Source of the DNA: a bacterium
Lineage (GTDB): Bacteria > Bacteroidota > Ignavibacteria > UBA10030
Assembly (NCBI GenBank): GCA_007280275.1
Contig: QYQB01000043.1
Location: 1 to 47,910, forward strand
Length of the DNA: 47,910 nt
Direction of reading: 5' to 3'
This document shows positions 1 through 47,910 of this stretch, in pieces (position 1 is the first letter of the stretch; each line of letters begins with the position of its first letter). Under the pieces are notes generated by a model. The model worked only from the letters and a program-made list of their open reading frames with translations, did not search any database and was not told where the DNA came from. The position numbers and the translations under genes are program-made.

Positions 1-240
1 CAAGTGATACAGATCGTTAGGCGGGAGCTCTTTTCTGAGTTCTCTCTGTCTGTGCAACTAGTTGGATCCACAACTACGCACGATGACTGGTGGCGGCCGA
101 GCCACCAATCGACACCAGAGGCGTGTGCGAGAAGGTGTACCCCGCGGGTGAAGTGTGTTTCACCTACGCCTACGTCGCCGGCGCAATTCACTCGTCACTC
201 TATCTGGATAAATCACAACTATGCTTACTAATCCGATTCG

Positions 241-3200
241 ATGAAGTTCGCTGCAAAAATATTGGCGGTGCAGATCATTTTTGTCGCTGCGGCGTTCGCG
301 CAATCCGCCCCGACGGGTCTTCAATCTACATCCATTACCTATAATAGTGCGACCCTGAGTTGGAATAGTGTGACCGGTGCCAGCTACTATCAAGTTCAAG
401 TCGATCACGATGGATCCTTTTCCACCCCGGATTGGACTAGCGGCAATGTCTCAGCGCTCTCCACCTCCACGACCTCATTGTCTGGAGGGACTAAATACTA
501 CTGGAGAGTTAGGGCAGGTAGTGCTGGCCAATGGTCTTCAGGCGCAGCGAATTTTACGACGATTCCGACTGCACCCACACTCTCGTCGCCTTCGAATAGT
601 GCCACAAGCGTTGCAGTCAGTCCAACACTTGACTGGAATACATCGACCGGCGCCGCAACGTATCGTATGCAGCTGTCAACAGTATCGACCTTCTCATCGA
701 CAGTTGTGGATGATGCAACACTTACGAGCTCTTCTCGCCCAGTCGGACCATTGTCCAACAATGCGACATTCTATTGGCGAGTGAGTGCAACGAATGCGAC
801 AGGAACGAGTTCTTATTCTTCCACGTGGTCGTTTTCAACGGCTCCTGCTGCCCCGACGGGCTTGGTCGTCTCTTCGGTAACCACTTCAAGCGCATCAATA
901 AGTTGGAGCAGCGTCGTCGGTGCAACCTCATACACAATCCAACTTGACACCGACTCTGACTTCAGGTCTCCGCTTCCAGATATTATCCAATCAGGAACAT
1001 CGGTTACGAAGACTTCGCTGTCAGATGGCACGAGATATTATTGGAGGGTAAAGGCTTCGAGCGCCAACGGATCGAGTGGGTGGGTGCAAGGGACATCATT
1101 TGTGACCTTGGTCCCGGCGCCGACCGGCAAGCCGAACGACCTATGGCACTGGCATTTTGGCTCATATGTACTGGGCTGGAGCAGAGTCGATGGTGCAGAC
1201 TCATACTATGTCGAACTCTATACAGACCCGAGTTTCAGCTCTGCATCGCTTGTTGGTGGTGATACCACATCGCGCCATGAAGGGTATACTGTTATAAGAA
1301 ATCTTTCGCCGGGAGTGACGTACTATTGGAGAGTAAGGGGTGTGAACGGTGGTGGCTCTGGACCATGGTCTACTGAAAATGACAGCTTCACGCTTGAGCC
1401 GAACCCGCCAATTCTTCTTTCGCCCTCAAATGGTGCGACAGGCATCTCAACAAGTCCGACCCTGTCGTGGAACGCCTCATCTGGTGCTACGAGCTACACC
1501 CTTCAATACTCCATTTCGTCTGATTTTCCTTCGAATCCACAGAGCGCTACGACAACTGTGAACAGCATTTCGGGGATTTCTCAGAATGTTTCTGGACTAT
1601 CCAACAGCACGAGATACTACTGGCACGTCAAGGCGACGAATTCCGGCGGAACAAGCAATTACTCAAACGCATTTTCCTTCACGACTTCCGGTGCGGTAAA
1701 TCCCCCGTTGGCACCAACGCTTAGTGCGCCATCAAATGGAGTAACCGGCGTCACGGTAACCCAGACCCTCAGTTGGAGCGCATCTTCGACCGCATCCTCC
1801 TATCGCCTGCAGGTCTCGACTTCGTCTGCGATGTCATCACCGGTCGTCGATGATTCGACGCTGACGGGGACCTCGCGGTCTGTTGGACCACTGAGCAACA
1901 ATACTCAATACTATTGGAGAGTAAACGCGAAGAACTCGGGTGGCACAAGCGCATACTCTTCGGTATTCTCTTTCACCACGATAGTGGCTGTTCCTGCAGC
2001 GCCATCGCCTGCCACGCCAGCGAACGGCGCGACCGCCGTTTCAATAAGTCCAACTATCAGTTGGAGCGCTCCGGTTGGTGCAACCAGCTACAGGTTGCAG
2101 GTATCGACTTCTTCGACTTTTTCGACATTTGTTTTTGACCAGAGTACTCTCACTTCTCCGTCATACACTCTCGTTGGTTTGTCAAACAGCATTCAATACT
2201 ACTGGCGCGTGAGTGCATCAAACGCTGGGGGAGCAGGTCCGTTTTCGAGCACATATTCATTCACAACCACTCTGGCTCTGCCCGGCGCGCCGAGTGGCCT
2301 GGTTGCAACTCCGACGTCGAACGGGGCGGTCTTGACCTGGATCGCTGCAAGTGGCGCAAGTTGGTATCTCGTCGAAGTCAATGATCCGAACTTCAGCCTC
2401 ATCTGGAGAGATAGCACTTCGTCACTCAGTTCGAGTGCTCGAAATCTTTCGCCTGCAACAACCTACACGTGGAGAGTGTGGGGTGGAAATGCTGCAGGTC
2501 CAGGAACTTCGGTCGGTGGTTCGTTCAGAACACCGATCGCAGTCCCATCGGCGCCCGGAGATCTGATCGAGACGCCGAACGCGACAGGCGCATCCCTGAG
2601 CTGGGCTCTCGTGAGTGGAGCAACATCCTACGTTGTTGAAGTATACACGGACAATAATCTTACCACCCGAGTCTGGAAGGACAGCTTGACTGCTCCCCCT
2701 GCAACAGTCACAAACCTCTTGAGCAGCAGGAGCTACACGTGGAGGGTTCAGGCAATCAACTCCGGCGGACGGGGTGGATGGACGATGTCCACCTTCACAA
2801 CATCTTCATCTTTGCCAAATCCACCATCCGCACCGACGCTTGCAACGCCGGTAAACGGTGGATCCGATGTCCCAATATCCACGACACTTTCCTGGAGCGC
2901 TTCCTCCGGTGCCACTATATACCGCTTGCAGCTTTCAACATCATCGACGTTCTCGACAACCGTCGTCGATGATTCGTCTCTGAGCGGGATTTCGCGTCTA
3001 GTCGGACCGCTCAGCAACAATACTCAGTATTACTGGAGGGTGTGCGCCTCAAATGCAGGAGGGACGAGCCAGTATTCGCCGACTTGGAGCTTCACGACAA
3101 TCGTAGTCGCTCCGCCCATTCCGACTCTCTCCTCTCCTGCAAATAACGCGGGTGACCAACCTGTCACCCTTACGTTGAATTGGAATGCATCCCAGGGCGC

Positions 3201-6200
3201 CACCAAATACCGTGTGCAGTTATCGACCTCGACAAATTTTGCCACATCACTGGTGGACGACTCCACGGTGACAGGGACTTCGCTCCAGGCGGGTCCGTTG
3301 TCCAACAACACGCAGTATTTCTGGAGAGTGAAGGCTTCCAATGTCGGGGGCTCGAGTGGTTATTCCTCGGTTTTCGCGTTCAAGACGATTGTCTCACCGC
3401 CTGCGGCACCAGTTCTCGTAACGCCTCAAAACAACGCCGGATCTGTTTCCACGAGTCCGACGTTCACCTGGATTGCTCCGGACAGCGCACTGAGTTACAC
3501 GATTCAGGTCTCCACAGTCTCCGATTTCTCAACGTTTATCATAACACAGAGCGGAATCACGGGAGGCTCGTACAGAGCTGCAGCTCTCTCCAATAGCACG
3601 CAGTACTACTGGAGGGTCCGGGCGACTAACGTTGGAGGCACAGGTCTGCATTCTTCCGCGTTTACGTTTACCACAATCGTCGCACTCCCGGGTGCGCCCA
3701 CACTAACATACCCGGCAAACAACACGAGTGGCGTGGAAACGACGCCGACACTCGAATGGGCAGCGTCGGCGGGAGCGACAAGATACCGCCTTCAGCTTTC
3801 AACGTCGTCGACTTTCAACTCGACAATCCTTGATGATTCGACGCTCGTTACGCCATCGCGTCAGGTCGGACCGTTGTCGAATAGCACGACTTACTACTGG
3901 CGGGTGAGTGCAACAAATGCTGGTGGGACGACCGCATACTCTTCTGCTTTCTCATTCACAACGATCGTAGCCGCTCCATCGACGCCCACGCTTTCCTCGC
4001 CAGCAAATGGTTCCACGAATGTGCCGATCAATCCGACGTTGAGTTGGAATACAGCGACAGGTGCAACGACGTACAGATTACAGGTGTCGTCATCGCAGAG
4101 CTTCGCCACTTCAATTGTGGATGAGGCGGCGCTGTCGACGACCTCACGAGAAGTGGGACCGTTGTCGAACAACACGACTTACTACTGGCGGGTGAGTGCA
4201 ACAAATGCTGGTGGGACGACCGCATACTCTTCTGTTTTCTCATTCACAACGATCGTAGCCGCTCCATCGGCGTCCACGCTTTCGTCGCCAGCGAATGGTT
4301 CCACGAATGTGCCGATCGATCCGACGTTAAGTTGGAATGCAGCGACAGGTGCAACTACGTACAGAATACAGGTGTCGGCATCGCAGAGCTTTGCCACCTC
4401 AATTGTGGATGAGGCGGCGCTGACAACGACCTCACGACAGGTCGGACCGTTGTCGAAGAGCACGACCTACTACTGGCGGGTGAGTGCCACGAATGCAGGA
4501 GGGACGAGCCCATTTTCTTCTGTTTGGAGTTTTACGACCATCGGTGATCTTCCAGGCCAGCCGACAAACCTTGGTGCGTCGCCATCGACGGCCGAAGCTT
4601 CGTTGAGTTGGAGAAGTGTCGATGGAGCGTCATCCTACATCGTAGAAGTTTACGCGGACGCTAACTTCACTTCCCTGAAATGGAGTGGTGCGCCGTCGTC
4701 CCCCTCCGTTGTTGCTTCCAACCTCCTGAACGGGACGGCCTACTACTGGAGGGTGCGAGCTGTGAATGAAGTTGGATCGGGTCCTTGGGCAGCATCGAGT
4801 TTCACGACGTCGGTCGCGCCGCCGACTGCTCCTGGCGGCTTGAGTGCTTCGCCAACAACGAACGGTGCAGTACTGAGTTGGGGGAACGTGAGCGAAGCGA
4901 CTTCGTACGTGGTTGAGGTACATGCTGACCCGAGCTTCAATTCACTCAAATGGAGTGGCACGCCGATATCGCCCACAGCAAATGTCAGTGGCTTGTCGGA
5001 AGGGACAACCTACTACTGGAGAGTCAAAGGAGTCAATGTTGGCGGATCAAGCGGTTGGGCGACGTCGAGCTTCACCACGACTACCCAACCGGCAGGAGCA
5101 CCGACGAATCTCAGAGCCACGCCGACAGAGACGGGTGCAGCGTTGAGCTGGGGGAGCGTGAGCGGTGCAATTTCCTATGTCGTCGAAGTTCATGGCGATG
5201 CAAACTTCAGTAATCCAAAGTGGAGCGGCACTCCCACTGCAACATTAGCGACCGCCGCTAACCTCTTGAGCGGAGTGACTTACTACTGGCGCGCGCGAAC
5301 TGTGAGCTCTGGGGGCTCCAGCGGATGGTCAACGTCGAGCTTTACGACACTCACTCCCCCGCCGGGATCGCCGACGAACCTGACCGCATCTCCGGCAACC
5401 TCCAGCGCTACGATGCGTTGGGCGAGCGTGGGTGGGGCGACGTCCTACGTTGTTGAGGTCCACGCCGATGTGAACTTCACCTCGCTCAGATGGAGTGACA
5501 GCCCGGTCGGTACGTCTGCACTCTCTGTAACCCTTACCAGTGGAACAACATACTACTGGCGGGTCAGGGCCGTCAATTCCTCTGGTTCAAGCGGTTGGGC
5601 AACATCAACGTTTACCACGTCGCTTCCAATCCCTCAGGCGCCTACGCTCTCCTCGCCGCCCGATGCAGCAATCAACGCCCCGCGCACGGTCTCCCTGAGT
5701 TGGAACGCCGCTGCGACTGCCACATCCTATCGTATCCAGATCGCGACGTCGGCATCATTCGCAACGAACGTCCTCGATACCGCCAATATCACTGGTCTTG
5801 GGATTGCGGTTACATTGAACGTCAATACGACGTATTACTGGAGAGTGAGCGCGGTCAACGCGAGTGGTGAGGGCGCCTTCTCAGCGACGCGCAGCTTCAC
5901 TGTCGTACGGACGACCGCGGTCGAAGGCACGGGCAACAGTATCCCATCAGAGTTCTCGCTGGGCCAAAATTATCCCAATCCATTCAATCCGGCAACGAAG
6001 ATCGAGTTTTCGCTGCCTGTCTCATCACACGTCCGAATTACCATCTACAATGCTCTGGGCAATCTTGTCGAGATCCTCGCTGATCAGTACTATGCCCCCG
6101 GCCGGTACGTGACGACCTTCGAAGCAGCAGGCTTCCCAAGCGGCGTGTATTTCTCTCGCCTCCAGACCCCCGGTTTCGCCGCGACGAAACGCCTGATGCT

Positions 6201-6210
6201 CGTGAAGTAG
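241..6210 (+). CDS. Large secreted protein: signal peptide, 20 tandem fibronectin type III-like repeats, T9SS type-A C-terminal sorting domain (putative surface adhesin/stalk)
   Basis: 1989 aa ORF; signal peptide ending AFA-Q; 20 repeats of ~90-96 aa each with a 'LSW...Y(Y/F/T)W(R/H)V...FTT' pattern; tail FSLGQNYPNPFNP...SGVYF...KRLMLVK. Confidence 0.9.
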   Translation: MKFAAKILAVQIIFVAAAFAQSAPTGLQSTSITYNSATLSWNSVTGASYYQVQVDHDGSFSTPDWTSGNVSALSTSTTSLSGGTKYYWRVRAGSAGQWSSGAANFTTIPTAPTLSSPSNSATSVAVSPTLDWNTSTGAATYRMQLSTVSTFSSTVVDDATLTSSSRPVGPLSNNATFYWRVSATNATGTSSYSSTWSFSTAPAAPTGLVVSSVTTSSASISWSSVVGATSYTIQLDTDSDFRSPLPDIIQSGTSVTKTSLSDGTRYYWRVKASSANGSSGWVQGTSFVTLVPAPTGKPNDLWHWHFGSYVLGWSRVDGADSYYVELYTDPSFSSASLVGGDTTSRHEGYTVIRNLSPGVTYYWRVRGVNGGGSGPWSTENDSFTLEPNPPILLSPSNGATGISTSPTLSWNASSGATSYTLQYSISSDFPSNPQSATTTVNSISGISQNVSGLSNSTRYYWHVKATNSGGTSNYSNAFSFTTSGAVNPPLAPTLSAPSNGVTGVTVTQTLSWSASSTASSYRLQVSTSSAMSSPVVDDSTLTGTSRSVGPLSNNTQYYWRVNAKNSGGTSAYSSVFSFTTIVAVPAAPSPATPANGATAVSISPTISWSAPVGATSYRLQVSTSSTFSTFVFDQSTLTSPSYTLVGLSNSIQYYWRVSASNAGGAGPFSSTYSFTTTLALPGAPSGLVATPTSNGAVLTWIAASGASWYLVEVNDPNFSLIWRDSTSSLSSSARNLSPATTYTWRVWGGNAAGPGTSVGGSFRTPIAVPSAPGDLIETPNATGASLSWALVSGATSYVVEVYTDNNLTTRVWKDSLTAPPATVTNLLSSRSYTWRVQAINSGGRGGWTMSTFTTSSSLPNPPSAPTLATPVNGGSDVPISTTLSWSASSGATIYRLQLSTSSTFSTTVVDDSSLSGISRLVGPLSNNTQYYWRVCASNAGGTSQYSPTWSFTTIVVAPPIPTLSSPANNAGDQPVTLTLNWNASQGATKYRVQLSTSTNFATSLVDDSTVTGTSLQAGPLSNNTQYFWRVKASNVGGSSGYSSVFAFKTIVSPPAAPVLVTPQNNAGSVSTSPTFTWIAPDSALSYTIQVSTVSDFSTFIITQSGITGGSYRAAALSNSTQYYWRVRATNVGGTGLHSSAFTFTTIVALPGAPTLTYPANNTSGVETTPTLEWAASAGATRYRLQLSTSSTFNSTILDDSTLVTPSRQVGPLSNSTTYYWRVSATNAGGTTAYSSAFSFTTIVAAPSTPTLSSPANGSTNVPINPTLSWNTATGATTYRLQVSSSQSFATSIVDEAALSTTSREVGPLSNNTTYYWRVSATNAGGTTAYSSVFSFTTIVAAPSASTLSSPANGSTNVPIDPTLSWNAATGATTYRIQVSASQSFATSIVDEAALTTTSRQVGPLSKSTTYYWRVSATNAGGTSPFSSVWSFTTIGDLPGQPTNLGASPSTAEASLSWRSVDGASSYIVEVYADANFTSLKWSGAPSSPSVVASNLLNGTAYYWRVRAVNEVGSGPWAASSFTTSVAPPTAPGGLSASPTTNGAVLSWGNVSEATSYVVEVHADPSFNSLKWSGTPISPTANVSGLSEGTTYYWRVKGVNVGGSSGWATSSFTTTTQPAGAPTNLRATPTETGAALSWGSVSGAISYVVEVHGDANFSNPKWSGTPTATLATAANLLSGVTYYWRARTVSSGGSSGWSTSSFTTLTPPPGSPTNLTASPATSSATMRWASVGGATSYVVEVHADVNFTSLRWSDSPVGTSALSVTLTSGTTYYWRVRAVNSSGSSGWATSTFTTSLPIPQAPTLSSPPDAAINAPRTVSLSWNAAATATSYRIQIATSASFATNVLDTANITGLGIAVTLNVNTTYYWRVSAVNASGEGAFSATRSFTVVRTTAVEGTGNSIPSEFSLGQNYPNPFNPATKIEFSLPVSSHVRITIYNALGNLVEILADQYYAPGRYVTTFEAAGFPSGVYFSRLQTPGFAATKRLMLVK
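3868..4490 (+). repeat. Near-identical 288-bp tandem duplication within the FN3 gene
   Basis: ggaccgttgtcga recurs at 3868, 4156 and 4444 (period 288); the two full units differ only by scattered substitutions. Confidence 0.9.
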
Positions 6211-6211
6211 C

Positions 6212-6368
6212 AATCAGCATTCAGCTATCAGCGATCAGCCATTCATTCTGACTCCTTCCAACATTCCATTATTCCGTTATTCCATTACTCCACCACTCCA
6301 TTTCTCCATCCGCTCATCTACGTATTCCCCATTTCTTATCAATCCGAAATCCCCAATCCGAAATTCCA
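6212..6368. repeat. Cluster of degenerate short tandem repeats (7-mer NNTCAGC x4, 8-mer ~AYTCCAYY x7, 7-mer ~AATCCGA x4)
   Basis: aatcagc attcagc tatcagc gatcagc (6212-6239); cttccaac attccatt attccgtt attccatt actccacc actccatt tctccatc (6255-6310); aatccga aatcccc aatccga aattcca (6341-6368). Confidence 0.8.
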
Positions 6369-6529
6369 CTCTGCCCCAACCTGAGGCCGCTTCGTCCCAC
6401 TCCCTTGAGATTTCGTGCGTCGTTCCAATGGTCATTCCATGATTCTGGAACCCTGGCCTGGTGATGTCGTCTAAGGGGAAAAGAGTTGTGAGTCCAAACA
6501 TTCCAACCATAACAGAAGGAGCGACTACT

Positions 6530-7549
6530 GTGAAAAGGAAAATAATTCTTGCCATCCTCGCCTTGACTGTGCTGTGTGTGGCCGCTGCTGTTGCTGGTGA
6601 CCTGAACGCGTTGCAGGAAAAGGAGAAGGCCGGCGCAACGAAGAAAGGATGGCTGGGAGTTGCCATTCAGGATATCACATCGCAGATGGAAAAAGCGATG
6701 GATCTCAATTCGAAAGAGGGCGCGCTCGTGAGCAGCGTGGAACAGAAGAGTCCGGCGCAATCTGCAGGGATCAAGGACGGTGACATCATCGTTCAGTTCG
6801 GAGCGAAGAATATCGGGGACTCGAATGATCTGCAGAAAGCTGTTGCCGATACGAAACCCGAGAGCAAGGTAACGGTGGTTGTGATGCGGAAGGGGGAAAA
6901 GAAAACGCTTGATGTCGTCGTAGGGAAACAGCCTTCAAAATCCAAAATTATAGCTGTGAATCCTCGTGGGACTGGAAATTTTAACGTCTTCCTTGGAGCA
7001 CAGAACTACCAGGGGATGAGCCTTCGTGAGCTGAATGAGCAGCTCGGCCAATACTTTGGGGCGACCGATGGAGCGGGCGTCCTGGTGTGGGAAGTTGAGA
7101 AGGGGAGTGCGGCTGAGAAGGCTGGGGTCAAAGCCGGTGACGTGATCTCGGTGGTCGGGAAGAAAAAGATACGCACCTTGCGTGACGTTTCCAGGGCACT
7201 TGGCATCTACGACGAGGGAGAGAAAGCCGAGATTGAGGGCGTGAGAAAGGGAACCCGTCAAACGCTGTCACTCGAGGTCGAAGAAGCCACCGACGAATCA
7301 GGGCTCCAATACCATTTCGAAACGCCCTCATTCCCCAGGCACCGCGGGGGAGTCTTCTTCAATGAGGCTCCGTTTGAGATCCAGGTTCCGGAGATAGACC
7401 TCGAGAGCCTTCGCCCCCATATGGACCAGCTGAAGATCGAATTGGAACAGATGAAGGGCCGATTGCATGACGAGTCAATCCAGCTCCGGGAGAAGATCGA
7501 GAAAGATGTGAAGCCGCATGTGAGGGTGCGGGTACTCCACGGCATTTGA
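6530..7549 (+). CDS. Exported tandem-PDZ protein (HtrA/DegP-type PDZ domains, no protease domain) with C-terminal coiled coil
   Basis: GTG start at 6530 after RBS GAAGGAG; signal peptide; GWLGVAIQD...GALV..VEQKSPAQSAGIKDGDII and GVLVWEVEKGSAAEKAGVKAGDVI; no GNSGG catalytic motif. Confidence 0.85.
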   Translation: MKRKIILAILALTVLCVAAAVAGDLNALQEKEKAGATKKGWLGVAIQDITSQMEKAMDLNSKEGALVSSVEQKSPAQSAGIKDGDIIVQFGAKNIGDSNDLQKAVADTKPESKVTVVVMRKGEKKTLDVVVGKQPSKSKIIAVNPRGTGNFNVFLGAQNYQGMSLRELNEQLGQYFGATDGAGVLVWEVEKGSAAEKAGVKAGDVISVVGKKKIRTLRDVSRALGIYDEGEKAEIEGVRKGTRQTLSLEVEEATDESGLQYHFETPSFPRHRGGVFFNEAPFEIQVPEIDLESLRPHMDQLKIELEQMKGRLHDESIQLREKIEKDVKPHVRVRVLHGI

Positions 7550-7612
7550 GTTTGTCGCAGACGAGGAGGTTCCCTTCATCTGCCTTACCACCGAGTGATT
7601 CTTGTTCAACTG

Positions 7613-7643
7613 AAAGCCACGGATCTTCTGCGTGGCTTTTTTT
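7613..7643 (+). terminator. Rho-independent terminator after the PDZ gene
   Basis: aaagccacg / cgtggcttt stem followed by a T-run. Confidence 0.8.
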
Positions 7644-7783
7644 ATTGTGTCGTTGAGGAAGCGACTCCACAGCATCCAATATTCGTAAATCGATAATCTC
7701 CGTTCCGATATTCACGGGGATATCCATTTTGGAACAATGGACGGGAGCAACTGAGCACATCCCTCCGTCGTGTCGGATACAAT

Positions 7784-7832
7784 TCGTCAACGGTAAATTC
7801 ACAATTGACAATTCTCCGTTGACAATTGACAA
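7784..7832. repeat. Degenerate heptamer array (TTGACAA type)
   Basis: tcgtcaa cggtaaa ttcacaa ttgacaa ttctccg ttgacaa ttgacaa. Confidence 0.7.
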
Positions 7833-7872
7833 TTATCTCTTCCCTTGCCAATGAAGCGAAGTTGGCGTACCT

Positions 7873-9303
7873 TTGTGCCCCAAAGGTACCCAAGTGGCGA
7901 TACATTACTCCAAATATGGCCGGGTTTTTGACCTCTTGCCTGAAATGATCCTGATTGTGGACGCCGATCAGGTGATCGTCGACCATAATACTGCTGCCGC
8001 AGAGGGAACAGGATTTGCCTCATCGGATCTCTTGCACAGTTCGCTGGATCTCATACTTCCCGCCGAGCAACGAAGAGTCCTGATGAGCATTCTGAAGACG
8101 AACTTCAGTGATCAGTCTCTCGAGACGAAGTTTATCCGGTTCGATAAGTCCATTCTGGATGTCCAGATCGATTTGAGGAAACTGTACTCTGCCGAACGCT
8201 TTTACTTCGTGCTCATCGCCAAGGATATCACGGAGCAGAAGAAGCGGGAGCTCGACCACCTCAGGTTTTCGAACGTTATTCAGCATACCGTCAATCCCAT
8301 TCAGATCACCGATGCCAGCGGGAAAATGGTATACGTCAATCCCGCATTCGAGACAGCAAGCGGCTACACGAAAGAAGAGCTCTTGGGAAGGAATCCCAGG
8401 ATCCTGAACAGCGGCAGGCATTCGAGGGATTTCTGGAAGTCAGTCTGGGAGTATATCTCGCAGCGGAAGGTGTGGGTTGGCGAAATTGAGAATCGGCGAA
8501 AGGATGGAAGTCCTTTCCACACGGAACTTGTCATATCACCGATCGTGGATGGAAGCGACCACATCGTGGGTTTCATGGGGGCTCACCGGGACATCACCGA
8601 GCAGCGGATTCTCGAGCAGCAACTCGTCCGTTCTCAAAAAATGGAAAGCATAGGAACGCTGGCCGCCGGCATCGCCCACGAGGTGGGAAATCCACTGACC
8701 TCGATCTCATCGCTCGTCCAGGTCATCCAGCGCACGACGGCCGATGAGTTCGCAAAGGACAAGCTGGGCCTCATCAAGGACCAGATCAACCGAATCGCGC
8801 GGATCATCCGTGACCTGGTCGATTTCTCCCGTCCATCTGCGTACGTCATAAAGCCAACGGATGTAAACAAGGTTGTGCGTGAGGCGTTGAACATCGTTCA
8901 GTACGGCAAGAAGGTGAAAGACATCGCCTTTACCCTCGAGCTCGCGGACGACCTGCCCAGCCTCTCGGTCGTTCCGGACCAGCTCGCCCAGGTCTTCATC
9001 AACATCCTGATGAACGCTGTTGATTCCCTCGAAGGAAAACCCGGCTCGATCTGGATCCAGTCCCGGTCGAACGCAGAGCATGTCGAAGTGGTGGTTAAGG
9101 ACACGGGGAAGGGCATTGATCCGGGGGATCGCGAGAAAATCTTCGAGCCGTTCTTCACGACGAAAACTGTTGGACAGGGAACGGGGCTCGGGCTGTGGGT
9201 CAGCTATGGAATCGTAGAGAGCTTCGGCGGCGACATCGAATTGGAAAGTGATTTGGGGAGAGGGAGCACATTCAAGATCAAGCTACCGTTAAAAGGAGAG
9301 TGA
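7873..9303 (+). CDS. Cytoplasmic PAS-PAS sensor histidine kinase (NtrB/AtoS-like); true start may be GTG 7894
   Basis: Two PAS/PAC domains; H-box AAGIAHEVGNPL; N-box QVFINILMNA; DTGKGI, FEPFFTTK, GTGLGL; no transmembrane segment. Confidence 0.92.
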   Translation: MCPKGTQVAIHYSKYGRVFDLLPEMILIVDADQVIVDHNTAAAEGTGFASSDLLHSSLDLILPAEQRRVLMSILKTNFSDQSLETKFIRFDKSILDVQIDLRKLYSAERFYFVLIAKDITEQKKRELDHLRFSNVIQHTVNPIQITDASGKMVYVNPAFETASGYTKEELLGRNPRILNSGRHSRDFWKSVWEYISQRKVWVGEIENRRKDGSPFHTELVISPIVDGSDHIVGFMGAHRDITEQRILEQQLVRSQKMESIGTLAAGIAHEVGNPLTSISSLVQVIQRTTADEFAKDKLGLIKDQINRIARIIRDLVDFSRPSAYVIKPTDVNKVVREALNIVQYGKKVKDIAFTLELADDLPSLSVVPDQLAQVFINILMNAVDSLEGKPGSIWIQSRSNAEHVEVVVKDTGKGIDPGDREKIFEPFFTTKTVGQGTGLGLWVSYGIVESFGGDIELESDLGRGSTFKIKLPLKGE

Positions 9304-9311
9304 GAGAGTCG

Positions 9312-10679
9312 ATGGCAGAGCGCATACTTGTTGTTGATGATGAACAGATTATTCGCGAATCGCTCGGATTTGTCCTGAAGAAGGAGGGATACCAGGTTGA
9401 GGAAGCCCCGAACGGGAAGGAAGCTCTGGCAAAACAGGAAGCCCGTCCGTTTGATGTGGTCATCTCCGATATTGAAATGCCGGAGATGCGCGGGATGGAA
9501 TTGCTCGAGCACATTACGAAGCGGACGCCGCAGACGTTCGTCATCATGATCACTGCCTTCGCATCGATCGAAACAGCGGTCGCGTCCTTGCGCAAAGGGG
9601 CGTATGATTACGTTTTAAAACCGATCGACTTTGACGACATCCTGCACCGGCTCCGGAAGCTGCTGGACCATCGTGCCTTGTCGCTCGAGAACTCTTTGCT
9701 CCGCCAGGAGATCAATAGAACGTTTGACTTCGACCAGATTATCGGTCAGAGCCAGAGCATGAAGAGTGTCTTTCAGATCATCAAGACCGTTGCAGAAAGT
9801 GACGGTACTGTCCTGATCACCGGAAAAAGCGGTACCGGAAAAGAACTGGTCGCCAGGGCTCTCCACTACAACAGCAAACGGAAGTTGAAGCGATTCGTGG
9901 CGATCAATTGCGGTGCAATCGTCGAGACCCTCTTCGAAAGCGAGCTCTTTGGACACAAAAAAGGCTCCTTCACCGGTGCGACAACGGACAAGGAAGGGCT
10001 CTTCAAAGTGGCCGATGGCGGGAGCGTCTTCCTCGATGAAGTGAGCGAGATCCCTCTGCACCTTCAGGTCAAGCTCCTTCGGGCCATCGAGCAGAAGGAA
10101 GTCATCCCGGTCGGATACACTGACCCGGTCACGATCGACGTGCGGATCATCGCCGCGACAAACAGGGATCTCCGTCTGGAGGTCGAGAACGGAAAATTCA
10201 GAGAGGATCTGTTCTATCGGCTCAATGTGGTGGAAATCGATCTCCCGTCATTGGCGGGGAGAAAGGAAGATATTCCGCTCCTGTGTCAGCATTTCCTCGA
10301 AGCCTTCAGAAAGCACATGGGTCGACCCATTCAAGGTTTTTCAAACGAAGCCATGAGCGCGATGATGCAGTACCAGTGGAAAGGCGAGGTCCGGGAGCTC
10401 GAGAACGTCATTGAGCGAGCTGTGATATTCTGTGACAAAGAGTTCATCGGACTCGAGCATTTGCCTGACTATTTCCGGCAGATGACCTCGCAGCATTCCT
10501 CGTTGCTCGCGGGCGGGCACCAGATGCTCCGGGATGCGGTCAAGGCATTCGAACGAACCTATATCGAACAGGTGCTCGCACAACACGAGCGCAACAAGGA
10601 AGCAACAGCCCAGGCACTCGGCGTTAGCCTCTCGTCGCTGTACAGGAAGATGGAAGAGCTCGAAATCCCGACGAGGTGA
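9312..10679 (+). CDS. NtrC-family sigma54-dependent response regulator (REC-AAA+-Fis HTH)
   Basis: ILVVDDE...SDIEMP; Walker A GKSGTGKE; ELFGHKKGSFTGA; FLDEV; FREDLFYRLNV; C-terminal HTH ALGVSLSSLYRKM; RBS AAGGAG before ATG 9312. Confidence 0.95.
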   Translation: MAERILVVDDEQIIRESLGFVLKKEGYQVEEAPNGKEALAKQEARPFDVVISDIEMPEMRGMELLEHITKRTPQTFVIMITAFASIETAVASLRKGAYDYVLKPIDFDDILHRLRKLLDHRALSLENSLLRQEINRTFDFDQIIGQSQSMKSVFQIIKTVAESDGTVLITGKSGTGKELVARALHYNSKRKLKRFVAINCGAIVETLFESELFGHKKGSFTGATTDKEGLFKVADGGSVFLDEVSEIPLHLQVKLLRAIEQKEVIPVGYTDPVTIDVRIIAATNRDLRLEVENGKFREDLFYRLNVVEIDLPSLAGRKEDIPLLCQHFLEAFRKHMGRPIQGFSNEAMSAMMQYQWKGEVRELENVIERAVIFCDKEFIGLEHLPDYFRQMTSQHSSLLAGGHQMLRDAVKAFERTYIEQVLAQHERNKEATAQALGVSLSSLYRKMEELEIPTR

Positions 10680-10749
10680 GGAAAATTCAGCGCGTTGAAA
10701 GGCGCCTAATAGTTGCTCTTTGGCAAGCTTTTAGGCCATTTTTCGACTC

Positions 10750-10797
10750 TTCTAATCTTTGAGAATCCCATTCCCGCCGCGTTCCCAATAGTGAGCA
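10750..10797. promoter_or_regulatory. Putative paired enhancer (UAS) sites for the sigma54 activator
   Basis: TTCTAA-TCTT-TGAGAA (10750-10765) and TTCCCA-ATAG-TGAGCA (10782-10797), 32 bp apart, 118/86 bp upstream of a sigma54 site. Confidence 0.6.
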
Positions 10798-10867
10798 AAT
10801 GTACATTCCCCTTTCAATTCTGTTGGCCATTTCTGCGAAAAACTCGCACTTCACCTTTTTTTCCGGT

Positions 10868-10883
10868 TGGCACGCTCCTTGCA
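10868..10883 (+). promoter_or_regulatory. Sigma54 (-24/-12) promoter
   Basis: TGGCAC-GCTCC-TTGCA, an exact match to TGGCAC-N5-TTGCW. Confidence 0.85.
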
Positions 10884-10954
10884 CTTTCGCAACGCAGGAT
10901 AAAGCATCATCCTAGCACCGTGGTTGTTACCCGAATAGTCAACAGGAGGACACA

Positions 10955-11215
10955 ATGGAGCGAGCTAGAATGCAATCGTCAGGATCGTCAGAAGGGCTGG
11001 TTGCGGGTAATCTGAAAGATTCCGTACGCACGTATGAACGTGCATTGATCATCGACTCGTTGCGAGTCAATGGTAATGACAAGCGCAAAGTATCCAAACT
11101 GCTTGGAATCAGTCTCTCGTCGTTGTACCGGAAGCTGCGTGAGCTTTCGATCGAAGATTTGGAAGAAGGTCACGAAGGCGAGCACGCAACTGAGTTCACT
11201 TCTGCCATGAGTTAA
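10955..11215 (+). CDS. Stand-alone Fis-type HTH protein resembling the C-terminal domain of the adjacent activator
   Basis: RBS AGGAGG; LKDSVRTYERALI...LLGISLSSLYRKLREL aligns with LRDAVKAFERTYI...ALGVSLSSLYRKMEEL of 9312-10679. Confidence 0.85.
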   Translation: MERARMQSSGSSEGLVAGNLKDSVRTYERALIIDSLRVNGNDKRKVSKLLGISLSSLYRKLRELSIEDLEEGHEGEHATEFTSAMS

Positions 11216-11300
11216 GAGTCAGCTGTTCGATTGAGTGATGCGCCGTTGTGCAAGGGGAAAGTTGCAGGCGCATCACGAGTGCAATGGAAGGAGCAGAGCT

Positions 11301-11500
11301 ATGAAACCGGGCTGGTGGGTTTGCCGGAATTCTTGCTGCGATCGCTGTAGGGGGAACCTTGTTGTATCTTCGTCATTTTCGGGGGGATGATCTGGAAGAC
11401 TTTCATTTCGTTGATGACGATAGTGCATTGAAGAACTTTTGAGCGTTCCCGCCTGAGTCGCCAGCAGATGAATTTGATGGCGTGAACTTTATTTCTGATT
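11301..11500 (+). pseudogene. Possible disrupted small single-TM protein gene
   Basis: RBS AAGGAG then ATG 11301 (MKPGWWV); removing one T at 11320-11322 joins it to AGILAAIAVGGTLLYLRHFRGDDLEDF...; in-frame TGA at 11440, then AFPPESPADEFDGVNFI. Confidence 0.4.
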
Positions 11501-11621
11501 CCCGGAATTCACCTCGCCCCAGGGAGGGGCGAGGGTTTGAAATCGAGAATCAGTTCGGGCTCCTGCAATCTTGCGCAGGAGAGGAGAACATATTCACGAA
11601 GCAGGGGAAGAACAGAAGTCT

Positions 11622-11678
11622 GCCCACAGGTGTGCCACGCATTCGCTTGAGAGCATTGCCGCCTGTGGGCTTTTTTTT
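11622..11678 (+). terminator. Rho-independent terminator
   Basis: gcccacaggtg / cgcctgtgggc stem followed by T8. Confidence 0.7.
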
Positions 11679-11821
11679 CCAGATCGCCGGAGGAGCTCTC
11701 GCTTGCGCTATCCCATGTGCACGTGCTCCGGCAATGTTTCTGACCCCGTTCGAATTGGCGATTTTCGATCCTGAATGATGGTATTCGACGAACATTAACC
11801 GGAGTCCCGAAGCGAGGATCT

Positions 11822-12271
11822 ATGGAAGCGAGCAAGAATCAACTGGCAGAGCACATGGCGGACCTTACCTACGAGCTTCTGGAGAACTGCCAGATCAAGA
11901 TCGAGCGTACGGCCCACAAACTCAATCTCACCGTAGCCGAGTTCAAGCTGCTTCGCTCGATTCAAGACGGAGAGAAATTGTCAGCTGGGAGTCTCGCAAA
12001 GCGACTCGGGCTTTCGAGCAGCCGCATCACGAGGATCATCGATGGACTCGTAAAGAAAGAAATGGTCAGGAAGGATGCGGGAGGCAACGATCGCCGCGTG
12101 GTGGATGTTCAACTGACCCCCATCGGAGTGGATACGCGAAACCAGCTCAAGGATATGTACACAAGCGTTCATCGGGATATCATCGATCTCCTGCCTTCCG
12201 ATGCCGGTGAATCAGTCTTGCTCGCCATGGAAAAACTCCGCGAGGCAACACACGAGTGGGTTAAGCAGTAA
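11822..12271 (+). CDS. MarR-family transcriptional regulator
   Basis: 149 aa; LTVAEFKLL...LAKRLGLSSSRITRIIDGLVKKEMV...DRRVVDVQLTPIG winged-helix signature. Confidence 0.92.
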   Translation: MEASKNQLAEHMADLTYELLENCQIKIERTAHKLNLTVAEFKLLRSIQDGEKLSAGSLAKRLGLSSSRITRIIDGLVKKEMVRKDAGGNDRRVVDVQLTPIGVDTRNQLKDMYTSVHRDIIDLLPSDAGESVLLAMEKLREATHEWVKQ

Positions 12272-12597
12272 GCCGCAGTAAAACCGTTACAAGCGAGAGA
12301 TTCATTTTCCATCCACTTCGATCTGCCTATCTGTCTCATCTTCCCCTTTTCCATTTTCAACAACCTCCAAATGAGTACCGACTTGATTCGAGTTGGACTT
12401 GTCCACTCTTCTTCCGACTGCATGTAATTGCTTTATATCTGACAACTTTTCAGATGTCCTTTTTCTCAATTCTTACCATCGGAATGCCAAAATGCCGTTG
12501 GAGGCAAGTGTAATAATTGAGAATGTGGATCCGCCGGACATTGTCGCAAATCTCTCCACTTTCTGCAATTCTGACATAACATTGTACAAGAAATAGT

Positions 12598-12613
12598 AGG
12601 CACACTTCTTGAA
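12598..12613 (+). promoter_or_regulatory. Possible sigma54 promoter (-12 TTGA variant) for the first T9SS cytochrome
   Basis: AGGCAC-ACTTC-TTGAA; only half-site UAS matches upstream (e.g. TGAGAA 12518-12523). Confidence 0.35.
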
Positions 12614-12736
12614 ATCATTGAACGATCATCGCAGAAGTGGTGCGTCTTTGCTGAATTATTCAGCAGGTGCACAAAAGAAATGTGCAACATGTGTCAATGT
12701 TCCTACCATCCATTTTCAAATTGAAAGGGCTCAATC

Positions 12737-14917
12737 ATGAGGCGTTTGCTTTCTGTCTGTGTTCTGCTGCTTATGGTATGCCTTGCGTTTACAGACGCAT
12801 ATTCTCAAGCAGTGGACCTGAAGGTCGTGGCGATGTCTCCCGGTCTCCGGAGCAGCGGCTATCCGAGCTTCTCGTCTCCAGCTGCAGGTACGCCCAATTA
12901 TGTCTCCACGGGACTCAGGACCGTTGGTAAAGGCATGAAGGTGTACCTGAAGGCCGATACAGTCGGCTCAGGTGCGACAAAAGTAACAACTTATGCATGG
13001 ACATTTGTGTCCAAGCCGCCAGGATCCACGGCAGCGTTCAGCGATGCAGCAAAGGATTCCGTGACATTTATCCCGGACGTTACAGGTCAGTACATCGTTC
13101 AGGTTGCTGTAAACGGCGCCGCGAAGACTCACGTTGACACAATTACGGCCAGCACCTATCGCGGTATCACCACTTTGGTGCAGTCGTGCCCCTGTCATGC
13201 CGGCTCTGCCACCTTCCTGAATTCCTACAGCAACTGGAAGACCACGAAGCACGCAACGATCTTCGCGCGTGGGATGACTGGCCAGCTTGAGAATTCAGAA
13301 GGCACCCATTACAAAGGTGTGTACACGAAAAGTTGCTTCAAATGTCACACGACCGGATGGGAATCTCTGACGAACAACGGAAACTTTGGCTACCTCGCAA
13401 ACACAGGTGCCACAGCCACACCGCCAACGTCGTTTGACTCCACGTGGTACAAAGGTCTTCCTTTGGAAGGCGGCGACTACCTGATTCCGTTCCAGGATTC
13501 CACGCTCTACAAGAAGCTTTCACCTCAAATGCTGGCGGTTGGCAGCATAGGCTGCGAAAGCTGCCACGGCCCGGCAGATGACCATGCGACGACCGCCGAC
13601 AAGAAGAAGATCAGTGTTACGGCTGATGCGGGCGTCTGCAACCAGTGCCACGAATCTCCGAAGGGGCATTCGCTTGGATATTTCTGGAGAGGCTCGACAC
13701 ACTCCACCATGAAGACCAGTGCCGCTGAAGCGAGTCGCAATTCGTGCTGGCCATGTCATAACGGAACGGCGTTCATTTCGTTCACGAATGCATGGGCAGC
13801 CGGACGAAAGACGACATCTGCTGATTCAGCGAAAGTTGATCCAACTTTTCAATCGATATCGTGCTCAGTCTGCCACGATACACATGGCAGTTCGAACGAA
13901 CACCTTCTCCGCTACACAAAGATCGATACACTTATCAACGGGTACAAAGTACCCGCGGGTGTAGGTGGATTTGGTCAAATGTGCATGAACTGTCACCGCG
14001 CGCGTAACAACTCGGTGACCCAAGTGAAGGGTCAGATGGGAAAATTCGGCGACCGGTTCTATCCGCACTATAGTCCTCAAGCTGATATGTACCTCGGAAC
14101 CAATGCTTGGGAATTTGGACTCAAGCTTGAAGGACTGAATACGCACGGCGGACTGAAGAATGGCTGCGTTACATGTCATATGTCCGAACGGATGGTTGTG
14201 CCGAACTACACGAAGGTTCAATCTGATCACGGCATGTCGATGGCGGAGAATGGCGTTGACAAAGTCGAAGGATGCGTCGAGTGTCACGGTGCTATCAAGT
14301 CGTTCAAGGACATCAAAGCGTCATTCGACTACGATGGCGATGGCCAGGTCAAAAGTGCCGTTGAGGAAGTGGCTGGACTAATGGCAAAGCTGAAGGCCAA
14401 GTTACCTGTAGATGCGACAGGTGAGCCGGTCACGATGGCGGCGGATTCGATGCTCGTTAGGAACTTCGCTACCACGAACAAGGTGAGCTACTCCACGCTG
14501 ATCGCGTCGTTGTTCAACTACAATTATGTTTCTCACGACATGAGCCTGGGTATCCACAACACGAAGTACACAGTGGCGATCCTTCGGGCCTCACTCGGAT
14601 TGGTGACCGGCGTCGAAATGGATCCATTGCCGATTCCCAAAACGTTCGAGCTGAGCCAAAACTATCCGAACCCCTTCAATCCGACGACCGAAATCCGCTT
14701 CGACATTCCGAAGTCATCGAGCGTCAAGGTGGTGGTCTATGATATCATGGGCCGGGTGGTCAGGACGCTGGTCGATCAGAAGATGGAAGCCGGTTCACAC
14801 CGGATTTCATGGAATGGTCGCGATCTGGCTGGCAACACTGTCTCCAGCGGGGTTTACTTCTATCACATCAGTGCTGACGGATTCGCAGCCACGAAGAAGA
14901 TGACCTTGATGAAGTAG
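12737..14917 (+). CDS. Secreted multiheme cytochrome c (8 CxxCH + 1 CxCH) with N-terminal Ig/PKD-like domain and T9SS type-A/FlgD-like C-terminal sorting domain
   Basis: Signal peptide AYS-Q; CPCH, CFKCH, CESCH, CNQCH, CWPCH, CSVCH, CMNCH, CVTCH, CVECH; DMSLGIHNTKY helix; tail FELSQNYPNPFNP...SGVYFY...KKMTLMK. Confidence 0.9.
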   Translation: MRRLLSVCVLLLMVCLAFTDAYSQAVDLKVVAMSPGLRSSGYPSFSSPAAGTPNYVSTGLRTVGKGMKVYLKADTVGSGATKVTTYAWTFVSKPPGSTAAFSDAAKDSVTFIPDVTGQYIVQVAVNGAAKTHVDTITASTYRGITTLVQSCPCHAGSATFLNSYSNWKTTKHATIFARGMTGQLENSEGTHYKGVYTKSCFKCHTTGWESLTNNGNFGYLANTGATATPPTSFDSTWYKGLPLEGGDYLIPFQDSTLYKKLSPQMLAVGSIGCESCHGPADDHATTADKKKISVTADAGVCNQCHESPKGHSLGYFWRGSTHSTMKTSAAEASRNSCWPCHNGTAFISFTNAWAAGRKTTSADSAKVDPTFQSISCSVCHDTHGSSNEHLLRYTKIDTLINGYKVPAGVGGFGQMCMNCHRARNNSVTQVKGQMGKFGDRFYPHYSPQADMYLGTNAWEFGLKLEGLNTHGGLKNGCVTCHMSERMVVPNYTKVQSDHGMSMAENGVDKVEGCVECHGAIKSFKDIKASFDYDGDGQVKSAVEEVAGLMAKLKAKLPVDATGEPVTMAADSMLVRNFATTNKVSYSTLIASLFNYNYVSHDMSLGIHNTKYTVAILRASLGLVTGVEMDPLPIPKTFELSQNYPNPFNPTTEIRFDIPKSSSVKVVVYDIMGRVVRTLVDQKMEAGSHRISWNGRDLAGNTVSSGVYFYHISADGFAATKKMTLMK

Positions 14918-14941
14918 CTCTGTTCCAAGCACCAGTCTTAG

Positions 14942-14978
14942 AAAAGAAGCCCTGGCAGATCTGTCAGGGCTTCTTTTT
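14942..14978. terminator. Bidirectional-type intrinsic terminator
   Basis: aaaagaagccctggcag / ctgtcagggcttctttt inverted repeat. Confidence 0.85.
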
Positions 14979-15214
14979 GTTCTTCAGATCTGCCACCTTG
15001 AACCACGATCCTTCACTGACCCGCATCCAGTCCTGTTTCCTTCGCACTTACACTGGTTTCACGAAACCGTTCTTAGACTTGTAGAAATTTGCAGCGACGC
15101 AGACATAAAGAGAATTCTTACACAATGCTACAAGGATGCGGGCCATGATGTTGTGCATCTCAACACATATGTCCCATTCCCCTTGTTTCATTGGGGAAAA
15201 GCGAACTATTCTTC

Positions 15215-15262
15215 TTGTCAGAAGTTGGAATGAATGCGAACTCAAGTTGGCAATGATAGGAA
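15215..15262. promoter_or_regulatory. Putative paired UAS sites (degenerate)
   Basis: TTGTCA-GAAG-TTGGAA (15215-15230) and TTGGCA-ATGA-TAGGAA (15247-15262), 32 bp apart, 130/98 bp upstream of a sigma54 site. Confidence 0.45.
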
Positions 15263-15274
15263 ACAACAGCCCTT

Positions 15275-15295
15275 TAATTGCTTGATGTTTGTCAA
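15275..15295. promoter_or_regulatory. Overlapping IHF-like site and FNR/Crp-like palindrome
   Basis: Minus strand CATCAA-GCAA-TTA (15275-15287) resembles WATCAA-N4-TTR; TTGAT-GTTT-GTCAA (15282-15295) resembles TTGAT-N4-ATCAA. Confidence 0.4.
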
Positions 15296-15344
15296 TTTTC
15301 GTCAATTCTGGCACTATCTGGGGGGTTCCAATTTGTAGCCTTTG

Positions 15345-15360
15345 CGGCATAGGAATTGCG
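15345..15360 (+). promoter_or_regulatory. Sigma54 promoter for T9SS cytochromes 2 and 3
   Basis: CGGCAT-AGGAA-TTGCG (GG-N10-GC). Confidence 0.6.
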
Positions 15361-15493
15361 GGTTTTCAAGTTCAACAACTTATGGAGCTTTTCACATTGA
15401 TGTCTTATTATCACGTATTCGGCCCCGCAAAACAGAGCTTATTCGGCAACCTGATTTCTCAATGACGCAGTGCACACCTTTGAGGGAGGTACC

Positions 15494-18397
15494 ATGAAGA
15501 GATTTCTACTTGGCTTTATTGTTCTGGCAGCATTGATCTGCATCCTCGCTTTGCCCGTTTTGGCACAGATCCAGACGGCAAAGATCTCCGTGGTTAGTGT
15601 CCCGGATCGTTTCAAGGCTGCAAATAAGAACCAATCAACGACCGGCCTGAAATCAGTTGGCGTTGGAAGCCGTGTTGTGCTGGCCCCCATCGTATTCTCA
15701 GGCAACGGTGGAAAGTACGCAGACACGCTTCTCACGGTCACGAGTGCGACGTGGACTCTGAAGAGCCCGTACGGCGCGACAAAGACTATCCAGGACACGG
15801 CTGCCGGTTTGAATGGCAAGATTGTCTATTTCGTCCCCGACACAGTGGGCGACTGGACCGTGACGATGACGGCAACGACTGCGAAGGGTGCTGCATCGCA
15901 AGTGACAACGACAATCGTAGCAGCCAAGTTCATCGGCGCTGGAATCACGATGCAGGCGAACCAGAACGTTCCGAATGGTTGCGCGTGCCATCTTGTGAAC
16001 ACAACCAATTTTACCGATTGGTCAAAGTCGAACCATGCGACGGCTGTGAAGCGCAAGCTCAACGACGCGGCCGGTCACTTCAGCTTCAGCTGCTTCTCCT
16101 GCCACTCCGCTGGGTATGATGGACTGACCTCCAGCGGCAACAACGGATTTGATGATGTGGCAGCGGCAGAGAAATTCACAACGGTTTCGAAAAATGCTCC
16201 TGGAGTATTTGACTCTCTGACGACCCTTTATCCGAAGTCGATGTCGTTGACCGGGATCCAGTGCGAGAATTGCCATGGTCCAGCGGGTCAGCACACTGCA
16301 GCCTTCCCAGTAGCGGGCAACAACAAGTTGGATGAGACGCTCTCATCAAACGTATGCGCCCCGTGTCACTTCTCCTCTGATCGCCATGGAATCGGATATG
16401 CATGGTCAGCTTCTGCGCACGCCATTTCGACGACAGAAGGAATCCAGACGCAATACACCGATCGTCCGATTTGCGCACGCTGCCATACCGCCCAGGGCTA
16501 CATCAATGAAGTAGTCGGTAGTAAAGCCCAGCCGGTTCCGGCTACTGGCGATCTGGTGTATGCCAATCCAATGCCCATCGGATGCTCTACCTGCCATGAT
16601 CCGCACAATGGCTCAAATGAGATGCAACTGCGTGCAAAGACGATCGGCGATGCTTGCGTCGGTTGCCACATTACGCGCATGAGTAGCCGTGGTTTGCACA
16701 CTGCACATCAAGGTTCGATGTTGATCGGAACAAACACGGCCTCATTCAGTCTGGATGTCGCGAATGCCTACCTGCTCGCTCCGTCAGGCTCGGTCCAGCA
16801 GAACAATGCCGCAGTTGGTACGTGGGGGGGATGGGAACTCCCTGGCTACACATATGAGAACTCCTCGCACAGCGATATCAAGGAGCGATGCGTCGCGTGC
16901 CATATGGCGAGTTCTCCTTCATACCTTGCTGCATCTGCATCGAACTTCACAAAAGCCGACACAATGCTGACCAAACTTGGGCGGCATACGTTCAAGGTCG
17001 CGTATGAGAATATCGTCGGCCAGGACACGACGACGATTCTGAATCCTACCGGCTGCGACGAGTGCCACGGAACGGTGTCCATCGAATTTGTCGAGTCAAC
17101 CCAGGCGAAGACCGATAAACTACTTGCAAGCCTGTATGCTGCGTTGCCAAAACGGGATACGATCATCAGTGCAATCAATCCCACCGGTACGCCGATCCTC
17201 TTCACCGACACAATCACGTGGCAAAACAATTCAAAGCTTCCTCTGACCTCGAAACGCAAGCTTTCGGTCGTTGAGCGCGCGGCTGCCTACAATCTGCAGT
17301 TCGTTCGTAACGATGGTAGCGGTGGCGTGCACAACTACAACTATTCAAAGGGCCTTCTCAACTCCTCGCTCGAGCAGGTGAAGCTCGGCGCCGGAGCGTC
17401 CTCAATCTCCTCGATCAAAGACGTGCCGGTTGATAACGGCAAGAAGGTCCAGGTTGTCTGGTCCGCCTTCCCGGCAGAGACGTATAGCTTCAACCAGGTG
17501 ATCAATTATGGAGTGTGGAGAAAAGATCCGATTCTGCCCAGCCTCAATTCGGTTAAGAAGGCCGGCAGTTTCACGGAAATGATGAGCACAACGAGCCAGG
17601 GCGGCCAGGTTGTTCTGGGCGGCAGCGTTTGGTCATACGTTGGCTCAGTCCCTGCATCTGGAATGGCACAGTATTCATTCCTGGCTTCGACACTCTTCGA
17701 TTCCACGAAAACCTCAGGTCAGCGGTGGACAGTTTTCTATGTTGCCGGCTACACCAAGGACAACCAGGTCATGTTTTCGAGCCAGCCCGACAGCGGATAC
17801 TCGGTGGACAACCTCGCTCCGGCTGTTCCATCAGGCTTGAATGCCTCGTTCTCGAAGAACACCGTTACATTGAAGTGGACGGCGAATGTTGAGAGCGACG
17901 TGTATCAGTACGCGATCTATCGTGGAACAACATCAACCTTCAACCCGGCGGGTACCACGCCTTTGGCGAAGGTTCGTACACCTCTCTATCAGGATCCGGT
18001 TTCTCAGAGCGGTGTGACGTACTACTACAAGGTCTCTGCACTCGATATCGCGGGTAACGAGAGCGGATACACCAGCGTGAGTGTGCTCACAGATGTCCAG
18101 AACGGCAGCGGTCTGCCGACGGAATTCGCGTTGAACCAGAACTTCCCGAATCCGTTCAACCCGACGACAGAAATCGCATTCTCGGTGCCGAAACAAACCC
18201 CTGTCAAGGTCGTGATCTACGGCTTGTCCGGAGAGGTTGTTGCGACAGTCGTGAATCAGACGATGTCTGCCGGCAATTACCGTGTCACGTGGAATGGCAA
18301 AACCGACGACGGTCGTGCTGTGGCAAGCGGTGTCTACTTCTACCATTTGCAGGCGGACGGATTCACTGCAACGAAGAAAATGACATTGCTGAAGTAA
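15494..18397 (+). CDS. Secreted multiheme cytochrome c (8 CxxCH + 1 CxCH) with extra beta/FN3-like domains and T9SS C-terminal sorting domain
   Basis: ATG 15494 after GGAGGT; signal peptide VLA-Q; CACH, CFSCH, CENCH, CAPCH, CARCH, CSTCH, CVGCH, CVACH, CDECH; DGSGGVHNYNY; FN3-like DNLAPAVPSGL...YYYKVSALDIAGNES; tail FALNQNFPNPFNP...KKMTLLK. Confidence 0.9.
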   Translation: MKRFLLGFIVLAALICILALPVLAQIQTAKISVVSVPDRFKAANKNQSTTGLKSVGVGSRVVLAPIVFSGNGGKYADTLLTVTSATWTLKSPYGATKTIQDTAAGLNGKIVYFVPDTVGDWTVTMTATTAKGAASQVTTTIVAAKFIGAGITMQANQNVPNGCACHLVNTTNFTDWSKSNHATAVKRKLNDAAGHFSFSCFSCHSAGYDGLTSSGNNGFDDVAAAEKFTTVSKNAPGVFDSLTTLYPKSMSLTGIQCENCHGPAGQHTAAFPVAGNNKLDETLSSNVCAPCHFSSDRHGIGYAWSASAHAISTTEGIQTQYTDRPICARCHTAQGYINEVVGSKAQPVPATGDLVYANPMPIGCSTCHDPHNGSNEMQLRAKTIGDACVGCHITRMSSRGLHTAHQGSMLIGTNTASFSLDVANAYLLAPSGSVQQNNAAVGTWGGWELPGYTYENSSHSDIKERCVACHMASSPSYLAASASNFTKADTMLTKLGRHTFKVAYENIVGQDTTTILNPTGCDECHGTVSIEFVESTQAKTDKLLASLYAALPKRDTIISAINPTGTPILFTDTITWQNNSKLPLTSKRKLSVVERAAAYNLQFVRNDGSGGVHNYNYSKGLLNSSLEQVKLGAGASSISSIKDVPVDNGKKVQVVWSAFPAETYSFNQVINYGVWRKDPILPSLNSVKKAGSFTEMMSTTSQGGQVVLGGSVWSYVGSVPASGMAQYSFLASTLFDSTKTSGQRWTVFYVAGYTKDNQVMFSSQPDSGYSVDNLAPAVPSGLNASFSKNTVTLKWTANVESDVYQYAIYRGTTSTFNPAGTTPLAKVRTPLYQDPVSQSGVTYYYKVSALDIAGNESGYTSVSVLTDVQNGSGLPTEFALNQNFPNPFNPTTEIAFSVPKQTPVKVVIYGLSGEVVATVVNQTMSAGNYRVTWNGKTDDGRAVASGVYFYHLQADGFTATKKMTLLK

Positions 18398-18407
18398 TTC
18401 GATCACG

Positions 18408-18440
18408 GATGCCCCGCCCGAACCGGGCGGGGCGTCTCTT
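18408..18440 (+). terminator. Strong GC hairpin with weak U-tract between the paralogs (attenuator or mRNA-stabilising stem)
   Basis: gatgccccgcccg-aac-cgggcggggcgtc followed by tctt. Confidence 0.55.
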
Positions 18441-18496
18441 ACTCACAAAGGAATTTTGTGTCGCACCTCAAATCGAATACCCAAGAGGGAGGTTGT

Positions 18497-21388
18497 ATGA
18501 AGAGATTTTTACTCACTGCTACAGTGCTTGTGGTACTGATTTCGGTACTCGCAGGTCTGGCGCTTGCGCAGACAGTGCAGTCTGGAAGGGTTAAAGTGGT
18601 TGCTGTCCCCGACCGTTACAAGGCTGCGAACAAGAATCAATCAACGACTGGGTTGAAGACAGTCGGACAAGGTCAGCGTATTGTCCTTGCGCCGCAAATA
18701 TGGTTGAACCAGGGGACAAAGCAGGCAGACACGCTTGTCCCGGCTCTCTCCGCTACGTGGACCCTCACCAATCCTTACGGAACGGCGAAGACAATTCAGG
18801 ATACGGCGACCGGACTCAATGGTACGTACGTCTATTTTGTCCCCGACACCGTTGGGGACTGGACAGCGTCCTATTCGGCAACCACAAAGTTAGGGTCCGT
18901 GGCAGGCACCGGAAAGATCACCGTCGCAAAGTTTGTTGGCGTGGGAATCTCGATGGTCTCCACTCAGGGCGTGCCGAACGGTTGCGCTTGTCACCTCGTC
19001 GAACCAACGAAATTCTCAGATTGGTCGAAGACCAACCATGCTACCGCAGTGAAGCGCAAACTGAATGACCCGACCGGGCACTTCAGTTTCAGCTGCTTCT
19101 CCTGCCATTCGATAGGTTATGATGGCGTCCCCACCGCCGGCAACAACGGTTTTGACGATGTTGCTGCGGCGGAGAAGTTTGCCACAGTGTCGAGGAATGC
19201 AGTTGGTGTGTTTGACTCGCTGAAGACACTCTATCCAAAGTCGATGGCATTGACCGGAATCCAGTGCGAAAACTGCCACGGCCCCGCAGGACAGCACGTT
19301 GCAGGAATGCCCGTTCCAGGAAACAACAAGCTTGACGAAACATGGTCGCCGGAAGTTTGTGCACCTTGCCATTTCTCAAGCGACCGACATGGTATTGGCT
19401 ATGCCTATACTGCTTCACGTCACTTCACGTCAAGCTCGAACGGGAGCACCCGCGTTAACAACTTCAATCGTCTCTTGTGCGCTCGCTGCCATACCGGCCA
19501 GGGATATGTATATGAGAAGATTCAAGGCAAGATGCAGACTGTTCCCGCCACCGGAGAAGTTGAATACGTTGGTGGCACGTCTATGACCTGCGTAACCTGC
19601 CACGATCCGCACAATGGATCCAACGATAAGCAGCTTCGTGCGAAATCGGTTGGCGAGTCTTGCCTCGGCTGCCACGTTATCCGTTTGGGCACGGGTGGTT
19701 CCTTGCATACATCCCATCAGGGTTCGATGCTACTTGGTGCGAACCTGACACCATTCGGCACGGACGCGCTGAATGCCTACACATCGACGCCTTCAGGGAC
19801 TCCTCAGCAGGTCGTCGCAGCAGTCCAGACGTTGGGTGGATGGCAGTTGCCCGGCTATGTCTATGAGAATTCTTCTCACAGCGATATCAAAGAGATGTGC
19901 GTGAAGTGTCACATGGCAAGTTCACCTTCGTTCCTGGCAGCTTCGGCTTCCAACTTTACGAAGGCAGACACGATGATGACAAAGCTTGGCGGTCACACCT
20001 TCAAAGTTGCATATGACAATATCGTCGGCAAAGACACCACTACGATTCTCAATCCGACGGGGTGCGAAGAGTGCCACGGCGAGGCTTCGATCGAGTTTGT
20101 GGATCTCACCCAGGCAAAGACGAAAACTCTGCTGGCGAACTTGTTCAAAGCGCTGCCAAAGCGAGACTCCGCTGGCGTTACGATAAGCTCAATGAGTGAC
20201 ACGGTTGCCTACCAGAACTGGGCAAAGGCTCCCGCCGCACTGAAGCGCAAACTCACAACGATTGACAAGGCATCTATCTTCAACTACAACTTTGTCAACA
20301 ACGATGGAAGCTTCGGTGTACACAACTTCAACTATGCGAAAGGTCTTTTGACTTCTTCGCTGGAGCAGGTGACGCTCGGTGCCGGTGCATCAAGCATCGC
20401 ATCGATCAAAGATGTACCGCTCGACAACGGCAAAAAGGTCCAGGTTGTGTGGAACGCCTTCCCGTCAGAATATTACAGCTTCAACCAGATTGTCAATTAC
20501 GGTATCTTCAGAAAAGATCCGACGCTCCCGAGTCTCAATTCGATCAAGAAGGTCGGAAGCTTCACGGAACTGATGCAGACGACCAAGGTCGGCGGATCGG
20601 CCCTCATGGCTGGCACAGTGTGGACTTATGTCGGCTCAGTGCCGGCCTCAGGATTGACGCAGTATTCCTACATTGCTCCGACGATCTTCGATTCAACGAA
20701 GACCTCGGGTCAGCGGTGGACGACGTTCTATATCGCTGGCTACACGGGGGCGAGCACGGTTGCGTTCTCAACGCAGGCTGACAGCGGTTACTCAGTTGAC
20801 AACATTGCTCCTGCTTCTCCGAGCGGCACATCAGCCTCGTTCCTGAATAACGTGGTGACGTTGAAGTGGACCGCCAGCCCAGAAGATGATGTGTCCCAGT
20901 ATGCAATCTACAGAGGAACGGCAGCTAATTTCAATCCTGCCGGGACCACACGGTTGGCAACAGTGCGCACGTCACAGTACCAGGATGCAGTGTCGCAGAG
21001 CGGCGTGACATACTACTACAAGATTTCGGCGATTGATTTTGCTGGCAACGAGAGCGGCTGCACCAGCGTTAGCGTGCTCACAGATGTCCAGAACGGCAGC
21101 GGTCTGCCGACGGAATTCGCGTTGAACCAGAACTTCCCGAATCCGTTCAACCCGTCCACAGAGATCGCCTTCGCCGTGCCGAAACAGACTGCGGTCAAGA
21201 TCGTGATCTATGGTCTCTCCGGTGAGGTTGTTGCCACGCTCGTGAATCAAACGATGGCGGCTGGCAACTACCGTGTTACCTGGAACGGCAAGACCGACGA
21301 TGGTCGGGCAGTCGCCAGCGGTGTCTACTTCTACCATCTGCAGTCAGAAGGATTCACTGCAACGAAGAAGATGACATTGTTGAAGTAA
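18497..21388 (+). CDS. Paralog of 15494-18397: secreted multiheme cytochrome c (8 CxxCH + 1 CxCH) with T9SS C-terminal domain
   Basis: ATG 18497 after GGAGGT; CACH, CFSCH, CENCH, CAPCH, CARCH, CVTCH, CLGCH, CVKCH, CEECH; collinear with the upstream gene over its whole length. Confidence 0.9.
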   Translation: MKRFLLTATVLVVLISVLAGLALAQTVQSGRVKVVAVPDRYKAANKNQSTTGLKTVGQGQRIVLAPQIWLNQGTKQADTLVPALSATWTLTNPYGTAKTIQDTATGLNGTYVYFVPDTVGDWTASYSATTKLGSVAGTGKITVAKFVGVGISMVSTQGVPNGCACHLVEPTKFSDWSKTNHATAVKRKLNDPTGHFSFSCFSCHSIGYDGVPTAGNNGFDDVAAAEKFATVSRNAVGVFDSLKTLYPKSMALTGIQCENCHGPAGQHVAGMPVPGNNKLDETWSPEVCAPCHFSSDRHGIGYAYTASRHFTSSSNGSTRVNNFNRLLCARCHTGQGYVYEKIQGKMQTVPATGEVEYVGGTSMTCVTCHDPHNGSNDKQLRAKSVGESCLGCHVIRLGTGGSLHTSHQGSMLLGANLTPFGTDALNAYTSTPSGTPQQVVAAVQTLGGWQLPGYVYENSSHSDIKEMCVKCHMASSPSFLAASASNFTKADTMMTKLGGHTFKVAYDNIVGKDTTTILNPTGCEECHGEASIEFVDLTQAKTKTLLANLFKALPKRDSAGVTISSMSDTVAYQNWAKAPAALKRKLTTIDKASIFNYNFVNNDGSFGVHNFNYAKGLLTSSLEQVTLGAGASSIASIKDVPLDNGKKVQVVWNAFPSEYYSFNQIVNYGIFRKDPTLPSLNSIKKVGSFTELMQTTKVGGSALMAGTVWTYVGSVPASGLTQYSYIAPTIFDSTKTSGQRWTTFYIAGYTGASTVAFSTQADSGYSVDNIAPASPSGTSASFLNNVVTLKWTASPEDDVSQYAIYRGTAANFNPAGTTRLATVRTSQYQDAVSQSGVTYYYKISAIDFAGNESGCTSVSVLTDVQNGSGLPTEFALNQNFPNPFNPSTEIAFAVPKQTAVKIVIYGLSGEVVATLVNQTMAAGNYRVTWNGKTDDGRAVASGVYFYHLQSEGFTATKKMTLLK

Positions 21389-21401
21389 TTCCTGATTTAA
21401 C

Positions 21402-21451
21402 AAGGCAGGGTCTCAGACAGGAAAAAGTCCGAGATCCTGCCTTTGTATTTT
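21402..21451 (+). terminator. Intrinsic terminator after the third T9SS cytochrome
   Basis: aaggcagggtctc / gagatcctgcctt stem followed by tgtatttt. Confidence 0.7.
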
Positions 21452-21652
21452 GAACGGGCCCGCGAATTCCTGGCAGATCGACGTTCCATTCAAACCTCAG
21501 GTCTTCTCGTGGGCTTTCTGTTTTTGAGAAAGTGAGAAAGCAGTTATTGGAATTCGGGAAAACGACTAATGACAAAATGATCAAAGGGCACAAAATAGGC
21601 CAAGTGAGGTGCTTCGTTTCCGAAGGCGATGAGAATCTCAACGGTTTCAAGA

Positions 21653-21668
21653 TGGCATACATCTTGTG
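21653..21668 (+). promoter_or_regulatory. Possible sigma54 promoter (-12 TTGT variant)
   Basis: TGGCAT-ACATC-TTGTG, just upstream of ATG 21695; TGAGAA half-sites at 21525 and 21533. Confidence 0.3.
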
Positions 21669-21694
21669 CGATCTACTCCGGGAAAGTGAGATCT

Positions 21695-22126
21695 ATGGCC
21701 CCAACAGGAACAATAGCTGCAGCGAGCGTCTCTCAGGAGGGACTCTTGCAACGTGACGGAAAGAAGAAGGTTCTTGTCTTCAGTCCCGATGTTGCATTGG
21801 CCGAGAGCCTTTCGCTCTTGTTGGCCGACAAGTACGCGATCGCTTGTGAGACGCGGCTCGACAATCTGAAGGCCACCATCGGTGAAGCATCGCCGGCGTT
21901 GCTGCTGGTAGATCTGTTTGCGTTTCCGTCGGACATCCTTAAAGAAGTTACCGTTCTTCGAACAAGTCGTCTGAAGATTCCCGTTGTCCTCCTTAGGGTA
22001 TATCGCCAGCTTGCTCCTGAGCTCGAAGAGACGATTCGGGACTTGGCAGATTTCGTCTTCTACAAGCCATTCGATGTCAACGCAGTAGCGGATGCTGTTC
22101 ACAAACTTCTGGATGGCCAGTCCTGA
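21695..22126 (+). CDS. Atypical single-domain response regulator (receiver-like)
   Basis: KVLVFSPD...LLLVD...IPVVLLR...ADFVFYKPFD: CheY-fold pattern keeping Asp and Lys, with a degenerate acidic pocket and no Ser/Thr switch. Confidence 0.75.
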   Translation: MAPTGTIAAASVSQEGLLQRDGKKKVLVFSPDVALAESLSLLLADKYAIACETRLDNLKATIGEASPALLLVDLFAFPSDILKEVTVLRTSRLKIPVVLLRVYRQLAPELEETIRDLADFVFYKPFDVNAVADAVHKLLDGQS

Positions 22127-22187
22127 GTGAATCGCTCCGCGCTCTTTCACTCTAGCCTCCTTGGTTGTCTGAAAGGGGGATTGTGCT

Positions 22188-22547
22188 GTGACAAGCGTTG
22201 CAGATCTGAGCCGGATCAAGCTGGCGATGATTCGACAGCTCGATACCACACTGCGTCAAAACTACCACCAAACTCTAGTTGAGGTCCTGAACGAGCTCCG
22301 GATGAGGAGTGTCGTTTCGCAGCCGGATCCCTCTCCCGACAAAGTCTTCTCTGTTATCCTGCAGACACACGTCCTGACGTACAAGCCTGCTCCTTCCGTG
22401 CAGCGGCTTCGAGAAGCCCTGGAACGTATGGCGCGTGGAAAATTCGGCTTGTGTGTCCGTTGCGGAAGGGAGATTTCGGCGGAAGCGTTGCTTAGCGACC
22501 CGACCTTGCCTAGTTGTTCGCTCTGCCAGCGTAAGGCCAACGGCTAG
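22188..22547 (+). CDS. DksA/TraR-type C4 zinc-finger protein (divergent)
   Basis: ALERMARGKFGLCVRCGREISAEALLSDPTLPSCSLCQ. Confidence 0.75.
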   Translation: MTSVADLSRIKLAMIRQLDTTLRQNYHQTLVEVLNELRMRSVVSQPDPSPDKVFSVILQTHVLTYKPAPSVQRLREALERMARGKFGLCVRCGREISAEALLSDPTLPSCSLCQRKANG

Positions 22548-22744
22548 ATGTATTGGTGGCATATTATCCGTCTCATTTGACGGATTCTGCCGCCGTAGGC
22601 GCAGTTCCGCGAATCGCCAGCACGTCTCGATTTCCTGTTTCTTTACCCACCCCGAGTTCGGAATCCCAAGCATCCGCCCTGAGCAGGAGAGACTGTTCAA
22701 AAAGGAAATGGTCTGAAAAGAGCCATCAAATGATGAATTCTTGT

Positions 22745-22790
22745 TTCCCCATTCTGAGAACCATTTTGCAGCTGTTCTCGCTGAGGAGAA
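22745..22790. promoter_or_regulatory. Putative paired UAS sites upstream of the cytochrome operon
   Basis: TTCCCC-ATTC-TGAGAA (22745-22760) and TTCTCG-CTGA-GGAGAA (22775-22790), 30 bp apart, 117/87 bp upstream of a sigma54 site; IHF-like TATTGAGTTGATT at 22807-22819. Confidence 0.6.
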
Positions 22791-22861
22791 TGGATATCTG
22801 CTCATATATTGAGTTGATTGCCATTTGTTAAGGTTTTTGGACGCTTCTCAATTGTCATTGC

Positions 22862-22877
22862 TGGCACGAGAGTTGCG
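22862..22877 (+). promoter_or_regulatory. Sigma54 promoter of the membrane cytochrome operon
   Basis: TGGCAC-GAGAG-TTGCG. Confidence 0.8.
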
Positions 22878-22945
22878 AGAAATGAGTTGAAATTATATGT
22901 TCCATTCGATTGTTGACAAATTCAGCAGTTCGTGAACTTACGAAA

Positions 22946-25135
22946 ATGAGACCTGATTTGAAGCTTCCTCACCCGATTGTCTGGTTTTTCGTCCTCGTTT
23001 TCTTCTCGTTGCAGGCACTAGCCCAGACCCGAGAAGATTGCCTGACGTGTCACAGCGATTCTTCTCTGGCGATGGAGAAGAAAGGCAAACAAGTCCCTTT
23101 GTTTGTCAACGCGGCTATGCTGGAAAAATCCACCCATCGGAAGTTGGTTTGCGTTGCTTGTCACGCAGGCTTTGATGCTCAGAATGTCCCCCACAAAGAA
23201 AGAATCCAACCCGTCAACTGCCTGACGTGCCATAAGGATGCGCCGCTGAAGCATCGGTTCCATCCGCAGATGAATCTCGCAGGCGGAACGAACGGCAAGT
23301 CGGATGTCTCATGCAAAGAGTGTCATGGCACTCATGCTGTCGTCTCTCCGAAATCTCCCGGTTCAAAGTTCAACTCGGCAAAGCTGAGTGAGTTCTGTGG
23401 GTCGTGTCACAAGGATGTGAAGGAAACGTTTTCACAATCATCCCATGCGCACGCTCAGGTGTCGGGAATTCTGGGCGCACCGACGTGCATTGACTGTCAT
23501 CGAAACCCGATCGTTCACGTCACAGCAAAACAGGATACGACGGAGTTCAAGGTCGCGCAGGACAAACTCTGTCTCTCGTGCCACCTCGATGATCCAAATG
23601 TCCGGGCGCGGATGTCCCCTTCGACAGGATTCATCGGCGCATATGAGGGAAGCGTCCACGGATCAGCGCTGCAGCGTGGTAATGGAAACGCCGCAAACTG
23701 TGTGGATTGCCACGGCAGTCATGAGATGAAGAAGGGGGTGGATCCGACGTCCCGCGTTGCGAAGGCGAATATCCCTCAGACATGTGCCAAGTGCCACTCC
23801 GATGTCGCAAAGGCGTTCAGCTACAGCGTCCACGGTCTTGCCGTCAAGAACGGAAACATGTCGGCCCCCGTGTGCACAGATTGCCATGGTGAGCATAACA
23901 TTCTTAATCACAAGGACCCTCGCTCGCCGGTTGCTGCAGGCAATGTCTCAAGTCAGGTATGCTCCCCCTGCCATAGCTCTGTGAAGCTCAATCAGAAGTA
24001 TGGTCTTGCGAATGACCGTTTCAAGAGCTTCGCTGACAGCTACCACGGGTTGGCCGGCACGGCCGGCTCCGTACAGGTTGCCAACTGCGCCAGTTGTCAT
24101 GGTGTCCATGATATCAAGCCTTCGAGCGATCCAACCTCCCGCATCAGCAAAGCCAATCTCATCAATACTTGCGGGACGTGCCATCCCGGGGCGAACGAGA
24201 ACTTCACAAAGGGTTCCGTCCACGTCATCGCGACTGAGAAGCAAGAAGATGTGCTCTATTATGTCTCCACCACCTATATCATTCTCATCATCGTCCTCAT
24301 CGGTGGTATGCTTCTCCACAACCTGCTCGACTTTGTCAAGAAATCGAAGCGTCAACTCATGTATCGACGCGGCCTGATTCCACGGCCGCCGGTGGCACAC
24401 CGGTTGTACCTGCGGATGTCGCTGAACGAGCGCCTCCAGCACGCGTCCCTGGTGATCAGCTTCTTCACTCTCGTGTTCACCGGCTTTGCTCTGAAATATC
24501 CGGAAGCGTGGTGGGTGACACCGATTCGGAATATCAGTCCTCTGATGTTCGACCTGCGCGGAATTCTGCATCGGATTGCAGGCGTTGTGATGGTTGCGGC
24601 GAGTCTGTTCCATGTTTATTACGTTCTCTTCGTGCCCCGGGGAAAGCAGTTAATTCGTGATCTGCTTCCCAAAATCGAGGACGTGACCGATGCGATCGGT
24701 ATTCTGAAGTACAATCTCGGTTTCTCGCCGGTCAAACCGAAATTCGGGAGGTTCAGCTACATCGAGAAGAGCGAGTATTGGGCGCTGGTATGGGGAACGA
24801 TGGTGATGGCGGCGACCGGAGTCATCCTCTGGTTTGATAACACGTTCCTCGGGCTCCTGACGAAGCTATGGTGGGACGTGGCACGCACCGTCCACTACTA
24901 TGAGGCGTGGCTGGCTACCCTTGCCATTATCGTCTGGCATTTCTATTTCATCATGTTCAATCCCGATATTTATCCTATCAATCTCGCATTCTGGAAGGGG
25001 ACGCTGACAGAGGAAGAGATGGAAGAAGAACATCCGCTTGAGCTGGAAGAGATCCGTCACGCCGAAATGAAGGCGGCCCTGAGGAATCAAACTGAGCCCG
25101 AGAAGGAATCGGCATCTGTAGGGGCCAAAGAATAG
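22946..25135 (+). CDS. Fused 13-heme cytochrome c / diheme cytochrome b (FdnI/HydC-type) quinol oxidoreductase, CbcL-like
   Basis: Signal peptide ALA-Q; 13 CxxCH; TM helices with ERLQH, LHRIAG, GRFSYIEKSEYWALVWG, VHYYEAWLATLAIIVWHFY. Confidence 0.85.
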   Translation: MRPDLKLPHPIVWFFVLVFFSLQALAQTREDCLTCHSDSSLAMEKKGKQVPLFVNAAMLEKSTHRKLVCVACHAGFDAQNVPHKERIQPVNCLTCHKDAPLKHRFHPQMNLAGGTNGKSDVSCKECHGTHAVVSPKSPGSKFNSAKLSEFCGSCHKDVKETFSQSSHAHAQVSGILGAPTCIDCHRNPIVHVTAKQDTTEFKVAQDKLCLSCHLDDPNVRARMSPSTGFIGAYEGSVHGSALQRGNGNAANCVDCHGSHEMKKGVDPTSRVAKANIPQTCAKCHSDVAKAFSYSVHGLAVKNGNMSAPVCTDCHGEHNILNHKDPRSPVAAGNVSSQVCSPCHSSVKLNQKYGLANDRFKSFADSYHGLAGTAGSVQVANCASCHGVHDIKPSSDPTSRISKANLINTCGTCHPGANENFTKGSVHVIATEKQEDVLYYVSTTYIILIIVLIGGMLLHNLLDFVKKSKRQLMYRRGLIPRPPVAHRLYLRMSLNERLQHASLVISFFTLVFTGFALKYPEAWWVTPIRNISPLMFDLRGILHRIAGVVMVAASLFHVYYVLFVPRGKQLIRDLLPKIEDVTDAIGILKYNLGFSPVKPKFGRFSYIEKSEYWALVWGTMVMAATGVILWFDNTFLGLLTKLWWDVARTVHYYEAWLATLAIIVWHFYFIMFNPDIYPINLAFWKGTLTEEEMEEEHPLELEEIRHAEMKAALRNQTEPEKESASVGAKE

Positions 25136-25139
25136 GATC

Positions 25140-27173
25140 ATGAAGCCTCTCGCACGCTTGAAAATTCATAGTACCTTGAAGTGCCATCGGCTCATTGTAC
25201 GATCGTTCTGGCTTATTGTTTTCGCGGGCTTGTGGCTGGCTCCGGCGTTCGGTCAGGAGAACACCGAATGTCTCGGTTGTCACAGCGACAAATCCCTTGA
25301 AGGGACCCGCAAAGGCAAGAAGTTCTCGGTTTTTGTCGATGAGAAGAAGTTCGGCCAGTCGATGCACTCTGCTCTTACGTGCGTTTCATGCCACGCTGAC
25401 CTTGCCGGCAAGGAACTACCTCACGCGGAAGGCCTTCAGAAAGTAGAATGTGGAACCTGCCACTCGGCCGAGCAGGAGCTGCATACAAAATCGCTTCACG
25501 GCAAAGCGATTGCACGAGGCGACGCCCTGGCCCCGCATTGCAACGATTGCCACGGCAACCACAATATACTCTCCTCGAAAGACCAGCGTTCACCGATCTC
25601 GCCGCTCCAGATCCCATTCCTGTGTGGGAAATGCCACCAGGAAGGATCGCTGGTGACCGCTCAGCGCACGATTCACCAGGATCATATTCTGGAGAATTTC
25701 TCTGAGAGTATCCACGGTCAGGCCCTCTTCCAGAAGGGATTGATTGTCGCGCCCAACTGCGCTTCGTGCCATACGCCGCATTCAATTCTTCCTCACACTG
25801 ATCCGGCGTCGTCGATTGCCAGGGGGAACATCTCCAAGACGTGCACGAAATGTCATGCGCAGATCGAGATTGTACACCGCAAGGTCATTCGCGGGGAGCT
25901 CTGGGAAAAACAGGCGCACACGCTGCCCGCGTGTATAGATTGTCATCAACCCCACAAGATACGGAAGGTCTTCTACACGCAGGGGATGGCGGATAAGGAT
26001 TGCCTCCGCTGCCACGAGAACAGGAACCTCAAGTCGTCGAAGGACGGCCGGTCACTCTACGTGCAGGGGGAACAGCTTGGGTTTTCACGACACTCGAAAG
26101 TCTCGTGCAGCCAATGCCATTCCGAAGTCAGCGTTTCGCGCCTTCGTCCATGCGAGACGATCACGAAAAAAGTGGACTGCTCATCCTGTCACGCCGAGCT
26201 CGCGCAGCAGTATCAGGTTAGCACGCATGGGAAGATGGCCGCGAAAAATGACCCCAACGCCCCGACGTGCAAGGAATGTCACGGTACACATCTCGTACTC
26301 GGAAAGCTGAGTCCAAATTCCGCAACCTTCGCAACGAATGTCCCACTCCTGTGTGCGAAGTGCCATCGGGAAGGACAGAAAGCGGCCGTCCGCTACACCG
26401 GCTCCCAGCATGAGATCATCGAGCACTACACCGAAAGCATCCACGGCAAAGGGTTGATGAAGAGCGGGCTGACAGTGACGGCAACGTGCACCAGCTGCCA
26501 CTCTGCCCACAGCGTGTTGCCGAAGAGCGATTCGCTCTCAAGCGTGAATCCAAAGAATGTTCCTCAGACCTGCGGGCGGTGTCATCACGGGATTCAAGAA
26601 CAATTCGAATTGAGCATCCACGCGGTCCTGGTTGGGAAGACCGACAAACCGTTGCCGGTGTGCAACGATTGCCATACAGCGCATACCATCCGGCGTGCGG
26701 ATGAAACAGGATTCAAGCTTCAGATCATGTCTCAATGCGGAAGGTGTCACGAGGCAATCGCAAAGACATACTTCGATACCTACCACGGGAAAGTATCTCA
26801 GCTTGGCTACACTAAAACAGCGAAGTGCTATGATTGTCACGGCGCTCATGACATCCTTCCAATTTCCGACTCCCGCTCGCACCTGAGCAGAGAAAAGGTT
26901 GTCGGCACATGTCAGAAGTGCCATTCCGGAGCCAACCGGCGGTTTGCAGGGTACCTGACGCACGCGACGCATCACGATCCGGAGAAATATCCGTTTCTCT
27001 TCTGGACGTTCTGGGGTATGACTTCGTTGTTGGTCGGCACATTTGTTCTTGGCGGCGTGCATACGCTCCTCTGGTTGCCTCGTGCTCTTCAGATGCAGCG
27101 CCAGCGCCGCAGGGAGTCTGGGCAACAGAACCAGGGAGACAAAGGAGAGCATGGAGACAACAGCAAAGCCTGA
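25140..27173 (+). CDS. 19-heme cytochrome c with C-terminal membrane anchor (c-subunit of a split CbcL-like complex)
   Basis: Signal peptide AFG-Q; 19 CxxCH; YLTHATHHD followed by TM FWTFWGMTSLLVGTFVLGGVHTLLWLPR. Confidence 0.88.
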   Translation: MKPLARLKIHSTLKCHRLIVRSFWLIVFAGLWLAPAFGQENTECLGCHSDKSLEGTRKGKKFSVFVDEKKFGQSMHSALTCVSCHADLAGKELPHAEGLQKVECGTCHSAEQELHTKSLHGKAIARGDALAPHCNDCHGNHNILSSKDQRSPISPLQIPFLCGKCHQEGSLVTAQRTIHQDHILENFSESIHGQALFQKGLIVAPNCASCHTPHSILPHTDPASSIARGNISKTCTKCHAQIEIVHRKVIRGELWEKQAHTLPACIDCHQPHKIRKVFYTQGMADKDCLRCHENRNLKSSKDGRSLYVQGEQLGFSRHSKVSCSQCHSEVSVSRLRPCETITKKVDCSSCHAELAQQYQVSTHGKMAAKNDPNAPTCKECHGTHLVLGKLSPNSATFATNVPLLCAKCHREGQKAAVRYTGSQHEIIEHYTESIHGKGLMKSGLTVTATCTSCHSAHSVLPKSDSLSSVNPKNVPQTCGRCHHGIQEQFELSIHAVLVGKTDKPLPVCNDCHTAHTIRRADETGFKLQIMSQCGRCHEAIAKTYFDTYHGKVSQLGYTKTAKCYDCHGAHDILPISDSRSHLSREKVVGTCQKCHSGANRRFAGYLTHATHHDPEKYPFLFWTFWGMTSLLVGTFVLGGVHTLLWLPRALQMQRQRRRESGQQNQGDKGEHGDNSKA

Positions 27174-28050
27174 ATCGGCACATGAGGCGCACGGGATCTC
27201 CCTGGCTTCCACAGCCGAAGTTGGCGAGAGACAGTTCCTCCGATTCAAGAGACTGAATCGGATCCTTCATATTATTATGATTGTGAGTTTCATGAGTCTG
27301 GCCCTCACCGGGATGACGTTGAAGTTTGCCTACACCGGATGGGCCGCATTCCTCTCTCGGTTGTTCGGAGGTTACGAATCGGCAGGATATATCCACCGGC
27401 TCGCGGCGGTTGCCATGATTGGGATCTTTATCGCCCACATTGTCGACGTAGTGAGGATGAAGAAACGTCTCTACCCTTCGTGGCGTAGCTTGCTTCTCGG
27501 ACCTGATTCCATGGTGTTCAACAAGAAAGACCTTCAGGATTTGATCGGGAATTTCAAGTGGTTCCTGGGGCGGGGCCCCCGGCCCGAATACGGCCGTTGG
27601 ACATATTGGGAGAAGTTCGACTACTTCGCAGTCTTCTGGGGCATGGCCGTCATCGGATCGACAGGACTCATGCTTTGGTTCCCGGAGTTCTTCACACTGG
27701 TTTTTCCCGGATGGTTTCTTAATGTGGCTGGCATCATTCACAGCGATGAGGCGTTGTTGGCTGTGGGTTTCATTTTTACCGTTCACTTCTTCAATACCCA
27801 CCTCCGGCCTGAGAAATTCCCAATGGATATCGTTGTGTTTACAGGCCGAATGCCCGTCGATGACCTCAAAGACGACAAGCCAGCGGAGTATCGCATGCTT
27901 GTCAAGGAAGGCATGCTGGAAGAGAACCTGGTTGAAGCGTATCCTCCCATCGTGATCCGTGCAATCCGTCTGTTCGGCTGGACAGCGCTCTGCATCGGTT
28001 TCAGTATCGTCGTTTGGATCATTTATGCTATGCTGTTTGCATACCAATAA
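27151..28050 (+). CDS. Cytochrome b subunit (FdnI/HydC-type; CbcL C-terminal-like)
   Basis: ATG 27151 after AAGGAG; [60 protein letters not shown]. Confidence 0.88.
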
Positions 28051-28064
28051 TGAGAAGAAAACCG

Positions 28065-28093
28065 TTGCAAATGAGGGCTGTTGCTAGTATTAT
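28065..28093 (+). promoter_or_regulatory. Candidate internal sigma70-type promoter upstream of the ImcH-like gene
   Basis: TTGCAA-17 nt-TATTAT in an 88-bp intergenic gap. Confidence 0.45.
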
Positions 28094-28138
28094 CGATATC
28101 AAATTCTATCGAGGTGCCATGATCGTCCGGATCATATC

Positions 28139-29629
28139 ATGAAGCGAATTTTCCCGTCATCCTTTTACAACCCAGTCACACTCGCCGGTGCTGCGATCGC
28201 TGGAGTAAGTTTCGGTCTTATTCTCTTCTTGATGGTTTTGGAGACCGTGACGAACAACCCGAAGCCCTACATGGGGATCATTGCGTTCGTACTTCTCCCA
28301 TCGATACTGCTCATAGGCCTTTTTATCCTGGTGTTCGGGATATTCCGTGCGAGACGACGCGAGCAAGCTGGTAAACCAGAGATGCGTCTGCCTCAAATTG
28401 ATCTCAACAATCCAAGGCACCGCACAGCGTTTATCTTTTTTTCCTTCGGCACGATTCTTCTTTTATTGCTCTCGGCTTTTGGGAGTTTCAAAGCGTATGA
28501 ACACACCGACTCAGACCAGTTTTGCGGAGAGACCTGCCACAAAGTCATGGCTCCGGAATACACAGCGTATCAATTCTCGCCTCATGCTCGCGTCGGGTGT
28601 GTAAAATGCCACATTGGGCCGGGAACCGGATGGTTTGTCCGTTCGAAGCTCTCCGGTGCATATCAGGTTTATGCAACGTTGTTCAACAAGTATCCGAGAC
28701 CAATCCCGACACCGATCGAAAACCTGCGTCCGGCGCAGGAGACGTGCGAACAATGCCACTGGCCGAAACACTTCTTCCGAGAAAAGCAAATCATCAACAC
28801 CTATTACACATCTGACGAGAAGAATACAAAGTGGATGCTCGACCTCCTCATAAAGATTGGAGGGGGCAACATCGAGGCGGGTCCGACCTCCGGTATCCAC
28901 TGGCATATGAATATCGGGAACCAGGTGACCTATGCCACGACCGACTCGCAACGTCAGATCATCCCGTGGGTTCAGGTGAAGGCCGCCGATGGAAAAGTGG
29001 TGACGTACAAATCGTCGGATAATCCTCTTAGTGATGATGATCTCCAGAAGGCAAAGAAGCGTCGGATGGATTGCATCGACTGCCACAACCGTCCGGCGCA
29101 CATTTATCATCCGCCGGCTCGTTCTGTCAACCACATCATTTCATTGGGATGGATTGATCAGGAACTACCGAGTGTGAAGAGCATAGCGGTGAAAGCGCTT
29201 GAGCTGCCGTACTCAACGAAGCAAGCCGCGCTTGACAGTATTAAGCTCGTGATTCAGGAATTCTACCGCACGACCCACCCGGAGGTGATGGCAAAGAAGA
29301 CCCAACAAGTCGAGAGGGCGATTGAAGAAGTCCAGAAAATCTATAGCCGTAACTACTTCCCTGAGATGCAGGTCAATTGGAAGAAGTTCAACGACAACAT
29401 TGGCCATATGTACTATCCGGGGTGTTTCCGATGCCATGACGGGAAGCACGTCTCCGAAGATGGAAAAGTTCTGTCGAGAGACTGCAATGTTTGCCACACG
29501 ATTCTTGCCCAGCAATTTGAAAAGGACAAGCTGCGAATGTCGTTGGGGGGCGTAGAATACAAGCATCCTGTCGATATCGGCGATTCGTGGAAAGAAATGA
29601 ATTGCAGTGATTGTCACAATGGCCGATGA
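28139..29629 (+). CDS. imcH: ImcH-like inner-membrane NapC/NirT-related heptaheme quinol dehydrogenase
   Basis: Three N-terminal TM helices; FCGETCH (Cx3CH) KVMAPEY, CVKCHIGPG, SKLSG, PRPIPTP..LRPAQETCEQCH, CIDCH, CFRCH, CNVCH, CSDCH (7 motifs). Confidence 0.75.
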   Translation: MKRIFPSSFYNPVTLAGAAIAGVSFGLILFLMVLETVTNNPKPYMGIIAFVLLPSILLIGLFILVFGIFRARRREQAGKPEMRLPQIDLNNPRHRTAFIFFSFGTILLLLLSAFGSFKAYEHTDSDQFCGETCHKVMAPEYTAYQFSPHARVGCVKCHIGPGTGWFVRSKLSGAYQVYATLFNKYPRPIPTPIENLRPAQETCEQCHWPKHFFREKQIINTYYTSDEKNTKWMLDLLIKIGGGNIEAGPTSGIHWHMNIGNQVTYATTDSQRQIIPWVQVKAADGKVVTYKSSDNPLSDDDLQKAKKRRMDCIDCHNRPAHIYHPPARSVNHIISLGWIDQELPSVKSIAVKALELPYSTKQAALDSIKLVIQEFYRTTHPEVMAKKTQQVERAIEEVQKIYSRNYFPEMQVNWKKFNDNIGHMYYPGCFRCHDGKHVSEDGKVLSRDCNVCHTILAQQFEKDKLRMSLGGVEYKHPVDIGDSWKEMNCSDCHNGR

Positions 29630-29692
29630 TGCCATTGTTCCTAGTCAAGAGACTCCGATGAACAACATTGTTTTGCGGCCCTGGGAGGGTGA

Positions 29693-30433
29693 ATGAAAAT
29701 GTTTCTGCAAAAAATGCCGGATGCTCTCAAACGAGTCCTCGCGGTGTTTGTGCTGGTGGCTGCGGCGGCAGTGCTCGTGCGCGTCGTCCTTCCTGCCTCC
29801 TTGACGGATTCGCGACTGCATATCAAGTCCACGGTCGAGCGCGAGATGGCGCACCCGGTACGGTACGCCGGTTCTGAGGCCTGCGCTGATTGCCACGAGG
29901 AATACAAGGTCAAGCAAGGGGGGTATCACAAGAATCTCTCCTGCGAGACGTGTCATGGCGCCGCGAAGGAACACTCTGAGAATCCGTCCGAGCTCAAGCC
30001 CAAGCTGCCAAGAATGAGGGAATTCTGCGCCGGCTGCCACACGTACAACCCATCCAGACCATCGGGATTTCCTCAAGTCAACCCGGCGGCGCACAATCCG
30101 CTCAAGGTATGCGTTGAATGCCATAACCCGCATGACCCGAAGCCCACAAGGACCCCGCAGGAATGTTCGGCGTGCCATGCAGAGATTGCTCGGACAAAAG
30201 AACTTTCCCCGCACGCCCAGCTGGAATGCACTAACTGTCACACTGTTCCACAGGAACACAAACTGGCACCACGGTCGGTAAGGGCAGGAATTCCATCGGA
30301 GCGCTCGTTCTGCGGCAAGTGCCATAGTAAAGATTCGGGAAGAAAAGAAGCCCCGAAGGTAGATTTCCTCACTCACGGTGAGAAGTACTTGTGCTGGCAG
30401 TGCCACTATCCACATATGCCGGAGGTGCAATAG
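29693..30433 (+). CDS. Membrane-anchored octaheme cytochrome c (partner of the NrfC/NrfD-like pair)
   Basis: N-terminal hydrophobic segment; 8 CxxCH in 246 aa. Confidence 0.88.
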   Translation: MKMFLQKMPDALKRVLAVFVLVAAAAVLVRVVLPASLTDSRLHIKSTVEREMAHPVRYAGSEACADCHEEYKVKQGGYHKNLSCETCHGAAKEHSENPSELKPKLPRMREFCAGCHTYNPSRPSGFPQVNPAAHNPLKVCVECHNPHDPKPTRTPQECSACHAEIARTKELSPHAQLECTNCHTVPQEHKLAPRSVRAGIPSERSFCGKCHSKDSGRKEAPKVDFLTHGEKYLCWQCHYPHMPEVQ

Positions 30434-30434
30434 C

Positions 30435-31175
30435 ATGGAGCGAAGAAGATTTCTGTCCAAGTTCATGTCGATCGCTGCCTCGGCTACTGTCGTCAGTGGA
30501 TTTTTCAAGCGTGCGGTTGCCCGCACAGACGGGTACGATCCGAAGGGCCATTACTATGGAATGGGAATCCAGATCGACAAATGCATTGGCTGCGGAAAAT
30601 GTGTGGAGGCGTGCAAAGAAGAAAACAACGTCCCCAAAGAACCATTTTTCTTCCGCACGTGGGTCGAGCGATATGTGATTAAGAAAGATGGAGAAACGTC
30701 CGTTCAGAACACCGATATGAGAATCGAACGGTCGAACGAAGTGTTCACTGAGAGAGACATCCTCAGAAGCTTTTTTGTACCCAAACTGTGCAATCAGTGT
30801 GACAATCCTCCGTGTGTTCAAGTCTGCCCCGTTGGGGCAACATTCAAGACCGAGGATGGGGTGATTCTCGTTGACGATGAACGATGCGTCGGGTGCCGGT
30901 ATTGTATCCAGGCCTGTCCCTACGGAGCCCGCTATCTTCATCCGGAGAGGGAAACTGCGGACAAGTGTACATTTTGCTATCACAGGATCACAAAAGGAAT
31001 GCTGCCTGCATGCGTCGAAGTATGCCCCAGCCAGGCGAGAATTTTCGGTGATGTGAAAAGCAGCGCAAGTCCCCTCGGGCGGTTCAAGCGGATGAACAAA
31101 CTCCATGTACTGAAGCCGTCCTTGAATACGGAGCCCAAAGTCTCTTATTCTGGTCTTGATGGAGAAGTGCGATGA
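30435..31175 (+). CDS. nrfC: Tat-exported 4x[4Fe-4S] ferredoxin subunit, NrfC/DsrO/TtrB family
   Basis: MERRRFL Tat motif; CIGCGKCVEAC, CNQCDNPPCVQVCP, CVGCRYCIQACP, CTFC...CVEVCP. Confidence 0.85.
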   Translation: MERRRFLSKFMSIAASATVVSGFFKRAVARTDGYDPKGHYYGMGIQIDKCIGCGKCVEACKEENNVPKEPFFFRTWVERYVIKKDGETSVQNTDMRIERSNEVFTERDILRSFFVPKLCNQCDNPPCVQVCPVGATFKTEDGVILVDDERCVGCRYCIQACPYGARYLHPERETADKCTFCYHRITKGMLPACVEVCPSQARIFGDVKSSASPLGRFKRMNKLHVLKPSLNTEPKVSYSGLDGEVR

Positions 31176-32407
31176 ACAGTCCACTCACCGAAAAGCTGTT
31201 CGACCTGCTCAAGCAGGTGACCGGGTACATCTATCCGAATGAGATAGAAGTCCATTGGGGCATTCTGGTTGTTGTGTATCCGTATCTTACCGGATTGGTC
31301 GCCGGTGCATTTATTCTCGCCTCGCTCGTGAAGGTCTTCAATGTGAAAGAGGTTCAGCCCGCCTATCGGTTGGCAATGCTTACGGCGCTCTCGTTTCTTC
31401 TTATCGCTCCGCTGCCATTGCTGCTGCATCTTGGCCATCCGGTACGATCATATGAGATCTTTCTCAATCCGAACTTCACGTCGGCGATGGCCATGTTCGG
31501 CTTTGTCTATGCCTGGTATCTCATGGTCGTTCTGATCCTGGAGATCTGGTTTACCTATCGCAAGGATCTCATTGTATGGTCCCAGGGAGAAACAGGGTTG
31601 ATGCGATGGGTGCACAGGGCTGTCGCGTTGTACTCGACCGACATCAGCGACAAGGCCGTGGAGTTTGACAAGAAAATGGTGAAAGGCATTACGATCATCG
31701 GAATACCGTCGGCCTTCCTTCTGCATGGGTATGTGGGGTTCATTTTTGGCTCCATTAAGGCGAATCCCTGGTGGAGCAGCGTCCTGATGCCGATTGTGTT
31801 CCTGTTCTCAGCTATTGTCTCCGGCATTGCGCTTGTCCTCTTCCTCTATATGGTGATTACCCCGCTCCGGAAGGAAAAGATCGACATCAAGTGTGTGGAT
31901 AAAATGGCGTCGTTTCTTTTCTATGCGGTTATTGTTGACTTCTCGCTCGAATTTCTTGATTTTATCCACCGGCTCTATGAGAGCGAAGAGTCAATCAACA
32001 TCCTGTCAGATCTTGTCATGAACAAGCTGTTTATCAGCCTCGGCGTTCTTCAGGTCCTTCTGGGCATGTTGCTGCCCCTCGGAATGATGGTCGCCATCCG
32101 GCTCTTCAAATTTGAGGAGGAATTGAGGAAACTTCTGTACTTTGTCTCAGCGATTCTGATCCAGATTGGGATATTCGCAACGAGATGGAATGTCGTGATC
32201 GGGGGCCAGATGTTTTCCAAGAGTTTCAGAGGCCTGACCGCGTACAAGATGGATATTGGCGGGATGGAAGGATTCCTGATGACGCTCGTTCTTCTCTCGT
32301 TGCCGTTCATTGTTCTTTCCATCCTTATCAAAGTGCTGCCGCCTTGGGAAAAACCGGCGAAGGGGACTACTGAAGGTGGCACAATGGAACGCTCAGTGAT
32401 CGGCTGA
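31172..32407 (+). CDS. nrfD: NrfD/PsrC-family integral membrane quinol-interacting subunit
   Basis: WGILVVVYPYLTGLVAGAF, LLLHLGHPVR, SAMAMFG, GYVGFIF...NPWW, RWNVVIGGQ; about 10 TM helices. Confidence 0.88.
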   Translation: MNSPLTEKLFDLLKQVTGYIYPNEIEVHWGILVVVYPYLTGLVAGAFILASLVKVFNVKEVQPAYRLAMLTALSFLLIAPLPLLLHLGHPVRSYEIFLNPNFTSAMAMFGFVYAWYLMVVLILEIWFTYRKDLIVWSQGETGLMRWVHRAVALYSTDISDKAVEFDKKMVKGITIIGIPSAFLLHGYVGFIFGSIKANPWWSSVLMPIVFLFSAIVSGIALVLFLYMVITPLRKEKIDIKCVDKMASFLFYAVIVDFSLEFLDFIHRLYESEESINILSDLVMNKLFISLGVLQVLLGMLLPLGMMVAIRLFKFEEELRKLLYFVSAILIQIGIFATRWNVVIGGQMFSKSFRGLTAYKMDIGGMEGFLMTLVLLSLPFIVLSILIKVLPPWEKPAKGTTEGGTMERSVIG

Positions 32408-32498
32408 ACGGTGCGTGTGGGCAGGGCGGTTCCCAAAGACCAGTGCCGGTACCTTAGACAATATAAACTGTAGACTCTACAAGCGCAGGGCGTAGATT

Positions 32499-32957
32499 AT
32501 GACAAGCGAAGTCGGACCAAACGGTGAGCAAGAAACCAGGAGGGGCTTCCTGAGGTATCTCCTTGGGGGCGGTCTGGTTGCATCGCTCGCTGCAGTTCTG
32601 TATCCGATTATGGCGTACCTGAAGCCGCCTCAGCAAGCAGAGGTAGAAGTGACGAGCGTGAAGGCCGGCAAGGTCAGTGCCATGGAGAAAGAGAGCGGCA
32701 TCATCGTTCGGTTCGGGAACAAGCCGGTGATCCTTGTTCGGAATGCAGCCGGTGAATTTCGCGCCTTTTCCGCCACGTGCACACACCTTGATTGCACGGT
32801 GCAATTTCGCAAAGACATGGGTCTTATCTGGTGCGCATGTCATAACGGCCGGTACGATCTGAACGGACGCAACGTGGCGGGTCCGCCGCCGCGTCCGCTT
32901 GACGAATACAGGGTCATCATCCAAGGTGAAGACATCTCAATCTCGAAGAAAGCATGA
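32499..32957 (+). CDS. Rieske [2Fe-2S] subunit of a Rieske/cytochrome b complex
   Basis: Tat motif TRRGFL plus TM; CTHLDC and CACH boxes; GPPPRPL. Confidence 0.93.
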
Positions 32958-34033
32958 ACACTTTCTGGTCAAGACTCTACTCCTGGGCTGACGAGCGTGT
33001 CAAGCTTGGCGGCCTTGTTGAATACATGGGGAAGAAGTACGTGCCCGTGAATCGACATTCAATATGGTACTACTTCGGTGGCGTGTCGCTCTTCCTGTTC
33101 ATTATTCAGGTGGTGACGGGCATCCTCCTGTTATTGTACTATAAAAGTGGAGAGCTGCTTGCCTTCGAGAGCATCCAATTTATTATGGCAAAGGTTCGGT
33201 TCGGGTGGCTCATCCGGTCTCTCCACAGCTGGACTGCGAACCTCTTTGTTCTGACTGCGATGATTCACATGTTCAGCGTCTTCTTCGGGAAGGCGTACCG
33301 AAAACCGCGGGGAATCACATGGATCACGGGAATGGTGATGTTCTTTCTCGCTCTCGGTTTTGGTTTCAGCGGGTATCTTCTTCCCTGGAATGAACTCGCG
33401 TTTTTTGCCACGAAGGTAGGAACCGACATCGCCGGCGCTGTACCCATTGTCGGCAAGCCGATGATGGTTTTCCTGCGCGGCGGTGAAGATGTGACCGGCG
33501 CAACGCTCTCCCGCTTTTTTGGATTCCACGTGGCGCTCTTGCCGGGGATATTTACCGTGTTTCTGGGCATACACCTCCTTCTGGTTCAGCGACAGGGGAT
33601 GAGTGAACCGCTATCGCATGGAGATTCGCCGGATACCGAACGCAAGACGATGCCATTCTTCCCGAACTTTCTGCTGCGGGATATGCTCTTCTGGCTGATG
33701 GTGCTCAATCTTCTGGCGATTCTGGCTGTCTTCTTCCCATGGGAGCTTGGAAAGAAAGCCGATGCGTTTGCCTCCGCTCCTGCTGGCATCAAGCCCGAGT
33801 GGTACTTCCTGTTCATGTTTCAGACCTTGAAGTACATCCCGGGGAAAATCCTCTTCATCGATGGCGAAGTGCTCGGCATTCTTGTTTTCGGACTGGCCGG
33901 ATTCCTGTGGTTGATGGTTCCGTTCTGGGACAGAAAAAGCTCGCGGGGAGAGACCAACCGTCTCATCAATTATGTTGGGATCTTCGTGGTCTTCTACATG
34001 ATCATTCTCACAATCGTAGGGTGGATCGTATGA
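32954..34033 (+). CDS. petB: Cytochrome b of a Rieske/cyt b complex (b6 + subunit IV fused)
   Basis: WYYFGG, IRSLH...[19 protein letters not shown]...GIHLL, Qo motif IKPEWYF. Confidence 0.9.
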
Positions 34034-35502
34034 ACAGAACCACCCGAATTATGTTCGGTCTTCTCATGCTTGCTTTCTCATCTGCGGGGTTTGCTGGTGC
34101 CGATGACAAATGCCTGACGTGCCATGAATCGATTGGCGGGAAAGCAGTGGATCTTTTCAAGCGCGATGTGCATCACGCGAAGGGAATTTCGTGCGCCGGC
34201 TGTCACGGCGGGAATGCGCAGTCCGATGACATGGAGAAGGCGATGGACCCGAAGGCTGGCTACATCGGCGTGCCCAAGGGGGATGACATCTCCAGGGTCT
34301 GCGCTAAATGCCACGGCGACAGCGGACGGATGAAGCAATACAGTTCTCACTTGCCCACCAACCAAATCGAGAATCTACGGGCCAGCGTTCACGGAAAGCT
34401 CTCAACCAACGGCAAGGAGCGCATTGTTCAATGCACTACCTGCCACGACGCCCATGGAATCGTGCCGGTCAAGAATCCCGGTTCACCGGTCTATCCGTTG
34501 AACATTGTCAAGAAGTGCACGCAGTGCCACGCGAACGCGGCCTTGATGCGGACCTACAACCCATCGCTTCCCGTCGACCAGCTCGACAAGTACCGGACGA
34601 GCGTCCATGGGATGCGGAATGCGAAGGGGGACGCGAAGGTTGCAGAATGCGCAAGCTGCCACGGCAGTCACGATATTCTCTCGGTGAAAGACACGAAGTC
34701 TTCCGTCTACCCCACGAACATCCCTTCGACATGCGCTCATTGCCACAGCAAGGCGGAGTACATGAAGGAGTACAAGATTCCGACGGATCAATTCGACAAG
34801 TTCTCAAGGAGTGTCCACGGAGTCGCTTTGCTGCAGAAACATGATCTTGGAGCGCCTGCGTGCAACAGCTGCCATGGGAACCATGCAGCAACACCGCCGG
34901 GCGTCCAGTCGGTTTCGAAAGTGTGCGGAACCTGCCACGCGTTGAATGCCGATCTGTTCTCCTCGAGTCCTCACAAGAAAGCGTTCGATGACCGGAAGCT
35001 CCCGGAGTGCGAGACATGCCATGGCAACCACGAAATCATTGTTGCAACGAACAAGCTGCTCGGAGTGACCTCCGAGGCGGTCTGCAGCCGTTGCCACAAC
35101 GAGAGCCAGAATGTCAAAGGATTCGCCACTGCAAAAGCGATGAGAGGATTGATCGACAGTCTCGAATCCCGGGAAAAACGGGCCATCGCTCTTGTGAATG
35201 AAGCGGAGCAGAAGGGGATGGAAATTTCAGAAGCGAAGTACAAGTTGCGGGACGCTCATCAAGCGCGGCTTGAGTCGAGGACGATGGTGCACTCCTTTAA
35301 CGAAGCCCGTTTCCAGGACGTTGTCAACAAGGGTATCGTTGTCTCGGCTTCGGTCAGCGAAGAAGCAACGCAGGCGCTGGACGAGTACGTATTTCGCAGA
35401 GTCGGATTGGGGCTTGCCACACTGGCGATCACCGTCCTTGCGATCTCTCTGTACGTCTACATTCGAAGACTTGAACGACATCAAGCCATGGGAGGAAAGT
35501 GA
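34030..35502 (+). CDS. 11-heme cytochrome c with C-terminal TM anchor (acceptor subunit of the Rieske/cyt b complex)
   Basis: ATGA overlap with the cyt b stop; signal peptide; 11 CxxCH; helical stalk and C-terminal [22 protein letters not shown]. Confidence 0.88.
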
Positions 35503-35544
35503 CTCCCTTTGTTCCACATCGATAACTAATCCAGGAGGATCTCT

Positions 35545-36078
35545 ATGGTAACCCGTTTTCTCACCCTGCTGTTGATTGTGATCGTGGCCGTTGGGTTTAC
35601 ATCACAGGCTCAGAACAAGTACATCGGCGTCAAGATGTGCTCCATGTGTCACAAAGCGGACAAATCAGGAAATCAGTTTGGCGTGTGGCAGAAGACCAAA
35701 CACGCTGAAGCATACAAGACCCTGACCGGTGCGAAGGCTGCTGAGATTGCAAAAGGAAAAGGCATCAAGAACGCAGCGGAAGCTCAGGAATGTCTCGCAT
35801 GCCATGGTGCTGTTGATGCGAAGCTCGCCGAGAAGACCTTCGATGTGAAAGACGGCGTGCAGTGCGAAGTATGCCACGGTCCGGGATCTGCCTATAAGAA
35901 CATGGCTGTCATGAAAGACAAGGCCAAGGCGATCGCCGCCGGTTTGCACGAGTTCAAAGACATGGCAGCCGTCGAGACTTTCTGCAAGACCTGCCACAAC
36001 GAAAAGAGCCCGACCCACAAAGCCTTCAAGTTCGAGGAGATGTGGGGAAAGATCAAGCACCCGGTGAAGAAGGGCTAG
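35545..36078 (+). CDS. Soluble periplasmic tetraheme cytochrome c554-family protein
   Basis: RBS AGGAGG; signal peptide; YIGVKMCSMCH, W.KTKH, CLACH, GVQCEVCHGPGS, CKTCH. Confidence 0.88.
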   Translation: MVTRFLTLLLIVIVAVGFTSQAQNKYIGVKMCSMCHKADKSGNQFGVWQKTKHAEAYKTLTGAKAAEIAKGKGIKNAAEAQECLACHGAVDAKLAEKTFDVKDGVQCEVCHGPGSAYKNMAVMKDKAKAIAAGLHEFKDMAAVETFCKTCHNEKSPTHKAFKFEEMWGKIKHPVKKG

Positions 36079-36124
36079 CAATTTCGCAGTGTGCTTGGAT
36101 TGGTGCTTCACGACGGTACAATGG

Positions 36125-36160
36125 AAGCGGCGCTGTGGCGCAAAGCGCAGCGCCGTTTAT
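36125..36160 (+). terminator. Hairpin/possible terminator after the c554-like gene
   Basis: aagcggcgctg / cagcgccgttt stem followed by a short T-tract. Confidence 0.55.
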
Positions 36161-36191
36161 CCCCTCTGTTCTCTCGTAAGGGGAAGTTCCA

Positions 36192-36593
36192 ATGGACAGG
36201 AATGCGGTTCAGAAATCCTTCGAAGTGTGGCTGTTCGTTGCAGTCGCCGCATCAATGAACGGCATGTTCCGGAGTCTGTTTCTCGTGCCGAGGATAGGAG
36301 AGTATACTTCACACGTGCTGAGCGTGCTGATGTTGATGATTGTCGTTCTCCTCTCCTCATCTGTATTGGTGAACAGGCTCCTGAAGGAGTACGCCAACAG
36401 CGATTTGTTCCTGATCGGATCCCTGTGGGCGGTACTGACGTTGAGTGTCGACTTTGTCTTTGAGCTCTATGTTCTTGAAATACCCTGGAGAGCGATTCTA
36501 TCCGACTACAATGTGTCTTCCGGACGGATCTGGATCCTGGTGCTGACCACGGAGATCATCGGACCTTGGTTTATGGCTTCGAACAATCGTTGA
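36192..36593 (+). CDS. Small 4-TM membrane protein of unknown function
   Basis: 133 aa with four hydrophobic segments; fills the gap on the operon strand. Confidence 0.7.
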   Translation: MDRNAVQKSFEVWLFVAVAASMNGMFRSLFLVPRIGEYTSHVLSVLMLMIVVLLSSSVLVNRLLKEYANSDLFLIGSLWAVLTLSVDFVFELYVLEIPWRAILSDYNVSSGRIWILVLTTEIIGPWFMASNNR

Positions 36594-36708
36594 CCAGAGG
36601 GCAGACGCTCGTTTTCAGCACGAATGTATTGACACCACTGTTTTCAGCGACCTTGTTATTTGAACTTGTGACGTTGTTTTGATCAACCATACTCTTACTA
36701 GAGCGATT

Positions 36709-38022
36709 ATGAAGAAACTCCTGGTTGTCGCCTGTCTCATCTTCCTTTCGGTCTCCGGTACTCTTGCACAACGGTTGCAGGCCCGGTTTGTCACCTCCGC
36801 ATATGCCTGGGAGAGACAGGACACGATTGGAACCTCCTCGCAGCATCTTTTCGGCTATCAGACGATACAGCTTTCCATCGCCGGTGAAAAGCTCTCGTTC
36901 AATACCTACCTTCAGGGCTTCAATGATTTTGCCGGCCCCCTCAAGAATGAGGGAATCCTGAGAGTCTATAACCTCTATTTCAAAGCCTCGAATATCGCTC
37001 AGCTTGCAGATGTGAGCCTGGGGCGTCAGGCGGTCTTCGCGGGCGTGGGCACCGGGACGATCGATGGAGGGCTTGTGTCGCTCAAGTTCCTTGATTCCCG
37101 GCTGAAAGTCGTCGGATACTACGGCACGCTCCCGTCAGAGCGCTACAAGATGGCGTTGATCAGCAATGCCGGCGACAACTACATGACAGGCGGCCAAATG
37201 GTTGCCTCGCCCGCCGACTTTGCCCAGATCTCGGTGAGCTATATGCAGAAGCATCTCAGGCCCGAGACATACATCGGCATCCGCCGGGATTCGCTCTTCA
37301 ATCCGTACCCGATCGAGATCAAGCCCTCGGCAGCGGCAGAAGAATACATCAGCGGCGATGTCAATCTCGAATACAACGACGTCATTTCGGGATATGGCCG
37401 GTATGATTATGATCTCCTTTCGGAGAAAAACTCCCGGATGCAGCTCTTCACGAGGGTGAAGCCGTTCGGCTCCCTGAACGTCAAAGCGCTCGAACCATTG
37501 AGCCTGACAGGAGAGTACGTCCAGCGCGATCCGCGGTTGCTCTATAATTCGATTTTCTCAGTCTTCACATTCAACTCCCTGAAGGAATATGAGGTGGGAG
37601 TTGAGTATGCGATCGGCACAGCCTGGCAGGTGTTCGCGAAGTATGGAGCGGTCTCCTACAACGACGCAACGCAGAACCAAATTACAGTCGGCGTGAATGG
37701 CGAACATGTCTCATTAAGCGTCACGAGAGATAACGGGGATGGCGGAGAACTGAGCGCTGCGTCCTTGAACCTTGGATATCCGCTGCTCGAGAACAAGCTG
37801 ACACCGACACTTCTCCTTGGCTATGCGCATTACAAACTGAGCGAGTACTCCTCAAAGCTGGATGATGCACTCAGCGTTGCTGTGGGGGCTGTCTATCGCC
37901 CCTCCCGGCTCTTCAGTGTCGATGCACAGGCGCAGTGGATCCAGAACAAGATCTACAGCAGCGACATGCGTTTCTTTGTGAGGGTAAACTATCTTCTCAG
38001 CCACCAACTTGAAATCTTCTAG
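36709..38022 (+). CDS. Putative outer-membrane beta-barrel (porin of a porin-cytochrome conduit)
   Basis: Signal peptide TLA-Q; alternating amphipathic aromatic-rich strands (VSLGRQ, YGRYDYD, VGAVYRP, FFVRVNY); terminal Phe; no heme motifs; directly upstream of two multiheme genes. Confidence 0.75.
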   Translation: MKKLLVVACLIFLSVSGTLAQRLQARFVTSAYAWERQDTIGTSSQHLFGYQTIQLSIAGEKLSFNTYLQGFNDFAGPLKNEGILRVYNLYFKASNIAQLADVSLGRQAVFAGVGTGTIDGGLVSLKFLDSRLKVVGYYGTLPSERYKMALISNAGDNYMTGGQMVASPADFAQISVSYMQKHLRPETYIGIRRDSLFNPYPIEIKPSAAAEEYISGDVNLEYNDVISGYGRYDYDLLSEKNSRMQLFTRVKPFGSLNVKALEPLSLTGEYVQRDPRLLYNSIFSVFTFNSLKEYEVGVEYAIGTAWQVFAKYGAVSYNDATQNQITVGVNGEHVSLSVTRDNGDGGELSAASLNLGYPLLENKLTPTLLLGYAHYKLSEYSSKLDDALSVAVGAVYRPSRLFSVDAQAQWIQNKIYSSDMRFFVRVNYLLSHQLEIF

Positions 38023-38029
38023 AAACCTT

Positions 38030-39262
38030 ATGCCAAACCCCACATCACACAGTATCGTTCGGCGGGTCCCCAACGGGTTCTTTTCTGTCGCTGTCTGCGT
38101 GCTGGCCCTGACACTGGTGGCGTTTTCCAGTGTCAACGCCCAGTCCAAGGACCGACCGACCACAATCAAATTCTCTCACCGCTTTCACGTCAGGGATGCG
38201 GGTGCTGCCTGTGCGGATTGCCATACGGCCGCGCCAACAAGCAAACTCGCTTCGGACACGCTGCTCGCAACGCACGAAAACTGCAAGTCGTGTCACGAAG
38301 AGCAACTGAGCTCGAAGTGCGCTTTCTGCCATACGAGCGAGGACCCGACGACGTACACGACCACCCCGTTGCCCAAGCGCAACCTTGTGTTCTCGCACCA
38401 GCAACACGTCGAGGCGCAAAAGGTCGAGTGTGAAAAATGCCACACTGGTGTGGACAAGGCGGAAATCGGTGTCTCGGTTGGGATCCCACCGATGCCAACG
38501 TGCAACACCTGCCATAACGACATCAAGGCATCGAATGCGTGTGAAGGATGCCACGTGGACATGGCTGCACTCCGGCCCAGAGAGCACGATCGCACAGAAT
38601 TCGTCCGTGAGCACAAAATGGCTGCCCGCATTTCGACGGCGACATGCGCATCATGCCATACGCAGGAATCGTGTGCGGACTGTCATAACGGTTCGGATCT
38701 TCTGAAGGTCAGTGTCCCCGGGAAGGATCTCATGTCACTCCGCTCGCCGCGGCTCACTGCCAACGATCGCGGTCAAGGGATGCGAACGGCGAAGGTACAC
38801 GATCTGAACTTCAAGTTTACCCACGGTCTCGCGGTTGAAGGCAAAACTTCCGACTGCCAGACGTGTCATAACAAGCAAACCTTCTGTGCAACGTGTCACG
38901 CAGCAGGAGGGAATGTCAACCAGGGAAAATTCCAGCCAGAGTCTCACCGAAAGTCGGGGTTTGTGACGATTGGAGTCGGATCCGGCGGTGGTGTGCATGC
39001 TAAACTGGCCAGAAGGGATATCGAAAGCTGTGCATCCTGCCACGACACGCAGGGCGCTGATCCGGCTTGCATCACGTGTCATATGGATTCGGATGGAATC
39101 AAAGGGACGAACGCCAGGACGCATGAACGGGGCTTCATGGCCGGAAACCATGGCACCTGGCATACGGATCCCGGTGCGACGTGCTATGTCTGTCATACGG
39201 ATGCCAATGCGCGTGCCGGGGGAATTAAAGGACAGAAGTTCTGTGGCTATTGTCATAAATGA
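38030..39262 (+). CDS. Periplasmic 14-heme cytochrome c (c3/c7-like modules), porin-associated
   Basis: Signal peptide VNA-Q; FSHRFH and FSHQQH c7-type starts; 14 CxxCH. Confidence 0.88.
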   Translation: MPNPTSHSIVRRVPNGFFSVAVCVLALTLVAFSSVNAQSKDRPTTIKFSHRFHVRDAGAACADCHTAAPTSKLASDTLLATHENCKSCHEEQLSSKCAFCHTSEDPTTYTTTPLPKRNLVFSHQQHVEAQKVECEKCHTGVDKAEIGVSVGIPPMPTCNTCHNDIKASNACEGCHVDMAALRPREHDRTEFVREHKMAARISTATCASCHTQESCADCHNGSDLLKVSVPGKDLMSLRSPRLTANDRGQGMRTAKVHDLNFKFTHGLAVEGKTSDCQTCHNKQTFCATCHAAGGNVNQGKFQPESHRKSGFVTIGVGSGGGVHAKLARRDIESCASCHDTQGADPACITCHMDSDGIKGTNARTHERGFMAGNHGTWHTDPGATCYVCHTDANARAGGIKGQKFCGYCHK

Positions 39263-39272
39263 GCGGAAACCT

Positions 39273-40358
39273 ATGAGAACATATCATATCCCTACGATCG
39301 TACTACTGACGGCGCTGGTCGTCATTGCGTCACTGCTGAATTCCTGCAGTGATCTCAAGAGTGTGCAGGACCTGCCGACGGCATCTTCCGGCGCGCTCCA
39401 GGTCCATGATGCCGGCTGGCTTGATACGGCGGCGTCCAATTTCCACGGAACGATCCTGAAACAGGCGCAGTATAATCTTAGTGAATGTGCGACCTGCCAT
39501 TCGAAGCAGTTCACCGGAGGGACAAGCGGCGTGGCATGCTCCAAGTGCCACCAGTACTATCCGCATCCGGCCGGATTCAGCGCCTCGACCAGCCACCCGC
39601 AATACCTTTACAATCAGAACTATCCTCTGGGCCAGTGCAAAGCATGTCATGGCGCCACATATGCCGGAGGCGGCAACGCAAACCTCTCCTGCATGAAATC
39701 GGGATGCCATGTCGATGCGAACAATGTTTCAAAATCACCTGAGGCTTGCAACGCCTGTCATGGCAACTTCAAGGCCGCTGCAAATGACTTGCCCTCCGCA
39801 GCTCCGCCGAAGGACATTCTGGGGAACACTGCGACGACCGCACGCGGTGTCGGCGCTCACCAGATACACTTGGTCAGCGGAGCCGTCGGCAAGACGGTAA
39901 AATGTCAAGAATGTCATACGATCCCAACGCAACTCTCCTCACCTGGACACCTTGGAACGCTGCCGGCAGAAGTTGTGTTCAATGATACGCTTGCGCGGTT
40001 GACGACTGGCGGCGGAACCTCTGTGCCCAAACCCTCCTACGATCCATCAACGCTCAAGTGCAGCAATACCTTTTGTCACGGCAACTGGAAGGTAAGGAAA
40101 GCTACGTCCACCTCCCAGTTTGTCTTCGCGGACTCAGTTATGGTCGGTGCCAATGATTCTCCAGCCTGGACGGGTGGATCGGCAGCGGCCACGTGCGGTA
40201 CCTGCCACGGAATACCGCCGAAGGGTCACCTCGCACTCGCTGTTTCCTCCTGCGGGACATGTCACGTCGGTGTTGTTGACAACAACGGGCACATCGTCGA
40301 CAAGACGAAACACGGCAACGGGAAAATCAACGTGTTCGGTCAGGAATACGCATTCTGA
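39273..40358 (+). CDS. Lipoprotein multiheme cytochrome (7 CxxCH + 2 Cx4CH; Geobacter CxxxxCH...CxxCH-type domain)
   Basis: Lipobox LLNS-C; CATCH, CSKCH, CKACH, CMKSGCH, CNACH, CQECH, CSNTFCHGN..PAW..CGTCHG.PP, CGTCH...HGNG. Confidence 0.85.
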   Translation: MRTYHIPTIVLLTALVVIASLLNSCSDLKSVQDLPTASSGALQVHDAGWLDTAASNFHGTILKQAQYNLSECATCHSKQFTGGTSGVACSKCHQYYPHPAGFSASTSHPQYLYNQNYPLGQCKACHGATYAGGGNANLSCMKSGCHVDANNVSKSPEACNACHGNFKAAANDLPSAAPPKDILGNTATTARGVGAHQIHLVSGAVGKTVKCQECHTIPTQLSSPGHLGTLPAEVVFNDTLARLTTGGGTSVPKPSYDPSTLKCSNTFCHGNWKVRKATSTSQFVFADSVMVGANDSPAWTGGSAAATCGTCHGIPPKGHLALAVSSCGTCHVGVVDNNGHIVDKTKHGNGKINVFGQEYAF

Positions 40359-40424
40359 CGCGTTGAGAGGTTCTCGGTAAAGTATTTATGTAACCATTAA
40401 CGGGAAGGGAGTGGCTGAGGGAAT

Positions 40425-42719
40425 ATGGTGGGGACTCTTATTGTCTGGATAGCATGTGCCGCAGCCTCGTTGTCGGCTTATGCGTACTACCGAAGTACTA
40501 TAACGGAGAAGAAATTCCTGGCCCTCGCGCGCAACAGCTACGGGGTCATGGCAGTGGGCGTTCTGGCCGCATCGGTCGCCCTGATGGTGTACATCCTGCG
40601 TCACCATTTCGAGTACGACTATGTTTGGGCGTACAGCTCCAGGTCACTTCCGCTTGAACTGCTGATCACGACCTTCTGGGCCGGCCAGGAAGGAAGCTTC
40701 CTCCTCTGGGCGCTTTGTGGATCGATCATCGGGATCATTCTGATGGTCTATACGCGGCGGAAGGAGATCGAAGCGGAGACGATGACGATCTTTGCAATCG
40801 TCCAGGCATTCCTCCTGTTGTTGTTGGTCGTGAAGTCGCCCTTCCGGTTTGTCTGGGACGCACACGCGGGTGAGGCGCCAGTAGGCATAGTTCCACCGGA
40901 CGGACGCGGACTGAATCCCTTGCTGCAAAACTTCTGGATGATCATTCATCCGCCTATCCTGTTTGCCGGTTTCGCGATGATGGCGGTTCCCTTTGTGTTC
41001 GCCATGGCTGCTCTCTGGCGCAAAACCTATCTTGATTGGATTCCCAGCGCCTTGCCCTGGGTCATCGCGGGGACTATCGCCCTCGGCATGGGGATCATGT
41101 TGGGCGGATACTGGGCCTACGGTGTTCTCGGTTGGGGAGGCTGGTGGGGATGGGACCCTGTTGAAAACTCCTCTCTTATTCCATGGATCATCGGTGTGAT
41201 CCTTATCCATACGATGCTCGTGCAACGCAAAACAGGCGGGCTTGCGAAGACGAACTTCTTCCTTGGAATCTGCACCTACGTGCTGGTCGTCTACAGCACA
41301 TTCCTGACGCGCAGCGGCATCCTTGGCTCTTCTTCAGTTCACTCGTTCGTCGATCCGGGAGCACTGGCGTATACGCTTCTCGTCATTTGGATCGGTGGGT
41401 CGCTCGTCATCGGATTCGGCATGCTGATCAGACGCTGGGGCGATCTCAAAGCGTTTTCCAACCGTTCTCCGCTCTTCACAAGAGAGTCCCTTCTCGCGAT
41501 CAGTTCGGTCGTCATGGGGGCGAGTACGCTGGTGATCTTGTTTGGGACAAGCTGGCCGATAGTTTCTCACGCATCCCTCGAGCCGGCATTTTATGACAAG
41601 ACCAACCTCCCGATTGCCATCGCCCTGGGGTTCCTGCTTGCACTCAGCTTGCTTGTCCAATGGAAAGAAGAATCCTCACGCCAGATTCTCCGGAATGCGG
41701 CGGTCTCGTTTCTGGCCGCACTTGCAGTGACGGTAGTTCTCGTGATCTCCGGCCTTGACGATATTCTGATCGGGTTGTTCGCTTTCACATCTCTCTTCGC
41801 CTTTTTTGTCAACGTTATCCGTCTCTACCGTCTCGCGAAAGAGAACGTGCGCTACACGGGGGGAGCCATGGCCCACATCGGGCTTGCGGTTCTCTTCCTC
41901 GGAATCATCGGATCAGGACGATATGGAGAAAAGAAGACCGCATCGCTTCCGATCAACGAACCCAAGGAGGTCCTTGGGTACCAACTGACGTACACAGGGT
42001 CGAGCCCAACGCCGGATGGGAAGTGGAAGTTTTCCGTCGCCGTGGCCAGGGATGGCTCTCGATTCATCCTGGACCCGGTCATGTTTGAGAGTGAGTACAA
42101 CAACAGTTTGATGCGAAATCCGGATTACGCATCGTTCCTCACGCGGGATTTCTACATCGAACCGGTATCGCTCGAGGAAGTCGAACCTGCGGCAGCAACA
42201 GGGGGTGGAAATGTCCTGCAGCTGAAAAATGGGGAGACCAAGACCATCGGCGACGCGACGGTCAAGTTCGTTCGGTTCGACATGGCGCACAAGGGAATGG
42301 AATCGATGGCTGCAAGCGCCGGGTTTACCGTGGGTGCAGTGCTCGAGGTGAAGCACGGTACCTCGACGGAACAACTCACACCTGTTACGGTATACAAAGA
42401 CTCCCTGCCCCCTCAGATGCGGATTGCCCGGACCAAAGATGGGGCGATCGGTTTCGAACTCCTCAGAATGAACGTTGATTCTCAGACAAAGGCCTCGGCC
42501 ATTGAACTGATTGTGACGGGTTTGGGAGCTCACGCTCCTGTAGCATCTCAGAAATCGCAGCTCCTGGTCATCGAAGCGAGCGTCAAGCCGTTTATGAGCC
42601 TGGTGTGGGCCGGGGCCGCGCTGATGATGCTGGGGTTGGGCATCTCTCTTTCTACGAAATTCAACGGCAATGCGCTCAGGCAATCGGATGCTGAAAGGAA
42701 TAAACGCGGGATTTCATGA
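40425..42719 (+). CDS. ccmF: Cytochrome c heme lyase CcmF/NrfE (System I)
   Basis: WAGQEGS, GRGLNPLLQNFWMIIHPP, WGGWWGWDPVEN (WWD domain), FLTRSG..SSVHSF, AHIG. Confidence 0.93.
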   Translation: MVGTLIVWIACAAASLSAYAYYRSTITEKKFLALARNSYGVMAVGVLAASVALMVYILRHHFEYDYVWAYSSRSLPLELLITTFWAGQEGSFLLWALCGSIIGIILMVYTRRKEIEAETMTIFAIVQAFLLLLLVVKSPFRFVWDAHAGEAPVGIVPPDGRGLNPLLQNFWMIIHPPILFAGFAMMAVPFVFAMAALWRKTYLDWIPSALPWVIAGTIALGMGIMLGGYWAYGVLGWGGWWGWDPVENSSLIPWIIGVILIHTMLVQRKTGGLAKTNFFLGICTYVLVVYSTFLTRSGILGSSSVHSFVDPGALAYTLLVIWIGGSLVIGFGMLIRRWGDLKAFSNRSPLFTRESLLAISSVVMGASTLVILFGTSWPIVSHASLEPAFYDKTNLPIAIALGFLLALSLLVQWKEESSRQILRNAAVSFLAALAVTVVLVISGLDDILIGLFAFTSLFAFFVNVIRLYRLAKENVRYTGGAMAHIGLAVLFLGIIGSGRYGEKKTASLPINEPKEVLGYQLTYTGSSPTPDGKWKFSVAVARDGSRFILDPVMFESEYNNSLMRNPDYASFLTRDFYIEPVSLEEVEPAAATGGGNVLQLKNGETKTIGDATVKFVRFDMAHKGMESMAASAGFTVGAVLEVKHGTSTEQLTPVTVYKDSLPPQMRIARTKDGAIGFELLRMNVDSQTKASAIELIVTGLGAHAPVASQKSQLLVIEASVKPFMSLVWAGAALMMLGLGISLSTKFNGNALRQSDAERNKRGIS

Positions 42720-42771
42720 AAAGGAAAAGAGGTATCTGCTGAACGAAAGATAGTAACAAGACGTTTTCCTA

Positions 42772-42925
42772 ACCACCGATGGCACACAGATGGTCACCGA
42801 TAAGAACAAGAAGATAGACCTCTTGTACGAAGAAATAACTTATGAAGTCATTGGTGCCGCGGCTGCAAAAGATTCGGCGCATTCTATGATTCAACATCAG
42901 TGTAGATCGGTGTGTCTTCGGTGGT
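42772..42925 (+). pseudogene. Internally deleted GxxExxY-family gene remnant flanked by 30-bp imperfect inverted repeats
   Basis: ATG 42790 gives MVTDKNKKIDLLYEEITYEVIGAA (GxxExxY-like N-terminus), then +1 frame LQKIRRIL*; IRs at 42772-42801 and 42896-42925. Confidence 0.6.
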
Positions 42926-43017
42926 AGATCAACCGAGTAGTTTTGGAAAATGATTGAATCCAGAGATTTCAGGAAAAGCAGGCAGCGAACAACGCTTCTG
43001 TCCTCTGAAAACGACAC

Positions 43018-43057
43018 AATGCCCGCAGCCTTGACCTGGTCGCGGGCATTTTCATTT
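43018..43057. terminator. Terminator between convergent units
   Basis: aatgcccgc / gcgggcatt stem followed by ttcattt. Confidence 0.65.
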
Positions 43058-43102
43058 CATCAGGAGGGGAGGATTGTTCAGCCGCTCTCACTGTGCGGGA
43101 TA

Positions 43103-43810
43103 TCAGGCAGGGTCTTTCCCGAGTGATGGCACTTCGGGGATCGCGAAGAGTTTCAGGCCTCGCAGCTCTTCGTTGTACATCTCGTCCCGGAAATTCATGA
43201 GTCTTCGGAGAATATCCGACATCCTGTCGACGTTGATTTGAATCTCTTTCAGCTGCACATTGAGTTGATGGTCGATTTTCTCCGGCGCAGAGTGTACCTT
43301 GTTCAGCGTCAAATCGATGATGGCCATCGGATTGTTCAACTCGTGATGTACTGTGCGAATAATTGTCGTAATGGCGTCAATACGTTGGCGGGCAATCTCA
43401 TTCCGTCCTGCTTCTTTCTGGTACTCCCGTTTTTCCAACCCGGCGAGGATTGCTTTCTCCAGGACGTAGGGGTTGGCGAGCTCCTCTTTTGTGAGGTAGT
43501 CATCTGCACCGAGCTTGAAAACGTCGTGGACAATCCGGTAGTCCTGGCTGGCGGAAATCACGATAACGACAGTTTCCTGATCGCGGGTCCGAAGAGCTCT
43601 CAGGAAGTCACCTCCCGTGATGCCCGGAAGGTAGAAATCCAGAAGAATGACGTCGAATGCCCGGACCTTCTTTAGGGATTCCAGAGCGTCTTCTGCTGAG
43701 TTGACGATCTTGACCTGGTAGTTGTATTCCAGTGAGCGCTTGAGAATGTGGTGAAACGACTGTGCAACTGCAGGCTCGTCTTCAACTATCAAGATATTCC
43801 GTGTTACCAT
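43103..43810 (-). CDS. Receiver domain fused to a HisKA (DHp) domain, lacking the ATPase domain
   Basis: ATG 43810 after GGAGGG; ILIVEDE, LLDFYLP, VISA, DDYLTKE; H-box TVHHELNNPM; ends without N/G boxes. Confidence 0.85.
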   Translation of the reverse strand: MVTRNILIVEDEPAVAQSFHHILKRSLEYNYQVKIVNSAEDALESLKKVRAFDVILLDFYLPGITGGDFLRALRTRDQETVVIVISASQDYRIVHDVFKLGADDYLTKEELANPYVLEKAILAGLEKREYQKEAGRNEIARQRIDAITTIIRTVHHELNNPMAIIDLTLNKVHSAPEKIDHQLNVQLKEIQINVDRMSDILRRLMNFRDEMYNEELRGLKLFAIPEVPSLGKDPA

Positions 43811-44102
43811 ACAACCCTCCAGGAGAATGATCGGCCCTGATCCATACGGAAGCTGAACTCCTGAATACTGCAATCTTCCGGATTCTGGGGAAGGGATACG
43901 TTTCTCAAAGATAGCAGTATCTTCTGAAAGATGCATGACTCGAAAGAAGTTCCTTCTGCCGTTGAATCTTTGCTCTTTGCGCGACTTGGACGGCTTTGTT
44001 CCAGTGTTTCATGCTGAGATCGTTGCAAGACCACCGGTATGGACAGAGTCGGAATTATGGGAAGGATTCGGAGTACAACAGCCTCAACTCGCGCTTGGAA
44101 TC

Positions 44103-44148
44103 TTTCCACGTTTGGGAAGCGGAGATTGCGCCTTCGCAAGCATGGGAA
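44103..44148. promoter_or_regulatory. Putative paired UAS sites upstream of ald
   Basis: TTTCCA-CGTT-TGGGAA (44103-44118) and TTCGCA-AGCA-TGGGAA (44133-44148), 30 bp apart, 107/77 bp upstream of a sigma54-like site. Confidence 0.55.
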
Positions 44149-44209
44149 AGCAATTCGTCTTACGACGTGGAAATCCCCGGATGCCAGCGTGAGGTTCGTG
44201 ATGGTTGAT

Positions 44210-44225
44210 CGGCACGATTTTTGAC
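44210..44225 (+). promoter_or_regulatory. Sigma54-like promoter (-12 TTGA variant) for the ald operon
   Basis: CGGCAC-GATTT-TTGAC. Confidence 0.5.
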
Positions 44226-44333
44226 CCTCGGCAAGGACGAACACGTGAAGGCGACTCGCATCCGGTGTGCGCAAAGAGAATGCAATAACTCTGAATCATT
44301 CCAAACCATCAACAACCTTCCAAAAGGAAAGCT

Positions 44334-45464
44334 ATGAATATCGGCATTCTCAAAGAAGAAGCCACCATTGAGCGGCGCGTGGCTCTCTCGCCAGCTGGTG
44401 TCGAGGATTTGGCATCTCAGGGACACATCGTCTATGTGCTTCACCAAGATGGAGCGCGGGCAATTTTCCGGGACGAAGACTATCAAATTGCGGGTGCGAC
44501 CATCTCCTACAGCCCGGAGGAGATCATCAATCGTTCCGATCTCGTGCTCAAGGTCTCACCCCCGACCGAAGTCGAACTCCAGATGCTGAGAGAGGGACAG
44601 ACGCTGTTTTCCAGCCTCCACCTGGCGGTATCCCGGCGCAAGGTGCTCGAGAAACTGCTCGAAACCAAAGTGACGGCTGTCGCATTCGAACTCATCGAGA
44701 ACGACAGGGGGGACCTAGCTGTACTGCAGATGATGAGCGAGATCGCCGGACAGATAGCCATCCAGGCCGGGGCTCATTTCCTCCAGGCCGGACAAGGTGG
44801 ACGCGGCACGTTGCTTGGCAGTTTGCCGGGAATCCCGCCCGCGAATGTCGTTATTCTCGGCGCGGGGACGGTCGGAAGGACAGCGGCCCGTATTGCGATC
44901 GGTATGGGCGCGAATGTGACCGTGCTCGACAAGGACCTGACGCGCCTGAGGGAGCTCGAGCATCTGTTCCAGTGGAAGATCAGCACGAGCATCGCGACGA
45001 GCTATCATATCTCCCGATCGGTACGATTTGCCGACGTGGTGATCGGCGCCGTCTTGCTGAAAGGCGAAAAGGCTCCGCACCTCATTACCGAGGCAATGGT
45101 CAAAGAGATGAAACCGGGTTCGGTCATCATCGATGCTTCAATCGACCAGGGAGGATGCGTCGAGACCAGTCGTCCCACCACTATCGATGACCCGGTGTTT
45201 GTCATGCATGGTGTGACCCACTATTGTGTACCGAACATGCCTGCGGTCGTAGCCAGAACCGCTACCATGGCGATGACCAACGCAACGATGCCGTACATTC
45301 AGGAGGTTTGCGGGGAAGGCATCGCCAGTGCACTGAGGAAGAACCCTGGACTGGGAAAGGGCGTCTGCACGTATCAGGGGATTTGCACGAATGAGGTTAT
45401 CGCGCGAATCTTCGATTTCAAATCACAGCCAATCGATGAGCTCATCAAGATCGCTGTACCATAG
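44334..45464 (+). CDS. ald: Alanine dehydrogenase
   Basis: MNIGILKE..ERRVALSP, MSEIAG, VILGAGTVG, DASIDQGGCVETSRPTT, HYCVPNMP. Confidence 0.92.
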   Translation: MNIGILKEEATIERRVALSPAGVEDLASQGHIVYVLHQDGARAIFRDEDYQIAGATISYSPEEIINRSDLVLKVSPPTEVELQMLREGQTLFSSLHLAVSRRKVLEKLLETKVTAVAFELIENDRGDLAVLQMMSEIAGQIAIQAGAHFLQAGQGGRGTLLGSLPGIPPANVVILGAGTVGRTAARIAIGMGANVTVLDKDLTRLRELEHLFQWKISTSIATSYHISRSVRFADVVIGAVLLKGEKAPHLITEAMVKEMKPGSVIIDASIDQGGCVETSRPTTIDDPVFVMHGVTHYCVPNMPAVVARTATMAMTNATMPYIQEVCGEGIASALRKNPGLGKGVCTYQGICTNEVIARIFDFKSQPIDELIKIAVP

Positions 45465-45476
45465 ACCAAGACATGA

Positions 45477-46805
45477 GTGAGCGTTATGAACTGGTTAGAT
45501 CAATATAAGAAAAAGGCTGTACCACTCGAAGAAGCAGTCTCCGTCGTGAAATCGGGAGACCGGATTTTTATCAGCGGAAACGCTGCGACCCCAACGTTGT
45601 TGGCGAACGGCCTGGCCAACAGAAAAGATGAGCTGCAAGACGTTGAAGTGAACCATATCCTCGTCTTGGGTGAAGATCCTCTTTCCAAACCGGGGATGCA
45701 GAATCATTTCCGCCACAATTCGCTTTTCGTTGGTGCTGCTGATCGTCAGGCCATCGAGGACGGACTCTCGGACTATGTCCCCGTCCACCTCTCGGATATC
45801 CCTGGACTTTTCACAGATCAAATAATTCCGATCGATGTTGCGCTTGTTCATCTATCCCAGCCCGATGATCATGGGTTTATGAGCTTTGGCGTTGAATGCG
45901 CTGCTTCCAAGGCTGCTGCGGAGAGCGCAAAGCTTGTCGTTGCCCAGGTGAATGAGCGGATGCCGCGGACGCTGGGGGATGTATTCATCCATGTCTCACG
46001 TGTTCACAAGGTCGTTGAGTGTTCAGAGCCGCTGAAGACGCTCAAGGAAGGGGTCTCGACTGATCTTGAGCGGAGGATAGCGTCTCACATCGCGAACCTC
46101 GTTGAAGACGGGGCAACGCTGCAACTAGGCATTGGAGGTATCCCGGACGCGGTCTTCGCGCTGCTTGAGGGAAGAAAAGATCTCGGAATTCACACCGAGA
46201 TGGTATCGGACGGTGTGGTGAAGGCGATCGAGCGGGGAATCATCACGAACCAGAAGAAGACGCTTCATCCGGGCAAGGTGGTGGCTACCTTTGTGCTGGG
46301 ATCGGAAAGCCTGTACGAATACGTTCACAACAACCCGCTGTTTGAGATGCATCCCTGCAACTATACGAACAATCCGTTCATTGTGTCCCAAAACGCGAAG
46401 ATGGTGGCCATCAACTCTGCAATCGAGGTCGACATTACAGGACAAGTGTGTTCGGATTCCATAGGGAGCCGAATTTACAGCGGCTTCGGCGGCCAGGTCG
46501 ATTTCATCCGGGGGGCAGCGTACTCGAAAGGGGGAAAGCCGATCATCGCTCTCTCCTCAACGGCCAAGGGAGGAGAGCTCAGCCGCATCGTGCCTCAGCT
46601 CAAGCAAGGGGCAGGTGTGGTTACCTCACGCGCCGACGTTCACTATGTCGTGACCGAATTTGGGGCCGCATTGCTGCACGGGCGGAACCTCCGGCAGCGG
46701 GCTGAGGCCCTCATCGCGATAGCGCATCCGAAGTTCCACGATGAACTTGAGCGAGCGCTCCGAAAACCTGAGCGCCGGGAAACCCGGACCGACGTGCGTG
46801 TCTAG
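45477..46805 (+). CDS. Acetyl-CoA hydrolase/transferase family protein (4-hydroxybutyrate CoA-transferase-like); start may be ATG 45486
   Basis: TLQLGIGGIPDAV, DLGIHTEM, AINSAIEVDITGQV, SGFGGQVDFIRGA, YVVTEFG, IAHPKF. Confidence 0.92.
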   Translation: MSVMNWLDQYKKKAVPLEEAVSVVKSGDRIFISGNAATPTLLANGLANRKDELQDVEVNHILVLGEDPLSKPGMQNHFRHNSLFVGAADRQAIEDGLSDYVPVHLSDIPGLFTDQIIPIDVALVHLSQPDDHGFMSFGVECAASKAAAESAKLVVAQVNERMPRTLGDVFIHVSRVHKVVECSEPLKTLKEGVSTDLERRIASHIANLVEDGATLQLGIGGIPDAVFALLEGRKDLGIHTEMVSDGVVKAIERGIITNQKKTLHPGKVVATFVLGSESLYEYVHNNPLFEMHPCNYTNNPFIVSQNAKMVAINSAIEVDITGQVCSDSIGSRIYSGFGGQVDFIRGAAYSKGGKPIIALSSTAKGGELSRIVPQLKQGAGVVTSRADVHYVVTEFGAALLHGRNLRQRAEALIAIAHPKFHDELERALRKPERRETRTDVRV

Positions 46806-46822
46806 CGATCGTGTTGCTCAAA

Positions 46823-46869
46823 ATACAAAGGCCGGGGGACGCTTGACGTCCTGCCGGCCTTCTTTGTAT
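46823..46869. terminator. Bidirectional terminator between convergent genes
   Basis: atacaaaggccgg-gggacg ... cgtcct-g-ccggccttctttgtat inverted repeat. Confidence 0.75.
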
Positions 46870-46895
46870 CCCCATTCCTTCTTTTCTCGCTGCTC

Positions 46896-47627
46896 TCAGC
46901 GGAGAGTCTGCTCCCAGTAGACGGTATTCGTTTTCTGGTTGATGAGCATGACCTGTTTCGGAACGACTGCAAACCGCGCTCCCTTTCTGATCTCCCCTTG
47001 TCCCATGTCAATTTTAAACCGGACCTTGAAGAACATGTTCGCGTCGTCGTTCTTTGCAGACCGTGCAATGTCGCGTGCCACCTGCCATCTGAAATATGGA
47101 TTGAATTTCAAATGAATCGAGGAAGCCCGATACCCCTTCTTGATTGTGTCTGCAAGCCCGACGTAGGCGTTGGCGAAGATCTCGGTTGAGACTGACGGCA
47201 AATTGTAAGGGGCCTCGATCGTCGATCGGCAGGCGATGTTATAGACCTGATTGTCGGCATCGTATTGCTCCATATCGGCCTTGAGAATCACGCCGATCAC
47301 ACGCTGATCAAACTTCTTGTCCTTGATGAACTTTGTGACCTTCGCGAAGTATTGCTGCCTGGCATCCACAGTGCGTTTTTCGAATTCTGCTGTCGTTTCA
47401 AATTCGGTTTTCTTGCCGACGGTTTTCGTGTAATTGTCGGTTTCATCCTTCAAAAAAGTCCAAGCTTCTTTTAGGATTGTGGTAAAATCGGCGGCGGAAA
47501 GGTTGTCCTCCGGCAACGGAGTCGCCGGCGTTGCCTGCGTCGATTGGGATGACAGAAGGGATGGAATCAAGACAAGCGCCAAAAGAAGCGCGAAGTGGCG
47601 AATCACATCCCCGAGAAAGGTTCTCAT
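46896..47627 (-). CDS. Exported hypothetical protein
   Basis: 243 aa; RBS AAGGGGG; hydrophobic signal peptide; KKTEFETTAEFEKR motif; no family recognised. Confidence 0.75.
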   Translation of the reverse strand: MRTFLGDVIRHFALLLALVLIPSLLSSQSTQATPATPLPEDNLSAADFTTILKEAWTFLKDETDNYTKTVGKKTEFETTAEFEKRTVDARQQYFAKVTKFIKDKKFDQRVIGVILKADMEQYDADNQVYNIACRSTIEAPYNLPSVSTEIFANAYVGLADTIKKGYRASSIHLKFNPYFRWQVARDIARSAKNDDANMFFKVRFKIDMGQGEIRKGARFAVVPKQVMLINQKTNTVYWEQTLR

Positions 47628-47910
47628 AGTTCCCCCTTATTGCTTTGGTGGTTCAGGACATTCAGCGATGACATGATGCGATGTGCGGTGTCGCCAGTAC
47701 TCTTCCTGCACTCCCGGACTCAGGTGCTTCCCTCTAAACTGCTGCAGAAATGCAGACCAGGGAATCGCTGCCCGCATCGCTCCAGGGCTTCCACGTTGGA
47801 CAGGGAGCCAATGACGTAGCGATGAATGGCCCTCTGCCAGCGGTTAATCCTCAAATATACACTATTTCCTGTAATTTGCATGGTATTTTTTGCCCCCTGA
47901 GATCGGGATC

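Follow-up and report, generated by a model that had tools for sequence, protein, structure and literature searches.

Four pairs of palindromes, each lying ahead of a -24/-12 promoter motif, raise the question of whether a 47,910-nucleotide stretch of DNA (the window) carries a sigma-54 regulon whose targets and regulator can be recognized from its sequence. The window comes from an uncultured Ignavibacteria genome of 3.70 Mb, the assembly of which is only 84% complete, so that further regulon targets may exist. An earlier note on this DNA had described eight palindromes and four -24/-12 motifs, all of which were located at the coordinates it gave, and had read them as the classic bEBP enhancer layout. 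This arrangement of upstream activator sites and -24/-12 promoters proves to be genuine and is kept across related genomes. The window elements and genes given below with a range of positions lie on the + strand.

Paired palindromes and sigma-54 promoter motifs

The predicted P1 enhancer (10750-10797) consists of palindromes at 10750 and 10782, each with one mismatch to TTCNCA-N4-TGNGAA, and is followed by the predicted promoter TGGCACGCTCCTTGCA (10868-10883), which has an exact GGCAC-N5-TTGC core at 10869 and is kept in relatives. A third, weaker P1 site at 10824 (10.8 bits) overlaps a palindrome, TGCGAA-N3-CTCGCA, at 10834-10848, and this element (10824-10848) is kept in close relatives. The sites of the predicted P2 enhancer (15215-15262; palindromes at 15215 and 15247) are weak, with two mismatches apiece and 12-14 bits, and the predicted promoter CGGCATAGGAATTGCG (15345-15360) has one mismatch (GGCAT) at 15346, with GG and GC retained. 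At P3, palindromes at 22745 (one mismatch) and 22775 (two mismatches) form the predicted enhancer (22745-22790) ahead of TGGCACGAGAGTTGCG (22862-22877), a predicted promoter with an exact core at 22863 that is likewise kept in relatives. The predicted P4 enhancer (44103-44148) has palindromes at 44103 (one mismatch) and 44133 (no mismatch), and its sigma-54-type promoter CGGCACGATTTTTGAC (44210-44225) has one mismatch at 44211, the -12 element being TTGA and not TTGC. Start-to-start spacing within the pairs is 32 bp at P1 and P2 and 30 bp at P3 and P4.

A weight matrix derived from the eight window sites was used to scan both strands of the whole genome for modules, each comprising two sites that score 7.5 bits or more and lie 29-33 bp apart, with a match to the sigma-54 regular expression no more than 160 bp downstream; 300 shuffles of the window served as background. 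The earlier note had made its reading depend on enrichment over background, and this is mild for either motif taken singly. Palindromes with up to two mismatches occur 42 times in the window (28.4 ± 5.4 in shuffled sequence; 42 reached by 1 of 100 shuffles) and sigma-54 cores with up to one mismatch 22 times (12.6 ± 3.6; 22 reached by none of 100). The combination of site pair and promoter is far above chance, with four modules in the window, where shuffled windows hold a mean of 0.003 and a maximum of one, and a fifth on contig C160 as the only other module genome-wide. Because the matrix was trained on the window's own sites, the independent matches are those on C160 and in other genomes only.

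The distance from the proximal site to the GG of the promoter in the five modules is 87, 99, 88, 78, and 75 bp, and a Rayleigh test for phasing at 10.5 bp gives R = 0.79 and p = 0.036 (n = 5), which is weak taken alone. The same distance in 15 P1 orthologues is 78, 86, 87, 95, 98 (8 loci), 99 (2 loci), and 107 bp; the indels at P1, mostly in steps of 9-11 bp, preserve the helical face. As expected of enhancers, the pairs are tandem dyad-symmetric sites about three turns apart, within 70-150 bp upstream and on a fixed helical face.

IHF sites had also been suggested between enhancer and promoter, at 15275 and 22807, and this part of the layout was not upheld. Both are one-mismatch matches to WATCAANNNNTTR, of which the window contains no exact match, and matches with up to one mismatch number 24 in the window (27.8 ± 5.4 expected), which is not above chance. 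Such matches fall in the enhancer-promoter gap in four of 48 modules (1.7 expected) and not at orthologous positions, so the two sites are at chance level and unconserved. Genes of the HU/IHF family occur in 9 of 9 relatives from the genus, and none was detected in the present genome, which is 84% complete.

Conservation and predicted target genes

Scans of the orthologous islands found P1, P3, and P4 in G005, P1 to P4 in G006, and P1 to P3 in G004 and G008. In these orthologous modules the pair spacing is identical (32/32/30/30), the distance to the promoter nearly so, and the site sequence is kept; the intervening and flanking sequence diverges among relatives while the sites persist. P3 is kept in all four genus islands, and the P2 module, for which orthologous pairs occur in G004, G006, and G008, was not found in the G005 island. 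P4 is kept in 10 of 10 genus genomes, together with its promoter motif CGGCAY-N5-TTGA, and its module also occurs beyond them in G011 and G029. With the paired-site layout conserved in this way across related genomes, a classic enhancer-type regulon is legible in the sequence, and its modules appear to precede metal-respiration cytochromes and genes of acetate metabolism and the TCA cycle.

In the window, modules sit ahead of four transcription units. P1 would drive an 86-aa HTH_8-only protein (10955-11215; Pfam) that is paralogous to the DNA-binding domain of the activator (40% identity over 63 aa), and the P1 transcript probably ends at a likely intrinsic terminator, a hairpin followed by U8 (11622-11678; -30.3 kcal/mol, z = -4.07). 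The predicted P2 targets are two secreted 8-haem cytochromes c of about 975 aa (15470-21388; Pfam and CXXCH counts), each with a type IX secretion sorting tail. P3 precedes a run of same-strand respiratory genes (22910-42719; Pfam and haem counts) with a largest gene gap of 215 bp, which may form one long operon headed by a fused cytochrome c/b quinol oxidase-like protein. The run includes a 13-haem cytochrome c fused to cytochrome b, a 19-haem cytochrome, a cytochrome b, a NapC-like protein, a haem/FeS/NrfD module, a Rieske/cytochrome b, a porin with cytochromes, and CcmF. P4 would control alanine dehydrogenase (NCBIfam alaDH, 398.1 bits, above the cut-off of 391.85) and an acetyl-CoA hydrolase/transferase-family CoA-transferase (44334-46805; Pfam). 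Assembled metatranscriptome contigs run across enhancer and promoter alike, and 5' ends are not readable from such contigs.

The predicted regulon extends beyond the island, for the fifth module, on C160, precedes one of two citrate synthase paralogues, its predicted target. We compared nine genus-level citrate synthase loci (L112-L120, own genome counted); in all nine a sigma-54 motif is preceded, at about 105-108 bp, by a distal palindrome, and in six both sites reach 7.5 bits. In genomes of other genera (G012, G014, G023, and G024), the contig that carries the activator also carries citrate synthase and/or alanine dehydrogenase at a distance of 17-28 kb, a further link of these genes to the local activator; most activator-carrying relatives outside the genus have no module upstream of either gene. 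Within the window, no module was found ahead of the kinase/activator operon, the MarR gene, or the cytochrome gene at 12737, so control of the "whole island" was overstated. The last of these, an 8-haem cytochrome gene (12737-14917), has a conserved sigma-54-like motif of its own, Px (GGCACACTTCTTGA, 12599-12612), which is kept in 5 of 5 genus islands examined and whose upstream elements are unlike the pair layout.

The candidate activator and competing explanations

Beside P1 lie a sensor histidine kinase with two PAS domains, HisKA, and HATPase_c (7873-9303; Pfam) and a sigma-54 activator (9300-10679), the stop codon of the kinase gene overlapping the start of the activator gene. The activator is composed of REC, AAA+, and HTH_8 domains (Pfam Response_reg 114 bits, Sigma54_activat 233 bits, HTH_8 35 bits), and has a Walker A motif and a contact loop reading GSFTGA in place of GAFTGA, with F and T retained and A replaced by S. 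Its recognition helix SLSSLYRK is identical in 20 of 20 orthologues and absent from the genome's other 16 full-length activators (17 in total), and the full P1 module lies directly downstream of the activator gene in 15 of the 20 orthologous loci. Given this adjacency and a helix that is both invariant and unique in the genome, we infer that the palindrome pairs are likely bound by their cognate activator, which supports the part of the earlier claim that assigned control to the local protein.

The modules, kinase, and activator probably constitute the regulon of one two-component system. The PAS kinase, on its presumed signal, would phosphorylate the neighboring activator, whose dimers would occupy the two 16-bp palindromes (approximately TTCYCA-N4-TGRGAA) 30 or 32 bp apart. 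From a proximal site 75-99 bp upstream of the -24 GG, the assembled ATPase would contact the sigma-54 holoenzyme and open the promoter for transcription from the predicted start. Such a regulon would couple extracellular-electron-transfer hardware to acetate and TCA-cycle entry.

An unlikely alternative is that the palindromes are mainly operators at which the 86-aa protein, alone or with the activator, represses or modulates transcription. The recognition helix of this protein (SLSSLYRKLRE) matches that of the activator (SLSSLYRKMEE) and does not vary among the 13 orthologues aligned, so that the sites could be occupied mainly by the paralogue. In addition, the citrate synthase promoter is closely followed by a 16.5-bit palindrome, a position that would make little sense for an activator site; a downstream palindrome is found at +36 from the promoter motif in four of the nine genus loci (L112, L113, L115, and L120) and at +63 to +65 in three more. 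A functional analogue is HgtR of Geobacter, a small DNA-binding protein without a sensor domain that regulates citrate synthase and other energy-metabolism genes; in the available text of that study, its monocistronic gene lies downstream of an activator gene, with an RpoN promoter and a terminator, and HgtR represses gltA (PMC2817479). The likeness to what is described there is one of circuit logic only, and repression by the 86-aa protein is hypothetical. Of the 41 genomes searched, however, only 14, all of one family, yielded the small protein, and loci without it within 1.5 kb still show a palindrome with a sigma-54 promoter downstream of the activator gene; L014, L015, and L018, for example, carry full modules. 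A position 75-130 bp upstream with a fixed helical phase is, moreover, the signature of an activator site and not of an operator.

With 17 full-length activators encoded, one of the 16 others might bind the sites, the adjacency at P1 being coincidental, and look-alike palindromes do occur elsewhere, as a pair 31 bp apart downstream of a paralogous activator gene on C41 and ahead of an operon on C264. The C264 palindromes accompany a sigma-54 promoter, but are spaced 20 and 39 bp apart, and in relatives about 8 kb separate the operon from a different activator, so the motif may not be exclusive to one protein. The C41 pair, however, has no sigma-54 motif within 200 bp, the SLSSLYRK helix occurs in no other activator of the genome, and the P1 module travels with the orthologue of the local activator across genera, which makes this explanation distinctly improbable. 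We regard as very improbable the proposal that some TTGA motifs are not sigma-54 elements and that the palindromes there serve a sigma-70-type promoter under a dimeric factor. The C of the GC doublet is indeed missing at P4, at the citrate synthase promoter, and at Px, all of which read TTGA, as do several orthologues, and the TTGAC of P4 resembles a -35 hexamer. Yet the entire P4 block CGGCACG-N4-TTGA, its -24 half included, is kept in the 10 genus genomes while its flanks vary, and its enhancer geometry equals that at P1 and P3, both with perfect cores. Because the TTGA variant is conserved and interchanges with TTGC at orthologous P1 and P2 promoters, the three promoters likely belong to the sigma-54 class, though outside its strict consensus, TGGCAC-N5-TTGC with GG and GC doublets spaced by 10 bp. 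The genome has one copy of rpoN, with a single Sigma54_DBD match (184 bits, contig C313). Functionless chance resemblance, for which the modest single-motif enrichment in the window might speak, is effectively refuted by four modules against 0.003 per shuffled window and by the conservation of site sequence, spacing, and position in many genomes.

Relation to known systems and implications

NtrC at glnAp2 and AtoC at atoDAEB in enteric bacteria are REC-AAA+-HTH_8 response regulators with a partner kinase, and act from a pair of dyad-symmetric sites that are separated by about three helical turns and precede a -24/-12 promoter by roughly 80-140 bp. The system proposed here shares the domain make-up, the partner kinase, and the paired dyad sites upstream of such promoters; the regulatory mechanism itself is not new. 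The best NCBIfam matches of activator and kinase are AtoC and AtoS, and one target operon includes a CoA-transferase; the scores fall under the cut-offs (465 against 714 and 279 against 646 bits), so the local pair are not orthologues of these proteins. Among the matches of the activator, 25 listed of 116, all lie below their cut-offs, which gives no orthology to a named member such as AtoC, NtrC, or ZraR. Unlike NtrC and AtoC, the local activator has the GSFTGA loop, its predicted sites read TTCYCA-N4-TGRGAA, and in place of nitrogen or acetoacetate genes it is predicted to control multihaem cytochromes, citrate synthase, and alanine dehydrogenase. Fis is proposed to derive from the NtrC DNA-binding domain, and the 86-aa protein, which has no NCBIfam match at E ≤ 1e-5, is similarly a stand-alone HTH_8 domain related to the activator's C-terminal domain (Pfam HTH_8). 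Unlike Fis, it is restricted to one lineage (14/41 genomes), and is encoded beside, and apparently controlled by, its parent activator.

A functional precedent is BccR, a sigma-54 activator of Geobacter sulfurreducens needed to induce the bc-cytochrome operon cbcBA (10.1101/2021.04.15.440034). The accessible text of that source notes that, in Bacteroidetes and Calditrichaeota, clusters resembling cbcBA occur close to BccR-like regulators, and reports cbcB-cbcA fusions elsewhere. As described there, BccR resembles the local protein as a REC-AAA+-HTH activator adjoining an operon of b/c-type inner-membrane cytochromes for extracellular electron transfer; BccR and cbcBA are divergent, whereas the local activator is co-oriented and appears to serve at least five promoters, central-carbon genes included. 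No binding-site architecture for BccR is described in that text. Our literature search yielded no paper that connects Ignavibacteria with sigma-54 or with enhancer-binding proteins, and the main text of a 2025 comparative study of sigma-54 regulons mentions neither Ignavibacteria nor cytochromes nor citrate synthase.

Regulation of extracellular electron transfer has been described in Geobacter; here, a regulon is legible in uncultured Ignavibacteria of sediment, peat, and groundwater. The prediction is that a single pair of PAS kinase and activator induces the outer and inner cytochromes together with citrate synthase, a CoA-transferase, and alanine dehydrogenase. In-vitro tests could draw on defined DNA sites and on two small proteins, and the genes predicted to be co-regulated offer a marker set for interpreting metatranscriptomes. 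The locus is also a candidate case of feedback by a paralogue consisting of the DNA-binding domain only. It is possible, if rather doubtful, that the activator directly induces this 86-aa copy from P1 and that the copy then competes for the same palindromes, including the site downstream of the citrate synthase promoter. If so, a delayed negative feedback, or pulse, would be built into the regulon and would link the expression of cytochromes with entry into the TCA cycle. The arrangement would then be convergent with, and not homologous to, the Geobacter circuit from activator through HgtR to gltA, and would represent an independent, recent repeat of the proposed origin of Fis from NtrC.

Paired palindromes and their promoters

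The eight 16-bp palindromes all lie where the earlier note had placed them, as pairs at 10750/10782, 15215/15247, 22745/22775 and 44103/44133 with spacings of 32, 32, 30 and 30 bp, and carry 0 to 2 mismatches to TTCNCA-N4-TGNGAA. Reading orthologous sites by eye together with the eight-site weight matrix gives the consensus TTCYCA-N4-TGRGAA. The four sigma-54 (-24/-12) motifs are likewise present, with exact cores at 10869 and 22863 and one mismatch each at 15346 and 44211. The modules so formed are called P1 (ahead of an 86-aa HTH_8-only protein), P2 (two 8-haem cytochromes), P3 (a long respiratory run) and P4 (alanine dehydrogenase and a CoA-transferase). Such a paired-site enhancer architecture is the textbook layout of NtrC and AtoC.

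Enrichment over background, which the earlier note had set as a check, is mild for the single motifs in the window (palindrome, 42 matches vs 28.4 ± 5.4 expected; sigma-54 core, 22 vs 12.6 ± 3.6) and far larger for complete modules, with 4 in the window vs a mean of 0.003 in 300 shuffled windows. To count as a module, a pair of sites had to score 7.5 bits or more each, be spaced by 29-33 bp and have a match to the sigma-54 regular expression on their own strand no more than 160 bp away. Over both strands of the genome assembly (3.70 Mb in 338 contigs, 84% complete, the window being contig C259) there are exactly five, namely P1-P4 and one on contig C160. Because the matrix was derived from the eight window palindromes, it is the C160 module and the other genomes that provide independent evidence. 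For the proposal that the enhancer offsets differ by roughly whole helical turns, the five modules found here give a signal that is no more than suggestive (Rayleigh test with a 10.5-bp period, R = 0.79, p = 0.036).

Synteny of the island is kept in four genus relatives (G004, G005, G006 and G008), and a blind module scan of their islands returned orthologous modules only: P1-P4 in G006, P1-P3 in G004 and G008, with P4 found on another contig in each, and P1, P3 and P4 in G005, in whose island the scan found no P2 module. The pair spacing is the same for each promoter (32, 32, 30 and 30 bp for P1-P4) and the distance to the promoter is near constant (P2, 97-99 bp; P3, 88-89 bp; P4, 76-79 bp); in the alignments the intervening sequence changes while the sites and the promoter stay. 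The P4 module is found in all 10 genus genomes as well as in G011 and G029, and the P4 region of three further genera has a lone site some 75 bp ahead of a sigma-54 motif. Downstream of the activator orthologue, a full P1 module is found in 15 of 20 loci; among the others (L010, L011, L012, L019 and L020), the first four show one palindrome and a promoter on inspection by eye. The proximal site of the 15 P1 orthologues lies 78, 86, 87, 95, 98 (8 loci), 99 (2 loci) or 107 bp from the promoter GG, distances mostly about one helical turn apart, a pattern in keeping with a need for the sites to face the polymerase. Judged from sequence and its conservation, the sigma-54 enhancer layout is real and conserved.

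Scans of 10600-30000 stayed at shuffle level both for sigma-70 promoter-like sites (14 vs 11.7 in shuffles) and for terminator-like sites (14 vs 18.7), the latter scan missing a long-loop hairpin at 11622-11678. Of the words sampled, two metatranscriptome runs contained only fractions of 0.09 and 0.05. Within 10500-30400, their contigs extend over parts of the island and several bridge an enhancer and its promoter (e.g., 10651-11321 and 22705-22915), being uninformative on transcript start, strand and level, with DNA carry-over possible.

Gene content and reach of the modules

Nearly all genes of the window are on the + strand. The first products are a fibronectin-repeat protein of 1989 aa that bears a type IX secretion tail, and a PDZ protein; a PAS histidine kinase gene (7873-9303) overlaps with its stop the start of the activator gene (9300-10679; REC, sigma-54-AAA+ and HTH_8 domains). 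There follow the 86-aa HTH_8-only gene (10955-11215), a MarR regulator gene, genes for three 8-haem cytochromes that end in type IX sorting tails and, from 22910, the respiratory run, which encodes a 13-haem cytochrome c-cytochrome b fusion, a 19-haem cytochrome, a cytochrome b, a NapC-like protein, an 8-haem/4Fe-4S/NrfD module, Rieske/cytochrome b proteins, further cytochromes, a porin-like barrel and CcmF; the biggest internal gene gap of this run is 215 bp. Beyond it, a divergent REC-HisKA gene lies upstream of alanine dehydrogenase, which is followed by an acetyl-CoA hydrolase/transferase-family enzyme. An Rfam scan of the whole window at the gathering threshold gave no matches.

The first gene after P3 (22910-25135) encodes a 13-haem cytochrome c and a cytochrome b (Ni_hydr_CYTB) domain in one polypeptide, a single-polypeptide form of the CbcBA-like quinol oxidase layout. 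Between the NapC-like and Rieske genes stand three genes (29693-32407) for an 8-haem cytochrome c, a 4Fe-4S protein and an NrfD-type membrane subunit. None of their proteins is among the matches listed for the G004, G005, G006 and G008 islands, where the NapC-like to Rieske distance is about 0.15-0.2 kb, and the three-gene module looks like an insertion in the genome studied here.

Control of the whole island by the local activator, as proposed earlier, goes beyond what the modules cover, as the kinase/activator operon, the MarR gene and the cytochrome gene at 12737 all lack an upstream module. The last of these genes (12737-14917) is preceded by a sigma-54-like motif, Px (12463-12680; GG at 12599), which is kept in all five genus islands examined, also where the gene itself is missing. 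The upstream elements of Px are unlike the pair layout, being 45 bp apart and one of them having a 3-bp spacer. About 40 nt downstream of Px, a hairpin (CTGCTGAAT..ATTCAGCAG) recurs in relatives with other sequence and may represent a leader or a small RNA.

The IHF-like sites claimed at 15275 and 22807 also lose their weight, being one-mismatch matches among 24 in the window vs 27.8 expected; the exact IHF consensus has no match in the window. Across genomes, such one-mismatch matches fall in the enhancer-promoter gap of 4 of 48 modules vs 1.7 expected. An AT-rich block (TTGYYATTTGTTAAGG) between the P3 enhancer and promoter is conserved in three of four relatives and degenerate in G004, and HU/IHF-family genes are present in all nine genus relatives, so some bending aid is possible.

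Candidate targets elsewhere in the genome

The C160 module lies upstream of a citrate synthase gene (NCBIfam, 617 bits vs a cut-off of 505), of which the genus has two paralogues. All nine genus loci (L112-L120) have TGGCACG-N4-(A/G)TTGA(A/G) upstream of this gene with a palindrome about 105-108 bp before it, and both sites reach at least 7.5 bits in six of the nine; among 21 further citrate synthase loci beyond the genus, none has the module. A third palindrome (16.5 bits; C160 ~12380-12395, locus L112) is directly downstream of the sigma-54 promoter, at the same offset in four of the nine genus loci and shifted downstream by about 28 bp in three others, a placement that suits a repressor. 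On the same contig as the activator orthologue, citrate synthase is found 17-22 kb away in G012 and G024, and alanine dehydrogenase 23-28 kb away in G012, G014 and G023 (contigs C16 of G012, C18 of G014, C18 of G023 and C61 of G024); in these other genera, the island and the metabolic targets are thus in physical linkage.

On contig C264 (1932-2115, locus L142), an Iso_dh/HMGL-like/CoA-transferase III operon is preceded by a sigma-54 promoter that is divergent from an Rrf2 regulator and is accompanied by three conserved palindromes of the P1-P4 type, with spacings of 20 and 39 bp. In relatives, this operon lies about 8 kb from a paralogous activator, and the promoter may belong either to the P1-P4 regulon or to that of the paralogous activator. 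In L142, Iso_dh is split into overlapping frames (2180-2650 and 2518-3300, within 2180-3300) by either a frameshift or an assembly error.

On contig C223 (118-133, locus L143), a perfect palindrome (20.4 bits) precedes a sigma-54-like motif by 143 bp; the downstream gene encodes a hybrid kinase of 1534 aa with several PAS domains, and the contig end cuts this region. On C41 (3599-3645, locus L111), two palindromes with a 31-bp spacing stand after a paralogous activator gene and before a pyruvate:ferredoxin oxidoreductase-like gene, with no sigma-54 motif found within 200 bp. The pairs on C79 (30 bp apart) and C313 (within a long open reading frame) have no sigma-54 motif, and C133 and C24 each offer a lone site near a sigma-54-like motif.

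The activator, its small paralogue and precedents

Alongside a single rpoN, the genome encodes 17 full-length sigma-54 activators. The recognition helix of the local activator, SLSSLYRKMEE, is absent from the other 16 and invariant in 20 of 20 orthologues, paralleling the stability of the palindrome. The protein has a Walker A motif and a GSFTGA loop, and the best named relatives are AtoC for the activator and AtoS for the kinase, both under family cut-offs. These features make the local activator (9300-10679) a likely binder of the palindromes.

The 86-aa protein under P1 shares 40% identity with the last 63 residues of the activator, and its recognition helix, SLSSLYRKLRE, is invariant in 13 aligned orthologues. 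Its gene occurs in 14 of 41 related genomes, all of one family, and adjoins the activator orthologue in 13 of the 14, the exception being G007, where the activator is on a contig fragment. Since a strong hairpin with a U8 tail (11622-11678, folded separately) follows the gene, the P1 transcript is predicted to be short. A complex prediction for a homodimer of the 86-aa protein (two copies, 13-row alignment) scored 0.25 (mark, 0.42) and speaks neither for nor against one. From its helix, the 86-aa protein probably binds the same palindromes as the activator; that it competes there or gives feedback is a tentative suggestion that we regard as rather unlikely.

Our literature search found no paper on sigma-54 control in Ignavibacteria, and the class is not mentioned in a comparative sigma-54 regulon paper; in both cases supplementary lists could hold relevant entries. 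Functionally, the closest precedent is the BccR-cbcBA system of Geobacter (10.1101/2021.04.15.440034). Also in Geobacter, an activator gene is followed by that of HgtR, a small RpoN-dependent, monocistronic repressor of gltA (PMC2817479). HgtR is a predicted ribbon-helix-helix protein and no homologue of the 86-aa protein. The activator-HgtR-gltA circuit is a functional analogue of the pair formed by the activator and the 86-aa protein.

What the first reader, a model, noticed from the sequence alone, without database searches (positions are those of the whole stretch)
12737..21388. Three tandem multiheme cytochromes with T9SS sorting domains: a possible T9SS route for extracellular electron transfer
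Seen: three paralogs, each with a Sec signal peptide, 9 heme motifs, Ig/FN3-like domains and a C-terminal LxQNxPNPFNP...SGVYFY...KKMTLxK tail. Established: such type-A tails direct folded periplasmic proteins through the type IX secretion system in FCB bacteria, while characterised EET surface cytochromes (MtrC/OmcA, OmcB, OmcS/Z) use lipoprotein, T2SS or filament routes. Inference: hemes are attached in the periplasm by Ccm and the holo-proteins are then exported and surface-anchored or released by T9SS as terminal reductases or relays. I know of no experimentally characterised T9SS-exported multiheme cytochrome, but I cannot check the literature here.
Basis: partly seen in the sequence, partly recalled or inferred. 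Interest (0 to 1): 0.92.

Follow-up and report, generated by a model that had tools for sequence, protein, structure and literature searches.

The report
Nine-heme cytochromes with T9SS tails

Summary
Three + strand genes (A 12737-14917, B 15494-18397, C 18497-21388) each have a signal-peptide-like N-terminus, an Ig-like domain, a heme domain with 8 CxxCH plus one conserved CxCH, and a C-terminal T9SS type A sorting domain over the TIGR04183 cut-off.

The heme domain is homologous to OcwA and the Carboxydothermus S-layer cytochrome, which are cell-surface cytochromes of Gram-positive bacteria. The genes lie in a 30-kb island of quinol-oxidising modules, periplasmic multiheme proteins, a beta-barrel/cytochrome conduit and a CcmF-like heme lyase.

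The genome (a MAG, 84% complete) has SprA, PorU, PorZ, PorV-family genes and about 100 CTD cargo genes. No GldL/M/N was found, and none in 31 (GldM) or 21 (GldL, GldN) order relatives or 19 class genomes searched, although GldM rang in 20 of 62 other Bacteroidota.

The architecture is common in Ignavibacteria MAGs. Databases name it automatically, but ten full-text searches found no paper discussing it.

Verdict: these are likely T9SS-type surface or secreted terminal electron-transfer cytochromes (confidence 0.6). This is a new variant of known kinds, and export is untested.

The parts
12737..14917 (+). Cytochrome A, 726 aa: signal-peptide-like N-terminus, PKD/Ig-like domain, OcwA-like heme domain (CPCH plus 8 CxxCH), type A CTD. 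It has no FN3 region.
15494..18397 (+). Cytochrome B, 967 aa from the MKRF start (the ORF is open from 15470): signal peptide, Ig-like domain, heme domain (CACH plus 8 CxxCH), beta-sandwich, FN3, type A CTD.
18497..21388 (+). Cytochrome C, 963 aa from the MKRF start (the ORF is open from 18458). It is 70% identical to B and has the same architecture.
13187..13198 (+). CxCH site of A (CPCH, aa 151-154). This is the first heme site of the family, with one residue between the cysteines.
15980..15991 (+). CxCH site of B (CACH, aa 163-166).
18983..18994 (+). CxCH site of C (CACH, aa 163-166).
14663..14902 (+). Type A C-terminal sorting domain of A.
   Evidence: 46.4 bits in the genome scan
18143..18382 (+). 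Type A C-terminal sorting domain of B.
   Evidence: 41.3 bits
21134..21373 (+). Type A C-terminal sorting domain of C.
   Evidence: 38.9 bits
11822..12271 (+). Context: MarR-family regulator gene upstream of A.
22910..25135 (+). Context: 13-heme cytochrome fused to a cytochrome b (PF01292) membrane domain, a likely quinol-oxidising entry point. A sigma54-like -24/-12 site with one mismatch lies at 22862-22877.
25140..27173 (+). Context: 19-heme cytochrome.
28139..36078 (+). Context: NrfH/NapC-like 6-heme protein, 8-heme protein, NrfC-like FeS protein, NrfD, Rieske protein, cytochrome b, 11-heme protein and 4-heme protein.
36679..40358 (+). Context: candidate outer-membrane conduit. It comprises a 447-aa beta-barrel-like protein ending in F, then a 14-heme and a 7-heme cytochrome.
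40425..42719 (+). Context: CcmF/NrfE-family heme lyase paralog encoded in the island.

Best explanation
A, B and C are OcwA-like nine-heme c-type cytochromes. I propose they are made as Sec pre-proteins, loaded with heme in the periplasm by a System I (CcmF-type) lyase, and then carried across the outer membrane through their type A C-terminal domain by the lineage's SprA/PorV/PorU/PorZ apparatus. There the tail would be cut off and the protein either fixed to the surface or released.

Outside the cell they would act as the terminal electron-transfer step of the respiratory island that surrounds them. The proposed path is quinol oxidation at the inner membrane, periplasmic multiheme carriers, a beta-barrel/cytochrome conduit, and then these cytochromes passing electrons to insoluble Fe(III)/Mn(IV), humics or partner cells. 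The path could also run in reverse.

Shown here: domain composition, homology of each module, gene context, presence and absence of machinery genes, and distribution. Inferred: heme loading, export, cleavage, anchoring, the redox partner and the direction of electron flow.
For: - **Tail.** TIGR04183 scores are over the cut-off in all three proteins, at the extreme C-terminus (aa 643-722 of 726, 892-971 of 975, 893-972 of 976). The same kind of tail closes about 100 other frames in this genome.
- **Machinery in the genome.** SprA, PorU and PorZ score over their curated cut-offs, and PorV-family proteins score over the Pfam cut-off.
- **Machinery in relatives.** PorU is over its cut-off in 31 of 31 and SprA in 21 of 21 genomes searched, G000 counted.
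- **Heme domain.** The family profile matches OcwA (6i5b) at E 1.5e-36 and the C. ferrireducens S-layer cytochrome (6qvm) at E 3.2e-25. The AlphaFold2 domain model (pLDDT 80.4, pTM 0.81) aligns to 6qvm at Z 15.7 (344 residues, rmsd 4.3) and to 6i5b at Z 15.1 (336 residues, rmsd 4.2). Foldseek gives E 7.8e-7 and 6.2e-6.
- **Heme ligation.** Nine non-motif histidines are invariant, which fits nine bis-His electron-transfer hemes. No CxxCK is present.
- **Same domain, other anchors.** The Geomonas and Myxococcales homologs have lipobox-like N-termini and no tail. Among the best 150 representatives, 59 have a terminal CTD, and 22 of the other 91 have a lipobox-like start.
- **Context.** 11 of the genome's 15 frames with at least 3 CxxCH lie on this contig. 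They include a cytochrome-b-fused 13-heme protein, NrfCD-like and Rieske/cytochrome b modules, a beta-barrel with 14- and 7-heme proteins, and a CcmF-like lyase. The order tail-cytochrome, 13-heme/cytochrome b, 19-heme is kept in 3 close relatives (L007, L008, L009).
Against: - **Motor and ring genes.** No GldL, GldM or GldN match was found in this genome, and GldK matches were only sub-threshold. GldM was found in 0 of 31 order genomes, 0 of 19 class genomes and not in G247. GldL and GldN were over cut-off in 0 of 21. The GldM model rang in 20 of 62 other Bacteroidota. In Bacteroidia these parts are described as core (abstract of PMC12365241, seen in the listing).
- **Weaker tail scores.** PF18962 is under its cut-off for B and C, and PF13860 (FlgD Ig-like) scores higher. 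NF033710 (PorV) is under its cut-off in all 17 matches.
- **Heme maturation.** CcmE and ResB were not found. The genome is 84% complete, and a second CcmF gene is cut by a contig end.
- **CxCH site.** It may not bind heme.
- **Catalytic relatives.** Fold relatives at Z 12-13.5 are catalytic nitrite reductases.
- **No direct data.** There are no expression or localisation data.
Confidence: 0.6

Rival explanations
1. The proteins stay in the periplasm. The C-terminal beta-sandwich would be only an Ig-like (FlgD-type) module, or a tail that cannot be used because the lineage lacks the PorKLMN motor and ring. The cytochromes would then serve as periplasmic electron carriers of the island.
For: PF13860 outscores PF18962, which is under its cut-off for B and C. 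GldL/M/N were not found in the genome or in the relatives searched (31 for GldM, 21 for GldL and GldN). The NF033710 PorV equivalog is under its cut-off.
Against: TIGR04183 is over its cut-off in all three proteins. About 100 frames in the genome end in the same domain. SprA, PorU and PorZ are conserved over their cut-offs, which is hard to explain without a working tail-dependent pathway. The nearest solved relatives are cell-surface proteins. The Geomonas and Myxococcales homologs carry lipoprotein-type starts instead of the tail.
Confidence: 0.13
2. They are exported as proposed, but work as enzymes on soluble substrates such as nitrite, hydroxylamine, sulfite or tetrathionate rather than as mineral or electrode reductases.
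For: The fold is shared with octaheme and pentaheme nitrite reductases at Z 13.5, 13.3, 12.4 and 12.3, and with MccA and HAO at Z 8-9. The profile matches NrfA chains at E about 3e-11.
Against: No CxxCK is present. Nine invariant non-motif histidines suggest that all nine hemes are six-coordinate. The best matches are the two surface electron-transfer cytochromes. The context is an electron-conduit island without N- or S-oxyanion genes among the frames scanned.
Confidence: 0.1
3. The location is as proposed, but electrons flow inward. The cytochromes would oxidise Fe(II), a cathode or a partner cell and feed the quinone pool.
For: Multiheme chains are reversible in principle (general knowledge, not tested here). 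The island holds a Rieske/cytochrome b module and several quinone-linked modules.
Against: Nothing in the sequence decides the direction. Passages of PMC11495043 cite work in which Ignavibacteria rose when Fe(III) was dosed under anaerobic conditions, which fits reduction.
Confidence: 0.12

Closest known systems
OcwA of Thermincola potens (PDB 6i5b) and the S-layer undecaheme cytochrome of Carboxydothermus ferrireducens (PDB 6qvm)
   Same: The heme domains are homologous. The profile scores E 1.5e-36 and 3.2e-25, and the fold scores Z 15.1 and 15.7 over 336 and 344 residues. The entry titles describe both as outer cell wall or S-layer proteins. OcwA has nine hemes by my recall, which would match the nine sites here.
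   Different: Those are Gram-positive proteins with no outer membrane to cross and no T9SS tail. Here the domain is flanked by an N-terminal Ig-like domain, by a beta-sandwich and FN3 in B and C, and by a type A CTD. The first heme site reads CxCH. All nine distal histidines appear conserved, whereas OcwA, by recall, has hemes with open or Met ligation.
MtrC/OmcA-type outer-surface decaheme lipoproteins of Shewanella and OmcB-type lipoproteins of Geobacter
   Same: The proposed role is the same: the terminal, cell-surface step after an outer-membrane porin-cytochrome conduit. PF22113 (MtrC/MtrF domains II/IV) scores over its cut-off of 30 for A (38.9) and C (33.7).
   Different: The route and anchor differ. 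Those proteins use a lipoprotein signal and type II secretion (recalled), against a C-terminal sorting domain here. No MtrC chain appeared in the fold searches. The MtrA chain of 6r2q reached only Z 4.8, and its sequence match covers 148 residues.
Classical T9SS type A cargo (gingipains of Porphyromonas gingivalis, secreted enzymes of Flavobacterium)
   Same: Both have a Sec signal and a C-terminal beta-sandwich tail of the TIGR04183 type. SprA/Sov, PorV, PorU and PorZ homologs are present in the genome.
   Different: The cargo here is a covalently heme-loaded redox protein. The host lineage has no recognisable PorL/M/N. Among the genomes sampled, the cytochrome family occurs almost only in that lineage: 30 of the 31 genomes with a match are of the window's class.
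Tail-less homologs of the same heme domain in Geomonas silvestris (L029), Myxococcales (L026) and Solibacteraceae (L021) genomes
   Same: They share the nine-site heme domain and the invariant histidines.
   Different: The first site is a canonical CxxCH. Geomonas and Myxococcales have lipobox-like N-termini, Solibacteraceae has a plain signal peptide, and none has a CTD.

Membership tests
T9SS type A CTD cargo (TIGR04183 / PF18962) | C-terminal sorting domain matching the curated model over its cut-off | tested here: met
   TIGR04183 scores 45.3, 36.7 and 34.6 bits against a cut-off of 23. PF18962 scores 34.6 (over 27) for A but 23.5 and 24.1 (under) for B and C.
T9SS type A CTD cargo (TIGR04183 / PF18962) | The domain lies at the extreme C-terminus | tested here: met
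   Matches end 4 residues before the stop codon in all three proteins. The tails end in ...KKMTL(M/L)K.
T9SS type A CTD cargo (TIGR04183 / PF18962) | N-terminal Sec (SPI) signal peptide | tested here: inconclusive
   The sequence shows a charged start, a hydrophobic stretch and an A/S-Q cut region. The model has an N-terminal helix at residues 2-22. No signal-peptide predictor was available.
T9SS type A CTD cargo (TIGR04183 / PF18962) | The genome encodes the translocon and attachment parts (SprA/Sov, PorV, PorU, PorZ) | tested here: met
   SprA scores 316.8 bits against 200 (partial, at a contig end). PorU scores 822.7 against 420. PorZ scores 306.5 against 260. PorV scores over the cut-off by Pfam PF19572, but is under the NF033710 cut-off in all 17 matches.
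T9SS type A CTD cargo (TIGR04183 / PF18962) | The genome encodes the PorK/L/M/N (GldK/L/M/N) ring and motor | tested here: not met
   GldL, GldM and GldN gave no match, and GldK reached at best 69 bits against a cut-off of 350. GldM was found in 0 of 31 order genomes and 0 of 19 class genomes, against 20 of 62 elsewhere in the phylum. GldL and GldN were over cut-off in 0 of 21. The genome is 84% complete, but 27 of the 31 relatives are at least 90% complete.
T9SS type A CTD cargo (TIGR04183 / PF18962) | The tail is cleaved and the protein appears on the surface or in the medium in a T9SS-dependent way | not testable with these tools
   This needs fractionation, proteomics or genetics.
OcwA/OmhA-like surface multiheme cytochromes (NrfA-related superfamily) | Sequence homology of the heme domain | tested here: met
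   The profile of 35 relatives scores E 1.5e-36 (129 bits) against 6i5b and E 3.2e-25 against 6qvm.
OcwA/OmhA-like surface multiheme cytochromes (NrfA-related superfamily) | Shared fold | tested here: met
   VIA-align gives Z 15.7 and 15.1, the top two of 48,161 chains. Foldseek ranks them 1 to 3. The model is mostly helical, for which the tool warns that Z under about 13 may be generic.
OcwA/OmhA-like surface multiheme cytochromes (NrfA-related superfamily) | Nine covalent heme sites | tested here: inconclusive
   There are 8 CxxCH plus one CxCH at a site that is CxxCH in 20 rows and CxxxCH in 2 rows of 35. Whether CxCH binds heme cannot be told from sequence.
OcwA/OmhA-like surface multiheme cytochromes (NrfA-related superfamily) | Cell-surface location and reduction of insoluble acceptors | not testable with these tools
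   Inferred from the tail and the gene context only.
MtrC/OmcA family | Match to MtrC/MtrF domain models and fold | tested here: inconclusive
   PF22113 scores 38.9 (A) and 33.7 (C) against a cut-off of 30, and B is not listed. No MtrC or OmcA chain is among the rows shown. The proteins are not filed here.
Cytochrome c nitrite reductase NrfA | CxxCK active-site heme motif | tested here: not met
   No CxxCK is present in A, B or C. Fold similarity is Z 12.3-13.3.

The most novel reading that the evidence does not exclude
Ignavibacteria export fully folded, heme-loaded nine-heme cytochromes across the outer membrane through a SprA/PorV/PorU/PorZ system that works without any PorL/M/N-type motor, and fix them to the cell surface as the terminal step of extracellular electron transfer. 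In part of the family, one of the nine hemes would be attached at a natural CxCH site, with a single residue between the cysteines. If so, this would be a new export route for electron-transfer cytochromes, a motor-less form of type IX secretion, and a new natural heme-attachment motif.
Probability: 0.35. Interest if true: 0.85.

Novelty: new variant of a known kind. Interest (0 to 1): 0.62.

Why it matters
How a multiheme cytochrome reaches the cell surface is known for only a few model bacteria. By my recall these routes are lipoprotein plus type II secretion, filament assembly, and S-layer or cell-wall association.

A C-terminal sorting tail on an OcwA-like cytochrome would add a route used by a widespread anaerobic lineage. 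The heme domain was found in 30 of 62 sampled genomes of the class, and 59 of the best 150 family representatives carry the tail.

It would give an easily recognised sequence marker for extracellular cytochromes in FCB-group metagenomes. It would also show that the SprA pore passes cofactor-loaded redox proteins.

The same data raise a question for secretion biology: what drives tail-dependent export in a class with about 100 cargo genes per genome but no recognisable PorL/M/N?

The CxCH site is a testable case for the substrate range of heme lyases.

Tried and rejected
- **Whole-protein fold search**. It was swamped by FN3 and Ig matches (insulin receptor, contactins, PorU 6za2), so it was uninformative. 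I refolded the heme domain alone.
- **MtrC/OmcA membership.** This was considered because of PF22113 and the 6r2q match. It is not adopted, because the fold searches point to OcwA/6qvm instead.
- **Dedicated-lyase idea.** I asked whether the island CcmF/NrfE-like gene exists to mature the CxCH site.
  - A second CcmF paralog exists on C79, at 34% identity, cut by a contig end.
  - All genus genomes have the island type.
  - Island-type orthologs (47-58% identity) also occur in genomes whose cytochromes read CxxCH, or that gave no heme-domain match at E 1e-20 (G011-G014, G016, G017, G024, G029).
  - There is therefore no specific link, and it stays only an idea.
- **Sigma54 sites**. There is an exact match at 10868-10883 and a one-mismatch site at 22862-22877. 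The total count of 34 is not above chance (mean 26.4, sd 4.65; 6 of 100 shuffles reach it).
- **Other sequence scans.** The sigma70/terminator scan gave nothing above the shuffles. Rfam gave 0 matches.
- **Expression.** No RNA holder was listed for the stretch.
- **Tree of 102 heme domains**.
  - 54 of 156 rows were left out for incomplete domain coverage.
  - It used the quick method with LG+G4.
  - The tail label needs 14 changes, against a shuffled mean of 33.9.
  - Rows without a tail include gene fragments, so the number of gains and losses cannot be read from it.
- **Tail count.** It rests on a home-made HMM built from this genome's own tails. That HMM finds 108 tails here, against 100 by TIGR04183. 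The lipobox regex is crude.
- **Literature** (all 10 searches used).
  - 'type IX secretion' + 'multiheme cytochrome': 0 papers.
  - 'T9SS' + 'extracellular electron transfer': 1 paper, on vesicles of oral bacteria.
  - Six-term search: 138 papers, 30 listed, none with a heme term.
  - 'C-terminal sorting domain' with cytochrome terms: none of the 25 listed holds the first term.
  - 'Ignavibacteria' + 'T9SS': 4 papers. Passages of PMC5837995 say that BLAST suggests possible T9SSs in Ignavibacteriae.
  - 'Melioribacter' + 'multiheme' + 'secretion': 5 papers, judged from titles and abstract starts only.
  - 'type IX secretion' + 'c-type cytochrome': 6 papers, none relevant by title or abstract start.
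  - 'heme cytochrome' + 'T9SS', matched anywhere: 0 papers.
  - 'CXCH' + 'heme': 2 papers. One concerns the Rieske motif. The other lists CXCH among the heme regexes of the FEET pipeline.
  - PMC5492636 (Melioribacter respiration) was searched for passages and does not deal with extracellular cytochromes.
  - Subscription papers are not in the library.
  - Supplementary tables, for example those of PMC11495043, which lists predicted extracytoplasmic heme proteins, could not be seen and may include this family.


Full report
**What is there**

The window is one whole contig (C259) of a metagenome-assembled genome of 3.70 Mb in 338 contigs, 84% complete. Three + strand frames lie at 12737-14917 (A, 726 aa), 15470-18397 (B) and 18458-21388 (C). 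For B and C the likely starts are the internal MKRF... methionines at 15494 and 18497, giving 967 and 963 aa.

B and C are 70% identical end to end. A is 27% identical to B across the heme domain and 61% across the tail. It lacks about 245 residues between the two.

Each protein has 8 CxxCH and no CxxCK.

**The tail and the machine**

All three C-termini match the curated T9SS type A sorting-domain model TIGR04183 over its cut-off (45.3, 36.7 and 34.6 bits against 23). All three match PF13860 over its cut-off. PF18962 is over its cut-off only in A. The same model finds 100 places in this genome, including the 1989-aa FN3 protein at the start of the window.

| Component | Result in this genome |
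|---|---|
| SprA | 316.8 bits against 200; gene cut by a contig end |
| PorU | 822.7 against 420 |
| PorZ | 306.5 against 260 |
| PorV family | two tested proteins pass PF19572 (30.6 and 42.5 against 27); all 17 matches to the NF033710 equivalog are under its cut-off of 250 |
| GldL, GldM, GldN | no match |
| GldK | only weak sulfatase-type matches |

The missing motor and ring genes are not an assembly gap:
- GldM was found in 0 of 31 genomes of the order, 27 of them at least 90% complete.
- It was found in 0 of 19 genomes of the class, but in 20 of 62 genomes of other classes of the phylum in the same run.
- GldL and GldN were over their cut-offs in 0 of 21 genomes.
- PorU was over its cut-off in 31 of 31, and SprA in 21 of 21.

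The lineage therefore has translocon, shuttle-family, sortase and PorZ genes and a large cargo set, but no recognisable motor or ring. Passages of PMC5837995 say that T9SS was reported only for Bacteroidetes, while BLAST suggests possible systems in Ignavibacteriae.

**The heme domain**

A profile of 35 relatives matches OcwA (6i5b) at E 1.5e-36 and the S-layer undecaheme cytochrome of Carboxydothermus ferrireducens (6qvm) at E 3.2e-25.

An AlphaFold2 model of residues 145-640 of B (pLDDT 80.4, pTM 0.81) has these two as its best fold matches among 48,161 chains. The scores are Z 15.7 and 15.1. Octaheme and pentaheme nitrite reductases follow at Z 12.3-13.5. Foldseek gives the same order.

All eight CxxCH, the odd first site and nine further histidines are invariant in alignments of 32 and 35 relatives. 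This fits nine bis-His hemes, meaning a wire rather than an enzyme. I could not check ligand geometry in the model.

The full-length model of B (pLDDT 77.7) shows these parts in order:
- signal helix
- Ig-like domain, 27-144
- heme domain, 150-632
- beta-sandwich, 638-770
- FN3, 780-865
- tail sandwich, 879-965

**The CxCH site**

At the homologous position, 13 of 35 aligned rows read CxCH, 20 read CxxCH and 2 read CxxxCH.

Among order relatives, 11 of 11 readable sequences of the window's genus read CxCH, and these cover both A-type and B-type paralogs. One fragment could not be read. 8 of 8 sequences from other genera read CxxCH. One genome of another genus, G268, also reads CxCH.

The spacing therefore varies at a conserved heme site. 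Whether heme is still attached cannot be told from sequence. I found no paper that treats CxCH as a proven heme motif; one pipeline lists it among its search patterns.

**Context**

Eleven of the genome's 15 frames with at least three CxxCH are on this contig. Downstream of C lie:
- a 13-heme cytochrome fused to a cytochrome b domain
- a 19-heme protein
- a further cytochrome b
- an NrfH/NapC-like 6-heme protein
- an 8-heme protein
- NrfC-like and NrfD proteins
- Rieske and cytochrome b proteins
- 11- and 4-heme proteins
- a beta-barrel-like protein followed by 14- and 7-heme proteins
- a CcmF/NrfE-family lyase

Upstream are a PAS histidine kinase, a sigma54-dependent response regulator and a MarR regulator.

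The order tail-cytochrome(s), 13-heme/cytochrome b, 19-heme recurs in three close relatives. CcmE and ResB were not found. A second CcmF gene is cut by a contig end.

**Distribution**

- **Titled genome records.** Full-length relatives with the tail occur in at least 14 records, all labelled Bacteroidota, Bacteroidetes, Ignavibacteriae or Ignavibacteria MAGs (L007-L020). Across the 80 fetched loci, 20 frames in 16 loci combine at least 3 CxxCH with the tail motif.
- **90%-identity protein collection.** Of the 120 best relatives of the heme domain, 110 carry PF13860 and/or PF18962. Sources name them 'T9SS type A sorting domain-containing protein', 'FlgD immunoglobulin-like domain containing protein' or 'cytochrome c3 family protein'.
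- **50%-identity library.** The domain has 1183 matches at E up to 0.001 and 61 at E up to 1e-30. Of the best 150, 59 end in a tail by my local HMM, and 22 of the other 91 have a lipobox-like start.
- **Phylum sample of 251 genomes.** 31 have the domain, and 30 of those are of the window's class. That is 30 of 62 in the class, taking families f1-f14 and f33-f36 as the class, against 1 of 189 outside it. The single outside genome also has the tail and no GldM.
- **Tail-less homologs.** The Geomonas and Myxococcales proteins have lipobox-like starts, and the Solibacteraceae protein has a plain signal peptide.

One heme module thus appears with different lineage-typical surface-targeting devices.

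**Mechanism**

My best reading, at confidence 0.6, has six steps:
1. Sec export.
2. Periplasmic heme attachment by CcmF-type lyases.
3. Tail-dependent passage through SprA with a PorV-family shuttle.
4. Tail removal by PorU with PorZ.
5. Surface attachment or release.
6. Electron transfer from the island's outer-membrane conduit to extracellular acceptors.

Only the parts list is shown here. Every step of transport and function is inferred. The absence of PorL/M/N is the main argument against.

Rivals, with my confidence in each:
- periplasmic retention, 0.13
- a catalytic role on soluble oxyanions, 0.10
- inward electron flow, 0.12

**Novelty**

Both modules are known, and databases already label the combination automatically. 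Ten full-text searches found no paper that connects T9SS with multiheme cytochromes or extracellular electron transfer. The library lacks most subscription journals, and supplements were closed.

I rate it a new variant of known kinds. It is interesting mainly because it is widespread in one class, it is easily testable, and it comes with two open questions: motor-less export and the CxCH site.

**Limits**

No RNA data were available. No signal-peptide predictor was available, and genome handles carry no organism names.

Noticed in passing
window 13187-13198, 15980-15991, 18983-18994: The first heme site of the family reads CxCH here, and in 11 of 11 readable sequences of the same genus, in both paralog types. 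Orthologs elsewhere read CxxCH or CxxxCH. This may be a natural one-residue-spacer heme motif, or a decayed site.
   Followed up: partly
window 40425-42719: A divergent CcmF/NrfE-family heme lyase is encoded inside the cytochrome island (253 bits against a cut-off of 927 for TIGR03145). A second CcmF paralog lies on C79:17242-18819 and is cut by the contig end. Two paralog types are common in the order.
   Followed up: partly
whole genome and relatives: The class has SprA, PorU, PorZ, PorV-family genes and about 100 CTD cargo genes per genome, but no recognisable GldL/M/N. What powers export is open.
   Followed up: partly
G000 contigs C70, C171, C245, C327, C251, C5: Several of the 17 PorV-like genes lie next to genes that end in a CTD. 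This is reminiscent of cargo/PorP-like pairs and may mark dedicated shuttles.
   Followed up: no
window 10680-11821: A 1.1-kb stretch has no convincing ORF or Rfam match. It holds an exact sigma54 -24/-12 consensus at 10868-10883 (+), just downstream of the sigma54-dependent response regulator gene. A one-mismatch site at 22862-22877 sits 33 nt before the 13-heme/cytochrome b gene.
   Followed up: partly
window 241-6210: A 1989-aa protein has at least 10 FN3 repeats and a type A CTD (PF18962, 29.9 bits). It is followed by a PDZ protein, a PAS histidine kinase and a sigma54 response regulator.
   Followed up: no
window 12737-12810, 15494-15570, 18497-18575: All three cytochromes have glutamine right after the predicted signal-peptide cut (SQ or AQ). 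This is the 'Q-rule' pattern described for Bacteroidetes in PMC5837995 (abstract and passages read).
   Followed up: no
G000:C302:4807-6639 (-): This is the only other frame in the genome that combines at least 3 CxxCH (three) with a CTD-like tail. It was not examined further.
   Followed up: no
L029 12914-14251: In Geomonas silvestris, the gene after next downstream of the tail-less lipoprotein homolog encodes a 445-aa protein with a signal-peptide-like start. It is possibly an outer-membrane partner. No family search was run.
   Followed up: no

Follow-up and report, generated by a model that had tools for sequence, protein, structure and literature searches.

An eleven-cytochrome locus of an uncultured Ignavibacteria bacterium: candidate machinery for extracellular electron transfer with type IX-tagged surface cytochromes

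Published work on Ignavibacteria describes pcc clusters and homologues of ImcH and CbcL, the enrichment on anodes of Ignavibacteria rich in multi-heme cytochromes, the co-occurrence of Cyc2 with genes for extracellular electron transfer (EET) in Ignavibacteriaceae metagenome-assembled genomes (MAGs) of a humic lake, and an "mto-like" system in an Ignavibacteriales MAG. Fe(III) reduction is reported for Melioribacter roseus, and Ignavibacterium album, which carries a homologous porin trio, reportedly failed to grow with Fe(III) or Mn(IV) oxides (Shi 2014). The pcc cluster published for I. album has a porin trio in the order found here, with the same 14-heme, 400-aa protein; EET in Ignavibacteria was thus already a known inference, and to propose it for this lineage is no novelty.

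Here we describe a locus in a window (the whole stretch of DNA that was analysed, 47,910 nucleotides) from a fragmented MAG that totals 3.70 Mb over 338 contigs and is 84% complete. Relatives of the host are titled Ignavibacteria and its genome encodes PorU and SprA, which places it in the FCB lineage, as the initial annotation had supposed. We give odds of roughly two in three to the reading that the locus is dedicated EET machinery of this uncultured bacterium; the earlier interpretation as a whole is partly supported. The type of quinol-to-surface pathway is known in the group; newer are OcwA-like surface cytochromes that carry tags of the type IX secretion system (T9SS).

Heme motifs and the proposed electron path

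Positions 12737-42719 of the + strand hold 11 c-type cytochrome genes, all co-oriented, and ORF and profile scans recovered there every gene that had been named at the outset. A six-frame stop-to-stop scan (frames of at least 60 aa) found CxxCH in exactly 11 frames and in no others, with counts in gene order of 8, 8, 8, 13, 19, 6, 8, 11, 4, 14 and 7, a sum of 106. Six variant sites (the ImcH-like protein has one Cx3CH, the 9-heme lipoprotein has two Cx4CH and each of three secreted cytochromes has one CxCH) bring the locus to 112 heme motifs, which agrees with the first estimate of 11 cytochromes and about 112 motifs. Nine longest-ORF starts were changed on refinement, to 15494, 18497, 22946, 27151, 30435, 34030, 36709, 38030 and 39273. 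The whole assembly contains 15 frames with at least three CxxCH, 130 motifs altogether; 11 of these frames, with 106 motifs, lie within 30 kb, or 0.8% of the assembly.

From architecture, homology and conservation we infer a path in which as many as five alternative inner-membrane modules would oxidise menaquinol; by analogy with Geobacter they probably serve acceptors differing in redox potential. Electrons would then pass to a soluble c554-like tetraheme, cross the outer membrane via a 14-heme cytochrome threaded in a 24-strand porin and reach a 9-heme surface lipoprotein, from which a putative handover to OcwA-like nonaheme cytochromes would follow. The nonahemes would be exported folded and heme-loaded via type IX secretion, stay on or near the cell surface and reduce insoluble or polymeric acceptors there (Fe/Mn oxides, humics or a partner cell).

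Quinone modules and the outer-membrane conduit

All genes of the five quinone-interacting modules lie on the + strand. The first is a CbcL-like fusion (22946..25135) of a 13-heme periplasmic domain (13 CxxCH) with a di-heme cytochrome b membrane domain at its C-terminus; PF01292 matches residues 503-684 of the long ORF together with TM-like segments, NCBIfam matches are of the FdnI/HydC type, and the architecture is that published for CbcL. A split CbcL-like pair (25140..28050) consists of a 19-heme cytochrome that ends in a TM helix (25140-27173, 19 CxxCH) and a cytochrome b561 (27151-28050) with a PF01292 match and an NCBIfam match resembling formate-dehydrogenase-gamma. The ImcH-like inner-membrane cytochrome (28139..29629) shares all three published features of ImcH, namely three TM helices (TM-like segments at 15-33, 47-65 and 97-115), NapC/NirT homology (PF03264 at 96-185) and seven motifs of which the first is CXXXCH, here followed by six CxxCH. 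The fourth module (29693..32407) combines a membrane-anchored octaheme with an NrfC/DsrO-type 4Fe-4S protein bearing a Tat signal (30435-31175) and an NrfD-type quinone-interacting subunit (31172-32407), with Pfam matches to Fer4_11 and NrfD and NCBIfam matches to DsrO, TtrB and NrfC under their cut-offs; among eight relatives only G024 and G039 possess it. The fifth (32499..35502) comprises a Rieske protein (32499-32957), a cytochrome b in which b6 and subunit-IV parts are both present (32954-34033) and an 11-heme cytochrome (34030-35502) whose C-terminus is a TM helix. Matches to Pfam Rieske, Cytochrome_B and Cytochrom_B_C support this complex, whose stop and start codons overlap, and its three members lie no more than 10 kb from the porin in 22, 26 and 27, respectively, of 32 named loci.

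A soluble cytochrome c554-like tetraheme with a signal peptide (35545..36078, +; PF13435, E 2.6e-14) is present in 30/32 named loci and takes the position of IALB_1840 of I. album; on homology we propose it as the periplasmic shuttle. It precedes a small membrane protein of 133 aa (36192..36593, +) with three TM-like segments, found in 10/32 loci, for which family searches gave no match. The porin (36709..38022, +), modelled with 24 beta strands and without a plug domain (AF2 pLDDT 86), is on this prediction a large plug-less beta-barrel resembling 22-24-strand barrels and MtrB, with VIA Z scores of 19 against TonB-dependent transporter barrels, 18.5 against ushers and 15.8 against MtrB.

Next to the porin lies the 14-heme periplasmic cytochrome (38030..39262, +; 410 aa, 14 CxxCH, Sec signal), which matches IALB_1838 of I. 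album (400 aa, 14 hemes). Complex prediction places it inside the porin lumen, with a median ipSAE of 0.63 (runs 0.61, 0.66 and 0.63) against 0.01 for the best of three controls; this mark is reached by 58/80 solved complexes and 2/110 mismatched pairs, and since the solved MtrAB complex is a comparable case, likeness to it may account for the score. Between runs, at least 65% of contacts agree, the partner pLDDT is at least 67, and the predicted contacts of the cytochrome are alternate residues on the barrel strands. The 9-heme outer-membrane lipoprotein cytochrome (39273..40358, +; 7 CxxCH and 2 Cx4CH) has a lipobox with Cys25, followed by S-D-L-K, and scores 44.3 bits against a cut-off of 27 for TIGR01904; a strict lipoprotein pattern is matched in 28/36 relative rows, and atypical heme motifs are likewise reported for IALB_1837 of I. 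album. The CbcL architecture and the three ImcH features bear out the likeness to a Geobacter-type quinol-to-surface parts list that had been drawn at first.

The same parts might instead carry electrons inwards, drawn from Fe(II), from a mineral acting like a cathode or from a syntrophic partner, and deliver them to the quinone pool or to oxidases elsewhere, with the CbcL/MtoC-like modules and the Rieske/cytochrome b working in reverse. Homologues of CbcL, MtoC and MtrH occur in metal reducers and oxidisers without a distinguishing sequence feature (Zhong and Shi 2018); CbcL/MtoC-type and porin-cytochrome systems also run inwards, and the reports of Cyc2 in humic-lake MAGs and of the "mto-like" system point the same way, as do the heme-copper oxidases of this genome. 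We nevertheless consider inward flow unlikely: ImcH is known solely for passing electrons outwards to high-potential acceptors, the T9SS cytochromes have terminal reductases of iron reducers as their nearest solved relatives, and Fe(III) is reduced by the one cultured relative of known phenotype.

Surface cytochromes with type IX sorting domains

Outward transfer to the surface would end at three secreted cytochromes on the + strand, each with 8 CxxCH and one CxCH. T9cytA (12737..14917) has a signal peptide and an Ig/PKD-like domain at its N-terminus; towards the C-terminus it has a helix bundle and a T9SS type A sorting domain (TIGR04183, 45.3 bits against a cut-off of 23). A profile of its family matches the surface reductases OcwA (6i5b, E 8e-18) and 6qvm (E 1.5e-10) in the PDB, with nine heme sites collinear and the helix bundle aligned. 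In its structure model, of middling confidence (pLDDT 68), T9cytA gave VIA Z scores of 14.6 and 13.3 with the PDB matches, and its C-terminal domain 10.6 with PorU. T9cytB (15494..18397) is of the same type with an extra spacer of about 250 aa (hhalign with the T9cytA family: probability 100%, E 9e-79, 619 columns; TIGR04183, 36.7 bits; FlgD_ig and Por_Secre_tail matches), and its tandem paralogue T9cytC (18497..21388), which also has sorting-domain matches at its C-terminus, is 70% identical to it over 970 columns. In all three proteins the first heme site is CxCH, and most homologues have CxxCH there; we know of no evidence for heme binding at a CxCH site.

Judged by these profiles, T9cytA-C are OcwA-like nonahemes of the NrfA/OcwA superfamily. 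Such nonahemes have otherwise been described in Gram-positive iron reducers; in this locus they are joined to type IX sorting domains. A T9SS-type C-terminal domain matched in 117 among the 120 homologues listed, the genome has PorU and SprA above cut-offs and at least 43 frames with a sorting-domain-like C-terminus, and T9SS cytochromes adjoin the porin cluster in three families (the source genus, G029 and G287). No paper that ties T9SS to multi-heme cytochromes came up in our literature search, and T9SS sorting tags on surface cytochromes look new.

The initial annotation had seen no catalytic terminal reductase. This stands for the molybdopterin subunit, NrfA and heme-copper oxidases, which gave no match in a scan of the main ORFs on the + strand of the window, two on the - strand and the small Fis-like one. 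The three secreted cytochromes, however, share their superfamily with OcwA, a slow reductase of nitrite and hydroxylamine, and could therefore act as enzymes on soluble substrates. Elsewhere the genome encodes heme-copper oxidases, an ACIII-like complex and two PF13447 octahemes, and the quinol modules could feed those instead. Alternatively, the locus might respire or detoxify soluble compounds (nitrite, hydroxylamine, sulfur or selenium species), its modules feeding the OcwA-like cytochromes or the octahemes and the porin complex playing a side role. NrfC/NrfD and NrfH-like modules typically partner soluble-substrate reductases, some T9cytA homologues are named nitrite reductase c552, with weak PF02335 matches common among the homologues listed, and Fe/Mn oxides reportedly went unused by I. 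album. Yet the nitrite turnover of OcwA is far below that of true NrfA, CxxCK or another NrfA catalytic signature is absent, and no NrfA family match reaches its cut-off anywhere in the assembly; soluble, membrane-permeant substrates need neither a 14-heme wire across the outer membrane nor T9SS export, and 43/44 other genomes with the T9cytA-type heme domain also have the porin. We regard this reading as a little less probable still than inward flow.

Conservation, regulation and accessory genes

The EET reading is further served by conservation. The gene order is shared by 8/8 relatives compared and by most of 32 named Ignavibacteria loci, which come from independent studies. Chance clustering or an assembly artefact of functionally unlinked genes, which a fragmented MAG might invite, is exceedingly improbable given this repeated order, the 106 CxxCH against a mean of 0.69 (maximum 4) in 200 residue shuffles of the same 11 proteins, and the DNA runs X3-X17 (coded studies P3-P15), in which 0.36-0.64 of sampled words of 30000-39999 are present. 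The core synteny spans genus, family and order and the GC of the locus is similar to that of the genome: this is no recent or acquired island. The description as a single locus holds; within the phylum the porin occurs in 66/401 genomes, all of class Ignavibacteria. Contigs of RNA libraries (three runs, two studies) cover 28, 28 and 16 of 30 bins of 18400-38399 at 90-99% identity, which is weak evidence of expression since contigs cannot show transcripts.

Seventeen tightly packed genes with gaps of at most 115 nt form a predicted operon (22946-42719) downstream of a conserved sigma-54 promoter pattern, TGGCAC-N5-TTGC (22862..22876, +), that starts 84 nt ahead of the CbcL-like start codon; inside the operon, sigma-70 promoter-like and terminator-like sites are not in excess. 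The exact pattern occurs three times in the window against 0.13 expected, and in G006, G002, G005 and G013 the CbcL homologue is likewise preceded by such a site, at a distance of 79-120 nt, with a near-match in G024. Another exact -24/-12 pattern (10868-10882), conserved in G006 and G005, precedes a small Fis-type HTH ORF (10955-11215; HTH_8, E 7e-10), together 10868..11215 (+). RpoN is encoded on C313. A PAS histidine kinase (7873-9303; PAS/HisKA/HATPase_c) and an NtrC-type sigma-54 activator (9300-10679; Response_reg/Sigma54_activat/HTH_8) adjoin the cluster (7873..10679, +) and likely regulate it; they would turn on the operon from its sigma-54 promoter. In G006, G005 and G039 the pair likewise precedes the cluster, and weaker relatives stand near the cluster in G033, G025, G029, G287 and G413. 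A MarR-family regulator (11822..12271, +; Pfam MarR, E 1.5e-12) keeps its place in G006 and G005, and a convergent receiver and HisKA protein at the end of the cluster (43103..43936, -; Response_reg, HisKA) in G006, G002, G005 and G024.

The operon closes with a CcmF/NrfE-family heme lyase paralogue (40425..42719, +; PF01578 and PF16327), present in 26/32 named loci, which matches TIGR03145 and TIGR00353 at about 250 bits, below cut-offs. G006, G005 and G039 have a second CcmF elsewhere, adjoining CcmE, and the probable task of the paralogue in the operon is to mature the non-standard heme sites. Ahead of the operon lie a 143-aa ORF (21695-22126), without any family match, and a DksA/TraR-type zinc-finger protein (22188-22547), which has weak DksA/yteA NCBIfam matches below cut-offs; neither has a Pfam match, and the two (21695..22547, +) are kept in G006, G002 and G005 at 75-91% identity.

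Concentration and conservation of the cytochrome genes

The 11 cytochromes c and about 112 heme motifs that the initial annotation had counted between 12737 and 42719 are borne out by a six-frame stop-to-stop scan. Exactly 11 frames of the window bear CxxCH, with 8, 8, 8, 13, 19, 6, 8, 11, 4, 14 and 7 motifs in order, 106 in total, and to these come six variant sites (one Cx3CH, two Cx4CH and three CxCH, one per secreted cytochrome). When the residues of the same 11 proteins are shuffled, a mean of 0.69 and a maximum of 4 CxxCH arise (200 shuffles) against the 106 observed. The main analysed ORFs between these two positions all lie on the plus strand; start codons were refined for nine genes. 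The window is a whole contig of an assembly of 3.70 Mb in 338 contigs (84% complete, 1.5% contaminated), in which 15 frames hold at least three CxxCH (130 motifs), and 11 of these frames (106 motifs) fall inside these 30 kb, 0.8% of the assembly. The number of frames, the 106 plus six motifs and this genome-wide concentration together confirm the observation. We regard the locus as real and coherent and, with a probability of roughly two in three, as an EET regulon through which electrons flow outward.

Calling the locus an island, if an acquired element is meant, is not borne out: the GC content in the window (0.51-0.57) is like that of the genome (0.53), and the core order is kept in relatives. 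The synteny by which the initial annotation proposed to judge the locus is extensive. In eight relatives (three congeneric with the window's organism, two from its family and three from its order) the core runs (CbcL-like, 19-heme, b561), ImcH-like, Rieske, cytochrome b, 11-heme, tetraheme, porin, 14-heme, 9-heme, CcmF, with lineage-specific losses, and the order is also kept in most of 32 named MAG loci. The latter were taken from records titled Ignavibacteria, Ignavibacteriales, Ignavibacteriota or Bacteroidota bacterium, as 10 kb on either side of the porin where the contig allowed; the porin and the 14-heme gene are found in 31 of them each, the tetraheme in 30, the 9-heme gene in 28, the 11-heme gene in 27, cytochrome b and CcmF in 26 each, the ImcH-like gene in 23 and the Rieske gene in 22.

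The surroundings are less stable. In the window the cluster is followed by genes for alanine dehydrogenase and acetyl-CoA hydrolase/transferase (44334-46805), which in one relative (G013) stand immediately before the CbcL-like gene, so the flanks have been rearranged while the core stayed in place. Shortly before the regulators, 241-6210 (+) holds the gene for a giant surface protein of 1989 aa with about ten fibronectin type III repeats, Ig-like domains and a C-terminal T9SS sorting domain, to which relatives gave weak partial matches only. A search of the assembly for SSU rRNA found none, and an Rfam scan of the window gave no family at gathering score.

Quinol modules, proposed outer-membrane conduit and regulation

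The operon opens with a CbcL-like gene (22946-25135), whose product carries 13 hemes and then a di-heme cytochrome b membrane domain (PF01292, E 2e-13; 4-5 TM-like segments). This is the architecture of CbcL, MtoC and MtrH, with an N-terminal periplasmic multi-heme domain and a C-terminal HydC/FdnI-like di-heme cytochrome b, although CbcL of Geobacter has 9 hemes. The same design recurs in split form as a 19-heme protein with a C-terminal TM helix (25140-27173) and a separate b561 (27151-28050). The ImcH-like protein (28139-29629) has three N-terminal TM helices, with hydrophobic segments at residues 15-33, 47-65 and 97-115, and homology to NapC/NirT/NrfH (PF03264, E 1.6e-13, residues 96-185; the NrfH model TIGR03153 matches at E 2e-14, below its cut-off). 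Of its seven motifs the first is Cx3CH, at residue 129, and six CxxCH follow. Both homologues thus share the features and architecture of ImcH and CbcL of Geobacter sulfurreducens, and ImcH is described as needed to reduce high-potential extracellular acceptors. The rival that survives best, inward electron flow through the same locus, would use these very parts; the likeness to ImcH points rather to the outward direction, which we prefer.

The fourth module (29693-32407) consists of a membrane-anchored octaheme cytochrome, a Tat-exported 4Fe-4S protein of the NrfC/DsrO type and an NrfD-type quinone subunit, without a molybdopterin partner. Its place between the ImcH-like and Rieske genes is fixed and its presence is polymorphic: two of the eight relatives have it (G024 and G039), and it is absent from G002, G005 and G006, which are of the same genus as the window. 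In the fifth (32499-35502), adjacent genes with Pfam matches encode a Rieske protein, a cytochrome b with b6 and subunit IV parts and an 11-heme cytochrome; they overlap by 4 nt, and the c subunit is the 11-heme protein, which has a C-terminal TM helix. A soluble c554-like tetraheme follows (35545-36078). Between the tetraheme and porin genes, at 36192-36593 (+), lies a gene for a 133-aa protein with three TM-like segments that matches no family and is present in 10 of the 32 loci; lenient Pfam scans of this membrane protein and of the spacer within the second and third secreted cytochromes gave nothing usable.

The outer-membrane step would be served by a porin (36709-38022), a 14-heme cytochrome (38030-39262) and a 9-heme lipoprotein (39273-40358). 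Family porin matches to the first are sub-threshold only. Its AlphaFold model (pLDDT 86) is all-beta with 24 strands and no plug, and the best structural matches are barrels of 22-24 strands, namely TonB-dependent transporters (Z 19) and ushers (Z 18.5), with MtrB at Z 15.8. The second has 14 hemes in 410 aa and a Sec signal. In the third, Cys25 is followed by S-D-L-K, and 7 CxxCH and 2 Cx4CH include a Geobacter-type Cx4CH...CxxCH domain; its lipoprotein signal recurs, by a strict pattern, in 28 of 36 rows of relatives, four pairs of rows being the same records. Beta-barrel model, Sec signal, lipoprotein signal, heme counts and an order like that of I. album make the three a Pcc gene cluster.

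Prediction of the complex of porin and 14-heme cytochrome, made with the mature proteins, each as a 30-row alignment, gave a median ipSAE of 0.63 (runs 0.61, 0.66 and 0.63), where the best of three controls gave 0.01. It passes a mark that 58 of 80 solved complexes attain and that mismatched pairs attain in 2 of 110 cases, a pass that may partly reflect likeness, since the solved MtrAB is a like case. The runs have at least 65% of contacts in common, with a partner pLDDT of at least 67. The contact residues of the porin are every second one along the strands, that is, lumen-facing, and therefore the predicted place of the 14-heme cytochrome is inside the barrel.

In its distribution the porin is confined to the window's class. 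Its profile matches 66 of 401 sampled genomes of the phylum, all of that class, and none of those from other classes (four large families, for example, gave 0/87, 0/61, 0/28 and 0/21). Of 416 matches to the profile in a large protein collection, the best 120 are all close relatives, either unnamed or named Ignavibacteria, Bacteroidota/Bacteroidetes or unclassified bacterium. Two homologues in other members of the class (G381:C1:2328532-2329785 and G138:C6:396638-397888) each have one in-frame stop, TAA and TAG respectively, and may be pseudogenes or sequencing errors.

Within 22946-42719 no intergenic gap exceeds 115 nt. Across 23001-43000, sigma-70 promoter-like sites (8, against 10.7 in shuffles) and terminator-like sites (17, against 17.2) stand at shuffle level and speak neither for nor against internal signals. 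In the window, TGGCAC-N5-TTGC, the exact sigma-54 pattern, has three copies where 0.13 would be expected. The copy at 22862 starts 84 nt before the first operon gene, and the pattern stands 79-120 nt before the CbcL homologue in the relatives G006, G002, G005 and G013, with a near-match in G024. Another, within 10868-11215 (+), follows the activator gene and precedes an ORF for an 86-aa Fis-type HTH protein; this copy of the pattern is kept in G006 and G005. The third (32668-32682) is on the minus strand within the Rieske gene, recurs at that position in G002 and is probably a coding coincidence. The genome has RpoN, a PAS kinase and an NtrC-type activator (the latter at 9300-10679) are encoded upstream, and related pairs accompany the cluster in other families; with a predicted promoter of the -24 GG/-12 GC type, the operon has by sequence all parts of sigma-54 control. 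No exact pattern precedes the three secreted cytochrome genes in the window. The locus of G005 (L027/L028) has an extra one upstream of its first gene resembling the second of these (relative position 5867), which hints that such cytochromes can belong to the same regulon.

The last gene (40425-42719) encodes a CcmF/NrfE-family protein with Cytochrom_C_asm and CcmF_C Pfam domains over their cut-offs; the NCBIfam NrfE/CcmF models score about 250 bits, below cut-offs of 569-927. CcmE is present in five of five relatives searched and was not found in the window's own 84%-complete assembly. Two CcmF genes, the first next to CcmE and the other within the cluster, are present in G006, G005 and G039; for G013 and G024 the search found the cluster copy only. 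NrfE matures a CXXCK site, and by analogy it is reasonable to take the operon's paralogue for a dedicated lyase of the Cx3CH, Cx4CH and CxCH sites.

OcwA-like cytochromes tagged for type IX secretion

The three secreted cytochromes, T9cytA (12737-14917), T9cytB (15494-18397) and T9cytC (18497-21388), have signal peptides, and each ends in a T9SS type A sorting domain. TIGR04183 (cut-off 23) gives 45.3 bits for T9cytA and 36.7 for T9cytB; for T9cytC the domain is seen from sub-threshold Pfam scores of 24-26 bits (cut-off 27) and from similarity to the C-terminal portion of the PorU model. The modelled C-terminal domain of T9cytA aligns to the sorting domains of PorU, PorZ and mirolase with Z 9-10.6 (VIA-align). 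The machinery is encoded in the same genome, with PorU (823 bits) and SprA (317 bits) both over their cut-offs, and at least 43 frames of that genome have a sorting-domain-like C-terminus. Among the 120 homologues of T9cytA listed, 117 have a C-terminal Pfam match of the T9SS type. Another T9SS-tagged protein, a triheme with 3 CxxCH, is encoded outside the window (G000:C302:4807-6639 (-), in the same assembly).

T9cytB falls in the family of T9cytA (hhalign probability 100%, E 9e-79), and T9cytC is a tandem copy of T9cytB, 70% identical to it. A profile of 33 family members, searched against solved structures, finds OcwA (6i5b) first (E 8e-18), then the S-layer undecaheme cytochrome of Carboxydothermus ferrireducens (6qvm, E 1.5e-10), and after these NrfA and the octaheme nitrite reductases. 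The family profile was needed, since a single-sequence PDB search with T9cytA returned only FlgD-like matches to the C-terminal domain and weak cytochrome matches. With Foldseek on the whole T9cytA model, Ig-like C-terminal-domain matches likewise dominated, and VIA re-alignment revealed the cytochromes: 6qvm with Z 14.6 (249 residues, 4.2 A), OcwA with Z 13.3 (241 residues, 3.8 A) and NrfA with Z 12.3. The nine heme sites are collinear with those of OcwA, and a C-terminal three-helix bundle is common to both; the T9cytA model (pLDDT 68) has the helices of this bundle at 541-624. In the alignment of the 33 sequences His311 is nearly invariant and His444 invariant. OcwA itself is described as having penta-coordinate hemes 2 and 5 with distal His-His motifs and a His/Met-ligated heme 9.

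The first heme site sets the window's clade apart. Most members of the family have nine CxxCH; in this clade the first is CxCH, at residues 151-154 of T9cytA and 163-166 of T9cytB and T9cytC (CPCH, CACH), and elsewhere Cx3CH or Cx5CH can be found. The five closest listed homologues share the CxCH. We know of no evidence for heme binding at a one-residue-spaced CxCH.

The genes for these cytochromes keep company with the porin cluster. A profile of the T9cytA type matches 52 of the 401 sampled genomes at E <= 1e-40, seven of them by the sorting domain only; besides the window's own genome, 43 of 44 such genomes are porin-positive and one lies in another class, in a count that scored two candidates per genome and in which relatives do not count as independent samples. 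Physical linkage to the cluster is seen in three families. Between regulators and operon, the window's genus carries one to three genes for T9SS cytochromes; in G029, of a different family, two such genes (9 and 7 CxxCH) immediately precede the porin gene on its strand; and in G287, from another family of the class, a T9cytA-like gene with 9 CxxCH and a second T9SS cytochrome gene with 6 adjoin the cluster.

No catalytic terminal reductase was seen in the window by the initial annotation. This stands for molybdopterin subunits, NrfA and COX1, and it needs a rider, because the T9SS-tagged cytochromes are members of the NrfA superfamily, in which OcwA shows slow turnover of nitrite and of hydroxylamine. 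COX1 and molybdopterin matches are on contigs other than the window's, and elsewhere in the assembly there are heme-copper oxidases and an ACIII-like pentaheme next to a molybdopterin-like protein. NrfA (PF02335) has no over-cut-off match in the assembly, the best being a sub-threshold 20.5 bits inside the 11-heme gene. Two octahemes of PF13447, which we take to be related to the HAO/Otr octahemes, are encoded on other contigs of the assembly (G000:C202:18705-20216 (+) and G000:C306:1285-2922 (-)) and are possible soluble-substrate reductases able to draw on the same quinol modules. It is here that the weaker rival, a cluster serving soluble substrates, would find its enzymes; we consider it improbable beside outward EET. 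If the T9SS cytochromes themselves were surface enzymes for nitrogen or sulfur compounds, this would be a new location for NrfA-superfamily catalysis.

Known systems, significance and occurrence

As a kind, the locus is already known in the class Ignavibacteria. Shi, Fredrickson and Zachara (2014) describe for I. album a pcc cluster, IALB_1837-1840, with a periplasmic cytochrome of 400 aa and 14 hemes, an outer-membrane cytochrome whose heme motifs are atypical, and a porin distantly related to those of Geobacter; they also report that I. album did not use Fe/Mn oxides. There as in the window, the gene for a periplasmic cytochrome is followed by those for the porin, a 14-heme cytochrome of about 400 aa and the atypical outer-membrane cytochrome, in the same class and in a single copy per genome, a match made by published description, not by sequence. 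Unlike the I. album cluster, the window's trio stands in one operon with the ImcH-like, CbcL-like, NrfCD-type and Rieske/cytochrome b modules, and T9SS cytochromes precede that operon; Liu (2012) describes I. album with ACIII and without a Rieske/cytochrome b complex. For Melioribacter roseus, Kadnikov et al. (2013) propose a path from NrfCD through periplasmic multi-heme cytochromes to an outer-membrane Fe(III) reductase. The NrfC/NrfD pair lacks a molybdopterin subunit there as in the window, whereas the window's pair lies within the EET operon and has its own octaheme partner. Further reports place 2 CbcL-type and 3 ImcH homologues in Ignavibacteriae (Zhong and Shi 2018), an ImcH homologue in the lineage of Melioribacter (Levar 2014), pcc homologues in Ignavibacteria MAGs (He 2019; Fortney 2018), and many multi-heme cytochromes with OmbB-like porin-cytochrome complexes in anode Ignavibacteria (Arbour 2020). 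A preprint on EET in peat (10.64898/2026.05.27.727921) deals with Acidobacteriota and Verrucomicrobiota, not with the window's lineage.

The likeness to Geobacter extends to the Pcc (OmaB/OmbB/OmcB), where a porin, a periplasmic cytochrome and a lipoprotein cytochrome with the Cx4CH...CxxCH domain again go together, although the periplasmic cytochrome has 8 hemes in Geobacter and 14 in the window. The EET genes of Geobacter are dispersed and imcH is monocistronic, whereas the window's counterparts form one operon. OcwA of Thermincola potens and 6qvm, to which the VIA alignments show 22% identity, are cell-surface terminal reductases of the NrfA-superfamily fold that the window's secreted cytochromes share; they belong to the Gram-positive cell wall or S-layer, whereas the window's host is Gram-negative, and its proteins have in addition an N-terminal Ig-like domain, the T9SS sorting domain and, in this clade, CxCH as the first site. 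MtrCAB of Shewanella follows the same logic, a multi-heme wire in an outer-membrane barrel leading to surface cytochromes, yet by sequence family the window's porin and cytochromes are unrelated to MtrB, MtrA and MtrC. With its 24 predicted strands, the porin is a smaller barrel than MtrB, which has 26. The surface cytochromes of Shewanella are decahemes of the MtrC fold exported by type II secretion; those of the window are OcwA-fold and T9SS-tagged.

To what is known, the locus adds the gathering of five quinol modules in one sigma-54 operon, a CcmF paralogue dedicated to the cluster, terminal cytochromes of the OcwA-like type that carry a type IX secretion tag, and the conserved CxCH site. 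We speculate, in a joint reading that is plausible if on balance somewhat doubtful, that the terminal surface step of EET in Ignavibacteria would be taken by OcwA-type nonahemes, whose fold is known otherwise from the walls of Gram-positive iron-reducing bacteria, exported folded and heme-loaded by the T9SS and docked beside the porin-cytochrome conduit; that the whole five-module chain would be one sigma-54 regulon; and that the CxCH heme site of the sub-clade would be matured by the operon's CcmF/NrfE paralogue. If so, the T9SS would be an export route for respiratory cytochromes alongside the type II secretion of Shewanella and Geobacter, and a heme site of the CxCH form would be unprecedented. 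For FCB bacteria the sorting tag on OcwA-like cytochromes would answer by which route cytochromes reach the surface and what the terminal reductase is. It would also join type IX secretion and electromicrobiology: within open PMC and bioRxiv we found no work linking the T9SS with multi-heme cytochromes, and none placing OcwA-type proteins in Ignavibacteria.

Sediments, peat, aquifers and anodes commonly harbour Ignavibacteria, whose role in iron and humic cycling has been inferred almost wholly from scattered gene hits. The locus offers, within one operon, a wiring diagram that is complete, conserved and open to testing, from quinol oxidases through a periplasmic shuttle to an outer-membrane conduit, with its regulator, and the 437-aa barrel with its 14-heme insert is a compact part for engineering.

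Relatives of the locus are met in lake-water and sediment metagenomes. In a survey that leaves out two runs possibly being the window's source, DNA runs X3-X17 (studies P3-P15) contain 0.36-0.64 of the sampled words of 30000-39999. RNA-library contigs of 90-99% identity cover 28, 28 and 16 of the 30 bins of 18400-38399 in runs X18 and X19 (one study) and X20 (another); DNA can occur in such libraries and the survey had no silent control stretch, so this is a hint of expression of the cluster by close relatives. The surveyed stretch leaves out T9cytA, T9cytB and the 14-heme and 9-heme genes. The part belonging to T9cytC (18400-21067) has almost no cover in the three RNA-library runs; its cover is patchy even in DNA run X4, so the low value says nothing on expression of the T9SS cytochromes. 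The longest RNA-library pieces, of 1468 and 1272 nt, run across the 11-heme, tetraheme and porin genes.
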